A DNA stretch of 64,000 nucleotides from Ylistrum balloti (lineage: Eukaryota), in contig NW_026782038.1 in the NCBI RefSeq assembly GCF_031769215.1, positions 310,001 to 374,000 on the forward strand, read 5' to 3'. The position numbers were made by a program, and so were the translations under genes. The notes beneath the pieces were generated by a model. It was not told where the DNA came from and made no database searches. It was given only the letters and a program-made list of their open reading frames with translations. Positions 1-64,000 of the stretch are shown here, piece after piece (position 1 is the first letter of the stretch; every line of letters starts with the position of its first letter).

Positions 1-1060
1 GATGATATTCACAATAAGGTCCTAAAATATCTATCAGAGTCATCATTAGAAAAACTTATTATTTCTAATTCTATTTTTTGATCGGGAAATGTCCCAAAAT
101 CATGGTAAAAGGCAACTGTGATTCCTATCCACAAACAGGTTAAAGATACGATAGATTCCTCCAGTGACCGCCCAATATCACTCAAGAGTTGCGATTGTAA
201 ACTCTGGAGCGAATGATAAATTCAAGATTAATTTTGATATCTGAATCCAATCATAATATCACCCCTACAAAGCGTTTTTATATCTAAGCGAGGTACCAAC
301 GATCATATGTTTACACTTGAAACCTTTGTGCATGAGGCTTTTCTAAAGAAGGAGTACTTGGTTGCTGTTTTCTTCGATTTGGAAAAGGCTTACGACACAA
401 CGTAAACATACGGCATAATGAAAGATCTGCACGGTATAGGTGTTAGAGGTAATCTACCAAATATTGTTTCAAATTTCCTATCAGATAGAGTATTTGAATT
501 CTGTAATGGAACGACCCTTTCCGGTGTTCATCATTAGGAAATGGTTGTACCACAAGGTAGCATTCTCTCGGTTACATTTTCTAGACTTAAAATTAACAGT
601 ATTGTCAAAATATTATCCCTTCAATGCAGGGCGCTCTATATGTCGATGACTTCATTATATGTTATCGATCAAGGAATATGAATACCATCGAAAGACAACT
701 ACAACACTGTTTGAATCGACTCCAAATTTGGAAAGATGAAAATGGATTGAAATTTTCACAATCAAAAACAGTTAGTAAGCATTTTTGTCAAATGCGGAAA
801 CAACACGACAATCCAAGTCTCCGGTTGTTGAGCAAACCAACTTCCTCGGACAACTCCGACAGTAAATTGTCGTTCCTTCCGCATAGAAAATACCTTAAAG
901 CTAAATGCTTTAAGGTACTGAATATTCTAAAGGTGGCGCCCCACAGTGGTTGGGGAGCTGATAGAAAAGTGTTGCTAAGACTTTATGGAGCTCTTATAAG
1001 ATCAAAATTGGACTACGGTTCCATATATAACTGGAAAATCTTCCAGCTCTTGTCTATTTC
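1..1060 (+). mobile_element. Degenerate non-LTR retrotransposon (LINE) reverse transcriptase fragment, frameshifted
   Basis: RT motifs spread over several frames: IPIHKQVKD..RPISL, VAVFFDLEKAYDT, VPQGSILSVT, LYVDDFIICYRS, LIRSKLDYGS. Stops and frameshifts lie between them. The pattern resembles I-group LINEs. Confidence 0.9.
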
Positions 1061-2139
1061 ATCAACTTTTTCTGGTGCATTTGGATATTTTTTCTTTTTG
1101 CAACGATACCAGTTAATGTCTTTACAGAGAGATACCTTAAACGAAGTATTATAATAATGAATCATTGTGTGCTGATGAAATGATGTTACTGGTGGGTGGG
1201 GGTTGCCAAGGAGAGAGACGCCATCTTAGATCCGTTGCTATATTTCATCTTGACCGAGAAATACATGACTACATCCGATTAAGCAGGAGACACTTTGACG
1301 CATCACTCATGTAGAATGCAGACAAACCTCGGGCTATTACAAGGTGTTTACGATTTTGCAAATCAAATGGAATGACCGATTTATGTCAATTGGAACTGGC
1401 ATCTAGCGACATTTAATCTATTTTCAGTAAATATTGTAAAACGTTAATCCTATATTCAGCCAGATCTAGTTCTGAAGCTATGAAATTGGATCATGACCTT
1501 TTTCGTCATGGTTTCTACATTTCAATTTTTAACTTCTTTTAATACTTCGTAAATAACCATAATGTAGTTTAAACGTCTCAGATTGCTTAAACCACGGTCT
1601 AAACTAAACGTGAGCATTTTGAATCGGCGTTCAACCGACTGACTGAACCATTCCATATACAATATCAGACCATTTAAACTTCTTTTCGAAATGGACGTTT
1701 CCAGTCAATCAAGTTAAAGCGATATTGCTTTATCAGCATAGACCAATCAATCGACATCAGCAATTTTGATTGCTGTTGAGCATGCGTGAAATCATGAAAT
1801 CACTCATGTTGAAAGGGAAAATAATGAAAACAGGACGAGTTAAAAAGCAAACGACATTCTCGAAATTTTGTAAATTACTCTTTAACATTGTTGAATGGAT
1901 CAGGGACAATGATAATACATACGAATACTAAAAACTATGAATTTGTTTCACAAAACTTTTATTCAACATAATTTGGTCCATGTGGATCTAAATCTACAAT
2001 TGTAAGGAAGGGAAGCAACCCTGACAAATAATCCGGCGAAACCACTATCTTTATTTACGAACACAAGATATATAAACTATCGTTGTCTAATATAATAAAC
2101 CAAATATCGCTGAATTGGAAGAGTTCACCCAATGAATAA

Positions 2140-4950
2140 TCACTCTATGGACATACCAAGTAACCTGATACCCTTAAACGATGTCAGTGTGTCGCTTAAG
2201 TCTTTTGTAGGCGTACTGATAATGGGCACATGGGTCACGCTCTCATTCGGTGTGCATTCCTCTTCCTCCGGGATCTTGTCAAATTCAGAAAGTACTTCTT
2301 GTGTGAGTATTCTTCTCAAATTTTTCTGCGAAGTTTGACGAGTCTTTGCAGATGATGGAGAAAAGGGTTCGTTCTGCTGAACCGGTTCAACTCTGGTGGA
2401 CGCGTCATTATCTGAATAACCATTATCTGTAACGTGGATTCCTATGTCGAATTTTCTTTGGCCAGCTGAAATCCGCGGAGGTCCAAGTATTTTGTAGTAC
2501 TTCAATATAGGGGCTAAAAGCAAAGATGATGTAACTATGTTCATATATATTATGTTCATTCTATTTATCAACCAACTCGTTGTGAAATGTATTCAGCATT
2601 ATATCTTAATTTTAAGAGAGTTCCCTTATTTCAAGCTGAAGTCCAATCCTGTCTGCATAATCATGATATTGGAATGTCGATAATGATAAGAAAGACGGCG
2701 TTTGAACGACTTGAAGTGTTTCTTTTAAAGCATTGTAAAACATTCCTTACTACACTATCGAAAACTAATAGTCTTTATGTTTACCTGCAAAGATAAACAA
2801 TAAATATCGGCATATCAGAGTTCATTGTGACGTTACGTCTAATAGAAACTGGCAAGCGGTTTCATGTAATAACGACGTCAAATCAAAGTCCCGATTAAAT
2901 GTGAGGGCTGGTACAGATATGTAAGAAAATGTATGTTTATAGCCTCTAAACAGAAACAAAGTCGAAACTGTTTAACTCTAGATATTGATTTGTGTAACAG
3001 ATCTCTGTAACAGGTTATGAGAGATAAATTACTTTGTGTTGTTATTGATAAATCTTTGACAAGGTCAGAGCACGTTTCATTTATTTTTGGCAAAATAAGG
3101 CAAAGATTAAGCCTATTGCGTCGTATAAGTCCATATCTACCCACGGAAGGAAAACTCAGTTTTTTTCCATGCTTGCATTTTGCCACATTTTGTAAAGTGT
3201 AGTACGGTATAGCCAGAGTGGAAATATAATGGGCAAGCTCCTGATTGCTCAGAAACAAGCAGCCAGAATGATTCTTAATGTAACACTAGATACTCCTTCC
3301 AAATACATTTTTGATTTTTTACGGAGGACGCCACATTAAACTAGGATGTACTACACATTAAACTCCATTAGGTGTACAAACTAGGATGTACTACACATTA
3401 AACTCCATTAGGTTTACAAACTAGGATGTACTACACATTAAACTCCATTAGGTGTACAAACTAGGATGTACTACACTCTAACTACATTAGGTTTACAAAC
3501 TAGGATGTACTGTTGTCTGTTGACTTTACTACATCATTAATTAAGCTGTCAATGCAACATATGATTAAGAGCCAAAAGAGGATAGACTAAAAAAGAAAGA
3601 AAAATATTTAACTATATAATTGATCAAGATAATTAGTAACCATTATTGTAGCTCAATTTTATTAACTTGGTGAAGTTAAACTCACCTATTGGCTGTCTTG
3701 GGTGTATTGGGTTTGCCGTCTACGATAATGAAATAGAAACAATCAATTAAAGCCTAATAACCTAAAGATTGTATAGTTATCGTTGTTAACAACTATGTTA
3801 TTCATGAGATGGCGTTGTAAGTTGCTGCTGTTTCGTAAATTCAATAAATGGAACTGCACGTGCCGAATAGGTAGTTGAATTAGAAGAACTTTCACTAAAC
3901 TGCTATTGAAAATGTTCTAGAAATATAGTCTTAACTGTAAGTATTATTGTAAAATGAAAAATCATAGGTAAACTGAAACCAAGTTTAAAACAAAAACTCA
4001 AACGTCTGTCGAACTGGAGTTATAATTGAAAACTTTACCTTACCTTACATTTATCGTGGACACTGTGTGCAATATCAACGTTTACTGAAAAACAAAGAGA
4101 TATAGATAACATACAGTTATGTTCCGAGATACAGGATGTTGAGGGTGGAGATAGGGATTTAAACGTACTCGTTTTCAAATTTCCATCCTTTTCTTCTCCA
4201 GTGTTTGATCTTCCAGAGATAGGTGATCGGGTCTGTTCCAAACAGAAATTTAAATTCTTAATAAATGGTGTATATATCGTAGTTTACCTTGCCAGAAACC
4301 AGAGCATAACATATAGTCATGATTATATATTCACGGACCAAGCCAGTTATATATATTATATATATGTATGATATTTTGATGATTTAGGCCTATATTGAAT
4401 GTCGTCCCAGTCAAAATAATATTGAGTCTTACCTTTGGAATTACACTGAAGGTCCTTTCGTCTGGCGAATCAGGTATAGAAACTGAAATTCGATCAATTT
4501 TACAGACTATTTATTGGATTTATATCATTAACAAATAATTATGATAATAAAATTTTGAATATAACAATATGCCACAGTTTACAGGCTTCAGCGAGGTTAA
4601 ATACAAATCTAATTTGTTCTGGTTATCTCCCTTCCCTACACCGGCCTAAATGCTTCGTTGACATTACTAAGTTAAGGTTAGGAAGTGCACACAGTTAGAT
4701 AAAATTGACCAACCACTCTTTTGCTTTAATTACATTATGATATATTTGAAACATGTTACAATCTTGATTAAGTTATATGTAGATTTACATTAAAATGTCA
4801 AATATGAAAACGGATGGATAAACGTTATCATTCATTCGTTCATAACTTACATATATTTTACTTACTGTTTGAAATATCCCAAATATTCGAAGTGTCTTCA
4901 TTGATGTCAGTGTCGTCAATACTGACGTCCGAAAAGTAATCTCCCATCAT
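2140..4950 (-). CDS. Gene E: 5-exon orphan protein, 243 aa, S/T/P/D/E-rich, probably largely disordered
   Basis: join(4950-4866, 4482-4433, 4232-4044, 3719-3686, 2513-2140). All introns are GT-AG with matching phases 1,0,0,1; total 732 nt with no internal stop. Sequence runs MMGDYFSDVSIDDTDINEDTSNIWDISNISIPDSPDERTFSVIPKTRSPISGR...HDKCKTANPIHPRQPIAPILKYYKILGPPR...GIRLLGMSIE*. No recognisable domain. Confidence 0.6.
2990..3290 (+). mobile_element. LINE ORF2 C-terminal fragment (decayed), antisense within an intron of gene E
   Basis: Translations LTRSEHVSFIFGKIRQRLSLLRRISPYL and KLLIAQKQAARMIL match the post-RT region of L2/CR1-group LINEs. Confidence 0.65.
3338..3511. repeat. 40-bp minisatellite, about 4.4 copies
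   Basis: Unit AAACTAGGATGTACTACACATTAAACTCCATTAGGTGTAC starts at 3338, 3378, 3418 and 3458, then a partial copy. Confidence 0.95.
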
Positions 4951-5590
4951 CTTGAAGTTTGTAGCGATGTGTCATTGAAACTTTCTTATGGTAGAAAATA
5001 CATGTCTTTGATTGGCTAAAATACATACGATTGTAATTGCTAAAAAAGACTGTGGATATAAATACGGATTGCATTATCTCAAGTAATGTAATATAGCACT
5101 TAGGGAAACTTCTCCAATTTTAACGAAATAAATACAAGTGTCCAAATTATTATTCATTTTGGTCGGAAATGGTGCGTTACCCAAAGTATCTATTTTCCTG
5201 ATGTTCTGGTATCTGATAGCGGACATATTTCCAGATATTTTTTTTTTATTTCATCTCGTCACGGTATATACATACACAAGCCTACTATTTATATTATGGT
5301 TGAGCTCCGGTTTTTGTTTCAACTCTTTTTAATTAGAAATTTGTAATGAAAATAGTTTATGTGCCATGTGCCACTAATTATGCACTGTATGATAGTACGT
5401 GACGAGGAAATCCATTGAACTGCCGGGATTATTATGTCTTGTTTCTGTAGAATTAAACGTAGTAAATAAACCACCACCCCAACAGTTTCATAAAATATTT
5501 GTTTTATTAAAAAGTAGAAATATAATAAATATGAATAATTATGATATGACAACAGAATTACAAGGTTACCATGCAAATGATAAAACATAG

Positions 5591-6470
5591 CATAGCAATA
5601 ACACAAAATATCATACATACATAGAATAGAAATGATACACCATTATACACAATTACCATAGCAATAACACAAAATATCATACACACTTAGAATAGAAATG
5701 ATACACCATTATACACAATTACCATAGCAATAACACAAAATATACACACATACACACAATAATAACACATAACACAAATAGCAAGAAATGATACACCATT
5801 ATACACAATTACCATAGCAATAACACAAAATATCATACACATACATAGAATACAAATGATACACCATTATACACAATTACCATAGCAATAACACAAAATA
5901 TCATACACACTTATAATAAAATGATACACCATTATACACACTTACCATAGCAATAACACAAAATATCATACACACTTAGAATAGAAATGATACACCATTA
6001 CCATAGCAATAACACAAAATATCATACACACTTAGAATAAAATGATACACCATTATACACAATTACCATAGCAATAACACAAAATATCATACACACTTAG
6101 AATAGAAATGATACACCATTATACACAATTACCATAGCAATAACACAAAATATCATACACACTTAGAATAGAAATGATACACCATTATACACAATTACCA
6201 TAGCAATAACACAAAATATCATACACACTTAGAATAGAAATGATACACCATTATACACAATTACCATAGCAATAACACAAAATATCATACACACTTAGAA
6301 TAGAAATGATACACCATTATACACAATTACCATAGCAATAACACAAAATATCATACACACTTAGAATAGAAATGATACACCATTATACACAATTACCATA
6401 GCAATAACACAAAATATCATACACACTTAGAATAAAATGATACACCATCATATACACACTTGGAATAGAA
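5591..6470. repeat. 66-bp minisatellite, about 13 copies, decaying to about 6780
   Basis: Unit AATTACCATAGCAATAACACAAAATATCATACACACTTAGAATAGAAATGATACACCATTATACAC, period 66 (e.g. 6061, 6127). Confidence 0.95.
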
Positions 6471-7613
6471 ATGATATATTATCATACACACTTCCAGTAG
6501 AAGGTGTAGTGTAAACGCACTTGTCTTTCACCCAGGCAACAGGTTTTTGTGATATGTGCCTAAGTTGATAAATAACATCTATTATAGAACATGACACAAA
6601 CTTAGCATAAAACAGAATATTGTAAACTCTAAGCATTAAATGGAAAATTATAGATATCATCATACTCAGGCGGCATAGCACACTTAGCATAGAAATAGAA
6701 TGCGACCTCAACAGGACAAACATTACCATACATACATAGCATAGACATAGATCATACACGCTTAGCATAGAAACAAAATATTATATCACACACAAGAAAT
6801 ATACTTTGGAACTTCATCAATCCAGAAACACAAGGGTGTTCAAATTAGCAAACGCACAGGAATAATTCCTTTTTAATGAGCTAGGATTTTCAAATGACAT
6901 TTTATATCAACATAGCCATTGTTCATCTGTTCCATTGTAGACTAACTTAAGATGTACTTTCAAATAAATAAATTATGTCCTCGTTATCGATGGGTAAAAG
7001 CACTAAAGTACATTAATGTAAGTTTGAAAATTATTTGACTAACATATTCTGATATTTTCCAAACTGAAATGAGCTCTTACATAGATTTCATGTGAAGGAT
7101 ATACCTTCTATATCTTCTCGAGAACACATAAAATTGTATAGGTTCATCATCATTCAAATGGAATCTCACTTTATACAAAATAATAACTGTCAAACAGCAT
7201 TTCATTGTGAACACGAGTTAACACAGTTATTCAGCTACTATCACATGAGGTTTAGCACAAAGTTGGAGCACTTTTTTAGATTCAAACGACATCGTTCACA
7301 AATTGTCATTTTTTCTTCAGGAGACTTGTCCAGCAAGTCTAAAATTAAACGTGTTTATCTTCAGATTTATTGAGAATCACCCAAAAAGTTTCTCTTCCTT
7401 TCTCGAAAGGACAATTGTCCAGCAACTCTACGAGACATTCTGAGCAATAATTGTCAGCAACTCCGTGTGTAAAATTTGTCGGTGTATTTGAACATAACCT
7501 TTACTGAAATTATCTAGAGTGTGCAATGATCCAAAATAGTCTGATAAAAACGTACTGTCTCAGCAAGTCTCCAATGTTCATTGACACGAAGCAAAATTTA
7601 CATTTTAGTATGT

Positions 7614-8487
7614 TCAGCAGCTCTCAAAGGAACACTCCGGGGCGCCATATACATTAAAACAGGAACATTTGTTACCACATTTGTCCACAATAACTGTCTT
7701 TCCAAACGGTATGAAAGTGTTCTGATGACGACAACCTTTTTAAAATAGAAAAAAAGATACTTACATGTAAATAGTACATAGAATCATATTAATCATAAAG
7801 TAAGATTTAATGACTGATGTGAATTTTTCTTTCTTTCTTTCTTTTTCGGAAATATTAACGTCTTCGTTAAATCTTCGAGAAGTGAAATGTTTTAATATCA
7901 ACTGTGTTAGAATTATTTGAAATTGTCATAAGGACTTGTTGGTGAGTGACTTACCTTGTCGACACTGGCATTTAAGGTTGGGGATCCAGTCTGGACACTG
8001 CCAATTGTCAGCGAAAACACACTCTTCACCAGAGGCACAGCCACGGCTGTAAACAGGAGTAACATATTGTCAATTTGATACAGAATTATAAAATGCCAAA
8101 CAGATTCAAGCACGGCTGTATCCAAAATTCAATATCAACCGCTAAGATTAATTACCTTGTACGGCATCGGGACACTGAAGCAGGAACGCGCTGTACCGCA
8201 TTAGGCTGTGTCTGCCAGAACTCTCCTGTCATTGGTCGTACAGTTTGCTGCTGGGACGAAATGGCGGGAATCTGTGGAATTGTAGGAAACTGTGACGTGT
8301 ACGTATTTGGGAAGAGCTGCTGTCCTGGCAACAAGACGCTGGATGTACTTGGGTAAATTATGTTTGGAAGCTTTGAAATGATCATCGGCCCACTTCCTGG
8401 TCTAAATTGATGATACCGGTGAGCACTTATTGGGGCTACCGCCAGAACCAAAGTGACGAGAAACAATAATTCAGTTGATGTACACAT
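7614..8487 (-). CDS. Gene A: secreted 181-aa protein; signal peptide, P/Q/S/I-rich spacer, C-terminal 12-Cys domain
   Basis: join(8487-8156, 8046-7955, 7735-7614), phases 2 and 1, GT-AG. Signal peptide MCTSTELLFLVTLVLAVAPISA. Domain CRTSRGCASGEECVFADNWQCPDWIPNLKCQCRQGCRHQNTFIPFGKTVIVDKCGNKCSCFNVYGAPECSFESC* aligns Cys-for-Cys with B, C and D. Confidence 0.9.
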
Positions 8488-11400
8488 CTTGTTTCTGAGC
8501 TTTAACGAAATATTTGCTACTGCCGTGAAATTAACTCTACAATTGAACTTATTTGTAGAACTTTAAGGTATAGATTCTCAAATAAAGTTGATGTGAGCCG
8601 GTGAAGTGTTGAGACAGGTGTGATGAGATCCGGATTTATTCCATCCATATATATAGGAAATTTCCATTTTGTTTACTTTCGTCATGCTTTCACTAGGTAT
8701 GACAGTCTGGTAATCTCAGGTCATCCACACATGGCCTACGTACATGAAAACCGACATCTATCAATCATCTGTCACGACCGGTCATCGGAGGATAGTCCTC
8801 GACACGTTATTGGCTTAAATTGACCTTTGATATAAATGTTTGTGACGTCGAAACGTACGCTTGTACTTCGACCATTGAAGATTTTTCCCAAATAAGGCAA
8901 ACGTGACCTTTGACACGTGTACCATTTGGCTTCATTGAGATTTAGTTCCAAATATGGTCTTGTAGTACAATGTACTATGAATGACGCATACCGAAGTAAT
9001 GATTTTCGAAATTTTAGCTGGAAAAAGACAGATTTCCCATTCCAAACTCCCAAAAAAAATATGGCATAAGTGATTAAAAACCCCATGAAATGGATATTAA
9101 AAATACTTAACACTTGTAGATGATGTTCTTGTTTTGTTCTTGACGCACAGGCTATTGTTCGTAATTATGGTCACAAAATGTTGTAGGACTAAGCTATATT
9201 CTCAGCTCAGTTTTTCCAATATAACTGATGTAATATATGATGGCTTCTTATATCATTTATTAGAAACAAACAACAATAGCGACCAAAATGTGATTTTATT
9301 TTCACAAGTCAATACCCTGATACTGAATTAATCGATATATACCAACAAAGTATGGACATGGCGTTACCTAATGCGAAGGGTTTTGACTGTCTAACCGCGA
9401 TTTTATGTTTTCATATTGGTTGCGTCGATGGCCTAAACCCCCCTCTGTATGAAAAAACAGGAATTTAGCAACTCATAGAAGGATTGGTAGTTATAACTTT
9501 TTTCAACTTACTTGCATACAGCTCGAAGCAATTACATGTTGTAAACTAACGACATTTCCACTCATTTCTTTCTAAACACTTTTCAGTTTAATTCTGTAAT
9601 GACTGTCACTACGGAATCTCTTTAACATTGTCCTTGTAAACATTCAAAAAAGTAAACTCTCGCGTGTTTGAGAGAAATAGTAGATTTACAAAATTAAGTC
9701 CAGAGAGATTTCGTAATGGCGACCATAGCAAAATATGCTGGAAATTGATCGTTAGGGAAAATGGTGTTTTGTATTTAACTGTCGCCTAAGTGACCCGAAC
9801 TGTGAACGCAAGGAGGGCAACGGAAATGAATGCTTCAAGGTTCACCCCATATAATATTTCGTGACTTTAAACATCCTTTCCCCTTTTATAATATTGACTA
9901 CTCCGTGTCTAGTTTTGACAACACGCCAGAAAATGAATAGAATTCATGAAATGATTGATGATGTTTCTGACAACAAGCAGCCCTATTTAGCTCCAATTAA
10001 GCTCGACTTTGAAATCCTCTGATGCAACGAACTTCAAATAACAATTTCTAAAATAAAATATGTAAATAAAACGGATGTCGTGTAATATGTGCTTTGTTAC
10101 TGTTTAAAATCCTCGCTATGATCAAATTAGTGAACTTAGAAAAGTCGTAATGACGATAATGTCAATATCATTACCTGGATACACTATATACCAATGAATG
10201 AAAATGACGTTATCATTGGTTTATTTTTTATTAACAAATACGCTCGTTGCTCGTGGTTGGAGTATTCCTACTCATTTCAGAAATTGCAACCACAAGCTAA
10301 ACTCGAAACGAAAATTAAAGGATATAAAAAATATTACAAGGTTTGACATGCTTGATAATTATGCATTGAAAATATCAACAACGTTAACATGCCTATGAGA
10401 CATGCCTAGCTCCATGTTTACTGGTCACGAATGCGAGTGGTCAGCTAAGGTCAAAGATGACAAATGCCATGCTAATCAATTAAAGCTAGATCATTATTCA
10501 GACACACTGAATCACGAGATTGTGAAATAAACACATTGATGTCGTGTTTTCCTGTCAGATGAAACCAACCACTACGATACCGATCAGTCTTTACTGTTTA
10601 CCCCAGAAATATTCCAATTGTCAACTCAACACAACATCAACTCTTAAAAGTACGTGATTGATCAGTCCAATCATCCACATTGTTCTTGGCTTTATATGAA
10701 GCAGATTTATGATTTTACATGATTTATTTTTTATTCTATATGAGATTTGATTAAATGAGTCTTAGATTTTTCACTTACCTGCCTTAACGGATCGTGCAAT
10801 GGAAATTATGTATAATGATATGTTAATGATTACGATGTTCAGTGACATTCCAGTGATTAGGCAAGGATAGCAATCTCTCGACCTTATTTATTGCTTAATT
10901 TTCGAGATAACCGGGCACGCAGTTTTGTGTTAATATAGATTTCTATATGAAATACAACATACGTAACACTTGATTAATTAAATAAAGCAGGGTCGTGCTC
11001 AGTAAGTTACAGTGACCAACTTTTTATTAAATGAAACGCGTAGTCACAAACTAGTGAAGTATTAACAATTGTGCATTGAATGAAAGAAAATAGTGCTAAT
11101 ACCGCTGTCTTTGACGCAACTTTCACAGATCAGGAATCTCAACAAACAGTTTTGAGCAAATTCTTACATCGGAGTGGGAACACCATATGCCATGTCATTT
11201 GTAGTGTTAGATATTGTAAAGCATCAACTTATGATACCAGCTGATTCTGATATAGCTGAAGGTTCATATAAGTGTAATTTAATTCACTCTCTAAGAATAT
11301 TCTGACGTACCCTAGCCTTCACAGACCCGACGTTTCAATTAGTTAAAAACAGTACCATCCCAAAGCGGTGGTTTTACCGTCCAATGACGTAGAATGTCAC

Positions 11401-12123
11401 CACTGCCAAAAAAGGAACAGAACTTTCAAAAATATATCTAGCCAATTCCATCATGTGATTGTAGGTAGGTTTTACCCATTTAATCCATTTGGAGACCGGG
11501 GTGTAGAAGGAATTCATGAAATAGATATGTTTTCTTCTTCTTTCTTAAATGTTCTTCGTTTTTAATTATCTAATTGTAGATTTAAAGGAACAGGCACCAA
11601 GCGAATATCAATGTGTGTTCTAGATGTATTTTATAATCTGCTGGACATGAACACCATTAATTGTTAACCGAGAAACGTTTCGATGTCGCAACGCTAGTTG
11701 GTGAAAAGAATAAGCATACCATAACAGGCAAGATTTCCTTTCACAGCACGTGCGCAACTTTCGTGCCTAATTGAACTGCATCAGATACTGACGAAACCAA
11801 TCGTGTTCTGTAACGTTTTAATTAACAAGACTCGTTGAAAAAAAAAATCGCTTGCAAAGTATCACGGCAGTGTCCTATTGGGATCAGAAGCATTGGAAAG
11901 ATTCAAAGTTAAACATATGAAAAGTATTTCAACGTTCTTTCACACTGTCGTAAATTTCGGCGGAGATCTTTTTGAATATTTTACTTGTAAATTTAGTGAA
12001 GCAAGGCGTTAGAAAAAACATTTAAACAGTGTGAAGAAGATTGACATTCGAGAATTATCAACCTTCTTAGGAATTTAATGTGATAAAATTGCTATTTTTT
12101 TTTTTTATAAATAACTCCCGATC

Positions 12124-12335
12124 TGTAGAAGATTAGAGTGTGACGTTTCGATGACAACACAAACACCTTCATCTCATAGTACAATCAGTAGAAGATCAGA
12201 GTGTGACGTTTCGATGACTACACGGTCACTTTCATCAGATAAATGGCCAGTGTGACTCGTACTAGCACTGACGTATAGATTACATACTGGTCATTTGTCT
12301 GATGAAGGCGACAGTGGTGTCATCAAAAGTAACTC
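12124..12335. repeat. Small foldback/direct-repeat element with three degenerate hammerhead-ribozyme-like cores
   Basis: Minus strand 12238-12205 reads CTGATGA-A-AGTGAC-CGTGTA-GTCATC-GAAAC-GTC. A second minus copy lies at about 12175-12141 and a plus copy at 12299-12331. Arms 12239-12251 and 12286-12298 are inverted copies. Confidence 0.55.
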
Positions 12336-13655
12336 ATTAATCTTCCACTGGTTGTGTTATAAGTACCTCTATTAACTTTCGACCTGATTTTCTTTTTCCT
12401 GAAGTTTTTCGTAAATGTCCCTTTCTTGCTACATCATCTTTGGCCTCTAAGTAGAACAATCCGAAGGTTATGAGTTCTTTCTACAAACTGTGATAACTAA
12501 AGTCATTGAAATGGAGCTGTGTGCGCAGTGTCTGGTGCTAAATGTGCCCGCTGACAATGTATTATGTCCGTTACCGGTAGGGTGTCCTGCTACCCTTTCC
12601 AGATTATGACATCTCAGTGTGATGACACAGTGGCCCATCCTGTGATGGACTGAAATGAATTTCAATCAAACACCCACATAAACACAAATGTCATACTCAT
12701 CCAACACTGTTCAGCATTTCAGTATTACCAGGATGAACTGGAAGAGGGACACGAATCACCTGGATCATACTATGTAATAATGGAATAAAAACCCTGTTTC
12801 ATATTTATGAAGCATTTTATTATAAAAAGCAATAATTTAATACAGAAATTGATATACAATGGTATAAGGATTTCATATACATGATATATCTTAAAGGTGT
12901 CATTACATTGACATAAATACGTAAATTAATGGGGACACAACGCTATGATAATTGAGCACAATAGGTAGCACATATTAGGATTCCATGATTAACAGGGACA
13001 CATTATGTAAAAGACATGAAACTTATGTCCAGTTTCTGCCTTTTATGTTTAATGAATTAGTAACCACGCATCCTACAGTCGCCCTCGCTTTCAATTTTTC
13101 TTTTCTCACTTCACACGTCGATGCTTTCATAAACTTGTTTTGAAAACTAAACATCCAGAACTAGTGACACTACCAGACCTCTTTTCAATGTTACAAACAG
13201 TCAAAATTAACTCATTCCGTGTCTAGTTGAATATCTGTTGCTACCATTAACTTTTTTAAAAATATTTTGCTGCATTTACCGTGCATTTCTAAAATTGTTA
13301 TATGTTAAATAAATTAAAGTTCTTCGCTCTCCGTCCGAAATCTCACGTCAATATTCAATTGTAGCAGTTCACATACTAATATTCAATATTTTTACTCTCT
13401 ATTCTTGAGTTTAATTTCCATTGTGCGGTGAGTTTCTGTTCTATTTGAATTTCAGGACTATATAGTATTTACGACATTTTTCGTTTCAACCAAACTTGTT
13501 AACACATTTGATTAATAAGGAAAGTTTGTGGTTAACAGTATAAATAATGTCAAATAGTTTTAACCTCAGACCGTATCTTTGAATCGTCCCTTTTCATGTT
13601 AGATAATAATGTTTTCTTCCTTGTTTTTTTTCTAACAACCGACATCGTTTGAAGA

Positions 13656-15473
13656 TTAAACCAAAGGAGATTCTGTCGAAAGTTCTCTAGTTGTAGTAAC
13701 GTCTGTATTTGAAATTCCGGTAACGTTGTTTAGTTCATCCCCAGGTTTTTGAGAGACAGTTTCTGGTAATGAAGAATCGTTTACAATTTTTTCCACCACA
13801 TTCATAGGTTCGATAAATTGTTGCAATTCCGGGACTGTGACACGATTTGAGGAACTAGCTGAAATTTCAAATCCGCTGTCGATCTTTGCTGTAGGAAGGC
13901 TATCGAATGCGCCTTGGAACCCTCCGAGATCAGCATCTGATGAAACTGTTCCCGTAATGGAAATTGTTGGATCTTCTGGTTTACACATGCGTTGTGTACA
14001 TTCAGCCTAAAAATGAAACAGAAAATGACATGAATAGCTTAAGTATAATCAATGATAATTTCATAAAGTGAAGGTATGCTACGAAAATGCAACGTATACC
14101 AGTTAACCTTAAGTACCATTTTTAGTTGTCATGTTCATCATCTAATAAATATACACGGAGAACCTTTGTGAAGTAGGTCATTCATATTATGAAATTCGAT
14201 ATACTTCACGACTTTAAAAATTACAATTTGATTTGTTATCATTTTGATATGCAAATGATGGAGTTTATAACTTACCGCGCCATACATGTTATTACAGGAG
14301 CACGTGTTTCCGCAAACGTCGATCGTGATAGATCCACCCAGAGGGATAAAGGTATAGTCGAGGCGACATCCCAGGCGACACTCGCACGCAACGGAGGGAA
14401 TGTAGCTAGGACAAATGTATTCCTCCGCAAATACACACTCAGCTCCAGTATCACAACCACTGAAGACAAGAGAAATAGAACATGTCAACTGGCATATCTT
14501 TAAACATGCTGTAATGTAAGCAGTTTCATTCAATACTTAATGAGTACATAATAATAGTCTCACTAAAAGCATTTACTGGCAAATAGTAGGAGTGATTGTT
14601 GGTTTGTTTTTTAACATAAAATACTTACGTCTGATGGCAGCTCGAGTTCTGTTTTTCTCCTTCGACTCCGGGGAAAATTTTGTTAGTGTCAGGTAATCCT
14701 ATTTCAGGAAATGTCATGTCGGGAAGTCCCGTGTCAGGGAGGTTGGAATCGGATGCATCAGTAATGATCACTGGAGTTATAATTGGGAGCTCCTCTCCAT
14801 TACCGGGATCTGTAACGACTATGGAACTGATTCCTGTGTCAGATGATGGAGAGTCTGGTGTTGTTGCTTGATCTCCGTTTTTGTTTTGTTCTTGAACGAC
14901 TGGTTTCCCATCAGCATCCACATCTTTGGTCTTAAAGCCTATACCGGTCTCGACTCCCGAAATCAGTATTTTGTCTCCAGTATCAAACATGGAGTTGATG
15001 CCAAGATTTGGGAATGTTGGTACGGAACTAGCAAAATCTGGTGTCCCAACAACATTCACATCACTAGGGATAACTCCAGCTTCTCGGGGAACAACGAATC
15101 CCGTATTTACGATACCGCTGTTTTCATGGTTGATGGTACCGCCAGTAGTGGGGAAAACATACCTCTTATTCAACCCAAGGTCACTTGAAGGGACTATAAA
15201 GTTTGGTGTTACCGTCGCTTGCGGATGAAATGTATTTATGTTAGCAGGAAAGCTTGGTCTGTAGAAAGGTCCATGGCCTTTTGTTGGGTAGATAGTCCCC
15301 ATACCTTTTCGGACCATATAGGTGGGATACCTGTGAATATAAATTCGATGAGGAATGACAACACGACGGTGGATGAGCGGTGATACAATTTTCCTTCGAT
15401 GATATATGATATGTCCACAACAGTCGGAAAGGATTCCAAGTACTGCTACAGCGAACAACAGAATGGTATTCAT
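13656..15473 (-). CDS. Gene B: secreted 459-aa protein; signal peptide, His/Arg-rich head, acidic P/T/D region, 12-Cys domain, acidic S/T tail
   Basis: join(15473-14629, 14459-14276, 14006-13656), phases 2 and 0, GT-AG. Signal peptide MNTILLFAVAVLGILSDCCG. Domain CHQTGCDTGAECVFAEEYICPSYIPSVACECRLGCRLDYTFIPLGGSITIDVCGNTCSCNNMYGAAECTQRMC, then a 108-aa tail ending STESPLV*. Confidence 0.92.
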
Positions 15474-17539
15474 TGTCTTTTACAGTTTATACTTCAGATT
15501 GATACGTAAAAAAATCCTGTATAGATATAAAGTCCTCTTGGATTGTATAGAACTAATGCTTTAGTCAATGGCTGTGTTATTTCTGGTTTGGACATTATTC
15601 TGTGGATCTATATATACAGACAATGTCTACTTGATGACGTACGTATTGGTCATAACATGTGCATCTTATTGTCACGGAAAGCAGGTTGTTGTGGTCTGTC
15701 GGATGTGCAACGGCATGAAACGATGACGCATACACATGTTTCCCCTACAATTGTACGCGATCCCGGTGACGTAGAGCGGCACTTCCTACGTGAGACAGCA
15801 TCAAACTGTCAACATGGACAATAAAAGTGTCCGAATGGTGGCAGGTCATAGAGGAAATGACCACTGTCATCAGATTACAATTAGCGTGGAATGCCGTGAA
15901 GTAATTAACAGTCGATAAACAAACAAACTTCGAAAACATTCCAACGTGATGCCATTGACTAAGAATACCAAAAAGAACAATAAGGGACTTCCCGAGTATA
16001 CAATAAACTCTTAGCGCATGTCAGGTGACAAAGTATTGCTGTGTAATGTACTCAGACATATGGATACCTTCTGGCCTTGTTGGAGCTAAATCAAAAGAAA
16101 CCTTCATAGGATGTTGTTTAGTGCATCTTTAATTCAAACAATTAAATACAGACTTAACAGACATCTGCTTAAATTACGTCAATTTTATTCGTCAAGATTC
16201 GGTTGACCTTCCAGTTGCTCTTGTAAGTAAATTATGCTGATCTTCAAGAACATTTATTATTTCAGTCTTGTAGTTAAAGTTAATTAACCAACAATTTGAT
16301 TTTAAAAAGCAACAAAAAGGAAATTATAAGCGAGTTCAGACAAAAAATGAATATCAGACTAGAATGCGGTATGGTCCTAAAATGGTTTGAAGGTGACACT
16401 AATTACAAAAATTGTATATAAGTGATTTTCATAGATCGGTATCGAAAACAGGCGATAGTGTAAACACGAATCAATCACAATCGAGGATAAACACTATCGA
16501 GATGACGTGTTTGCCTGGGGACTGTCTGAGAGCAGGAGTATATTTTCCGGTGATATGATGCCGTGCAGTATTCCCAGATGATGGAATACAAGAATGAAAC
16601 CTCAATCTGAGGTATGATAAATTCAATTTTTGGTTTTTCTCTTCCGTTACAACCAGGATCCAATATGTAACTGCTATACATATATTTACTATGGTCACAT
16701 ATTCTAAACTTTGCAAATTGTTTTCCTTTTAAGCTGTAGTTTATGACTACTAGATAAGTTTGGAAATTTGTCTCATTTTCTCAATCTAATACTGGTCATT
16801 TCACATATTTTATATTTAAGTCTCAGAGGAGACTATTTTCATCACTAAATTCACTTGTATTTTTGCCTTATTTTTATGACAGTGATTACAAGAAGCAGCT
16901 TCGTATATACGACGGCTATGTGGTCACTTCAGTTTGGTGTAATGTTGATTCATGTAAAGTTTTATTAGTTGAAACTTCCTCTATAATCAAAGGGTTGGAT
17001 TTAGAATGCAAAATTCTGGACACATTGCTGGACGCTTGTGAATATATGATTAATTTGGACATTGGCCTGCCCTGTAGGCAATATTGACATTTTTATCTAA
17101 CTTGTTGAAATAATATGAATAATAGATTACAGATACTCTGTAAATACAAATCGATCGAACGCCCTTTTTTCTTGTCATTATAAGACTTTTGATATCGATC
17201 TATGTACCGAATTTCAATATTCAATTTAATTAACTTTATTCCGTATGCAAATATCATATAGGATTACATGTTAAGTACATACATATTATAACAAAACTTT
17301 GTATAAGATAAAGGAGAACATTTGCCACTATATATATATAAACATATACACATGTATATATATACAAAAAAAACATGAATAAAGCATCACGCACTACGTC
17401 ATAACATTATGATGTCATCATGAAAAATTAATAACAAGCAACCTGAACAGCAAGAGGGCTAATAAAATACCAGAAGTCAACATTTTTTCTATTTGTACCA
17501 ATGTAGAAATTGATGTGCACTGTTTTACCTCATAACTTT

Positions 17540-17840
17540 ATGAAAAGAGCACGAGAACCGATATACAACCATGTGTTAATTTCATCTTCATATTACATAT
17601 TAGATACCTACCAAAATTACGAAGAGTTTTCACATTATTGTTTGAAAACGATTGAAATAATTTGAAAACAAATGGTCGATGATAAAAGTTTGGTTTGATA
17701 TGTAATGATATTACTTCTAAATATGCTGGACATAATAGTATGAAATGAGTTTTATCCTCAACTTCGTTTTCGTCACTCAGCGTGCACAGTCTTTGATTTA
17801 TATGAAGGCCATGAAATCTTCCAGTCTCAATATACATGTA
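17540..17840 (-). mobile_element. LINE ORF2 3' end fragment (C-terminal Cys/His knuckle), decayed
   Basis: YIETGRFHGLHINQRLCTLSDENEVEDKTHFILLCPAY matches the IETGR..R.C..C....EDE.HF...C motif at the end of LINE ORF2 proteins. Decayed sequence probably continues to about 18230. Confidence 0.75.
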
Positions 17841-19959
17841 TTTATCTTTAAAGTAAGTGGCTTGATGAGATAGGATTGTGTAGCAAACTGGTCTTCGATA
17901 TGTTTATACATGAATATAATACACTTTGAAGAATTATCGAAACCATTTCTTAATACTTGAATAAATTAATTATGTGTCCGTTGTTTATAGGAAGAAATCT
18001 TTTTCATTAAGTACCTGCCAATCATACGTCCCTAAAACCCAACCTATAAAGCTCCTGTTTTATATTAAAGACCCAGCTTGTCTGACAATTGGGCTTCTTT
18101 GTATTTAGTTCTAACGATTCAACATGACACTTCCTCAATATTCAGCTATCAGTCTTAAAAGTTTCGACCAATATTTTATATTATATATTAATAAATATAT
18201 AGGTATATTAGTATCGGCATAACAAGTGCTTGAAACAGTTTACAGTGAGCCAAACATAAACATTTTTACTTTATGTGTATGGTTTTAAAGCAGACAGTAC
18301 GTTTAAGCTATTTAGAGACAGCTCCGTCATCGAATGTGTCAGTTTGTCTTACCAGTTGAAATTTCTTTCCTTTTTATATAACTTGATTGCCTTCGAATAT
18401 GTTCAGTTGGTCATTTGATTAGAATATCATAGACTACTTTTATAATGTTATTATTATTCAACAATATCAGAAATAGGAGCACTATATGACACTCTTTGAT
18501 AAACACGAAATCACTCATGCATTTCCAACGTAGAGACTGTCGATGTTACGAAAGTTGTTTGTATGTTTACTATTGTCAACAACAATATATCATCATACGG
18601 GAATTGATCAACTGTAAACATTGTCTAGACAACAACAATAAAAACTGATTGACCAACAAGTCATAAATCAAGGCCATATTTCAAGTTATCACCCGATTGC
18701 CTTGTCATATGTTCGCGTTTTATACGTGTTATATAGCTAATTGTGACATCACCTTAGATTATGAAATGACGTCATATATACACAGATGTCATTGTGACGT
18801 TACAACTGAGATCATAGATAAAGAGCGAACATGACTTAAAGTTTGACGTAAAAATGTCCGTTTTCTATCGTAAGTGTTTGAGAAGTCGATCGTGTGATAA
18901 AATGGATCTCAGATTCGTTTCCATATGATATGTGATTTATGACAGGCATATTAAATCCTGTATGTCTCTCCTCATATTACATATAAGAAATGCCAGCTTA
19001 TCTTATAAGACATATTTAATTATCTTGTACTACATATATAGTAACAAAACATAATTGATACATAGCACATTACAGGGTTTATTATAGACTGTTTCAGAAA
19101 TGTTCATGTAGGTATGAAACTACTTTGTTGTGGTCGTTATCACAGAACTTTGCAAGAAAACAAACTGCAGCGCAATGTGTTGTTGATCAGCAGAAATTGT
19201 TGGTTACACCATAAATTTTAGACCATAAATTCAATAAAACGACACTCCAATACTGACATTGATATTCGGAATCCCTACACACTGAGCTGTTTGGTGAAGT
19301 TTTGAACTTACATTAGCTAATCTTAAAATCTTATATTTACATTTGATAATGACGTATTTCCATCAAACATTTGAAAAACACAAATATACACAAAACATAC
19401 ACACATTGCTAAAAACCCGTGAGTTCAATGCCATATACTCTGGCGTTATTGACAACACAAACAGAAATAAATTAGTTCTAAGAGCAAATAATCAACCTGG
19501 AGCTTTATTTACTTTAAGCAAATATATACACATATGAATCTCAACGATACAATTGCTGACATCTACTACCAATTTCTTATATATAGTGTGACCGAAATGT
19601 ACCGACAGCCACTTTCTATTGGTGTGTGATCATGTATATATAATCAGAGACGTATATATATGTTATATATGTCTCTGATATAATCACCTTAACATGGCTC
19701 TCCGCTCTCTCTAAAAGGACTTCAGCATCCAACTCGCCGATTGATTTTTGGAAACTTTCATATCATTGATCTCGATTGTAGTTTCTAACTTTTGTTTTCT
19801 GCGATTTGTGTGCTTTTGATGCATGTTTTTGTGATGTAACTTGTGAACTAGTTTGTATCTTGATAAAGTGACGGATTTGACAATTGACTTGTCGGTTCTA
19901 TTGTTATTACTTCATTGGGTCGGTAAGCTTCATCTGGGGTCTAACTGTCTGTGTACTGA

Positions 19960-20260
19960 ATGAAGTGTCGTTACTTAGTTCAATGTTTAGGATTACTATA
20001 GCCATAATACTACATCCCGGCCTATAACATGTAAGGACAACAAATTATCCATGTTCCAGTGTGTGAATGTGGTAACGAATGTGAAAATTACTTTTTATAG
20101 TATATCATATAAAGCAGCTTGATATTTTATAAGACGTCCCATTATTGTAATGTCACAAGTAATGTTCTTCTCTGTGGCTCTCTAAACCTGTCGGATGAGC
20201 AAAATACAAATATTTTTCAGTTCGTTTACACTTTTATCAAAAACAGTAAGGTCATCTGTA
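19960..20260 (+). mobile_element. LINE ORF2 3' end fragment, decayed
   Basis: Translations CECGNECENYFL and LLCGSLNLSDEQNTNIFQFVYTFIKNSK match the C.CG...E...F...C / LL.G...LS...N..IF..V..FI..S terminus of L2/CR1-group LINEs. Confidence 0.65.
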
Positions 20261-22704
20261 AAAATCTTCCATGGTACACTAGTAGTACATATTTCTTTCT
20301 CCTTCGTTTCCGTACTTCTGTACTGAGAAATATTCAATTTCTGTTCTACTTTTCATCTCTTCTCTTCTAAAATATGCATATGTAGCAAATCAGATTTGAT
20401 GAAAGTGTTTACTATTGTAGATATATTAGATCTGTGTGCACTGTAATTTTTTGGAGAAGGCGTCTTTAAGTTGTGATGATTTGTGCCTAATCCCATTTGT
20501 TATATTGAACAAATAAGATATGTTTTATCAAAATCCAATCAACAAACTGAGAGTCTTCCGGTACATAATGTTGCTATCACCAGTCCGTACCTTCTTCACA
20601 CTCTGTACAATCTGCCTGTATTGTACGAGTCAAGAATAACCCAAAACGATCTTGCAAGACTCTGCGGAAAAACAACCCAAGGTCAACGAGATAAAAAATC
20701 TTGAAAACTCAATCAAATTTGTATTTTGAGATAAAGGAGACAGAAAATTATCCCAAAACGTTTCATAAAATTATCTTCTATACATCTGATAGTGTTTTTG
20801 ATGTACATATAAGTTTCTAAGACTCGGCAGGATTCCGTTGAATACTTATACTCTGGCAGCTATGTACTGGTCATCACTTCCTGAATGACCACAGGGGACT
20901 GTGAGTGATGGATATGGGCCGCGTTACGTCACGAAACACTGACCAATAGCGAGTATATTCTGCATGGTCACGGCTTATTAAACACAAGGTAATTCCTCTT
21001 CTCTGACCACTACCGTAAACACATGAGACACTCGGACCATACTGGTCATTCAACAGTCTTACTATTTAGTCATACTGTACGCATGGTCAGTGTACTTACC
21101 GGCTGTAATGAAGGTAATAAAGAGTGGTCAGTTCTTGTGGTCATTGATAATTAATGACGAATAACAAAGCGACCGACGGGAACTATAGATTGATAATCAT
21201 ATCTTCTAAATAAGTCTGAATGTTCGCTTTTCATTTTATACATGCACAGAATATTGATGAATCATGCCTTGTCACTACTTAAATATCATTTAATAAAAGG
21301 ATTGAATGTGTTAAAGACTTGTCATGGTTTTTATTTTGGTTCTCGATAAAACACTTACGCTTAACTCAATAATGTTTTAATGACACCGCCAAAACCCATG
21401 GGCAACATTACAAATGTGGAGGTTACAAAGTTGAAATTTAAGCGATTGTTTCTGGTGAACAATTTCTCGAAACGCCTGATGTGGACCCATTCTCATTCTG
21501 TCCTTCTCAACTTTTTAGCTTCTCTTTTCTGTAGGCTATAGTTCTTAACTCGACACAAAAACTAGTATTTTGGGCGCTGTACTGAAAAATCCCAATAAAA
21601 CCGTCAAATCTTCGCTCCGTTATAGAAAATAGAGGCTCATTACTATAACATAATTCTATCAACGACCAGTCTTGCCCAATAAAAACCTTCCAAATATGCC
21701 CTGTAGGTAATGAATATGTTAGGGGTCTCTACGAGCGAACAGAGTAGAGGCGATTCTTACTCCTGTGAACCCTTTTTACGACCGTTAACACCTTCAGAAT
21801 CGGATTGAAAAGTAATGTGTCATTACAGTATACGAGAATGCTGGTATGAACCAAATCTGCAATAATTGTATCTTTGAATGTCTTTGTTACAATATAAAAA
21901 ATATACATGTTTTACAAATGTCAGCGTTTCTTATCACAACAGCAACATCCATATTTATCTTAACATTGTCAGATAACATAAAACTGCAGCGGAACATAAC
22001 GCTGACAAAATTACTTCCTTGTAAAATTACATGACTCGACTTGATTTTTCGTTAACAATTCACATCCAAAAATAATTTAAGTATGACCGAAACGAGCTGT
22101 CGTCCTTAATTCTGTCCATCACACTTGAATGTCTCGGTATGAATATGTTTCAATAGTCATTTAGCTAACGAGGGAAACAGAAGGGATGTTAATCCCTGGA
22201 AGTGTTAGAGAAGTTCAACAAGAGGAAACTGGTATGTTTTTACTTGGGGTTAGATAACTAATCAAAGGGAGGCTTGTCTTTTGCTTGTTAGAAAATCACA
22301 GTCAAGGGGCGTATTGATATTTAATTTTATACTGAAGTGAACTGTTTTACAAGAACTTCAATTTATAATACATTCTCCGTGGTGTTTTATTATAACGTTT
22401 AGTATTACATTGGTTTCATTTCAAAGAAAGTTTTAGAAAAAAAGTATAAACTATCTTATGACGAATAATCTTAATCACTAGGAAGTATTCCTATTATTTA
22501 AAGTCTTATATAAATTAGACTGTCAGTGTGTCATCAATTCAACATGCCTCTGTATGACCAATCACTGATCAAAGGAATCGTGAATGAAACATCACCTTAT
22601 GTCGTTTACGTCATGTTGAGTCCAAGAATTCCACAGATGTTTCGTTCATTGATTGGTCAAATATTATATTTTTCATAAACCTACGAAAGGTGTGTGTAGT
22701 GTGT

Positions 22705-22720
22705 TTGACCCGGGGTCAAT
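22705..22720. promoter_or_regulatory. Perfect 16-bp palindrome TTGACCCCGGGGTCAA upstream of gene C
   Basis: Self-complementary, with two RGGTCA-type half sites (TGACCC-CG-GGGTCA). It lies about 155 bp upstream of the TATA box. Function is inferred only. Confidence 0.4.
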
Positions 22721-22874
22721 ATCACCACTGATACTGGTCCGTGAAAATCCTCAGGTACGTCCTTAGATCAATCTTATCTGTCATCACTGTGTGACGTGTG
22801 GAGGGAGATTCCAACTAAATCGTCACATCTGAGTGACGGCATACAGCGGCGGTGACAGGAGAGACAACATCAGG

Positions 22875-22881
22875 TATAAAA
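22875..22881 (+). promoter_or_regulatory. TATA box of gene C
   Basis: TATAAAA at 22875, initiator-like GCAGTC about 26 nt downstream, ACCATG start at 22944. Confidence 0.65.
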
Positions 22882-22943
22882 GTTTTGCACAACCGTTTCC
22901 GCAGTCACTTGAATTCTGTATCGAAGTGTTGAAGGACTACACC

Positions 22944-25561
22944 ATGCTATTCCGTGTTGGACGTTCGCTGTTTGTCGGATTCATATTAAGTGTATCTATT
23001 GCATTGGTGCATGCACAAGGAACTACAACAGGACAACAAAATGGCGTCTCGTTTCCGTCCCAACCAATGTTCTTAGGTCAAGAAACTGGCGCTAATTCCG
23101 GACAAACAGGTTCCAATGGAATGCAAACTCCTAATCTCTTTACTGCTTTCAGTGGTCAATCTCCGGTCACCGTACCAGAAACGACCAATCAGTCTCAATT
23201 TGGACTTGCAACAGTGCCTGTAACAAGCGCCGGAACAACCAATGGTCAGATGACCAACTCTATAGTTCCAAGCACAACGACGGGTACAACTGTCAATACT
23301 GGATTCACTGGTCAGGCTCAAGGAGTAAACGGCTTTCCACCTGCTCCTCCAGCCATAAACTCCGTTTTTCCGACACAAACTGGTGTTCAACCATTTCCAG
23401 GACAGCAAAACAGACCCACCGGGTTCCCAGGACAACCTGCCGTTCAGTCAATGTTTCCTGGTCAGACAGGCCAGGCAACATCAGGACAAATTCCACTATT
23501 TCTAGGACAGCAACCAGGTATGCAGACAGGTTTTCCCGGACAACCAGGCGTACAACCCGGATTTCCAGGGCAACCTCGTCCATCCGTTTTTCCCACAACC
23601 GTTTTTCCCGGACAAGCACAGCCATTTACACCTCAGAACACAGCTGCTTTTCCAGGACAAATAGGAGTTCCGGTCCAAGCCGGAAGTACTGACCAACAAG
23701 GAGCGACCCAGCAGACCGGAAATGCAATTAGTGGAACGAGTCAAATTGCGACAACCAATGGTGGTCAACAACAATCTGGAATTATTACTGGTCAAGGCCA
23801 AACGTTCATCAATGGACAGACAGGACAACAGCCGGGACAATTACCAGGACAGCAAATCCCTGGTGGTCAGTTTGGACCTCAACCTGGACAATTTGGACCA
23901 CAAACCGGACAATTTGGACCCCAGACCGGCCAATTCGGACCTCAAGCTGGACAATTTGGACCAAATGGACAGTTCAGACCCCAGACCGGACAGTTTGGTC
24001 CTAATAATCAGTTTGGTCCAAATCCATTTAACCCCTTCGGACAAAGGCCGGGCCAGTGCCATACAACGTAAGTATTTAAAAATAATTAAATTATATTAAC
24101 ACGCAATGTGCGGCACAGGACTGATGTAATTAAACAACATCAGACGTAAAACACTGTATTATTTAAAATCACGAAGCATTTATAGTCTTGATTAAAAGGC
24201 TAAACAAAGGCTATGTTGTGTTTCAAGTTGTATTCTATAGGGACGTAGTAAAGTTTAATTACCCTCCCGCTGTTTCATGGTTATTAGGAACATTCTGATA
24301 GAGTGGCCAACCTTTAACTTGGTCATAAGTATTCATAAATTCAAGACCTGCAGAAATTAAAACAAAATGTACACAGAATAAACTGATAAAGCTAACTGAA
24401 AAGTAAAACAAAGATTTAAGAGACTGAAACATTCATTTAAAAGTGATTCAGCTAAAGAATATTATATTGAAATACATTATTTATGAATTTTAGAAATAGA
24501 TTTGGGAATTGCTTTATATATGTCGGAAACTTGTGCCCAGATTCATGGTATAGACATACAGAGGTCCAAAAACGATGCGAGTGTTTTTTCTTAAAGTTTG
24601 TCCATTCAAAACATGTTAAAAGAACGACGATATATGTTGTAGCTTCATTAAACAAGATTAATGGTAATCATTGGTCATTGTATTTCTAAATACAACACGA
24701 GTTGTTCATTGTTCTCAGAATAATAAAACAAGGTAAATGATTGATTCGTTTGTTTATTATAAGAATGTTCATGAATGTTTGTATTGCCTTAACGAGTTAT
24801 AAAAACAAAATATGACAAATTACTTTGAAATTTCAATATTATCCTATATTTGTCGTTTCAGAGGTTGCCCAGGTGGATCTCAGTGTGTTTTCGCACCAAC
24901 TGGTGCCCACATGTGTCCAACTTGGATCCCAATTCTGCCCTGCACTTGCCGCCAGGGATGCCAGGCACAGAACCTGTTTATCCCTCTAGGCCAGTCCCGT
25001 CAAATCGACAGGTGTGGAAACACGTGTACCTGTAATAGTCCCGATGGAACGGTAAGTTAAACTTATATAAAGCCGTAATATATCTGATTTTTTCATAAAT
25101 TGTTTTCTGTTAATGTGAGTGTATTACGATGGTTTATTTCCATACCAAAATTTCAAATCTGCTAATATTTTAACTTGCACGTGTATCTTTGTGTACGTTA
25201 TCATAAAATGGTTTTGACGCCCAACAATGAACAATTAATCATTACTAGCCGTCTCTATCTTTTATCTGGTACTAATATACACACGAGTGATCATTAAACA
25301 CCATTTACCTAAGTCTTAGCCATATTTCATGTTTCCTGACGGATCATAACGTCTCAGCACTTACAGGTGTACAGCGGTATGACCCCTGGCACTACAAACG
25401 TTTCGTAACTCCTTCCGGGCATGCGCGATACTAATTTCTTTAATGTCTTCCTCTTGTAGCCTGCGTGTACGATGATGGCATGCCCTTCTCCACAACAACA
25501 ACAGCAACAGCAAGGACAACAAGGACAGCAACAACAGCAACCGCAACAACAGGGAAAATAG
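22944..25561 (+). CDS. Gene C: secreted 471-aa protein; signal peptide, G/Q/T/P/F-rich repeats, 12-Cys domain, poly-Gln tail
   Basis: join(22944-24067, 24862-25051, 25460-25561), phases 2 and 0, GT-AG. The true start is the ACCATG at 22944, not 22833. Signal peptide MLFRVGRSLFVGFILSVSIALVHA. Domain CHTTGCPGGSQCVFAPTGAHMCPTWIPILPCTCRQGCQAQNLFIPLGQSRQIDRCGNTCTCNSPDGTPACTMMAC, tail PSPQQQQQQQGQQGQQQQQPQQQGK*. AATAAA at 25643. Confidence 0.93.
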
Positions 25562-27420
25562 GTCAATATGCAACCTTATTAACGTCACGTGTTCTGCAGT
25601 AAACTTCATTAACGATCTTCAGCTACAGAGAACCAAAATACCAATAAAGATGTAACTAGCCTTCACAAATGATAGTGTGTGCTTTTTCCACACACAAGAG
25701 AAAAAAAGAGTTCAACATTCGGGTCAGTACTTTGCCAAAGACTACAAATGACAAAGTGAAGAACATTACCCGGCTGTAGTGTTTGTTTTCTGTATGGTTG
25801 ATCTGTATATTTTATAATGAAGGAGTCAAAGTCCCAAGTAACAGTCCAATTTCGTAACTGCAAACCTAAGACCTAAGAAATGTTTTGTTCAGATGAACAA
25901 GTCGAATTCAATAATAAACCCCAAGAATTGAAGTGTTCCGATTGGACTGGTCGGTCATGATCATTTTATTTTCTATAGTTTTAAGTCCAACTGAGGATTT
26001 TTCATTCTATAAAAAGGACCAATGTGACTTTGTGTGAAAATGTGAGTGTAGCACGCGAATTCGGAAAGTAAGCGGGAGAAAGTCGTGTTAGGAACCGAGA
26101 GAGATAATAGTGTGACGACACACATGGAATGGGGAGTTTTTGAATGTGTGTCTTTTATAACAACTATCCCATATTTCATGTATTTTAGTAACTAAATAAA
26201 TTGTTACGTTATTTGTTGTTTTGTCGTGTTTTATTTCAATATTGCTGACAAGTATAATCACCTTCAAAATCAGAATCCTTCTTATCAACATGCTGCGAAA
26301 TATGCATAAAATCCCATCAGTCAATTGGACTTGGATTAAAAACCTTGAAGGCCCGTGTTTAAATGTTACTGATTTACAATGGACACCCCGTATCAGCACA
26401 CGATGAATTATTTCGTCATTTGGTGGTATCATCACAAGTGAACATCGTTTAGAAAACATTGATTAAATATCGGAGAAAATATGTAAATTTTATACGTAAT
26501 GTCTATCAATATGAACGTATTCGTGTGTATGATATGCTTTCTCCATTCAGGAAATTAAAATTTTACTTCAATGGTAAAACTATGAACAGAGAGTATCGAC
26601 ATGTACAAGATATATCGTGTTTGTGGGGAAAATGTGTACAATAACATGACGAATTCTATGTGTCGAAATTGGTTGATTGGGTACAACTTTAAAACAATAC
26701 TTTATTGGAAACGAACATATATCTATTCGATTGTACCATTGTTGTGCTGCTTGTGGTACTTTGTGCTCATAGACAGATACCTGAATCGGCGCCGACATTT
26801 TGGTTTAGTCACGTGTGTGCTACTTAAAAGTCACGTGGTATTCCTACCCTGATAATCAAACATATCTTTCAAAGTAATGTGAATGGGGAAACAGACTAGG
26901 AAAAGCACACAAAAGAAAAGAACGGATTGAAATCCTTGTTGCATTACTTTCTAACAGACACTTGTTGACATACACAAAGGCAATGAACCATTTGGGTCGA
27001 TTTGTTGCTTTGACTTTTGTCTTTTAAGAACTTCAAACCTACAATGTACATGATCAAATCGCCCACAGAGATATCCTCATTTCGATGACGTAGAGATGAA
27101 AATATCGAAATCCTTGATCTTTTGCCTTTTGGGAAACTGTTTGCAGTAAGTGTTAGCGCAAAGATCCGGTTTTTACCACGATGTTTTGGTAAGACAGTCT
27201 GAACTATCTTTACTGTATCTTTACGTGTTAGTAACTGTTTACCACTCTAGAGTAACACAACACAAACCTTTTCGGGGTTTAGATCTATATAAGGAATAAT
27301 CTGATTCAATCCGCTCGTAGTGTCTTACAATAAAACAGTATCTACATACATTGCTATCATTAAATGGGGTAGGTCGCCTATTAATTACGAATTGAACCTT
27401 GACCAGTTGGGTGTCGGAGA

Positions 27421-27930
27421 ACTGACCGTTAAGTGATAAATAGGTCCTATCAGATTGAACCAATCACAGAACGCCGTATGTTAAGTGATAGTGATGTTCT
27501 CACAGATTGAACCAATCACGGAGCAAAGATTGTTAAGTGATAGATAGGTCCTATCAGATTGAACCAATCACGGAGCGCCGACTGTTAAGTGATAGAGATG
27601 TACTATCAGATTGAACCAATCACGGATCACCGAGTGTCAAGTGATAGAGATATACTATCAGGTTGAACCAATCAAGGAGCACCGAGTGTCAAGTGATAGA
27701 GATGTACTTTCCGATTGAACCAATCACGGATCACCGACTGCTAAGTGATAGAGAGATCCTATCAGACTGAACCAATCACGGAGCGCCGACTGCTAAGTAA
27801 TAGAGAGGTCCTATCAGAATGAACCAATCGCGGAGCACCAACTGTTAAGTGATAGAGATGTACTATCAGATTGAACCAATCACGGAGCACCGACTGTTCA
27901 GAAATAGAGAGGTCCAAACAGATTGGTTCT
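27421..27930. repeat. 52-bp minisatellite, 9 copies plus partial inverted end
   Basis: Consensus TTAAGTGATAGAGATGTACTATCAGATTGAACCAATCACGGAGCACCGACTG. GAACCAATC at 27457, 27509, 27561, 27613, 27665, 27717, 27769, 27821 and 27873; inverted GATTGGTTC at 27921. Confidence 0.95.
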
Positions 27931-30599
27931 AGCTTAATGTCTAGTTATGTCTAAGAGTGCCGGCTAAAACTGTTCAACGCTTAGATTTTTTATTTTCATT
28001 TCTCATTTTGTCCTACATTACTTGCAATATTCCTCCGCCGATTTGACAGTAGATGAGCTGGTGATAGACAGCTGTCTTCGGTAAGGTAACATCATAACAA
28101 TGGTAAACATTTATACATAAAACGTAAAAGATTGCAGTAATTCAGAGTTTTTTTAAAATGAACATCAGGATTAGACGTTGTTAGATTTGATAGACCTACT
28201 TCAGATGTTATGTATATATAGAACAGTTCGGTTGACAACATAGTCTCCACCTTTATATTGTTTTACCATGATTTATCTACAAACTCTGGTGTAGCTAGTC
28301 CACAAAAGGATAAAGAATACGAGATTACAAAAAGTACAATTAATTTCGTAAACATCTAAATAAGCAAAACAGACTGATAGCATTGTTAAACGAATATTAT
28401 GCATTACAAAATAAACAGCTCAAACAAAATCAACAGACATGGATACAAAACAAATGGTAACCAATTCAAAAAGAATGAATACAAAACGGTCAGTCACTAT
28501 CCGAATTTTATAATTAAATCAATATCGTTTGTTTGATCACAAATTTCATGGAAAATATGCTATGTACAGAATACAACAAAATGATGTACAATCATAGTTA
28601 TCATATTGTCTTTGACTGTTATGGAAGTCTGCCCTGAGCTGGGGAATTCTCGAATCGTGTATAATAGATTGCTTGTTTTACTGATACATTCATATTGACT
28701 TATAATATATCATATGTATAGGAACTTAGGTCTCTGAAGGATCAAACTTACTAACAAAACGTTTGAGTTATCTCCCATCCAACCTAAGTATTGTAAATTA
28801 CAGCCGCACGGTGATAGCTTTCCAATTGTCTTGGCTTCCGGGTACGAAAAAACATAACATCTTGTTACAGAAATGTTATACAGATTCACTGACCTGACAA
28901 TAACCAAACACAGAAGCAGGCACGCACGACTTTGTCAAGGAAAAGTATCTGTACGTAGAAATCGCCCAACGTTAAATATTATAAAATATGGAATTAAGGG
29001 CTTCGGTATCCAGAACTCGATCATTTATAGCCATCGATTTTAATTTTTTTCAGTCGACGTACAGTAGGATAGTAATATTGAAATGATCTTCATCATTAGC
29101 TATTGAAAACACTAGGTTGTACGTACAGTGTATTTCACTAAATACAACACTATACACATTTGCTATCGTCAGCAGTTTTACACTTGATTCTACTTCGTGC
29201 TGTTATTTTCTGGACTTTGAAAAATGTATTTACATGTATATTTAAAATCAGAACTTTGACAACAAAGTTCGTACAAGAATTAATTAAGGCTGAGTTTTTC
29301 GTCTTTTTTAACGGACTGCTCCCGTAAGGATTATCCCCCTTCTTGTATTATAAACAACAAGTTACAACCCTGACCCGTTATGTAAACATTGTTTTGACGC
29401 CGCAAGTTTCCGTGATTATTTGGTCTCCCTTATACCAGAACTAACGTATGTTATTCGACGTCATCCGCTTTTTGTCATCATAGTGTTGCGTTTTCTGTCT
29501 CAAATACGATCACCTTCAAAATTCCAGCTCTTAACAACAGAATAGAAATTGGGTTTGTGTAATAAAATTATTCACTGTTGATTGAACACAAGTTTTATTA
29601 TATTTATTGACTCTCTAGTTTCCATTTTTACTGAAAAAAAAACAAACTTTCTCTGACACTGAAATAGTTCAGCTAGTGTAAGATAGGTATTAAAACGAAT
29701 TTTGTCATTTAACTTCTAAATGACAGCCATTGATGCTTAAAGCACTCTCAACAATCACTGTGATGTTATTGAAGTCACACATGGATCAGTTCTTATATAG
29801 TCCTTTTTTTGCCGAAAAATAGAAATTCATATTGTATAAGTTCATATTACTGTTTGATTCAGCAGTGAAAAAGCATTTTATTCATGATTGTTGTTTAGGG
29901 TTATCAGACAAATTTTCTACCAGAGTTGTCGTTCCATACAGTACCTCGATACCACATTTGTATTTCCTAGAAATTGCGTATATCGCCCTGCCGAACGTGT
30001 TTCAGACGTGTCGTCACCATATCTGCCGCACTGTCAAGTTCTATCACATAATCAGCCTTATATCCGGTGAATTCACTTCATTCGTGGGTTTTTTTATTAT
30101 ATGTTACTGGTGTAAGATACACTGGGGCGTTTTTCATTGGCTAGGTCAGAAATCAATTATGATGTCACAAACAAGAAGGACAATGATGTTATGTCATGAA
30201 TTGAAAATGACATAACTAAATGGTTACTCCTTTTCAAAAACAGTCTCCAAGTTTCAATTTCTGCTCGCCATGGATCGCCAAGGATATCATATTAAATGGA
30301 AACGTACACTGTTTCATTTCACGGTAATTGTCTACGGTCGTTATCCTTTCCGACAACTCTCTTTCGAATTTCAACTTTTTGCATATCTTTTGTAAATGAT
30401 CTCCTCCTTCTCTATCAAATGTTACAATCGAGAAGGATGGTTATTTTTTTTCAGATTTTAAGTTCATATCTACAGGGCCATTGCCGATTCGTGGTGATAC
30501 CTCCTATTTCTATTGCGACTGTGAATTCTCCCAACAACCTACTGTATTTTATGACTTCAATTCTTTGTGTTCTACCAACCGATTATCTACTCCTTCCTC

Positions 30600-31140
30600 A
30601 AACCTTATACAGTTTCTACAAGTTTCCTTGAAGGCAGTTTTATTTCGTCGTATCTTCTGTTTGCTATACTGGTCATCGGCCATATTTTCGCTGTTCTCCA
30701 TCAAGGTGTACCGCTGAGCGCAGCCCAGGAAGAGAGTTTAGGCTGCTTTCTGAAGATGGTATGTGGAAACTCAATAATGGATCAATAATGGAGTCCACCA
30801 ACGGTTCTCCGAAATTTCTCTTACAAAGAGTCTGGATCAAGTCTCTTGTTGTTTCCCACACAAACTTGTCATATATTCTAACGTGTTTTTAAACACAATT
30901 ATTTTTTATCTCCAATAGTAGACTTGCATTTGTCTGTCCTTTGTTCAAAATATTATGTGCAATAACCTCAATTACTACATCAAACTTAGGGGAGGATGTC
31001 TGATATACCTTCAGCATTAGAGAAAGACTGATTCATTAATGGTTTTACATCCTTGTACAGTCATGGGCATTAGGAAATGGGCTCCACAGACAATGGGGCC
31101 CGTGACGGACGATTGTATAGTGCCATCGCATTGAAATATC
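30600..31140 (-). mobile_element. Possible heavily decayed Penelope-like retroelement RT relic
   Basis: Weak motif echoes on the minus strand (FQCDG..GPIVC, RIYDKFV, DSIID, NRLVEHK). They are not continuous and the similarity is faint. Confidence 0.3.
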
Positions 31141-33493
31141 ACAACCTAGATAAGGTAATAACATGACACCCACTCGGGTAAATACTGCCAATGAGCTAGC
31201 CTGACCCCGTGCATCTCATGGAATGAGGCTGAGCGATAGGAATGAGCACGACATATCACTTTGAGACTTTGGTATGTTACGGCTTGAGGACAGAATTCAT
31301 TTTCTTCCTTAGTTGGGCTGGAAATAAAAACCGTCAAAGTGAAGGCCAAGATATACATACAAGAGAATCAAATATTTTGTTTGAGGAAATTAATATAATT
31401 TTTTTATCGCATTTTACAATCATCCAATTGTGGCACCAAGTATATTTCTGACAAACTACCTGTAGTTCAATGTATTGCGAATAATTCCTTAAGAAAATAT
31501 TTGCGATCTGTGTAAACCTTACCAATCAATCAATTCAATCAATGGGAATGGTTATGCTAGTGATACTCCGTTAAGTATCAAGGTTTTGTTGTGCTCGAAT
31601 TACATTTTTATTTCCGTTAATATGCTGTCTAGTACACAGTTTTGATGTCCAAACAACTACTGGTGTTGTACTCTTTCTCAATATGGTACAGACAGGTACT
31701 TCTTTGATATCAAGAAGTCGAAACATTCAGATTCATCTTGTACAAAACATTACAAACTATTTTGTAGATTCTCCTCGTAGTAGTGTGTGACCTCCTAGAA
31801 ACGAGGAATGTCGGGCATCCGTCGATTATGCCTACCATCAACGTCCATAGCGCGTGTCCAAAATCCTCACAAATGTCACTTATCGGCCATCGGCACGTCA
31901 AAGTGGCTTTTCTACATCGGATCTGAGCATATATTTGCCAATTACTAATTACCTGCGGTGCCAAAAGGAAGCAGAAATGTGTATCGTTGTTCTGATATAC
32001 GTCTTTATGTAACAATGGCTTTCAACTTTTCAGGTCAACCTCATAAAGCATCAGTAGTGTAATTACAGGTGTAAAACTACCACCTTGGCCGGGTAAGACG
32101 CGTTAATTTTATCATTTTCTGTAAGTGGCAGTGTGTTTTACGACGACATGATGTCACATACGCTTCAGGTCAACTGAAGTCACCGCTTTCGAATTCTTAT
32201 TAACAGTGACCCAGAGAGGAACTCTCGCTTAGATATATCTGGCAATTTACACGGGGAAAGTTGTAGATCCAGATAAAGCGCATAAAATGAAATAATTATG
32301 ATACATGTAATTTAAAAATATAAACAAAATAAAAAGGCTAAGTGAGACAAATATCTACATATTCTTGAAACTCCATGTCAAAGTACTTGTTCTATCTCGT
32401 CCGCACAAATGTGCTAACTATTCCGCGTTTAAACATTGTGGCATACTGGACTACAATGTCCAACTATACCTGTTAAATCACATCGATTTTCTAGGACATG
32501 AGAACAGTTTCTGTGTTAAAAAACACAATCTTAATGCACGGACGTCTTCACCTGTCTTACTATTTGTTTTCTTAAACTGACTTTATACATAAATCTAAAA
32601 TCAATTTAACATACAAGTAAATCATTACAAAGACAGTTAACTGAAATACCTCGAAATTAATTGTGACGTAACGTACACCTTTCTCATGAATAGACAGGTT
32701 TTTAGTGAGTATCTAAGGTAGCAGCGTAGAGGACACCTGGGAATTCTCGCCAGAAAATCCCAATAAACTAAATAGAAAAAACCCAGGTCATTTGATTTCC
32801 GAAATGAAAAACATGATTGTGCAAAAAGTGAACACCTTGCAGTAATTGAGCTAGGAATTAAACATGTACTGAAATAGTGATAGTGTGAGTCATAAGAATC
32901 TTCCTGAAATTGGTCATGTGGATATTTTAAAAGGCTTGAGATGTTGGTTATGAAAGATAAGATTATGAAAGATCTCTCAAGACGTTTAGCTCTTGTACTT
33001 GTAGAAATATGTATATCTGTAAAATCAGAGAGCCAGTTATCGAGATATCCCATCCTTATTTTTGCTTATTATATATTTTGTTGACACTACTTTCTCCACA
33101 AACTTTGTTATATTTACGTCACTCAGCTGTATTGTTTAAACAAAACACTATTATATTGTGTACGATACCTTTAAATTACTTTAAATTGTTTTGTTTACAA
33201 TGGTTTATTACCTTTTGTTTACAACATTTTATCATATTTTGTATACAATCTTTTTTTTTTAACTTTTTTTTTTATTTTGTTTTTCAAGATTTTACAAAGG
33301 TATGCAACACACGATATATACTAGACTCACATACACATACACACCCTAGCACACATCACACTACACCCATGTACACTCACTCAAAACATGCACTCATTAT
33401 TTCCTACTCTTTCCTCTTTGCTGACATGACATACAATGTACTACTGTGTTTCATTCACACGCCCCTATAATAATACAAACTCAATGACTGCTG

Positions 33494-33534
<41 letters not shown>

Positions 33535-33760
33535 GTCATCATCATCACCATCGTCATCATCATCATCATAGTTATCATCATGATCATCGTATCATCATCA
33601 CTTCATTATCATGATCATCACCATATCGTCATCATCATCATCATCATCATCATCACTATCATATCATCATCAGCAGTAACACATATTCAGCATTGTAATC
33701 ATCATATCATCATCACCACTTCATCATCAACCTTTTATCCTCATTATCACATCATACACT
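33494..33760. repeat. (CAT)n microsatellite, perfect then degenerate
   Basis: Long CATCATCAT run that produces the poly-Ile/His ORF 33436-33762. Confidence 0.95.
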
Positions 33761-33869
33761 GATCAACAACAGAGCTGTTTATTATTATTAGTGTTTTGCC
33801 TCATCATCATCTATTCACACCTAATCCCCAAACTTTATTCAAAATTATATGTTTTCAATTTTGTATACA

Positions 33870-34225
33870 ATCTTTATTTACAGCACTTTTTTATCTTTTG
33901 TTTACAATACCTTATTGTCTTTTGTCTAAAATACTTTATTGTCTTTTTTCTATGATACTTTATCTTTTGTTTACAATACTTTATTATATTTCGTCTACAA
34001 TGCTTTGTTATATTTTGACTGCAATACTTTATTGTATTTTGTCTACAGTACTTTGTTATATTTTGTCTACAATACTTTATTATATTTTGTCTGCAATACT
34101 TTATTATATTTCGTCTACAATGCTTTATATTTTTTGTCTGCAATACTTTGTTATATTTTGTCTACAATGCTTTGTTATATTTTGTCTGCAATACTTTATT
34201 ATATTTTGTCTACAATACTTTATTA
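33870..34225. repeat. 24-bp minisatellite, about 15 copies, with a decayed relative at about 33130-33300
   Basis: Unit ATATTTTGTCTACAATACTTTATT. The 8-aa periodicity shows in ORF 33874-34143 (KYCRQNII). Confidence 0.9.
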
Positions 34226-34999
34226 TGGCAAGTAGTTATTTTTATTATCTTACACACCTGATGAAGACTTGCGTTATAATACGAATGATTCCTCAGCATT
34301 GAGAATGCTTGATTCACTACGTTTCTCTTCCCTATATTCTGATTGACAAAAAGTCGGTTGAGCATCAGCACACTGGTTTACCAGGGGAATATTTACAGGC
34401 GGTGTGTAACTTTAACAGTTTCAGCTGTACTTATTTCTCATGACGGAGATTGTTGACGTAATAAACATGAAGCTAGTAGGATAACAGGCACGATATCGCC
34501 CTCGTAGCAGCGTATAAATCGTTGATTGTCGTCGCTTTGTTTTCGAAAAAATGGACAATAACGTGACATCTGGATCATATTTTATTTCTGATGGAAAGTA
34601 ACATTCTCTTTATTGGGTGAATGAATATACTTTTTCTCAACAAAGAGACCAAAAACTTTCAGGAAATACGTCGCCAGCCATATCTGTGTCCTTTTAAGCT
34701 GATTGTCAAGCTACTGTGCGTAAAAAAAATCGGGAAAAGTTGTACTTTTATCAGTCGGTAAATGTCATCAACCGATTCATCGTACACGCCACCCAATTTT
34801 CACTTCAGACGATTCTGATCACAATCGGCATTGTGACAGATCGCGTGACAGCGAGAGCACGCGCAAAAATGTATAAATACAATAAATAGATAAACATGAT
34901 TAAACCAAGCGTGACATTATCCCTCGCGCCCCACTGTTTAAAAGATATACAGTCATATAAAAATTTCAACAAGTTTAAATTATATTTGTTATTTTTAAT

Positions 35000-35570
35000 C
35001 GTTACATACAAAATATAGAAATTGAGAACTTCTTCTAGGGTACTAGCTTAATGCCTGTACAAAGTTTTGAGTACAATGTAATTACCTTGAACTGATCTGA
35101 AAAAAAACTTTTTTGATCTGGCCTATCTGTTTCCATGGTATTCAAATGGAGAGATTCCCAATATCAAAAGTTATCACTAGCTTAATAAGTCTTAAAAGGT
35201 TTGAGCAATTACCTTGAACTCTTTCAGAGCACTGGTCCAGAAAAACTGAAATTTGTGACGAGGGTTATCTATTTCCATAGTAACAAAAATGCTTTAACTA
35301 GGGCACTAACCTAATATATACAGAAAGTTTTGAGGAGTTGAGTAGAATGATTTCGAAGTTGTAGCTTGGAAAGGAAAGTAAACGCTAATTTTTGGCTATG
35401 TTTCCATGGTAACAGAGAAAACATGAAAAATGAAATGTCGCCAAAACTGTTGTTCAGTTGAGTTTAATGGTGTTAAAGTTATAGCCCGGAAAAGCCCTCG
35501 GACGAACGGACGGACGTACGGAGCCCAAACTTATATCCCCCGCAAACGCGTTTCGCAAGGGATAATAAAA
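35000..35570 (+). mobile_element. Non-autonomous interspersed element (Helentron-associated/HINE-like) with internal 130-140-bp subrepeats
   Basis: Subterminal GGACGAACGGACGGACG microsatellite followed by terminal hairpin ATATCCCCCGC-AAACGCGTTTC-GCAAGGGATAAT. Internal subrepeats carry GTTTCCATGGTAAC-like motifs at 35129, 35271 and 35400. Confidence 0.55.
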
Positions 35571-36943
35571 ACAAATACCGGTACAGTAATCTCTCAGTAT
35601 TGCTAGCTGACTTTCGTTTGTTATACAAAAATGTGGTTTTTTTCGCACATCCAAAAGATCGGCAGCTGCTTTCATAGGGCGCTATATTGTATTTATTGTT
35701 CTTCCTACTTGCACTATTTTACTGAGATAAAATTTCTAGATGCAAAGAAAAGTTATTTGAAATATGTATTTTCGATACAACAATTATGTAGTTCCGTAAT
35801 GCACGTTGCTGTTTTCCAGAAAATTCACCTTTCCTGCAGTTCACAAATTTCAAAATAAAACATCAATCCTTTCATCGATGTTTTGTTGTTTAATCTGAAA
35901 TACCACAGTGTTTTTAGTATTCTTAGTATTGACGTTTGCCTTATACGAATAGTTCAGCAAATGCACAAAATAAAAACGACCAAGTGCAAATACCTTAGGA
36001 ACACATATTACATTTTGTTTGTGTATTTGACATTTGCCCTGATGTTGGCACGTAAAAAAGATTTGAAAGAACCACCGATGTGTTCTTTTTCGGGAAAAAT
36101 ATACCGGAATAGTGACCCTCTTTTTATTAAGTCAACACGAGCGATAAGCTGAGAACATTTGCAAATCCGTCTTTATCTGATTTCAGATCTTAAAATGCAA
36201 AATACAAAATATATCGGTTTGCTGTAGTATCACAAAATGATTTAGTAAATTTTCTGACGATGCCTAGCTTTTACTTAGATAGTTAAAGATTTCGCCCACA
36301 CTAACGATATTAAAGTTTCAACCAAACATGAACTCTGATGTATTGTATTAAGTAATTCATTATTATAATATGTTATAATATTATGTTATGTAAAAAAAGG
36401 AATGTAAGTGCCTACCGGGCGCGGTTTACCTAGCTGGGCGTTTTCCAATTTGCGGTGAAAAAATCGTGCCGCTAAGAGAGGACAAAATATCGCGATGAAG
36501 ATATTTAGAAAAAAATCTATAAATCAGCGCAATAAACGCTTCACTCTTACTTACTAGGCGGCAGGCCTTGTTACGTATAACAAATATCAGTATTATATAT
36601 ATACCGACCGGTAGGAGCTCGCAGCATCGTGCAGTTGACAGCGACACTTTTGTACAAAACGAGTCCGTGAAGAAGAAAAGATCATTGTTTCGGGGACTTG
36701 ACCATCGGTCATTAATCTGTCACTTCGGACACCAGCCTGCAGGTGTTATCTGATTATGGGACAGTTGAGCCGAATGAACGGTTTTATAGGCATCAATAAT
36801 TTTATAGTCCATAACTGCTATTTATCACATCTAGCTTGTTATTTGCTTATCATTTACGTAGGAGGACGTGCAAGAGGTTAGTCAGGGACTTGAGCAGTAG
36901 TGTTCATTCGGACTAGGACTGGGCAAGGTATCCAGCAGTAACC

Positions 36944-39900
36944 ATGATGAAATCAATGGTTTCGTTAGGATTGTGCTGTATCCTATTCTCAATCATCACC
37001 ACTACATACGGTCAACCTCCGTTCCCGACTTTTCCTCGGTTTGGTCCTCCACCCAGGATTATAAGAGGATTTCCTGGTCCTCCGGGGTTCGGTAGAATCG
37101 GATTTAGACCGCCTTTGGGCAGGCCAGCATTCATTGGAGGGGATATTTTTGGCCCACCGCTGGTAGGTAGGCCAGGGATCGGAGGTGGCCCAATTTTCAC
37201 CCAACCAGGCAATGCCATATTTAATGGAAATCCATTTGTCCCGCCGTTTTCACCTGTAAATGTTGTGAATAATGGTTTGCCAGGAAATGTGGGATTTCCG
37301 ACAAACACGGTTGTTCAAGGAAATTCAGTAGCAAACACAGGAATAGCGCCAAATTTTGGAATCGGTACCGCAAACACTGGAAATATAGGTACGGCTGGCA
37401 ACACAATTGGGAACAACGTATTCGGAACACCAAACACTGGACCCAACACAGTAATCACACAGGGGCCACCAGCAACGGGCACTGGTGTTCCGGTTAATGT
37501 AAACACCGGCTTCCCTACTAATTTAAACACTGCCTTCCCTGCACCTGTTAACACTGGCTTTCCTGCAACCCTAAATACAGGTTTTCCAGCACCCTTACCG
37601 AACACAGGTTTTCCTGCACCTGGTTTGAATAGCGGATTTTTTGCTTCGGTAAATACCGCTATTCCAGGAACTTTACCAAGCACAGGTGCCGCGGTTCCAG
37701 GGTCCACAAATGTTTTCGGCGGAACTAACACTCTAACCGGAGCCGGGGTTCCGAGTGGAACTGGAACATTGACAAATCAATTTTTGTTGAATAACGGAGT
37801 TCCTGCTTTGGCTCAAGTAAACAGTTTAGGAACACAGGTGACCAGCAATGTACAAACAGATGGAACTCAGGATAATATGGTCCTGGCTGCCGGAAACTCA
37901 TTCGCCAATCGATTTACCGTCACAGGTGAAGGTGCTTCGCAGACTGGAACCTTCGGTGGTGAAACTGGTGGCGGTACCTTCCAGGACCCAACATCCGGCC
38001 AGACCATTTCAGGAAACACATTATTGAATACCGGTTTGGATAATGCTGTTCCGGCTGTTGATACTTCAGGAGCAGGCGCAGGGACAGGTGCAACAAGCTC
38101 TGGGATCCAGGGAACCGAACTTCCTTCAGAAGTGGCCGTAATTGGAACAATCGGCACGACGGATGCGGGAACTGTTGATCCAAACGCTCTCCCAACAACA
38201 GCTGTAGGATCAAAATGCCAAGCAACGTAAGTTATCTTATCAGTATTTAGTCATTAAGTATATATGGGGTCAAAGGTACCTAATTTTATACACATTCACA
38301 CTGCAACAGTTTGAATCGCTGAGCCAGTTGAAACATAATCTGTAATTTTTATCTCAGCTGTTGATGGACAGTTAGTAAACACAGAGAAGACAAATCTCCC
38401 TTCCTCGTGACATGATTTTTGTCGGAGTTCGTAGAGTGTCATGGCTTAATATTCTAGAAATGTTAAATAGTGAGTCCTAAATGGCAGGAGAAGCTTGTGG
38501 AACTTCATCACGTCCTGAAAGTTATTACTTTTTATAAGCAAGCCTGCTTTTTGAAATGAAAAGTTAAATAAGTTTACTTTATATTGTACACGACAAACGA
38601 AAGTAATTTGGGACTGCCAGGATACCAGTCATCATAAAAAAACTGATATGTCGTTCTCTGTTTTAAATCAGACTTAAGCAAAACCTATTAAAATTTGTTG
38701 ACCCATGAGAATTTCAGAAACTGTTTTTCTTGTATTTACAGTGGATGTTCAGCCGACCAGCAATGTGTGTTTGCTGGGGAGTACCCCTGCGCCATGTACC
38801 TAGAATCACTTGAGTGTCGCTGTCAGGCAGGTACGTAATTGATTTTTTATAAGTAATCATCGGTGAAATAGTCATCTTTACAGAACACAAGACTTGGTAA
38901 CTCGAATATCTTTAAAAATTATGATAAATACCACTTTGGAACTGGAATCCAGATGGTTTGTTTAATATATATATAATACGCCATGTTTTTTAAGTATATT
39001 TGATATAATGTTATGTAACATGTTATACACTTGTTTCATTTCCAAGATCTATAAGATACTGAGATATAGCTAATAGAGCTAACCCAGAAGGAGGTGTGTT
39101 AACCTCCTTTTTATCTATGGTTTTTTATCATTTGTTTATTGTATAAACTTTTTATACAACAAACAGCTTATAGTGTATTTCAGCCAGAGGTTTCTTTCAC
39201 TTGCCGTTTCATTTAAATGATTTTTTTCCTGAAACACATTGTTTCCGTTGTTAACTGCATCCTCTTGGCGACAGAAGTCGTAATCTGACATTATATCTTA
39301 TAGCAGAAAGACCCGGTCAATTTCCGATCGTTGAATTATAACATCTTTTTGTCTTATCTAGGGGATGTAAAATGGAAATATTAATATTACTGTCTCTTTA
39401 ATTCTTATCGATATAATGTTAATACTATTTAGCCAATAGTGCAAATAGATTTAGTAGTTCCAGCACATTTAAAAACCAAGTAAATTGTACAGTCTCGTCA
39501 TGTATAGTTGCTCCTCTACCTCATAACATTGAGGTAAGCCATACCCCCCCCCTCACACACACACACACACACCCTCTACTTTTAAAGACACTTCAACATG
39601 GTGCTGTGTCTTCATTTGATATATTGATTGAGCTGACGTATGACTTCACTATGTCGCAGGTTGCCGTGTGATGAACTTCTTTATTCCCGAGGGTCAGTCC
39701 CGGCAGGTCGACAGCTGTGGTAACGTTTGTTCGTGTGACCAGACAGGAGAGAACAAGGGAACGGTTAGTATAGTAAAAACAAGAGAGTTCCATGTTTGTG
39801 TTCGTTCGGAGTTAATATGTCAGGATCGCGTCATTGGCATGGATATTGCGTTAGTTATATCAGTAAGATGATAAAGGTGACGCGCCATTGTGCTGGGACA

Positions 39901-41267
39901 AAGGATGGATGCCGATTGGATCTGATCATGCATGTTGAGTAGGGAAGGTGTCGTTGGAGTGGAGTTGTATCAGTGAGATTGTGTCGTTGAAGTTTGGATG
40001 GTGTCGATAAGGTTGGGTCGTGTCGATGGATTTAGGTTGTGTCGTTGGAGTGAATCGTGTCTTTATAGTGAGACTGTGTCTATTGGGCGGGTTTTGCCTC
40101 GATGGAGTCAGGTTGTATCGGTGGTGTGGGGTTGTGACGTTGTTGTAGGGTTGTGTCGGTGATGTGGGGTTGTGACGTTGTTGTAGGGTTGTGTCGGTGG
40201 TTTGGGGTTGTGATGTTGTTGTAGGGTTGTGTCGGTGGTGTGGGGTTGTGATGTTGTTGTAGGGTTGTGTCGGTGGTGTGGGGTTGTGATGTTGTTGTAG
40301 GGTTGTGTCGGTGGTGTGGGGTTGTGACGTTGTTGTAGGGTTGTGTCGGTGGTGTGGTGTCGTGACGTTGTTGTAGGGTTGTGTCGGTGTAGTGAGGTTG
40401 TGACGTTGTGTAGGGTTTGTGTCGGTGGTGTGGGGTTGTGACGTTGTTGTAGGGTTGTGTCGGTGGTGTGGTGTCGTGACGTTGTTGTAGGGTTGTGTCG
40501 GTGGTGTGGGGTTGTGACGTTGATGTAGGGTTGTGTCGGTGGTGTGGAGATGTGTTTTTGTTTGATCAAGATCAATGGCGGTGTTATCATATGATAGGGC
40601 CACCGAGGGACACATGATAGTGACATCACCTTTGCATGTCATAACCTACATCTCATTCAATGCTGAGCGCTTAGCAGTGCTATTTGAAAGAATTTGGTAG
40701 GTCACGGTTTGGGGACAGAAAACAGTCATTTTCACTCGAAAGGACGCCAACCAACAGGATCGAAAGTGAGATAGGAGAGAATTTTGAAGAAAAGAAATGA
40801 AGAAAACGATCCCAAATTTATTTGGCTCTGATGATCAAGCAATATGGACAGGGGCCATTTTCCGTTTTTAGGCTTTGTTTGGGCGGAAAAACAATTATGA
40901 TGGTGCTCTGATGACTTTGGAATTTCCTTGAGAGTAAAGTTTGTAAATATCATGGGTAGTGTGCCCTTGACGAAGTGGACGAGTGTGTAGTTTGCTTCAT
41001 TAATTTATGCGATCTACCTATGTACATCAATAATCCATATGTGAATGAAAATATTGCACGTTTGTAACACATGTATGTTTGTTGTATAATACTTACCACT
41101 TATTACCCCTGACCTCTGATTGTCACCATCACCACTGGTCAAGATGGACACGGTCAGTATGCATTTCTGATGACCAGTCACATTCACACATTATGTCTAT
41201 ATTAAACATACATTATTTTATCGTCCGGCAGGCGCGGTGTACGACGATCAACTGTCCACAGCAGTAG
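36944..41267 (+). CDS. Gene D: secreted 503-aa protein; signal peptide, R/P/G/F head, long uncharged N/T/G/P region, acidic linker, C-terminal 12-Cys domain
   Basis: join(36944-38226, 38742-38830, 39660-39763, 41232-41267), phases 2, 1 and 0, GT-AG. Signal peptide MMKSMVSLGLCCILFSIITTTYG. Domain CQATGCSADQQCVFAGEYPCAMYLESLECRCQAGCRVMNFFIPEGQSRQVDSCGNVCSCDQTGENKGTARCTTINC, then PQQ*. Confidence 0.93.
40100..40550. repeat. 38-bp G/T-rich minisatellite (about 12 copies) in intron 3 of gene D
   Basis: Unit GTAGGGTTGTGTCGGTGGTGTGGGGTTGTGACGTTGTT, period 38 (40145, 40183). Decayed flank from about 39960. Confidence 0.95.
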
Positions 41268-44200
41268 ATGGACAACTAAAGAAGGACAACAGGGCGTCAG
41301 TCCTACTACCACTCACCCACATCGGTCAAGGCTGGAATCTCTGACCAGTACTGGACAGTGCTACCAAAGGAAACATGACTATTACTGCTAAAAGTGAATA
41401 TCGAGCAATCAAAATTAAGTTTGCTCAACATATTATTCGGAATACTTGAAACGGTATTAACCATATTTAAATTGTGTAAATCAGTTGTTCTTTCATTAAA
41501 ACATTAATTGGCATTAGGTAATGTCTCAGTCTCTCAGAGTAAAAACAACGCCTGGAGTCTTGAGTACCATACTAGTGATTTAAAAAAAAAAGATGTAAGA
41601 AGCCAAAAAACGAAGCATATTATCTCATTTTTCTCTTTTTGTTTGAGTGTGAGAAATATTGTGAAACGGAGAAATGCACATGAAATTGCGTAAGGGGTTA
41701 GGGGGAAGTTCCTGGAGTTGTATGCAAAGTAAGTGATTTTGTCGTCGTATATAATATACCATAATATAGATATATTCACGTTAGATAAATCATTGTTTAG
41801 ACTGTACCTCGCCATATCAGGAAGAATTATGAAAGTGCAAATGAAATGAAAGATATCTTTTCTGAGAAATGAAGAAAAAATGTTTACAAAGTAAATATAA
41901 TTGTTTTTGTTTCTAATTTTGTATCATATTACATTGTCCTATTATATACATACATTATGTCTCATTAAATATTGATAAAATGTTGTACATTGTTGATTTG
42001 TCAATCGTATCTCATCGCATGCTCTAGAAGAGCAATATACGTATAGTGCATTGCGGTACATTCTATAAATATGGTAGAGACTTGCGCAAGCAGTTCGACG
42101 TTTTCTTCTGAAATCTTGCACCGAACTATGAATCATAACTTTAAGCACAAGTATGATAAATAATGTAAACGACTGTTACTACAGGACATCGATATATAAG
42201 CTCGCGACATTTATAACACTGTGGCAGATTACTGAAGGAACCATCGAAAAGGTTAAGATCCCAACCTCAATGGGTTCCGAATAAGACCCGTTTAAGGTTG
42301 CAAAAGAGTTGCGCAACCAATAATGTCTGATTACCCTTTGTAAATGTTTCGGCAGGGAAACAACTCTACATCAAGCATAGTGTCGCATAGGGCAAATTTG
42401 TCCGTGGCATGTGGTAACAGATAGTCACGTACAATTGTTCGGTCGGAAACATTATGGTAGAGGTGTTACGTAGAGGACATAAACTGGCAATGAGGTGAGA
42501 ATAACACACTCAAAGCGTGTCATACTTATAGTTTTACCTGTGCATGATTTATAACTTGTTCGGACACCATGACATCTGATTGACATACATGAGCGTCCTG
42601 TTGTCACTGTCCGTGATACTAGCTATTGTGTAAACCCCCGGCCGATGTTCTTTAGAAAAAGATTACAGAAAACAAATTTAACGACATGCAACTTGTAATC
42701 TTGCAGATACATACGGTTTTTTATGTTCAGACACTGTAAATTCTGTCCACTTAGAGACAATAGATAGGTTGTAACCGGATTAGAACCTTTCTCATTCGAC
42801 TCCTAAAATGTACATAGGACAACCCTATTCAGGCGTCCGACTACTTAGCACAGAATGCTCTCTTTACAACCCATCGTTTTGAATATATATTCTTTGGCAA
42901 TGAGAGATGACGAAGTTTGTACAAAAGACACATAAGTGAAGACTGAAAATCTTACAATAAAAAATAGAGCTATACATCATTATATAGCTGTTGCGTTATT
43001 ATAGGGCTCGTCAGTAATGGCAAGGGCATTTAATTCGGGACCTAGCAGGCCACTTAGGGAAACCAGAATTGATCGAAAGAAATCTAGGCGAGGAGGCACA
43101 CTTATCTCATAGGTCACCATGTATTTTAGCATGTAGCAATTAATTTAATGAAGCGTTTTTAATCTTATCGGCTATTTGTAATGAAGAACGTTTGTACGAA
43201 GATTCATGCAAATATTTAGACAAATAAATAATTCAGAGCAGTTGAAATTTAACAAAGGACAATAACTCTTTAATTTGAAATAGAGGTGTACTAATTTCGA
43301 ACAAGTTCGATGTGATTACATCAAACAAACGAATCAAACGTAATGAAATTTCGAGTATACTAAGTACTGAAGTTATTAAAATGTTAGATATTAGAGCAGA
43401 ATAACCATTGGAAAATCACTGAAAATTCCGCTGAATACTAGTATTAATTGTGTATGTGATGATAATCATGTATGTGAAGTTTCAATCGTCTATAAGCGTA
43501 TCCATAGACTCCTGAACATTGGTTTTAATCAAGTATACTCCTGGTCAATTTTATCTGAGTCGATACGGGTTCGATATAAATGTTAGTTGCCATTAATCTC
43601 CCTTAATCTTCTTTTGTGTTTGATCTGAATTACCAAAGAGCAGGATAACCCAGATTTGTTTATTTAACCATTACAAAGCTCTTGGTCTATCAAAAGTTGA
43701 AAGTTTCTTTTCAGAAAGGGTAATTTGACGTTAACGACATCTTAAAATAGATGATACAACATAAGTTGCTGACCCGTGTATTTCATGACCCACTATTTAT
43801 CTGCGGTCATTTGACTCTGATTTTGTATAGCACTGATAGGACATGGCGATTACAAATTAAAAGTAGAGCACGTGTCCTTTTGGGTTCGAATCTCCAATTT
43901 AAAACTAAATATGATCAATTGTTCAGTCTGTCGTCGAGTTTATCTAAATGGGCTAAATACTAACCATGGCCTTGTTTCTACAGATATACAACATCTATAA
44001 ATATTTTTATGACAACAGTCTGTTCCTTACCGAGACGTCGCTTTCGATGACAAACATTGCACTACGTGCACAATATCGTCGCCATTTTGAGAAGACTTTT
44101 TATTGACTAGTATCCCTGAACAGGAATACGCAAAAATGACTTTTTTTCATTGATTCAATGTCCTACGGGTCTCTTCGATGTCCCTCATGATGGTATATTA

Positions 44201-45472
44201 TAACGCACTCAAGTGGTCAATGTTGTAGTTGATATTATGACTTCAAACTACGCTAAACTTTCACCTATATCATACTCCGCATGTCTTTTTCATATGATTG
44301 AAGGGTGCAGTTAAAAAGTAAAATCTTGGCAATGTCCGTGATTGTTTTCAACTCGACTATTGATCAATAAGTGTCACAGCCAGCTTTAACGAGGTCGCTG
44401 ATCGGAAGTAGGCGACTTATATTGAACAATGGAAATTAAATACACATATTTATCATCCATGACCACACTATGAAAATATTTGTGGATAAAACACAAGTTA
44501 TATTCTAACATTATACCACTTGACTACTAGATTTGAAATGCACCAATATTTGATATTACAAAAAATAAAATGTTAGTACATCTTTTCAAGTTTCAACAAC
44601 ACTGTTTTATTTCAATTTATTGTTTGATGACGGTACTTATAAATCAAGCACTCTTAGCCATTTCTGTTCGTGTCATTTACTTTTTATTTATCTAAAACAG
44701 TGGTTCTAATGCAATGAACAACAACAAAATGAGAACATGAGACTCACTATCTGGCTTACTGGAATTAACCGAATTCTCTCATTCGGTTAAACTCGGCTTA
44801 TTCCGGCACTCTTCAATCCGCCGAGATGTGACGAGTGGTAGGTGAGATAACTGAACGTAATAAAATATTAGGACGGTTATTGGAATCGACAGATAGTTTG
44901 CAATGAATTAAATCTAGAATTTATGAAAATTCAACATTTATCGTTTTATTCACATGATATAAATTTGTAGACATGGTTGTCTGACGCTTCTTTTTTAGGG
45001 ATGTTTGGCGATAATGAACAAATCAGCGCAATGTATGCATGCAAACCACGCCAGCGGCGTTCGTTAGCCTCAGGAGTTATGTCTGAACTTATGTGATTTA
45101 ACAACTCTATCATCTCTAGAAAGGTAATAGCGATATAAATCGGAAGTTATAGTTTGTAAAAAATATTTATCAAGTAAATATTATCTATATGGTTATCCGT
45201 CGAATAATGAACATAAAATGGAAGACATTATCTTTACGCCAAGTTCTAATTAACGATTTGAATGTTAAGATGTCCTTCACCATCACAACTGCCTAAATTC
45301 CTGATGCGATAACATTGTCAAAAATATTACACGCATCTTAGATGTACCACTTTTCAAATACTCTTGCTATCAATAAAATGTCATTACATTTCTGTTCCAA
45401 AGAAGTCTTTCCAGCCAAGATTTTGAGAATTTCTGATTTTTTTTCGGAGCACATACAATGAGAATTTTGTGT

Positions 45473-46300
45473 TTAAATGCTAGTTTGTTTTCCAATCGGC
45501 GATGAAACACAGGTAACACCTCTGTCTTTCGGTTGATCTATTTCGTTAACAATGATGCACGTCTCTAGTGTCGAAACTGTATTTTTTGGCACAATTCCAC
45601 GTCTAGGAACACAAGCGGGAATGTTGTCTTTTTTAATAAAACCTTCATTCTGTTTTAGATTATTTGTATTTCCTTGTTTTGGAAAGTTTGACAAAGCTTC
45701 CCATTTTGCAGAGAATGACAATCCTGAAGACCCCACTGAAGAATTACTGGAATCTAGGAAAATCTCCATTTCAGATTCCTCCGAAGCCTGTCGTCCTATT
45801 TTTGACCTATAATCACTACTTTTCGCTCGGTTACACGAACTTCCGGAAGTGTCTGTTGCACTTGAACCGGAAGAAGATACTTCCCGTGACAGCAATAATT
45901 TTGAAGAACTGTTTGTATGGCAAGAACTCTTTCTATCGTTGAAACTGTGTGAATTGAAACTGTCTCCCATGTCTAATATACGCTTTTTTAGCTTTTCCTG
46001 TCGCTCGACAACAAGACCAGTCGCGAGAAACAGCAATAGCACACCTAATCCTAACGTTACCGGCCCACAGATTATAAAAACGGATCTGTGCGTCCATAGA
46101 ACAGATCCTTCTCCTAACCCCTTGACGACACTCCCAAATGTCATGATGGAGCCACTTACTAATGCCAGAGAAGATAAAACATATATTCTTTTGTATTTCA
46201 CAAGTCTTCGGTCAGTTTTGACGGCGACCTTTCGCCTTTCTCGACTGTCACGCCTCCTCTTGAATTCTTTTTCTTGTGCAACTTCTTCATGATGTTGCAT
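45473..46300 (-). CDS. Gene F: single-exon 275-aa membrane protein with two TM helices and a Ser-rich tail (TMEM200/PIRT-like topology)
   Basis: Basic N-terminus, hydrophobic segments IYVLSSLALVSGSIMTFGSVV and VFIICGPVTLGLGVLLLFLATGLVV, then a polar S-rich C-terminus. A candidate 5'UTR splice acceptor (TTCCTCGTCAG) lies at about 46405. Confidence 0.75.
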   Translation of the reverse strand: MQHHEEVAQEKEFKRRRDSRERRKVAVKTDRRLVKYKRIYVLSSLALVSGSIMTFGSVVKGLGEGSVLWTHRSVFIICGPVTLGLGVLLLFLATGLVVERQEKLKKRILDMGDSFNSHSFNDRKSSCHTNSSSKLLLSREVSSSGSSATDTSGSSCNRAKSSDYRSKIGRQASEESEMEIFLDSSNSSVGSSGLSFSAKWEALSNFPKQGNTNNLKQNEGFIKKDNIPACVPRRGIVPKNTVSTLETCIIVNEIDQPKDRGVTCVSSPIGKQTSI

Positions 46301-47599
46301 TTGCCGAAATCGCTCAACAAGATGTCTAAATTCTTTCTGTTTTCTTTTCCGATTTCTGAAACAGAAATTCCATTTTGTATAAAAAACGAAGTAATACTGA
46401 ACACCTGACGAGGAAGTTGGGTATAAATTTCAATATTTTGAGTTTAACTATACGTTACAATTTTGAATTAGGAATTGGGAAGGAAATCTTGATGATAAAG
46501 AAACCTTGATTGTGCAGCAGTGAGCATTCGATTTAGGGTTTTAGATTTCAGTCCATTATGGGAAAGAACCATCGCCTCAAGAAATACAGACATATCTTTA
46601 TGGCGAAATGGCTTTGTATTAGTTCTACAATTTGTGTCAAACCCCGTTACTGTTGAAAATGCAATGAATATGAAAAAAAAATCCAAAACAAATATCCGGG
46701 TACTTATTTGAAAAAAAGGTTAAAAGATGTAACTTTCGAAGGGAAATAACTCTACATAAACCCACGAGAAAGGTAACAATATACACATACCTGGGAAAAT
46801 AAATGTCTGTTTTGTCATCAATACAATCATTTTTTTTTCATCAAACTTTACTTACTGATAGCTATTACAAGAATCGATTTTTTTTCAGATATTCTACCTT
46901 TGAGACAAAGGTTGTGAACTCACGCACTCCTATATAAAGTGCATCATAAAACTTTGATTGAATTTTGATGTAAATGTAGACTTCGGTTTCTGCATTGTTA
47001 ATCTTATACAAGTAATCCGATCTAGCAGGTTTATCAATGAAGCTGTAATTAGAGACAACACTTTGACACAGGATTTCTTTACAGTTGAAATTACCATGAA
47101 TTATCATTCATTACTGCATTGTCTGGTAAAACAGGACAGACGCCTACACTATCACTGTAATTGACTTTTTATATAGCACAGCTCTGTGTCACATGTTGAA
47201 TTGTCGCTGTACACGTGTACAAAACTTCCTAGACGATTCGGAACTGTCAAATCCATTTGTTAGTATTCGTGAATTTGTGACAAATCACAACGTGCTTCAG
47301 TACGTAAATCAAGTAGCATATGCATTGTTTGTATTGTTTAATCCATGAACATCGAACTCTAACGAAATCTGTAAACACGACTAAATATAGAGTTCCAGTA
47401 ATGTAACAGTATCTCCATCATCCTGATACACGTACTGATATCAATGTATGTCACTACTTTGTGAAGAAGAATTTTATCATAAAGTGGTCGATATTCATAG
47501 TTTACTGTTAAAAAACAAAAACCTTTCAAAAAGTAGTAGTTTATGACATATATCCTCTAACCACGTAAACTTCAAACATTGGAAGTATGATGAAAATAG

Positions 47600-48200
47600 G
47601 GAAGATTACACCACGTGTAGTCAGGATGATTACACCACGTGTAGTCAGGATGATTACACCACGTGTAGACACCAGGAAGATTACACCACGTGTAGTCAGG
47701 ATGATAAAACACCACGTGTAGTCAGGATGATTACACCACGTGCAGTCACCTGGATGATTATACCACGTGTAGACACCGGGATGATTACACCACGTGTAGT
47801 CAGGATGATTACACCACGTGCAGTCACCTGGATGATTATACCACGTGTAGACACCGGGATGATTACACCACGTGTAGACACCAAGATGATTACACCACGT
47901 GTAGTCAGGATGATTACATCACGTGCAGTCACATGGATGATTATACCACGTGTAGTCAGGATGATTACACCACGTGTAGTCAGGATGATTACACCACGTG
48001 TAGACACCGGGATGATTACACCACGTGCAGTCACCTGGATGATTACACCACGTGTAGTTAGGATGATTGCACCATGTAGACACCGGGATGATTACATCAC
48101 GTGTAAACACCTGGTAGATTACACCACGTGTAGACACCGGGATGATTACACCACGTGTAGACACCGGGATGATTACACCACGTGTAGACACCAGGAGTAC
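47600..48200. repeat. 24/27-bp variant minisatellite containing 22 perfect CACGTG E-boxes
   Basis: Core GGATGATTACACCACGTG followed by TAGTCA, TAGACACCG or CAGTCACCT. CACGTG counted 22 times between 47612 and 48184. Confidence 0.95.
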
Positions 48201-51200
48201 TTGATTCTAATTCGATAAATAAAACTGTTGAATAACAACTCCCAAAAATCCTGGAACTCATATTTAATGATGTGCTGGCACCCATTTCAATCTTTGTGAG
48301 ACTGAAAAGCACATTGAACATGAAAATTATTCAAAGCAGCGACCTACATTTTCAACATTTTGATTTCATTTATTTATTTATTTATTTAACAACGCTGTAG
48401 AATTCTTGATTCAAAGATCGATGTTGAACTAAAAACCCTTTAAGAAACATATACAAAGTTACTCTCTGGAGCATTCACTTCTTAATCAAGGAAAACAAGT
48501 GTCCATGCGCAAAACGTGTACATCGACAAAACACATTGTGTTGACGCCTCGAAGCAACATTATCGTGTATTTCATGAGTCATTACGGCATTAGTCACATG
48601 GTATAATCGAAAGAGTAACAACTACTTAATTTTTTTATCAATCTACTTAAATGCCATCAACAAGTCTATAAGCTTATAATCATCTACATATACGTCATCA
48701 AGCTTGTATTTCAAATACCGGAATTGGAGTGTACACGGAAATATAGCGGGTTTTATTGTATAAAGCGTGAATAATTATAATTATATTTTTTAAAATCTTG
48801 AACTGTCTTATGTTATCTATGTTATGCTTTTTGGCTTTCAATAACCTGTTTAATAACACGAAATTTCGACTTTATTTTATGATAATTATAAAAGTGAAAA
48901 AAATAACAAAAGAATTTATTGGCTTAATTAGCACTAATTAACTTTGTGCCAAGATGCGATTCCGCGACTTCTGTGACGTCATACAATGTTTGGAGTCAGT
49001 AATCTAGCTCTGAAATACGTTCGTTAATAAATGATAAATATTCCCTTTAAAGATTACTTTATAAGTATAACATTTAGAACTGGTATTCTGAGAAACTTCA
49101 TGATTAAGATAAAAATAACCACGATGACTTACTCTAATGATATAGTTCCGTGATCTCAGCGACATCTACCGAGTCTTTCGTGTATTTATTTTTTGTATAT
49201 TTTTGTAACGATTTTTATTCAACGTTCAAATACCAATGCTCAAAATAAACTCTCATAAATTCTAAATTGGAGAACTAATCATTTGTGTAAATGACTGAGG
49301 ATTTGATCACGAAGGCTCATTTCAGACACGAATAAATTTGTGTAGTTGGTATGTTTTTCACCGGTTTAACCTGTATGTTTTTTCACCGGTCTCACCTGTC
49401 TGATAAGGTTTCACTGTAGATTTAAATTATAACTAATTGAAAGTTGTGTTTATTGCAAACAGGCTACTATACAACACGACCAAATACTTCAATATCGAGA
49501 AAAACATGATACCAAATTAGAATTTTCAGTAACATGACCGTTCCGATTTATGTTGAAACTTCTTTAGATTTTAAAAGATCTAAGCATCTTTAATAAATAT
49601 CCATTTAATCATCACAGGTGGTTGTCCATTCTGCCCATATAAAAAAAACAGTATAAGTTCAATGATACTCTAAGACCGGATTTATTGATTCACTAAAAGA
49701 CTATGAACCGGATCTGAACATAAAGTAAAACATTTTACTATTTATGTTTTATGTTTCAAAAAATTGTTAGAAATGTTAATGTCAATTTCGATACATTGTT
49801 TCGATAAAACGTCCGTATGCTTTATAAAGGTAAGATGACGAATACCACGTTCTCAAAGAGAGGTCCGGTGTAGCGACAACCATACAACAGGGAACATTCA
49901 CGAACAATACATTGATATTTAGATCATATCGACCAAATGTGTCGAGTTTTCTTCAATATCCATATCAATAAGTTATATCACATGTTTACACCGTAGGAAG
50001 GGAAAACAGGGGTTTCAATTTCAGGAAAAAGAACATTCAAGTGAAGGACAACAATTTAGAAGTCGTTTTTTGTTCATATAAACATTAATCGCTATGAGCA
50101 GCTGATGAGAAAAAGAGAACTTGTATGTAGTGTCCTTTTATATATCATGAAAATATCTATATGTGAACTTGAAGGATGTAAACAACTAATTGTTATGTTC
50201 CTGACAGGCTCTTCGTCTTCATCAACATCTCTCTAAAAATATATATAGCTCTATCAAAACAGGTACAATCTACCAGAAACATATTGGTAGATACTGATTA
50301 TCGACCAGGAATTCAGTCCAATAACGTATTATTGCTCCAAAATTGTTCACAGCAGTGAAAGGCACATTATCAGAAAACAAAGCCATGAGTCGAATCATCT
50401 TATTGTAATGAGGCTCAGCACTGCTGAAAGTACAAATGTCATATAGACTGGTGCGAGAAACAGATGTTAGTAAATATCTCTAAAATTCCTTGTGTGTTCA
50501 TTGTAATAGTCATTCCTCCTCTATATAGTAAGTTCTATCAGTGTAAACACGCTTAATGAACCAGTAAAGTGACTCGGCTGATCAATTAACGAAAAGAACA
50601 ATGTTTCAAATCTGTAACGGAATCTTAACAAGGTCATAGATCTTAAAATGTTTTAAATTGCCCTATCACATCTATTCGTCTATTTATTCATCTACTTGAT
50701 ACATCATGGTTTGTACGCCTTTCAGAACACGATAAAACACAATCGTAAACCAAAAACTCCTTAATTATGGAAAGAAATGAATTATAAAAGTGAGCTTTTT
50801 GTGACGGAATTTAACTTGGTAAAGCATGTCTAATTCGTTCCACACATAACACACTTCCTAAGCAGTAACAATCAAAGTATCGGTATATAACAGAGCGTAG
50901 AGTTTTAAATCACAACTCTTAATAAAGCAGTGAAAGGTCCACGTTCACACTGAACAAAATCCGAACTAGAATTTAAAGGGCTGATACGACTTATCAGAAT
51001 CTGTAGATCTCGATTTCGGCAATGGCTCATAATACAAAGAAGGCGAAAACAAATAACTGCTGTGTTCATATTATTGTCAGAGTTTTGTTTTGTATCCTTC
51101 ATTTCACTTTTAATTAACTTACCTCTGTTGTTTCTTCATAATCAGTGTGAGGACTAAACTGAATGTTGATCAACACCTCATTACTTTATCACAGTTCAGT

Positions 51201-53803
51201 CCTCCTTGAATTAGTAATTATCCCACATACGCCACAGTACTACAACACTGATTTCCAAAACCTGAATCCATCAGTTCAAAGATGTCTCAAAATGACTGAG
51301 GGTATTTTGAAGTAGATGGTTTGATTTCATCAATAAACGGCTCGGGTGGTAAGCGAGCACGGGAATCCATAGATTTAGACTACATTTAAATGCCAGAGTG
51401 AAATCCGACAACTCTGAAAGATTCCGTTCATATATGTCAGCTTTGTATAGAGATTTTCTCACATGGAGTTGGCAAACACTCAACTTTAATATACCGCATT
51501 TACCTGACCATAACAATACATTGCGTCGTGTTTTAACAGGGTGCTTAAACAGCTCCCGTTACTGGGTCAATGCTTAAAGAAACCCGAAAAATGAAAATAA
51601 AACATTGATAATGCTTAGTTATTTGAATACGAAATGTTTTCTATGGTAATTATCCCTCTGGGATACACACTTATATAAATGCCACGACAATTTGACAAGT
51701 TAATTTCGTCACTACTGTCACTATTACTTCTTTGTATATATATACTTAATACATATACATATGTATGGGGTATTTACAATTTTATTGCACCAGCAAAGGA
51801 ACTTAATCCCTTCTAATGATTCTAAACATTAGCTTTACGAGAGGATTATCTACAGGCAAAGTGACGTGCCTATTTATAATAAAGAGAAATTGATCACAAA
51901 CAAAGGAAGGAATTGGTGTAAACCAGACATTTTGAATTCTTACTAAACGTAAACTGGATTCAAAATATGACATTTATTTTTCCATGTCTCTTGATACAGA
52001 CAACCTGTCATTTACAAAATAAATTAATAAATAAATACAATTTTTAATGAGTATTTGCAGCTTTACATCAAATTAAATAGTTTGTCATCTTTTTTTTATA
52101 ATTTGAAAATAAAAATGGAAGTAATGTAACATTAAAGAAACGAAATTCTTCTAAATCTTACAAGAGATCATACGACTCTGACATCAGCTAAAGAAATACT
52201 CCTTTGTGTTCAACAGAGTAAAAGGAGACAACATCCCGACAGTACAGCAAACTAAATCACCACAATTATCCGACGTTATTGATAAATCTTATCATTGTGT
52301 AATATTGTTGTATCGACCGACTATTTACGAATGTCGATGATCTTGCTCAATTCACCACACAATACAGTTATATTCCAATGATGACATACATTATGTTAAA
52401 GATGATTATAAAAGAAAATTGTCCCTCACATCAAACATTTTCACAAAACACATTTATAGGTCCCGTGATGAAAGGAAACAAATATCAATACTTAAAGATA
52501 AAAAGGACTGGATGTATTGTTATATCGAATTGTCACGAATTAAAACACATTGTCGATACCGGGGACAGTGTACCGCTATACAGACATATTTATCGGGTCT
52601 TTTTACAGGTTTGGGTCACAATCACTTAAAACCTTGAACACGACACCCACATGGCCATTTTGGTATTAATTTAGATATAATTTTTATTCGCAATTATATG
52701 ACCTCCCCTGTCGCGAACGTGATCATCGCCAAATTGAGAGTGCTTTGGTTTACTTAACTGTTTGAAGTTTCATAAATCTGGTTGAATTGTACTTCCTTAT
52801 AACCAAGTGTCTTTTGTATAGTTCTTTATGAAATAGTAATGCCACGGTTCACTCTCAACACCAGCTTGTCGTAACGATGACCAACAATACTAATTCTGTG
52901 TACATATCGAATGTTATTGTCTTTTTTCAACTTTAGAATTTCAGTGTTAATGTTTCTATTAACTAGACTCATTTTGTACGAACATGCAATGAACGTGCTC
53001 CTTTGATAAATGATACCGTATACACAGCTGGTATCGGTCACATTGAATTTTCTTACTGAAGGTAATCCGTAAACTGTACGTGTGGTACCAACTGCATGTG
53101 TGATTAATCATTTTCATGCAACGGTGTTTAACATGTATAAAAATTAACCGTTATAACCTTGTAAATGCTTTAGACAGCACATACAAATTATTATTATTAA
53201 ATCCCGGTAGAGAGTTCGACCTTGAAAAGAAGTCTTTAAACACAAGTCAAATATATTTTTCCTTATTATATATTACAAAAACAAGCAATTCAAATTTATT
53301 TAAACAACCGACTTCTGTGATATTGAATGGGGATCTAAGTCCTCCTCGTCAGGTGAAGTCCTTCACCCAGCAATTTAGAAGCAACAAATTACGACCTTTA
53401 TTTTTTCAGAAGTTGTTTATTTAGTGTAAACATGAAACTTTTTATTATTATTAATGTTTGATAGTCTTTGATCAAAATAAGTATGACAATAGGCTTTGGG
53501 TTATTCAATCTAAGTTGTTAAAATAACCTTCAGTTAAAAGCAGACCGTGGTCATTCATTTTATCAGGATATTATAGAAGTATGCTACAGAAGAAAAAACA
53601 TTCTGGCAAGAGTTCTTATTTCATCCATTTCATCTTGTTACGATAAAATCTGTCTTCCGTCTTCAGAATTTGTCTTGTTTCGGCATGATGTATCTTGTTT
53701 CGTCAGAATTTTTCCTACTGCTTGCCTTTTCTTGATCTTCTTGAAGAAAATTAAATATTTCATAATCGTCCAAAGTGACCTTCAACGCACCATTACGATC
53801 AGA

Positions 53804-54506
53804 AACAAGAGGCCCATTGCATTAACAGTCATCTGACTACAAAAACTTCCTGCAGGAAGGGTTATTTTTTCTACTTGGAATTAAATCTTACTAAGACACT
53901 GTTTTCCATGATGCTGATGATAGTTTTGGTGAGGATTAGGTAAGTGTAACAGGTGTTACATATTTTTTTGACAATAAATTTGGAGCTCAGTCCCACTAGT
54001 GAAACTGGAGAAGTTTGAAATAGGTTGTTCAGGATGGCGGCCATCCTCGATTTCAGACATACTCGAAAAAAAACAACACTTGGTCAGGACCATTTCAGAC
54101 AAGTTGGAGCCACTGGTGAAACTTGAGAAGAAGTTTGAAATAGGTGTTGCACAGGAAAACCATGATTGTGCAATCATATTACAAAATGGCCTCACACTTT
54201 TGACAAGGTTGAAAAAATGACAACACTATGTTGACTACCTTTCCTTAACATTCCCACTAATGTTTAGCTCATTGGCACCAGTGGAACTGGAGAAGTTAAA
54301 AACATGTTTTTCAAGATGGCGGCCATCTTTGATTTCAGACATACCTGAAAAATAAAAACACTTGGTCAGGACCATCTCAGGATCATTTCAGACACGTTTG
54401 AGCTCAATCCCATTGGTGCAACTTGAGAAGTTTGAAATGTTTAAAGTTTACGCACGGCGGACAACGACGGACGAAACACGATGGCTATAGGTCATATGAC
54501 CTAAAA
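53804..54506 (+). mobile_element. Non-autonomous element starting AACAAGAGGCCC, with internal ~120-bp subrepeats and a 3' palindrome
   Basis: 5' end AACAAGAGGCCCATTGCATTAACAGTCATC is shared with 55264 and 63241. Subterminal CGGCGGACAACGACGGACG, then perfect palindrome TAGGTCATATGACCTA at 54488-54503. Confidence 0.65.
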
Positions 54507-54509
54507 ATG

Positions 54510-55170
54510 CCACTTACATACGTGTATTAGATCACTGTGACCTTGAACCAGTCTGATAATCATTCACCAACATATAAGTGGGCCATATGTAGAAGTTAAT
54601 GAAACGTTTTGGCTGAAGTATGTAGTAACAGATCAAATTGTCTATTGGGCCAGAAGTGTTCACCTGGTTTTAACATAATTGTAGTCACATTTCTGATGAT
54701 GTATGGTTTCCTTTTACCTCTCAGTCTCGGAAAATCAGAGTTTTGTCAGGTTGCAGTCAGAAAAGCATTTCCCCCAGTGGCAACACAATTCTGAAGTGGG
54801 ACATTAAAACTGTACTGAGTAAGGCATGTGCTTATTGTCTGCAAAGTTTGTGAAACACTTGTGTCTTTATAGTGGTATTGTCACAAGGAACACACATGCC
54901 AAATATTAAATCCTACCTCTTACTGTGTAATAGCTATAGCAAAGTTTGTTTTTTTTTTCAAATTTAAGTCAAAGGTCACATTCAACGTCACATGGTCAAA
55001 ACTTTTTTTTGTACCACCAGAAAGATCTTACCACAAAGAACAGACATGCCAAATATGCAAAGCCCTATCTCAATTGTTAGATCAATAGTTATGGGCAAGG
55101 TTAATGTTGACACCAAACAGCACAAGAACAATATGCCCTCATTCTTTCAATTGGGGCCATACAAATTTAG
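54510..55170 (+). mobile_element. Fragment of a related non-autonomous element
   Basis: TGACCTTGA and AAAGGTCACA motifs, with a terminal hairpin-like ATATGCCCTC-N11-TGGGGCCATAC near 55132-55162. Confidence 0.45.
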
Positions 55171-55263
55171 CAGGGCCTTCTGGGTGATATGACTATACAT
55201 TGAATTTGAAGTGAATAAGACAATCCACATAGATGTCATAGCACCTATTCGTCTGTTACAAAG

Positions 55264-55790
55264 AACAAGAGGCCCAATGGGCCTGCAGCGCACACCTGGT
55301 ATATACCATCATATTTGACCCCTGTGACCTTGAATATAAGTCAAGGTCATTTCGTTTCCTAACAAAATACTAGCCAAATATTTTGCCTCAAGGCTTTTAA
55401 GTTTATGAAAAGTCATTTAAATGTTTTAACAAATTTGACTCCTGTGACCTTAAATATAAGTCGAGATAATTTATTTTCACAAACTTTGTCAGGCTTCATA
55501 AAAGGAACATACTAGTCAAATATCACTAATGAGAAGAAGTCATTTAAAGGTTTTAAGATTCTGACCTCTGTGACCTTGAATATAAGTCAAGGTAATTTGT
55601 TTTAGCGGATTTTGTTGGGATTCATCCTAGAAACATATCAGCCTACTATCATGCCTCTAAGCCGTTTAGTTCATGAGTAGAAGTCATTTAAAGGTTTAAG
55701 GAAATCTGAGCTGTGATCTTGAAAAGAGATCAAGGTCATTTACTTTTTTGTAGTGCTTCATCCAAGGAACAATCTGATTCAGTTACTTAT
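55264..55790 (+). mobile_element. AACAAGAGGCCC-family element with four subrepeats, each carrying the dyad TGACCTTGA-N7-TCAAGGTCA
   Basis: Dyad at 55325, 55445 (degenerate), 55571 and 55714; spacing 120-143 bp. Confidence 0.65.
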
Positions 55791-58712
55791 CACATGATTG
55801 TCGTTTGTGTTGTTATTCAGTAAAACAATTTATAGGATCCAATGTTATATGACCTACTGTGACATCAAAAGTAAGGTCAGAAGCAGAAAAGAAAACGATG
55901 TAACACAATCTTGGCTAATCACAGATTATGACATCATAATGGTGACCTTTGATATAGAGTCAAGATTATTTCAACCTTGATATGGAAATATTTATAAAAA
56001 TAGTTCATTACGTGATGAAAAGATCTTAAATATTTTCCATTTCACATGTGATTGATGAAACTGTTCACAATTTTTTTTATTTCAGTTCACTTTAAATGGT
56101 AATGTTTTAGATTGTTTCATAAATCACATATAATGTATGAAATGAGAACTCATATAATATTCATATACCTATCCTAAGGAAAACTATTTATTTATCTATT
56201 GATTTCAAGAAACACATCAAAATGCAAAACTAGGAAATGAAGTGTTGAAGACATCATTGTAGTCGCCAGTAGCAAAAAGTAGCACCATCATTTGTTTTAC
56301 TGTTATAGTGATTCACTGGTGAAACAAAAATGGGACGCTCTAATATCAAAGAGGAACACATGTATAATAAAACCATTTTCAAACTCAACAAAGGACTATA
56401 AATACATGTTTATTTCAGTAACATATATTTTCAATATACAATCAACAATCTTTAGTTAATGAATAAGTAAGTACAATAAACAACAGATCACATATAAATG
56501 GTAGTTCTATTCTATTTTTGTCTTTGTACTTTTCATTTTTGTCTGTAGTCTGTAATCAAAGATCACTAAATGAAAGACTTAGTTTATCAGAAACAGACAA
56601 ATAAACCATACCAAATATTGGAAAATTAAACATATATTTATGACAGTGTATTAACAGAGTTCACCTAAGGTCAACACCTTAATTAAGCTCATTATTTATC
56701 TCTATTGGTGCATATTATATTGTTTCCTGAATTTTAAAAGTTTCATATGAAATAGAAGTGGTTCACCCACTTAAAAATTGAAAGATACAAAATATGACAA
56801 GCTTAATTGTATAATTTTGATGATTTGTTATTTTTTGTCATATGTCTGTTTTTACCAAAGTCTATTTTATCAGTAGAAAAGCAGGCAGATTATCATGTTA
56901 CATCTTACCTACTGGTAAAATTTGAATTGACACAAATCTACATGTATATACTTCACTAACATTTATCTAGTGTTGAATCCTTTCTCAGTGTTTTGGGTAA
57001 AACTTAACAATCAAATGTATTCCATATAGAAACCAAGATTGCTGGTAAGTGGCTTTTGGAAATCCATTACAAGCAGGTATGTACATCTCTGGTCTTGATT
57101 TCTATGTTGAATCCTCAATTTATCTTGGGTATATAGCCAAAAGCAACCATTTTCTGTAATAAAAAGGTGTTATTTGTAAACAGAAAATAATTCACAAGAA
57201 ATGGCCAATGGATATTAGACTAGAAATGTCATAATATAGATGAATACCCCTGAAACCCCCTTGCATACTGACATATATCGCATAGGGGATAATTTGATCT
57301 GTAAATCCAAATGCGTTAGTTTCTATCTTCAAAGTCTGGAAAACTGAACCAATCAACCAGGATTCACACTACATCTCTTGCCCTGAGTGTTGCAGCCACA
57401 CACAAAAATTTAAAGTCATTATATCTGATCATTAGGCAAAAATATCAGAAAAACTGCCATTTTGCCATATATTGCAAGTGCAAAGGGCCATTACTCCATT
57501 TGAATTTGGATTTTTTTCAGTTAAGATGTGACATCAATCTGCAACAGTGTAAGTTGAAGCCATATGCCAAACTTGAAGTCATTATTTCCTAGTATAACTG
57601 AAAAAGTCTAGATTACTGCCATCTTGTCCAACATTCTAGATGCAAAGGTCAATAACTCAACCCAAATTTGGATTTTTGACCAGAATTCAAACTTAAACTG
57701 TAAAACTGTAGTTTGAAACCATCACCAGATTTGAAGATATCCAGGGATTTTCCCCCATCATCTGGAGCCTTTTCATCTAATCTTGGGAAGAAAACTGATC
57801 TACTGAGAAAGAAATTTTCAGGAGTAAACCGTATATTTTGGGGTTTTTAACCATTTTATGAAATAAATTCAAGTGGGGAAAAAAGCTTCTCCGAATCTCC
57901 AAACATAATGGATAAATCTCCAGTAAACAAACTGTTTCATAGCATTGGGACAGACCCATGGATGGATGAGGGTAAATGGAGAGGCTCAGAGGTAACATTT
58001 GCTAGGTATTAAGGTAATATTTCTCTACAACTTTATTTCCATTAATGAGCCCTGTGGGAAGGTGGGGGCAGATAATATATATACATATATGAATTCAACT
58101 CACCTTCAACAATGGAAGCTCCATACCCTATATAGCTTTATCTTACCACGGGTCATAGTACATTGCCATAGTACAGATTCTACATATATATCAATTAAGA
58201 AAAGAAAAATAATGAAAAAAAAACCTTCACCTAGAGATGCTTAAGACAAAAATTTGGTTTCAATACCTGACCTGATAGAAGACAGGATTTTAAAGAAACT
58301 AACCTTCTTTCCCCTATTTAGCCCAAACACTCTGCACCAAGAGTATGGAACATTGAAGGAAACTTACTACTTGTTAGGTCTTAATGAGCATGTACATAAA
58401 ATTCTTTGAAATGAAATGTCAGAAGCGAGGACACGCTGGAAACCATATATTTTTGGGCAAAAATTGTAAGGGAATGGTAAGTGGAGATACCAAAGTAATG
58501 TAAAAGATCCTCTCTGATAGTGAAACTTGAAAAATCTAGCAGTTGGTTTTCAGTTTTAGACACTTCAAACCAATTGCTAGCCTAATATTAAAAAAGAAAA
58601 AAAAAATGTTTGAAATGTCAAATGAACCAAACCTTATAACCTTATTGAATAAAGATGCCAGTTTTAAATTTTGAAAAATATGAGAGATGCATCTAGGTAA
58701 TAAAGGGCTTAC

Positions 58713-61700
58713 CTTCACATCTGGATTAGTTTTGATCTTGTGAGATGCTAACATCAAATTTTCAAAGCCAGTTATCCAGTCATTCAGTAACTTCTCCCGA
58801 TATTTCTTTTCATTTTCCTTGTTTTCTAGCTTGTCAGAAAGTCTAGAGTAAAAGAAAAACTGAAGATTTAACATCAAATTCATATCTCTCATTGCAATAA
58901 GGTAAAGCAGTATATGTAATTATATCTTAATTTTACCCAAAGCTTCAGAATTCAACTTGCACAATTTTTTCTCACAATATAATAAAAGGGGCATAACTCC
59001 TAAGAAAACCATGAAGGAGAAGAAAAAATTATTCACATCGAAAAATTGAATTCTTAATTGTTAAGATTATTGTCTCATCTTTGATATGTACACAGACCGA
59101 CTGACAGACAGATGGGTAGAACAGACAAACTGAATTGTACAAGCACATCTCAATATCTTAAATAGGGGAACAAACCTGATGTTTTTCTGTTGTAGATGGG
59201 ACAACTCATTCCTGCTCTCTTTGATGTTTCTTCTTGCCTGCAACAGAGATTTATTCAATCATCAGAACATACTGGCAAGCAAAATAGGAATGAATTACGA
59301 AGAAATGAATCTTCTGTTAAACATTAATTTGACAATTGAAATGGAACTAAACATACCCGTATAATGTCTGAACGCTTCTGTCTAATGTCTTGAACAGCTT
59401 CTATCTGAAATGAAAAATAAATGAATAAATAACTGAACTTGTTCAATACAAAGAACTTGACATTCTGTTACTAGGGTAATGTTGTTTCAATATTTTGCAA
59501 TAAGGTTAATCAAATATTAAACAAAAATTCCATAAATATGTACATTCTGCCATTCTTTTTTTTGAATCTTTAAATCAAGTAGTCTATCGGGTAACACAAG
59601 AAAATTTTCGCAAAAGACATCATTAAAGCGATGTACATTTGTACAAATTTTGGGGTCAAAATTATTGAAAAGGAAAAATTATTGAAGTTTATATTGAGCA
59701 TAAAATTTTTGCTCTTTTTAAAAATTTATTTTTAAATTAAGCAATCCCAAGTCTCCTTGTCTTGATTTGAGTGGTGCTGAGTACACCCTTGAGTTAATGT
59801 AATGTACATACTGATACATTCTGACATGACAAATGTTAACATGGTCACTAAAGCAGTAGTTCTTCATAACAATCTACATTGTATACAGATGCTTATTACA
59901 AAGTCACTTCAATGATATCCAGCTGGTAGCTTTAAAAGGAATAGAAATGTATGATCAAGATGTCACCATAAGTACTTTAGGCATCCTCCTGGACCTGAAT
60001 GACCAAGATGTCACCATAAGTACTTTGGGCATCCTCCTGGACCTGAATGACCAAGATGTCACCGTAAGTACTTTAGGCATCCTCCTGGACCTGAATGACC
60101 AAGATGTCTCCATAAGTACTTTGGGCATCCTCCTGGACCTGAATGACCAAGATGTCACCATAAGTACTTTGGGCATCCTCCTGGACCTGAATGACCAAGA
60201 TGTCACCATAAGTACTTTGGGCATCCTCCTGGACCTGAATGACCAAGATGTCACCGTAAGTACTTTAGGTACTTTAGGCATCCTCCTGGACCTGAATGAC
60301 CAAGATGTCACCATAAGTACTTTGGGCATCCTCCTGGACCTGAATGACCAAGATGTCACCATAAGTACTTTGGGCATCCTCCTGGACCTGAATGACCAAG
60401 ATGTCACCGTAAGTACTTTAGGCATCCTCCTGGACCTGAATGACCAAGATGTCTCCATAAGTACTTTGGGCATCCTCCTGGACCTGAATGACCAAGATGT
60501 CACCATAAGTACTTTGGGCATCCTCCTGGACCTGAATGACCAAGATGTCACCATAAGTACTTTAGGCATCCTCCTGGACCTGAATGACCAAGATGGTGTG
60601 GGCATCCTCCTGGACCTGAATGACCAAGATGTTACCATAAGTACTTTAGGCATCCTCCTGGACCTGAATGACCAAGATGTCACCATAAGTACTTTAGGCA
60701 TCCTCCTGGACCTGAATGACCAAGATGGTGTGGGCATCCTCCTGGACCTGAATGACCAAGATGTTACCATAAGTACTTTAGGCATCCTCCTGGACCTGAA
60801 TGACCAAGATGTCACCATAAGTACTTTGGGCATCCTCCTGGACCTGAATGACCAAGATGTCACCATAAGTACTTTAGGCATTCTCCTGGACCTGAATGAC
60901 CAAGATGTCACCATAAGTACTTTGGGCATCCTCCTGGACCTTCATGTATTCCCGAGTCTCCCATTAAAGGCAATATTTACAATTTATCAATAAGATGTCC
61001 ACCTCATTTTACATGTATCTCTCCTTTCTTTCCTCTAATATGACCTTGTCTTGTTCAGATGAAGTAACAAGATAAAAAGTGATACTTACTGTATTAGTGA
61101 TTGATTTCCGAACATAACTCAGCAGCTGATATTCCTTCCTCTTAATGGCTGGTAAATCTTTTCCACTTCTAGATGAGAAAGTAAAATCTGTGAAACACTC
61201 ATATCTACTCCACGGTAGGCATGTAATGCTCTCAGGGCATGTATTTATATTATAATCCAGGACTGTTATGATGATGGGTTAAAAACACTTGCATTGAATT
61301 AATTCAGTTTTCAGATTAATCAGATCAGCATTAGGTTTCAATGATTTAACTAGCTCCTTCTACACATATATCTTACATTAAACTTCCAAACAGCCAATAC
61401 CTCTCTAACAGGGCCCTGTCTCTCAGGAAGGCCACTATGTATTGACACAAATCATGTGTAGTGTGTATTGTAATAATAACATGATGTTAACTATGAATTT
61501 TTAATCACAATGTTGAAATGTTTTATCATATAATTCAAAGTGTACTGAAATAAAGTAACTGTTATGTCAATGTAACATTTAAATAAAAAGTTGATACTAG
61601 AAGGTTTCTATTAATACTTGTGAGATTTACTATCCATATTTCAGTACAAACATTTTCTGCATACAGTATCAAAGTTTATATAAACTAATACCTGGCTGCT

Positions 61701-61800
61701 TCAAGTTTTTGTTCAAGGTCATCAAGAACAATATCCAGGTCAAGGACAGATCCCTTGGAACGTTTCTCCATTTCACCCTGCCATAGCCTAAGTGTGTGTA
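58713..61800 (-). CDS. Gene G (partial at both ends): multi-exon coiled-coil protein, weakly CENP-U-like
   Basis: join(61800-61692, 61168-61090, 59404-59357, 59237-59176, 58842-58713), phases 2,0,0,2, all GT-AG and in frame: HTLRLWQGEMEKRSKGSVLDLDIVLDDLEQKLEAARSGKDLPAIKRKEYQLLSYVRKSITNTIEAVQDIRQKRSDIIRARRNIKESRNELSHLQQKNIRLSDKLENKENEKKYREKLLNDWITGFENLMLASHKIKTNPDVK. First and last exons were not resolved. Confidence 0.7.
59953..60945. repeat. 48-bp minisatellite, 21 units, inside an intron of gene G
   Basis: Unit GACCAAGATGTCACCATAAGTACTTTGGGCATCCTCCTGGACCTGAAT. Eighteen 48-bp units, two 36-bp units and one 57-bp unit. It is open as (DQDVTISTLGILLDLN)n on + and (MPKVLMVTSWSFRSRR)n on -. Confidence 0.95.
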
Positions 61801-62047
61801 CTACAAAGATACAGATATCTATATAAAGTCATTACCCTTCAAGAGTTTTACAGTAGCTTGTACTTATCATTGAGAAAATATAGTTTTGGTAAAAACAGAA
61901 AGACAGTTCCCTCCTTTTCCCATTCACTGTGGTTAAATAACATATGATAACAAAAGAAAATTCTAGTGTCAGTCAACAGTATTAAAAACTAGACTTTGGA
62001 AGGACATATGTACAATCAGTAACTTAAGAAGTGTGGTAAGATACTAC

Positions 62048-63235
62048 AAAATCTTAACCTAAACCTCACACAACAAAACACCTTAACCTAAACTTTCACC
62101 ACACATACAAATCCTTAACCTAAACCATCACCAAACAAAAACCTTTAACCTAAACCTTCACCAAACAAAACAATTTAACCAAAACCTTCACCAAACATAC
62201 AAAACCTTAACCTTAACCAACATACAAAACCTTAACCTAAACCTTAACCAAACACACAAAACCTTAACCTAAACCCTCATCAAACACACAAAACCTTCAC
62301 CTAAACCTTCACTAAACACACAAAACCTTAACCTAAACCCTCACCAAACACACAAAACCTTAACTTAAACCTTCACCAAGCATACAAAACCTTAACCTAA
62401 ACCTTCACCAAACATACTAAACCTTAACCTAAACCTTCACCAAACATACTAAACCTTAACCTAAACCTTCACCAAACATACTAAACCTTAACCTAAACCT
62501 TCACCAAACATACAAAACCTTAACCTTAATCAAACATACAAAACCTTAACCTAAACCTTCACCAAACATACAAAACCTTAACCTAAACCTTCACTAAACA
62601 TACAAAACCTTAACCTAAACCTTCACTAAACATACAAAACCTTAACCTAAACCTTCACCAAACATACAAAACCTTAACCTAAACCTTCACCAAACACACA
62701 AAACCTTAACTTAAACCTTCACCAAACACACAAAACCTTAACTTAAACCTTCACCAAGCATACAAAACCTTAACCTAAACCCTCACCAAACACACAAAAC
62801 CTTAACTTAAACCTTCACCAAGCATACAAAACCTTAACTTAAACCTTCACCAAACATACAAAACCTTAACTTAAACCTTCACCAAACACACAAAACCTTA
62901 ACTTAAACATTCACCAAACATACAAAACCTTAACCTAAACCTTCACTAAACATACAAAACCTTAACCTAAACCTTCACTAAACATACAAAACCTTAACTT
63001 AAACCTTCACTAAACATACAAAACCTTAACCTAAACCTTCACTAAACATACAAAACCTTAACTTAAACCTTCACTAAACATACAAAACCTTAACCTAAAC
63101 CTTCACTAAACATACAAAACCTTAACCTAAACCTTCACTAAACATACAAAACCTTAACTTAAACATTCACCAAACATACAAAACCCTTACCTAAACATTC
63201 ACCAAACACACAAAACCTTATCCAAACATTTATCA
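62048..63235. repeat. 32-bp A/C-rich satellite, roughly 35-37 copies, with a remnant at 63721-63850
   Basis: Unit AAAACCTTAACCTAAACCTTCACCAAACATAC, period 32 (62540, 62572). The plus strand is almost devoid of G. Confidence 0.95.
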
Positions 63236-63240
63236 ATAGT

Positions 63241-63720
63241 AACAAGAGGTACATAAGGCATTAACAGTCATCTTAGGTTCCAATTATGGTCATTGAGGAG
63301 AATTTGTTTAAATGATTTTCTTGTATTTGACAACTATGACCTTAATCAAAGGTCATGTTCATTCATCTAAAGAAACTTGGAGGTCCTTCATCCCAAAATG
63401 TTACAGCCCCAATATCAGGTCTCTGGGCCTCTCAGTTTTTGAGAAGAAGTTGTTTGAAGATTTCAGCATATGTAATCTTGAAAGTAAGTCAAGGTCATTC
63501 ACCTGAACAAACTTGGTAGCCCTTCATCACAGCATGCTACTGGCACAACATCAAGACCCTTGATCATTTTGTTATTGAGAAAAAGTCGTTTGAAGATTTT
63601 AACACATTTGACCTCTGTAACCTTGAAAATAGGTCAAGGTGATTCATGTAAATTGTTCATGACACACGGCAGACGTCGCCCGACAAAAGATGATTGCCAG
63701 AGGTCACTTGAGACTTTGTC
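63241..63720 (+). mobile_element. AACAAGAGG-family element between two tracts of the 32-bp satellite
   Basis: Starts AACAAGAGGTACATAAGGCATTAACAGTCATC (compare 53804). It has TCAAGGTCA dyad subrepeats at about 63474 and 63617 and a subterminal CACGGCAGACGTCGCCCGAC. Satellite sequence lies on both sides. Confidence 0.65.
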
Positions 63721-64000
63721 CTTAACCTAAACCTTACCCAAACATTCATCAAAATACAAAACCTGAATCCAAACGTTCATCCAAAGAACAAACACTTAAG
63801 CCCAACCATCACAAAAGGTACACAACCTAAACACAAACCTTCACCAAAGGTAAATGCAGCAATGATGTGAGACCAAATCATATTGGTTTTACTGGTAATC
63901 AGTCCTGATGTCAGTGATGAACAAACAATTAATTTACAAATATTTACATTCCTGAATATGATAAAATACATTCCACATATTCAGTACAATGGTAAATGCT

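Follow-up and report, generated by a model that had tools for sequence, protein, structure and literature searches.

A bivalve gene cluster encoding four secreted proteins with one common twelve-cysteine domain and different low-complexity chains

The analyzed window, a 64,000-nucleotide stretch of the Ylistrum balloti genome (contig NW_026782038.1, positions 310,001 to 374,000), contains a cluster of genes A to D for four paralogous secreted proteins with one common Cys-rich domain, in line with the original prediction. Judged by sequence comparison, they belong to a bivalve-specific, lineage-restricted secreted family that is undescribed until now, and structure prediction indicates that one compact six-disulfide domain ends each protein. 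The chances are about even that these tandem paralogues serve an extracellular material in which the domain docks while the attached disordered chains give the material its bulk.

Splicing at GT donors and AG acceptors yields a continuous reading frame for each of the four genes (Table 1). As had been described, every gene starts with a large exon that encodes a signal peptide and low-complexity sequence and ends at a phase-2 intron just past Cys1; the first coding exons of A, B, C, and D are 332, 845, 1124, and 1283 nt long, respectively, and therefore each ends in phase 2, with the break lying 3–4 residues past Cys1. The predicted products of A and B are identical to the Ylistrum balloti RefSeq proteins LOC132546915 and LOC132546883, respectively, and the Argopecten D orthologue (P0004) has the same C-terminus as that encoded by the tiny last exon of gene D. 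The predicted last exon of gene C is based on the Cys pattern, phase, acceptor site, and a homologue from mussel (P0012); in Mizuhopecten, the C model (P0005) has a different C-terminal end. A pseudogene or annotation artefact was ruled out by the clean splice sites, the 90–99% inter-genus conservation of the domain, the RefSeq models, and oyster cDNA. Minus-strand ORFs at 39926-40642 in intron 3 of gene D are products of a 38-bp tandem repeat rather than genes. A TATAAAA box is located 69 nt upstream of the ATG of gene C. No 9-mers or 10-mers are common to the 400-nt upstream regions of the four genes, and a sigma-70 promoter/terminator scan of the DNA, whose model is irrelevant to a eukaryote, remained at background level.

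Table 1. Coding exons of the four genes, in positions of the window
Feature	Positions	Strand	Product or content
Gene A	8487-8156, 8046-7955, 7735-7614	minus	181 aa
A exon 1	8156..8487	minus	Signal peptide and 85-residue P/Q/S-rich disordered part (predicted); phase-2 donor just past Cys1
A exon 2	7955..8046	minus	Cys2-Cys6 (N-terminal domain half); starts in phase 2, ends in phase 1
A exon 3	7614..7735	minus	Cys7-Cys12 (VWC/TILa-like half), stop codon
Gene B	15473-14629, 14459-14276, 14006-13656	minus	459 aa
B exon 1	14629..15473	minus	Signal peptide, basic His/Arg-rich stretch, acidic D/T/P-rich disordered part (predicted), Cys1
B exon 2	14276..14459	minus	Cys2-Cys10 in a single exon; intron before Cys7 lost
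B exon 3	13656..14006	minus	Cys11-Cys12 loop, 108-residue acidic S/T-rich C-terminal tail, stop codon
Gene C	22944-24067, 24862-25051, 25460-25561	plus	471 aa
C exon 1	22944..24067	plus	Signal peptide, 349-residue nearly uncharged G/Q/P/T/F polymer, Cys1
C exon 2	24862..25051	plus	Cys2-Cys10
C exon 3	25460..25561	plus	Cys11-Cys12 loop, poly-Gln tail, stop codon
Gene D	36944-38226, 38742-38830, 39660-39763, 41232-41267	plus	503 aa
D exon 1	36944..38226	plus	Signal peptide, R/P/F/G-rich stretch, G/T/N/P/F-rich disordered part (predicted), Cys1
D exon 2	38742..38830	plus	Cys2-Cys6
D exon 3	39660..39763	plus	Cys7-Cys10
D exon 4	41232..41267	plus	Cys11-Cys12 loop, stop codon; 36 nt

The 12-Cys domain is 73–76 residues long, its Cys1 lying near the end of the first exon, and a six-frame motif scan detected exactly four copies in the whole window. 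The Cys spacing read at the outset (C-x4/5-C-x5-C-x7/9-C-x8-C-x-C-x3-C-x17-C-x3-C-x-C-x8/11-C-x4-C) holds exactly, and each of the four copies contains the motifs CVFA, FIPxG, and DxCGN. The paralogous domains are 41–52% identical to each other, and the most divergent pair tested, A and the Argopecten D orthologue, gave a BLASTP E-value of 2e-18; at the sequence level, the homology among the domains is not due to chance. Internal duplication of the domain halves was ruled out as their origin (hhalign probability 0.4%). Each mature protein possesses exactly 12 Cys, and a free thiol is absent because every other Cys lies in a signal peptide; with no spare Cys in the mature proteins, disulfide cross-linking is therefore unlikely, and the cross-linking function first proposed for the domain is not supported. 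The Cys11–Cys12 loop varies between paralogues and is fixed within each orthologue, the TQRM loop of gene B being identical across the four genera compared.

The low-complexity blocks have the compositions described at first (P/Q/S in A, H/R then D/T/P in B, G/Q/F/P in C, and R/P/F then N/T/G in D) and, as had been claimed, are not alignable, with zero BLASTP matches to one another under composition correction. They are predicted to be intrinsically disordered and specific to each paralogue; in the full-length AlphaFold model of gene A, residues 18–113 are nearly devoid of secondary structure, with pLDDT values under 50. The gene C polymer contains 21-nt GQFGPQx repeats, and Tyr is absent both from this polymer and from the low-complexity part of gene D. 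Gene D exon 1 has a borderline match to DUF3432 (26.3 versus 26.7 bits), probably a product of its composition. Low-complexity similarity across orders reaches significance only without composition correction and therefore reflects composition alone.

When 1.84 billion protein representatives were searched with a profile of the domain, 30 matches were returned, two of which were spurious bacterial repeat proteins; the others, about 28 in number, are real relatives. All relatives whose source was looked up are from bivalves of five orders, comprising scallops, oysters, mussels, a pearl oyster, a unionid, and a venerid. The family was correctly taken to be without a name: no Pfam cut-off was reached, the PDB gave no sequence match, and all named database entries are labelled “uncharacterized”. 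Between scallop genera, identity is 90–99% in the domain versus 52–79% in the low-complexity parts, and the C-terminal tail of gene B is 67–74% identical to those of other scallops. Crassostrea angulata also carries a tandem four-gene cluster of family members, and adjacent accession numbers on shared contigs were found in Mizuhopecten, Pecten, Argopecten, and Mytilus. An oyster cDNA contig shows the three introns at identical positions and in identical phases. Most short contigs from Logan and ENA are genomic first exons, with spliced forms limited to a single oyster run and a single JGI contig; the latter is an intron-less, full-length A-type contig, and a relative is therefore transcribed.

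The genes probably arose by whole-gene duplication predating the scallop–oyster divergence. Since 13 of the 25 inner branches of the domain tree are unresolved, one-to-one A–D orthology across orders rests only on composition. The original prediction had also envisaged interchangeable polymer cassettes. Duplication followed by divergence of the low-complexity parts in place fits better than cassette exchange, because in every paralogue, as well as in oysters, a single exon encodes signal peptide, low-complexity part, and Cys1 together with its C-x-x-T end.

The AlphaFold model of the 12-Cys domain (pLDDT 84) has two parts, a Cys1–6 half and a Cys7–12 half, and the structural matches to the whole domain are family members only (TM 0.72–0.84). 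The domain had not been recognized as a named family, and for the Cys1–6 half no known structural relative was matched. It is nevertheless not wholly unrecognizable, since the Cys7–12 half is a three-stranded, disulfide-stapled unit that resembles the fibronectin type I (FnI), VWC subdomain-1 (SD1), VWF E-module (TILa), and pacifastin fold and, by its modelled shape, belongs to this group. In a Pfam scan of all exons and 23 family members, no match exceeded the cut-off, and sub-threshold matches were to TILa, pacifastin, VWC, and EB (E = 0.012 for the EB-module in A exon 2). Some members carry an automatic EGF-like label in UniProt, and no Pfam EGF family matched at E ≤ 10. A PDB sequence search with two profiles gave nothing beyond a spurious alignment to RNase 2 (E ≥ 0.3), and the language-model neighbours in the ESM Atlas point vaguely to VWC with scores at which chance matches are common.

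TILa is the commonest weak Pfam match, found in 10 of the 23 members at E < 1 (best 0.0016); for A exon 3, the E-value is 7e-4, with 20 bits against a cut-off of 27 over model positions 1–39 of 55. The Cys7–12 half shares the six-Cys spacing type C...CxxxCxC...C....C with TILa (PF12714) and VWC SD1 (PF00093), and its model has the shape of a TILa module, with a small β-sheet like that of the E modules of MUC5B, FCGBP, and VWF (rmsd 1.5–2.2 Å) and of the collagen IIA VWC (2.0–2.1 Å). The proteins could be mucin-like lubricants or gel formers of mucus, gill, or digestive tract (e.g., the crystalline style), with heavy O-glycosylation of their T/S/P-rich parts; their Cys domain would then be what is left of the TIL-E portion of a reduced VWD assembly. 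The 13–14% Thr and 12–13% Pro of C and D, the automatic naming of an oyster D-like protein as ‘mucin-17-like’, and the 25–30% identity of the C-terminal half to the E modules of MUC5B, MUC2, FCGBP, and VWF are consistent with such a role, which is nevertheless unlikely. The composition of A and B is not mucin-like, there is no odd cysteine for polymerization, and VWD, C8, TIL, and CTCK domains are all absent. Unlike TILa in VWD-C8-TIL-E assemblies, no VWD, C8, or TIL match occurs in any exon or in P0001, and unlike the E modules of VWF and mucins, the Cys7–12 half is preceded by a six-Cys module without a known relative. Gel-forming mucins possess VWD assemblies and a C-terminal cystine knot on either side of a PTS region, neither of which was found in the Pfam scans. 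A mucin-like role overlaps in part with docking of disordered chains in a material and does not exclude it.

Pacifastin_I (PF05375) yielded the best single Pfam E-value among the members (4e-4), although the match is sub-threshold and confined to 2 of 23. With pacifastins, the Cys7–12 half has in common six Cys within about 35–40 residues and the CNxCxC...G...CTxxxC signature, to which the family pattern CGNxCxC...G...C[TS]xxxC presumably runs parallel, and pacifastin structures superpose at 2.5–3.0 Å over 40 residues (TM by target 0.5–0.68). The proteins could be matrix-tethered serine-protease inhibitors, in which Cys7–12 would be a pacifastin-type module, the low-complexity part only an anchor or spacer, and the Cys11–Cys12 loop (C-T-x-x-x-C) a putative reactive site whose differences among paralogues would direct it to different target proteases. 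This is distinctly unlikely: all matches are below threshold and TILa matches more members, the first loop has 17 residues versus 9–12 in pacifastins, and several last loops (SFES, EFDS, TDIP) contain acidic or small residues that form poor P1/P1' pairs. Furthermore, the loop is constant within orthologues, so an arms race is not indicated, and the conserved extra six-Cys half is left unexplained. Unlike pacifastin, the module is joined to another six-Cys module and a long disordered chain.

A third role, modelled on chordin, CHRDL, VWC2L/brorin, and arthropod single-VWC proteins, would be that of signalling modulators, in which a VWC-like domain binds BMP/TGF-β-type ligands and the low-complexity part holds the protein in the matrix. 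Outside the family, the whole model lies nearest to VWC2L/brorin and kielin/chordin-like proteins (TM by query 0.43–0.51), and the protein-language-model neighbours fall in VWC/VWC2L/NELL clusters. The very high conservation of the domain would fit a signalling or an inhibitor role equally well as a structural one. However, all these similarity scores are within the range of common chance matches; the best VWC (PF00093) match reaches 14.9 bits against a gathering cut-off of 27.6 (E = 0.033, A exon 3), and only one of the 23 members matches at E < 1. VWC comprises ten Cys with CxxCxC and a C-terminal CCxxC, whereas the middle motif here is CxxxCxC, and the CC pair and the VWC-defining CCxxC subdomain 2 are absent, the domain stopping at Cys12 or being followed by a non-Cys tail. 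Four paralogues with disordered polymers of 85–400 residues are also unlike known BMP antagonists, and signalling is accordingly rated as very improbable.

In the favoured reading, docking within a bivalve material, the folded domain is a putative non-covalent docking or recognition module, as its relatives bind partners via an added β-strand or a presented loop. It may tether four disordered chains of different chemistry (P/Q-rich; basic-His and acidic; uncharged G/Q/F/P; and G/N/T/F/P), linking them either to one another or to a single conserved partner outside the cell, and the variable Cys11–Cys12 loop could set paralogue-specific binding. The chains would supply the bulk property of the material, such as a gel, coacervate, elastomer, or mucin-like layer, with a putative role in shell, byssus, or mucus. 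The two shell-proteome supplement sets searched contained no family match. The accession, LOC, and UniProt numbers tried and one SRA run number were absent from the searchable paper text, six heptapeptides from the domain had no match there, and a literature search on the species name Ylistrum balloti returned nothing relevant to the cluster.

A more ambitious version, possible although doubtful, is a bivalve-wide ‘one anchor, several polymers’ locus that predates the split of the major bivalve lineages. In it, the recognition loop of a new six-disulfide docking fold would differ between paralogues and address chemically distinct chains within one composite material, sending uncharged Phe/Gln ‘sticker’, His/Arg-basic and acidic, and mucin-like chains to defined places. 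If true, the locus would represent a compact genetic assembly code for a biomaterial, and the domain would deserve its own family entry.

Bivalve materials, including shell, periostracum, ligament, byssus, adhesives, and mucus, are of engineering interest, and the secreted low-complexity proteins of bivalves are for the most part restricted to particular lineages and difficult to connect with each other. The conserved domain makes this family traceable through at least five bivalve orders, with the gene cluster and intron positions conserved and very different disordered chains borne on the same folded module. It thereby offers a clean natural experiment in which low-complexity sequences diversify while the anchoring domain stays fixed. 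Pfam has no entry for the whole domain, and defining one would help to annotate dozens of mollusc proteins now listed as “uncharacterized”; how far this value extends depends on establishing a tissue and a binding partner.

Among known systems, fibronectin type I modules have two disulfides versus three in the Cys7–12 half and are alike in fold only, with no sequence similarity. Arthropod SVWC/Vago-type proteins are, like this family, small, secreted, and built on a single VWC-related module, but they have 8 Cys and lack the long low-complexity part and the N-terminal six-Cys module; no SVWC protein was among the matches of the profile search. The architecture found here, a signal peptide, a long and possibly elastomeric low-complexity part, and a small disulfide-rich module, is also that of lustrin A and many shell-matrix proteins. 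Mollusc low-complexity/Cys-rich proteins also resemble the family in being restricted to lineages, clustered as genes, and fast-evolving in their low-complexity parts. In contrast, the present family has no sequence relationship to lustrin A or shell-matrix proteins, and its Cys domain is far more conserved than is usual in the latter.

Four paralogous genes of the window (A and B on the minus strand, C and D on the plus strand) belong to a genuine family of secreted proteins that is restricted to bivalves and forms gene clusters in both scallops and oysters; in it, a strongly constrained and partly novel six-disulfide domain is combined with fast-evolving disordered chains. The window is eukaryotic, with ~35% G+C, spliced genes, and minisatellites, and six-frame reading with splice-site inspection yielded four complete genes with a GT donor and an AG acceptor at every intron. 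All four proteins open with a typical signal peptide. The length of every first coding exon is 3n+2 nt, and the exon stops 3-4 residues past Cys1 of the domain, at C-[HQR]-x-T. The spacing of cysteines in the 12-Cys domain and its CVFA, FIPxG, and DxCGN motifs, as described in the original prediction, match all four genes exactly, and a motif scan of the 64 kb located domain copies only in A-D. The original prediction is accurate in what it observed. The spliced model of gene A is 100% identical to the 181-aa NCBI "uncharacterized protein LOC132546915 [Ylistrum balloti]", which was retrieved with the first-exon ORF of A, and the model of gene B equals LOC132546883; the window therefore stems from the saucer scallop or from a genome almost identical to it. 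Past Cys12, the gene B protein carries, as a feature not spelled out in the original prediction, a 108-residue acidic Ser/Thr-rich tail that shows 67-74% identity in other scallops. The Argopecten orthologue, with an identical C-terminus, confirms the 36-nt last exon of gene D; the predicted last exon of gene C finds no such confirmation, the Mizuhopecten C model (P0005) having a different end that lacks Cys11-12. Upstream of gene C lies a canonical TATAAAA box; neither a comparably placed TATA box in the other three genes nor a motif common to the four upstream regions was found.

Features of the window (window coordinates)
Feature	Position	Strand	Remarks
Reverse-transcriptase-like ORF	624-1154	+	176 aa
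Gene A, coding exons	8487-8156, 8046-7955, 7735-7614	-	181 aa
Gene A, first exon with the low-complexity part	8156-8487	-	alignment A3
Gene B, coding exons	15473-14629, 14459-14276, 14006-13656	-	459 aa
TATAAAA box	22875-22881	+	69 nt upstream of gene C ATG
Gene C, coding exons	22944-24067, 24862-25051, 25460-25561	+	471 aa
52-bp repeat	27415-27925		9.8 copies, between genes C and D
(TCA)n microsatellite	33494-33729		~81 copies, between genes C and D
24-bp repeat	33885-34226		14.4 copies, between genes C and D
Gene D, coding exons	36944-38226, 38742-38830, 39660-39763, 41232-41267	+	503 aa
Long ORFs, spurious	39926-40642	-	made by the 38-bp repeat
38-bp tandem repeat	40111-40554		11.7 copies, 93% matches, inside gene D intron 3
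ORF with membrane-like segments	45473-46300	-	275 aa
Minisatellite, 27/51 bp	47600-48196		
Minisatellite, 48 bp	59951-60941		21 copies
Minisatellite, 32 bp	62045-63227		37.6 copies

Outside the four genes, the 176-aa ORF contains a reverse-transcriptase fragment of the YVDD type (RVT_1 at E = 6e-4, short of the cut-off) and is probably a decayed retrotransposon. The 275-aa ORF has a basic N-terminus, membrane-like hydrophobic segments, and a Ser-rich tail, and matches nothing in Pfam; it is possibly either an exon or a gene of one exon, situated immediately downstream of the cluster. The three large minisatellites yield long repeat-derived ORFs on both strands as well as a strong C-over-G skew at the window end, and weak Pfam matches on a 348-aa ORF are compositional.

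Searching 1.84 billion protein cluster representatives with a domain profile made from alignment A1, a kind of search proposed in the original prediction, gave 30 matches at E <= 1e-3, 16 of them at E <= 1e-10. Two matches (P0027 and P0029) are regarded as spurious, being bacterial repeat proteins that match in many short stretches. The remainder were bivalve in every case where the source was looked up: the scallops Argopecten, Pecten, Mizuhopecten, and Ylistrum, the oysters Saccostrea and Crassostrea/Magallana, five species of Mytilus, Pinctada, the unionid Sinanodonta, and the venerid Mactra. No gastropod, cephalopod, or non-mollusc member was among the matches from these 1.84 billion representatives. 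A few are nameless ORFs the size of single exons, taken from ENA or Logan assemblies. Two resemble fused or over-extended models: in P0014 (Pinctada imbricata KAK3091606), the start of the first domain is broken and another low-complexity part and domain come after it, and P0016 (Saccostrea echinata XP_061195266) runs on past the domain for ~470 unrelated Lys/Ser-rich residues. The caution of the original prediction, which did not recognise a named family here, is justified. None of the Pfam models attains its gathering score, and the named entries are all "uncharacterized" or "hypothetical", a few bearing the UniProt automatic labels "VWFC domain-containing" or "EGF-like domain-containing".

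The gene structure and the cluster are old. A 1034-nt Logan contig of Crassostrea angulata encodes a full, uninterrupted 182-aa protein resembling that of gene A (A-type) and maps onto the genome as four blocks, separated by a phase 2 intron at the border of the low-complexity part and the domain, a phase 1 intron inside the Gly codon before Cys7, and a phase 0 intron preceding the Cys11-Cys12 loop. Scallop gene D has its introns at identical positions and in identical phases; the third intron was lost in scallop A, and the second in B and C. The oyster cluster (L008:1-12977, that is, Crassostrea angulata CM046785.1, 573205-586181) comprises four domain-bearing tandem genes on one strand within ~13 kb, with products of 1344, 384, 182, and 222 aa, and each first exon ends at C-x-x-[TM] just past Cys1. 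Accession numbers and contigs also point to adjacency in Mizuhopecten (OWF50896/OWF50897, LOC110449886/7), Pecten (LOC117330095/104), Argopecten (XP_069125003-125017), and Mytilus (VDI29438/29441, CAC5385300/303); the orthologues in Mytilus also include the LOC143046928 cluster. An intron-less JGI contig of 936 nt encodes a complete A-type relative, which shows that one family member undergoes transcription and splicing in an environmental sample; the sample series may be a marine eukaryotic metatranscriptome, and larval expression would then be hinted at.

Comparison of scallop genera gives 90-99% identity for the domain and 52-79%, with many indels, for the low-complexity parts; among paralogues, domain identity is 41-52%, and the domain tree is largely without resolution. 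After composition correction, the low-complexity parts show no significant similarity either among paralogues or across orders. Without it, C resembles a 246-aa Q/G/F protein of Mytilus coruscus and D a 1799-aa "mucin-17-like" protein of Saccostrea, and the composition types may therefore be old, although likeness of composition is not proof of orthology. The original prediction regarded the polymers as interchangeable cassettes, a proposal that finds no support here because a single exon invariably encodes the signal peptide, the low-complexity part, and Cys1 together. For the same reason, the simplest history is whole-gene duplication with repeats diverging in place, such as the 21-nt repeats in C, rather than cassette exchange.

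In a full-length model of A, low-complexity residues 18-113 have pLDDT ~25-35 and almost no secondary structure, consistent with a disordered chain. The A chain is short and P/Q/S-rich and contains conserved motifs, namely the mature N-terminus H-x-Y-x-Q-F-R-P and GEFWQ, kept across scallops and partly in one distant relative; owing to this conservation, it may hold a functional peptide or binding site and not be a pure spacer. The B protein begins with a basic His/Arg head and continues into an acidic body and tail. Gln and Gly each make up 18% of C, Pro and Thr 13% each, and Phe 8%, and its charged residues number 4 basic and 3 acidic ones. D resembles C, with Asn replacing Gln; the lack of Tyr in both argues against DOPA-type adhesion chemistry. 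As the mature proteins contain exactly 12 Cys, intermolecular disulfide cross-linking is not expected; of the original reading, which is supported in part, docking is plausible and disulfide cross-linking finds no support. The domain may act as a non-covalent docking module, the disordered chains could give a material property, and the Cys11-12 loop, paralogue-specific but orthologue-fixed, may set specificity; we give these three roles jointly an even chance. Mucin-like gel proteins, a reading that partly overlaps with this main one, are an improbable alternative. The literature searched contained no expression or proteomic evidence separating the docking-module reading from its rivals. Good tryptic peptides are to be expected from the domain and not from the low-complexity parts.

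AlphaFold, given an alignment of 23 family sequences, models the domain with confidence (mean pLDDT 84, pTM 0.66). Joint loss of Cys1 and Cys3 in oyster 182-aa A-type proteins (L006/L007, P0019, P0063), with Tyr replacing Cys3, suggests at the sequence level that these residues form a dispensable disulfide. PDB sequence searches returned nothing meaningful, and the best Pfam matches, all sub-threshold, fall on the Cys7-12 half: TILa (20 bits vs 27), VWC (14.9 vs 27.6), and pacifastin (E = 4e-4 in 2 of 23 members). Among AlphaFold DB fold clusters, only three bivalve members (K1R506 and K1QNY2 of C. gigas, and A0A6J8BQE7) match the whole domain, at TM 0.72-0.84, and all others remain at TM < 0.45. 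What emerges is a lineage-specific family not described before, whose fold is partly new; families of this kind are common in mollusc secretomes. Four structure searches agree that only residues 40-80 (Cys7-12) align; the Cys1-6 half has no match in them, and hhalign detected no relatedness between the halves. Pacifastins align with the Cys7-12 half by structure, and matrix-tethered pacifastin-like protease inhibitors are a slightly more doubtful alternative than mucin-like gels. The VWC domains of collagen IIA and CCN3 align there as well, and VWC-like ligand modulators are the least probable of the rivals to a docking module. The E modules of FCGBP, MUC5B, VWF, and MUC2 align with the same half at rmsd 1.5-3.4 A and 25-30% identity. 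Since the Cys7-12 half fits a known shape group and the Cys1-6 half matches nothing, the domain, as modelled, is a new combination, in which an unassigned three-disulfide subdomain packs against a module belonging to the FnI / VWC-SD1 / TILa / pacifastin shape group.

What the first reader, a model, noticed from the sequence alone, without database searches (positions are those of the whole stretch)
24862..25561. The 12-Cys domain looks bipartite: an unassigned 6-Cys module plus a VWC/TILa/pacifastin-like module with a hypervariable last loop
Seen: the phase-1 intron in A and D falls exactly in the Gly before Cys7, cutting the domain into two 6-Cys halves. The second half is GC-x5-FIP-x-G-x6-D-x-CGN-x-C-x-C-x8-C-[TS]-x3-C. 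Established: TILa/VWC N-subdomains follow GC..G..Y..G......C..C.C...G...C....C, and pacifastin inhibitors follow C-x9/12-CN-x-C-x-C-x2/3-G-x3/6-CT-x3-C with P1 right after CT. Seen: this loop differs in every paralog (CSFESC, CTQRMC, CTMMAC, CTTINC) while neighbouring positions are conserved. Inference: either a diversified protease-inhibitor loop (putative P1 = F, Q, M, T) protecting a secreted matrix, or a VWC-type binding surface.
Basis: partly seen in the sequence, partly recalled or inferred. Interest (0 to 1): 0.7.

Follow-up and report, generated by a model that had tools for sequence, protein, structure and literature searches.

The report
Bivalve 12-cysteine matrix-protein end domain
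Four neighbouring scallop genes for secreted low-complexity proteins end in a conserved, bivalve-only 12-cysteine domain; its second half looks like the small VWC / TILa / fibronectin-I / pacifastin-type module, but its last loop is not unusually variable and nothing shows that it inhibits proteases.

Summary
The sequence observation holds. The window comes from the scallop Ylistrum balloti. It carries four tandem paralogs (A-D), each encoding a signal peptide, a low-complexity region and a C-terminal ~74-residue 12-Cys domain. A phase-1 intron splits the Gly before Cys7 in A and D.

The domain is a real family of about 25 true relatives among 1.84 billion representative proteins. All named members are bivalve, and none reaches a Pfam threshold.

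The second half (Cys7-Cys12) gets consistent but sub-threshold hits:
- TILa in 11 of 31 members
- Pacifastin_I in 5
- VWC2L_C in 5

In a confident AlphaFold model (pLDDT 89-97) this half superposes on fibronectin-I modules, the VWF E3 module and VWC domains (Z 2-3.8, rmsd 2.2-2.9 A over ~40 residues). The first half stays unassigned and never occurs alone.

"Hypervariable last loop" is not supported. Among close orthologs the loop changes no faster than the rest (2/24 vs 25/355). Between old paralogs it is only the third most variable stretch.

My best reading is a disulfide-locked docking or assembly handle on matrix proteins. Protease inhibition is unproven, at about 0.12. No expression data or dN/dS could be obtained. 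The scan had not found this on other DNA.

The parts
24057..24067 (+). Gene C, end of exon 1: Cys1 and the following residues, ending in a phase-2 donor
   Evidence...GQ-C-H-T-T, with the last Thr codon split (ac|a) and donor gtaagt at 24068.
24862..25051 (+). Gene C exon 2: Cys2-Cys10 of the 12-Cys domain (first half Cys2-6, second half Cys7-10). There is no intron at the Gly before Cys7.
   Evidence: Pfam TILa E = 0.025 on residues 32-58. No SNP in four DNA runs.
25460..25561 (+). Gene C exon 3: Pro-Ala-Cys11-T-M-M-A-Cys12 (25460-25483), then a poly-Gln/Gly tail and the stop codon
   Evidence: Acceptor ag at 25458-25459, phase 0. A 6-nt indel in the poly-Gln tract at 25499 appears in all four runs.
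22944..24056 (+). Gene C exon 1: signal peptide plus a Gln/Gly/Pro/Phe-rich low-complexity region
   Evidence: No Pfam family.
7614..7735 (-). Gene A exon 3: the whole second half (Cys7-Cys12) and the stop codon. It begins with the last two bases of the split Gly codon.
   Evidence: TILa E = 0.0031, VWC2L_C 0.016, VWC 0.028. Matches P0001.
7955..8046 (-). Gene A exon 2: Cys2-Cys6 (first half), ending in a phase-1 donor inside the Gly codon
8156..8487 (-). Gene A exon 1: signal peptide, Pro/Gln-rich linker and Cys1
   Evidence: 100% identical to P0001, LOC132546915 of Ylistrum balloti.
14276..14459 (-). Gene B exon 2: Cys2-Cys10, with no intron at the Gly
   Evidence: Matches P0002.
13656..14006 (-). 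Gene B exon 3: Cys11-T-Q-R-M-Cys12 followed by a 108-residue acidic tail
   Evidence: Pacifastin_I 15.2 bits on P0002 residues 333-355.
14629..15473 (-). Gene B exon 1: signal peptide, basic then acidic low-complexity region, Cys1
36944..38226 (+). Gene D exon 1: signal peptide, Gly/Pro/Asn/Thr/Phe-rich region, Cys1
   Evidence: Matches P0066.
38742..38830 (+). Gene D exon 2: Cys2-Cys6, ending in a phase-1 donor in the Gly codon
39660..39763 (+). Gene D exon 3: Cys7-Cys10
41232..41267 (+). Gene D exon 4: Ala-Arg-Cys11-T-T-I-N-Cys12-PQQ and the stop codon

Best explanation
The stretch encodes most of a conserved, bivalve-restricted C-terminal domain of about 74 residues and 12 cysteines. The domain closes four tandem paralogous genes for secreted proteins whose remainder is fast-evolving low-complexity sequence.

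The C-terminal six-Cys half is a module of the FnI-like / VWC-subdomain-1 / TILa (VWF 'E') / ancestral pacifastin-like class. It has a beta-hairpin (F-I-P-x-G) followed by a three-stranded sheet. The likely disulfides are Cys7-Cys10, Cys8-Cys12 and Cys9-Cys11, inferred by analogy. The module was probably acquired as a phase-1 exon.

The N-terminal six-Cys half is a family-specific cap. Cys1-Cys3 are inferred to pair because oysters lost both together. This half is now welded to the module in one rigid unit.

Inferred function: a disulfide-locked docking or assembly handle. It would anchor or cross-link the low-complexity chains in an extracellular matrix (shell matrix, periostracum, ligament or similar), perhaps by the beta-strand addition typical of FnI-type modules. 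The loop between the last two Cys is an ordinary variable surface loop that is fixed within each ortholog line.
For: Gene models. Three of the four agree exactly with NCBI models.

Family:
- 30 hits at E <= 1e-3 in 1.84e9 representatives, 16 of them at <= 1e-10.
- Named members come from scallops, mussels, oysters, a pearl oyster, Sinanodonta and Mactra.
- The genome has only these four copies.

Second half, sequence level:
- TILa in 11/31 members, Pacifastin_I in 5/31, VWC2L_C in 5/31, VWC in 1/31, all on Cys7-Cys12.
- UniProt labels two Mytilus coruscus members 'VWFC domain-containing'.
- The nearest language-model cluster is VWC/VWC2L-like, score 0.77.

Second half, structure level:
- The AF2 model built with the alignment has pLDDT 89-97 over residues 111-180, with five strands in the second half.
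- VIA gives FnI Z 3.8 (rmsd 2.5 A over 42 residues) and VWF E3 Z 3.3 (2.2 A over 39). FCGBP, MUC5B, VWF E', collagen-2A VWC and CCN3 VWC also match.

Origin: genuine modules of this type in the same genome are class 1-1 exons. That matches the phase-1 intron before Cys7.

Cys1-Cys3: both are absent in four Crassostrea sequences.

Loop. No SNP falls in the domain exons of C, against 14 in its introns.
Against: - Every Pfam hit is below its curated cut-off.
- Foldseek finds nothing at E < 0.26, and VIA Z scores are all below 5 (expected for 40 residues, but weak).
- hhalign against the scallop's own pacifastin/VWC-type modules gives only 14% probability.
- The Cys8-Cys9 spacing is 3 (C-G-N-x-C), not the 2 seen in VWC, TILa and pacifastin.
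- Disulfide pairs could not be read from the model because no coordinates are available.
- There is no expression, proteomic or biochemical evidence, so the matrix-handle function is pure inference from architecture.
- At deep divergence the last loop does differ more than the average position (24/28 vs 247/412).
Confidence: 0.6

Rival explanations
1. The second half is a working canonical serine-protease inhibitor of the pacifastin type (a matrix-embedded 'ancestral' pacifastin-like domain). P1 would be the second residue after Cys11 (F, Q, M and T in A-D), protecting or regulating the secreted matrix.
For: - The C-[TS]-x3-C spacing, the invariant Gly in the Cys10-Cys11 loop and the C-x-N-x-C-x-C core resemble pacifastin.
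- Pacifastin_I hits 5/31 members, best E 9e-4.
- Foldseek TM is 0.54-0.61 to pacifastin chains 7sgq_E, 7snd_B and 4djz_I.
- PMC13388995 proposes matrix-embedded mollusc pacifastin-like domains with an N-terminal beta-hairpin.
- The loop differs between old paralogs but is fixed within each line, as specificity determinants would be.
Against: - Scores are 11-19 bits against a cut-off of 27.9. Genuine modules in the same genome score 22-40 bits.
- A, C and D give no pacifastin hit.
- Asn is not adjacent to the Cys2-equivalent, and it is Ser in three lineages.
- The putative P2 is D or E in three lineages and S in two.
- Pacifastin chains did not reach Z 2 in VIA.
- There are no tandem inhibitor units and no excess change at the loop among close orthologs.
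- Inhibition by 'ancestral' pacifastin-like domains is itself not biochemically shown in that paper, as far as I read it.
Confidence: 0.12
2. The 12-Cys domain is one indivisible, bivalve-specific invention. The likeness of its second half to VWC/TILa/pacifastin is convergence, of the kind common among small disulfide-rich beta modules.
For: - All sequence and fold matches are sub-threshold.
- The two halves never occur apart.
- One strand, 137-145, spans the boundary.
- Three intradomain introns exist, and only one lies at the half boundary.
- The C-x3-C-x-C spacing is unlike the known families.
Against: - Many divergent members hit the same three related Pfam families in register.
- Several independent structural neighbours of one fold class align over about 40 residues at 2.2-2.9 A.
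- The phase-1 boundary matches that of class 1-1 modules of this type.
Confidence: 0.15
3. The domain is a ligand-binding VWC-like unit (BMP/TGF-beta-type growth factor trap) or a cytokine-like single-VWC protein, so these would be signalling or immune proteins rather than matrix proteins.
For: VWC, VWC2L and NELL2 appear among the weak matches. Single-VWC proteins are known in invertebrate immunity; this rests on my own knowledge and on the citation in PMC5854119.
Against: - VWC subdomain 2 (the CC-x2-C motif) is absent.
- Long lineage-specific low-complexity regions with divergent composition are typical of structural secreted proteins, not of cytokines.
- No dibasic processing site lies before the domain.
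Confidence: 0.08

Closest known systems
TILa / 'E' module of von Willebrand factor and gel-forming mucins (Pfam PF12714)
   Same: Both are six-Cys modules of about 40 residues. They begin with Cys plus a beta-hairpin carrying an aromatic residue and a Gly, continue with a C-x-x-C-x-C-like core, and end with two closing Cys. TILa is the most frequent Pfam hit (11/31 members). The VWF E3 module aligns at Z 3.3, 2.2 A over 39 residues.
   Different: Scores are 14-18 bits against a cut-off of 27. The core spacing is C-x3-C-x-C. The domain is not preceded by VWD-C8-TIL; a family-specific 6-Cys cap takes that place. It sits at the C-terminus of low-complexity proteins.
VWC domain, N-terminal subdomain SD1 (Pfam PF00093, VWC2L_C PF23331)
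   Same: The profile aligns Cys7-Cys12 to VWC positions 1-36/39 of 57. Collagen-2A, CCN3, VWF C4 and NELL2 VWC domains are structural neighbours. UniProt labels two mussel members VWFC.
   Different: There is no SD2 and no CC-x2-C motif. Only six Cys are present, so by inference the two Cys that bridge to SD2 in VWC must pair with each other. Scores are below the cut-off.
Fibronectin type I module
   Same: This gives the best structural superpositions of the second half: Z 3.2-3.8, 2.4-2.9 A over 39-42 residues. Both have a two-stranded plus three-stranded sheet layout.
   Different: FnI has four Cys. No fn1 Pfam hit was found, and sequence identity is 12-20%.
Pacifastin inhibitors (PF05375), including the 'ancestral' matrix-embedded class of PMC13388995
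   Same: Shared features are the six-Cys scaffold, an Asn near the second Cys, an invariant Gly before the fifth Cys, a four-residue loop between the last two Cys often starting with Thr, and an N-terminal hairpin as in the proposed ancestral class. Foldseek TM is 0.54-0.61.
   Different: Scores are below the cut-off. The Asn is displaced by one residue. Thr is not conserved. There is a single copy fused to another 6-Cys half, with no dibasic-linked tandem units. Inhibitory activity is unknown.
Tandem pacifastin/VWC-SD1-type modules of the same genome (G000:C165:1210639-1219882)
   Same: They share the architecture C-x9/10-G-x5/6-D-x-C-N-x-C-x-C-x7/8-C-T-x3-C, with a phase-1 intron a few residues before the first Cys.
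   Different: These modules score 22-40 bits on Pacifastin_I and 20-25 bits on VWC. hhalign to the 12-Cys family gives only 14% probability over 24 columns. They are repeated single-exon modules without the N-terminal 6-Cys cap.

Membership tests
TILa (PF12714) | Score at or above Pfam's gathering cut-off (27 bits) | tested here: not met
   Best scores are 18.0 bits (A exon 3), 15.1 (C exon 2) and 13.7-16.8 in other members. 11/31 members match below threshold.
TILa (PF12714) | Occurs after a TIL domain in VWD-C8-TIL-TILa assemblies | tested here: not met
   No VWD, C8 or TIL hit in any of the 31 members at E <= 1.
TILa (PF12714) | Fold of the VWF/mucin E module | tested here: inconclusive
   6n29_B residues 1197-1239: Z 3.3, rmsd 2.2 A over 39 residues. 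8rde: Z 2.8. 2mhp E' region: Z 2.5. All are below the Z level the tool calls distinctive.
VWC (PF00093) | Ten Cys, with C-terminal subdomain SD2 and the CC-x2-C motif | tested here: not met
   The domain ends at Cys12. A ends there, D three residues later, and there is no CC pair.
VWC (PF00093) | Score at or above the cut-off (27.6 bits) | tested here: not met
   15.2 bits (A exon 3) and 16.5 bits (P0012). The alignments cover VWC positions 1-36/39 only.
Pacifastin (PF05375) | Score at or above the cut-off (27.9 bits) | tested here: not met
   B scores 15.2 bits and the family best is 19.4. A, C and D give no hit. None of the four loci appears in the genome-wide scan, while other loci score 30-40 bits.
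Pacifastin (PF05375) | Six-Cys scaffold with a conserved Gly in the Cys4-Cys5 loop (PMC13388995) | tested here: met
   Cys7-Cys12 are invariant, and Gly172 (P0001 numbering) is invariant in 12 lineages.
Pacifastin (PF05375) | Invariant Asn immediately after Cys2 (C-N-x-C-x-C) (PMC13388995) | tested here: not met
   The motif is C-[GNA]-[NS]-x-C-x-C. One residue is inserted, and Asn is replaced by Ser in 2 of the 12 lineages tabulated and also in Pinctada P0014.
Pacifastin (PF05375) | Cys5-Thr-P1-P1'-x-Cys6 reactive loop | tested here: inconclusive
   The four-residue spacing is always kept. The first residue is T in 7 of 12 lineages, S in 2, D in 2 and E in 1.
Pacifastin (PF05375) | Pacifastin fold (TM >= 0.5 to solved inhibitors) | tested here: inconclusive
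   Foldseek TM normalised by target is 0.54 (7sgq_E), 0.61 (7snd_B) and 0.58 (4djz_I), but with E 1.1-3.2. These chains did not reach Z 2 in VIA.
Pacifastin (PF05375) | Tight-binding inhibition of serine proteases | not testable with these tools
   Needs recombinant protein and enzyme assays.
Fibronectin type I | Four-Cys module (1-3, 2-4) with hairpin plus three-stranded sheet | tested here: inconclusive
   The fold matches best (Z 3.8, rmsd 2.5 A over 42 residues). However, there are six Cys and no fn1 Pfam hit.

The most novel reading that the evidence does not exclude
The C-terminal half is a functional, matrix-tethered pacifastin-type inhibitor. Each paralog's fixed loop (F-E, Q-R, M-M, T-I after Cys-Thr/Ser) would target a different protease. 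Bivalves would then build self-protecting biomaterials by fusing an inhibitor head, stabilised by a lineage-specific 6-Cys cap, to phase-separating low-complexity polymers. This would also be direct evidence for the 'ancestral matrix-embedded pacifastin' idea of PMC13388995.
Probability: 0.12. Interest if true: 0.7.

Novelty: new variant of a known kind. Interest (0 to 1): 0.4.

Why it matters
Bivalve shells, ligaments and other secreted materials are built from fast-evolving low-complexity proteins, and how these are anchored and assembled is poorly understood. This work defines a small, uncharacterised, bivalve-wide family whose only conserved part is a 12-Cys end domain, kept across scallops, mussels, oysters, unionids and a mactrid clam.

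Showing what that domain binds, or inhibits, would give a handle on how such polymers are organised. It would also test whether the VWC-SD1 / TILa / FnI / pacifastin modules form one superfamily. The practical result here is more modest: the domain is real and unnamed in Pfam, but its 'hypervariable inhibitor loop' is not borne out.

Tried and rejected
- Word search with C exon 2 alone found nothing, because its length filter only lets through proteins of roughly 35-110 aa.
- Word search with the family alignment was swamped by low-complexity words and added only P0066 and P0067.
- My first Pfam call used out-of-frame coordinates for several pieces. I repeated it correctly.
- Single-sequence AF2 of P0001 was useless, pLDDT 50. 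The alignment-based run replaced it.
- PDB sequence searches found nothing relevant with C exon 2, A exon 3 or the family profile.
- Literature searches by accession and LOC numbers and by keywords found no paper on these proteins. The supplements of PMC13388995 do not list them.
No ortholog DNA could be fetched, so no dN/dS was computed.
- The look-up of sequencing runs returned only DNA holders. Read laying therefore gave polymorphism but no splicing or expression evidence.
- The domain tree is unresolved apart from ortholog pairs, so I could not tell intron loss from gain in B/C.
- P0024, P0029 and P0031 from the big search are repeat-driven false positives.
- The EGF_3 hit on D exon 2 (E 0.063) and UniProt's 'EGF-like' label for one mussel protein look like pattern noise.
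- The spliced protein of gene C was never joined or searched as a whole. It was searched exon by exon by reference. A, B and D were handled through the NCBI protein ids that the tools returned.
Full report
**What is there**

The window is G000:C181:310001-374000 of a 648-Mb genome. Exon 1 of gene A is 100% identical to NCBI's LOC132546915 of the scallop Ylistrum balloti.

A six-frame motif scan found four copies of the C-G-N-x-C-x-C / F-I-P-x-G signature, at about 7.7 kb (-), 14.3 kb (-), 25.0 kb (+) and 39.7 kb (+). Reading the DNA around them gave four gene models:
- A has three coding exons and encodes 181 aa.
- B has three exons and encodes 459 aa.
- C has three exons and encodes 471 aa.
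- D has four exons and encodes 503 aa.

The NCBI proteins P0001 (A), P0002 (B) and P0066 (D), returned by the searches, have exactly these lengths and junction residues.

Each protein has a signal-peptide-like N-terminus, a low-complexity region of quite different composition, and a 12-Cys domain of about 74 residues. B and C carry tails after the domain. The finding's coordinates (24862-25561) are exons 2 and 3 of gene C.

**Checking the observation**

The phase-1 intron inside the Gly codon before Cys7 is present in A and D and absent in B and C.

Two small slips: the motif is G-x5-D rather than G-x6-D, and the Cys10-Cys11 spacer is 11 residues in D, not 8.

More important, the domain has two further introns:
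- A phase-2 intron directly after Cys1, in all four genes.
- A phase-0 intron before Cys11, in B, C and D.

Exons therefore do not divide the domain 6+6. Read-through ORF fragments from other bivalves start at the same Gly-Cys7 boundary or end at the same point before Cys11 (P0021, P0023, P0025-P0028, P0030). These intron positions are therefore old.

**The family**

A profile of the four paralogs' exon pieces (A1) was read against 1.84 billion representative proteins. It gave 30 hits at E <= 1e-3, 16 of them at <= 1e-10. Three of the weaker hits are repeat artefacts.

The named members come from Argopecten, Mizuhopecten, Mytilus (five species), Saccostrea, Crassostrea/Magallana, Pinctada, Sinanodonta and Mactra. 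All are 'uncharacterized'.

All members share the architecture of signal peptide, low-complexity region and one 12-Cys domain near the C-terminus. Consecutive accession numbers on shared contigs suggest the genes are also neighbours in Mytilus and Argopecten.

In Ylistrum the whole domain, and each half searched alone, occur only in these four genes. No Pfam family reaches its cut-off on any member. I found no paper on these proteins.

**The second half**

A's exon 3 carries all of Cys7-Cys12 in one exon. It hits TILa (E 0.0031, profile positions 2-39 of 55), VWC2L_C (0.016) and VWC (0.028, positions 1-36 of 57). Across 31 members the counts are:

| Pfam family | Members hit | Best E |
|---|---|---|
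| TILa | 11 | 0.0017 |
| Pacifastin_I | 5 | 9e-4 |
| VWC2L_C | 5 | 0.0021 |
| VWC | 1 | 0.01 |

The TILa and VWC alignments cover all six Cys. The pacifastin alignments cover only the core from Cys8 onward.

UniProt labels two Mytilus coruscus members 'VWFC domain-containing'. The nearest ESM-Atlas cluster by features is VWC/VWC2L-like (0.77, a lead only).

With the 31-sequence alignment A4, AlphaFold2 gave pLDDT 89-97 over the ten-residue blocks spanning residues 111-180. Predicted strands are 118-122, 137-145, 148-151, 155-157, 164-166 and 175-177.

Foldseek found nothing at E < 0.26. Its list is nevertheless dominated by FnI pairs, VWF D'D3 and TIL'E', MUC2/5, NEL and pacifastin chains (TM by target 0.54-0.61).

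VIA-align placed residues 139-181 on several structures:
- FnI modules: Z 3.8, 2.5 A over 42 residues.
- VWF E3 module: Z 3.3, 2.2 A over 39 residues.
- FCGBP, MUC5B and VWF E'.
- Collagen-2A and CCN3 VWC domains.

These Z values are low in absolute terms, as expected for 40 residues. They all point to one fold class.

By analogy with FnI (1-3, 2-4), VWC SD1 and pacifastin (1-4, 2-6, 3-5; established knowledge), I infer Cys7-Cys10, Cys9-Cys11 and Cys8-Cys12. No coordinates were available to check this.

**A control inside the same genome**

Scanning the scallop genome with the Pacifastin_I model found eight tandem six-Cys modules on contig C165 and one on C75, scoring up to 40 bits. The same pieces also hit VWC positions 1-36 and TILa. 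The C75 piece additionally hits RECK's FnI.

This shows two things. First, these Pfam models overlap on one module class. That agrees with PMC13388995, which describes 'ancestral', matrix-embedded pacifastin-like domains with an N-terminal beta-hairpin, with Mollusca as the second largest group. Second, genuine members score far above the 12-Cys family. None of the four loci appears in that genome-wide scan, and hhalign between the two alignments gives only 14% probability over 24 columns.

The 12-Cys family also departs from the hallmark 'Asn right after Cys2'. It has C-G-N-x-C, one residue longer than in VWC, TILa or pacifastin.

At least five of the C165 modules begin, and at least four end, at phase-1 splice sites (class 1-1 exons), with the acceptor a few residues before the first Cys. 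The phase-1 intron before Cys7 in A and D therefore fits acquisition of such a module by exon shuffling.

**The first half, and 'bipartite'**

No Pfam family and no structural neighbour matches Cys1-Cys6 specifically. Whole-domain matches such as NELL2 VWC have rmsd near 7 A.

Four Crassostrea sequences lack Cys1 and Cys3 together, which argues that these two pair.

The two halves always occur together. One predicted strand, 137-145, runs through the Gly142 boundary. My reading is therefore 'bipartite in origin, one unit now'.

**The last loop**

Among 12 lineages, the three free loop positions have 2.45-2.86 bits of entropy. As a three-residue window they rank third, behind positions 123-125 and 134-136.

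Among close orthologs the loop is conserved:
- CTTINC is identical in Ylistrum, Argopecten and Mizuhopecten.
- CTKLEC is identical in five Mytilus species.
- Overall there are 2/24 changes in the loop against 25/355 at other non-Cys positions (p = 0.69).

Only across old paralogs and deep orthologs is it more changed than average (24/28 vs 247/412). That comparison uses non-independent pairs and counts framework residues in the background.

Four DNA runs of the species show no substitution in C's domain exons, against 14 in its two introns. They also show a two-codon indel in the poly-Gln tail. 'Hypervariable' is therefore not supported; 'variable surface loop fixed within each line' is.

**Function (inference)**

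The domain is the only part of these proteins kept across bivalves, while the low-complexity parts diverge freely. That pattern is typical of matrix proteins with a conserved docking end.

I therefore favour a disulfide-locked assembly or anchoring handle. It may bind extended chains by beta-strand addition, as FnI modules do (my own knowledge). The alternatives are a pacifastin-type inhibitor, a growth-factor-binding or cytokine-like VWC unit, and a convergent novel domain.

**Limits**

- No RNA run was available.
- Gene C's spliced protein was not joined or searched as a whole.

Noticed in passing
G000:C165:1210639-1219882 (outside the window; L006 1002-9521, minus strand): At least eight tandem six-Cys modules of the form C-x-Y-x-G-x2-Y-x2-G...D-G-C-N-x-C-x-C...C-T-x3-C. 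They score 22-40 bits on Pfam Pacifastin_I and also hit VWC positions 1-36 and TILa. Most are class 1-1 exons. This is a mollusc multi-module pacifastin/VWC-SD1-like gene, in line with PMC13388995.
   Followed up: partly
G000:C75:392692-392781 (L007 505-618, minus strand): A six-Cys module scores over the cut-off on both FnI_RECK (37.7 bits) and Pacifastin_I (35.4 bits). This shows that these Pfam models cross-match.
   Followed up: partly
window 25499: A six-base (two-codon) deletion in the poly-Gln tail of gene C, relative to the window, appears in contigs of all four DNA runs laid on it. It is a length polymorphism of the tail.
   Followed up: no
P0005 (Mizuhopecten OWF50897.1), P0014 (Pinctada), P0020 (Mactra), P0016 (Saccostrea 'mucin-17-like'): The public gene models of these relatives lose Cys11-Cys12 or run on after Cys10. 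They have probably missed the short last exon behind the phase-0 intron.
   Followed up: no
P0019, P0062, P0063, P0023 (Crassostrea/Magallana): A 10-Cys variant of the domain. Cys1 and Cys3 are both replaced, and a longer loop lies between Cys3 and Cys4.
   Followed up: partly
P0006 (Saccostrea) and P0014 (Pinctada), N-terminal regions: Relatives of gene B share a His-rich motif (F-E-H-S-H ... H-S-H-D) in the otherwise unalignable low-complexity part. It might be a metal-binding site.
   Followed up: no
window 36944-38226 (gene D exon 1): The Gly/Pro/Asn/Thr/Phe-rich region nearly reaches the cut-off of Pfam DUF3432 (26.3 vs 26.7 bits). This is most likely a low-complexity artefact.
   Followed up: no
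window 39926-40642, 47696-48218, 59947-60993: Long ORFs on both strands made of short tandem repeats (minisatellites). The first lies inside intron 3 of gene D.
   Followed up: no
window 624-1154 (+): An ORF whose translation looks, by eye, like part of a reverse transcriptase. This would be a retrotransposon remnant.
   Followed up: no
window 45473-46300 (-): A single 275-aa ORF with a basic N-terminus, a hydrophobic stretch and a Ser-rich tail. It appears to be an unrelated neighbouring gene.
   Followed up: no
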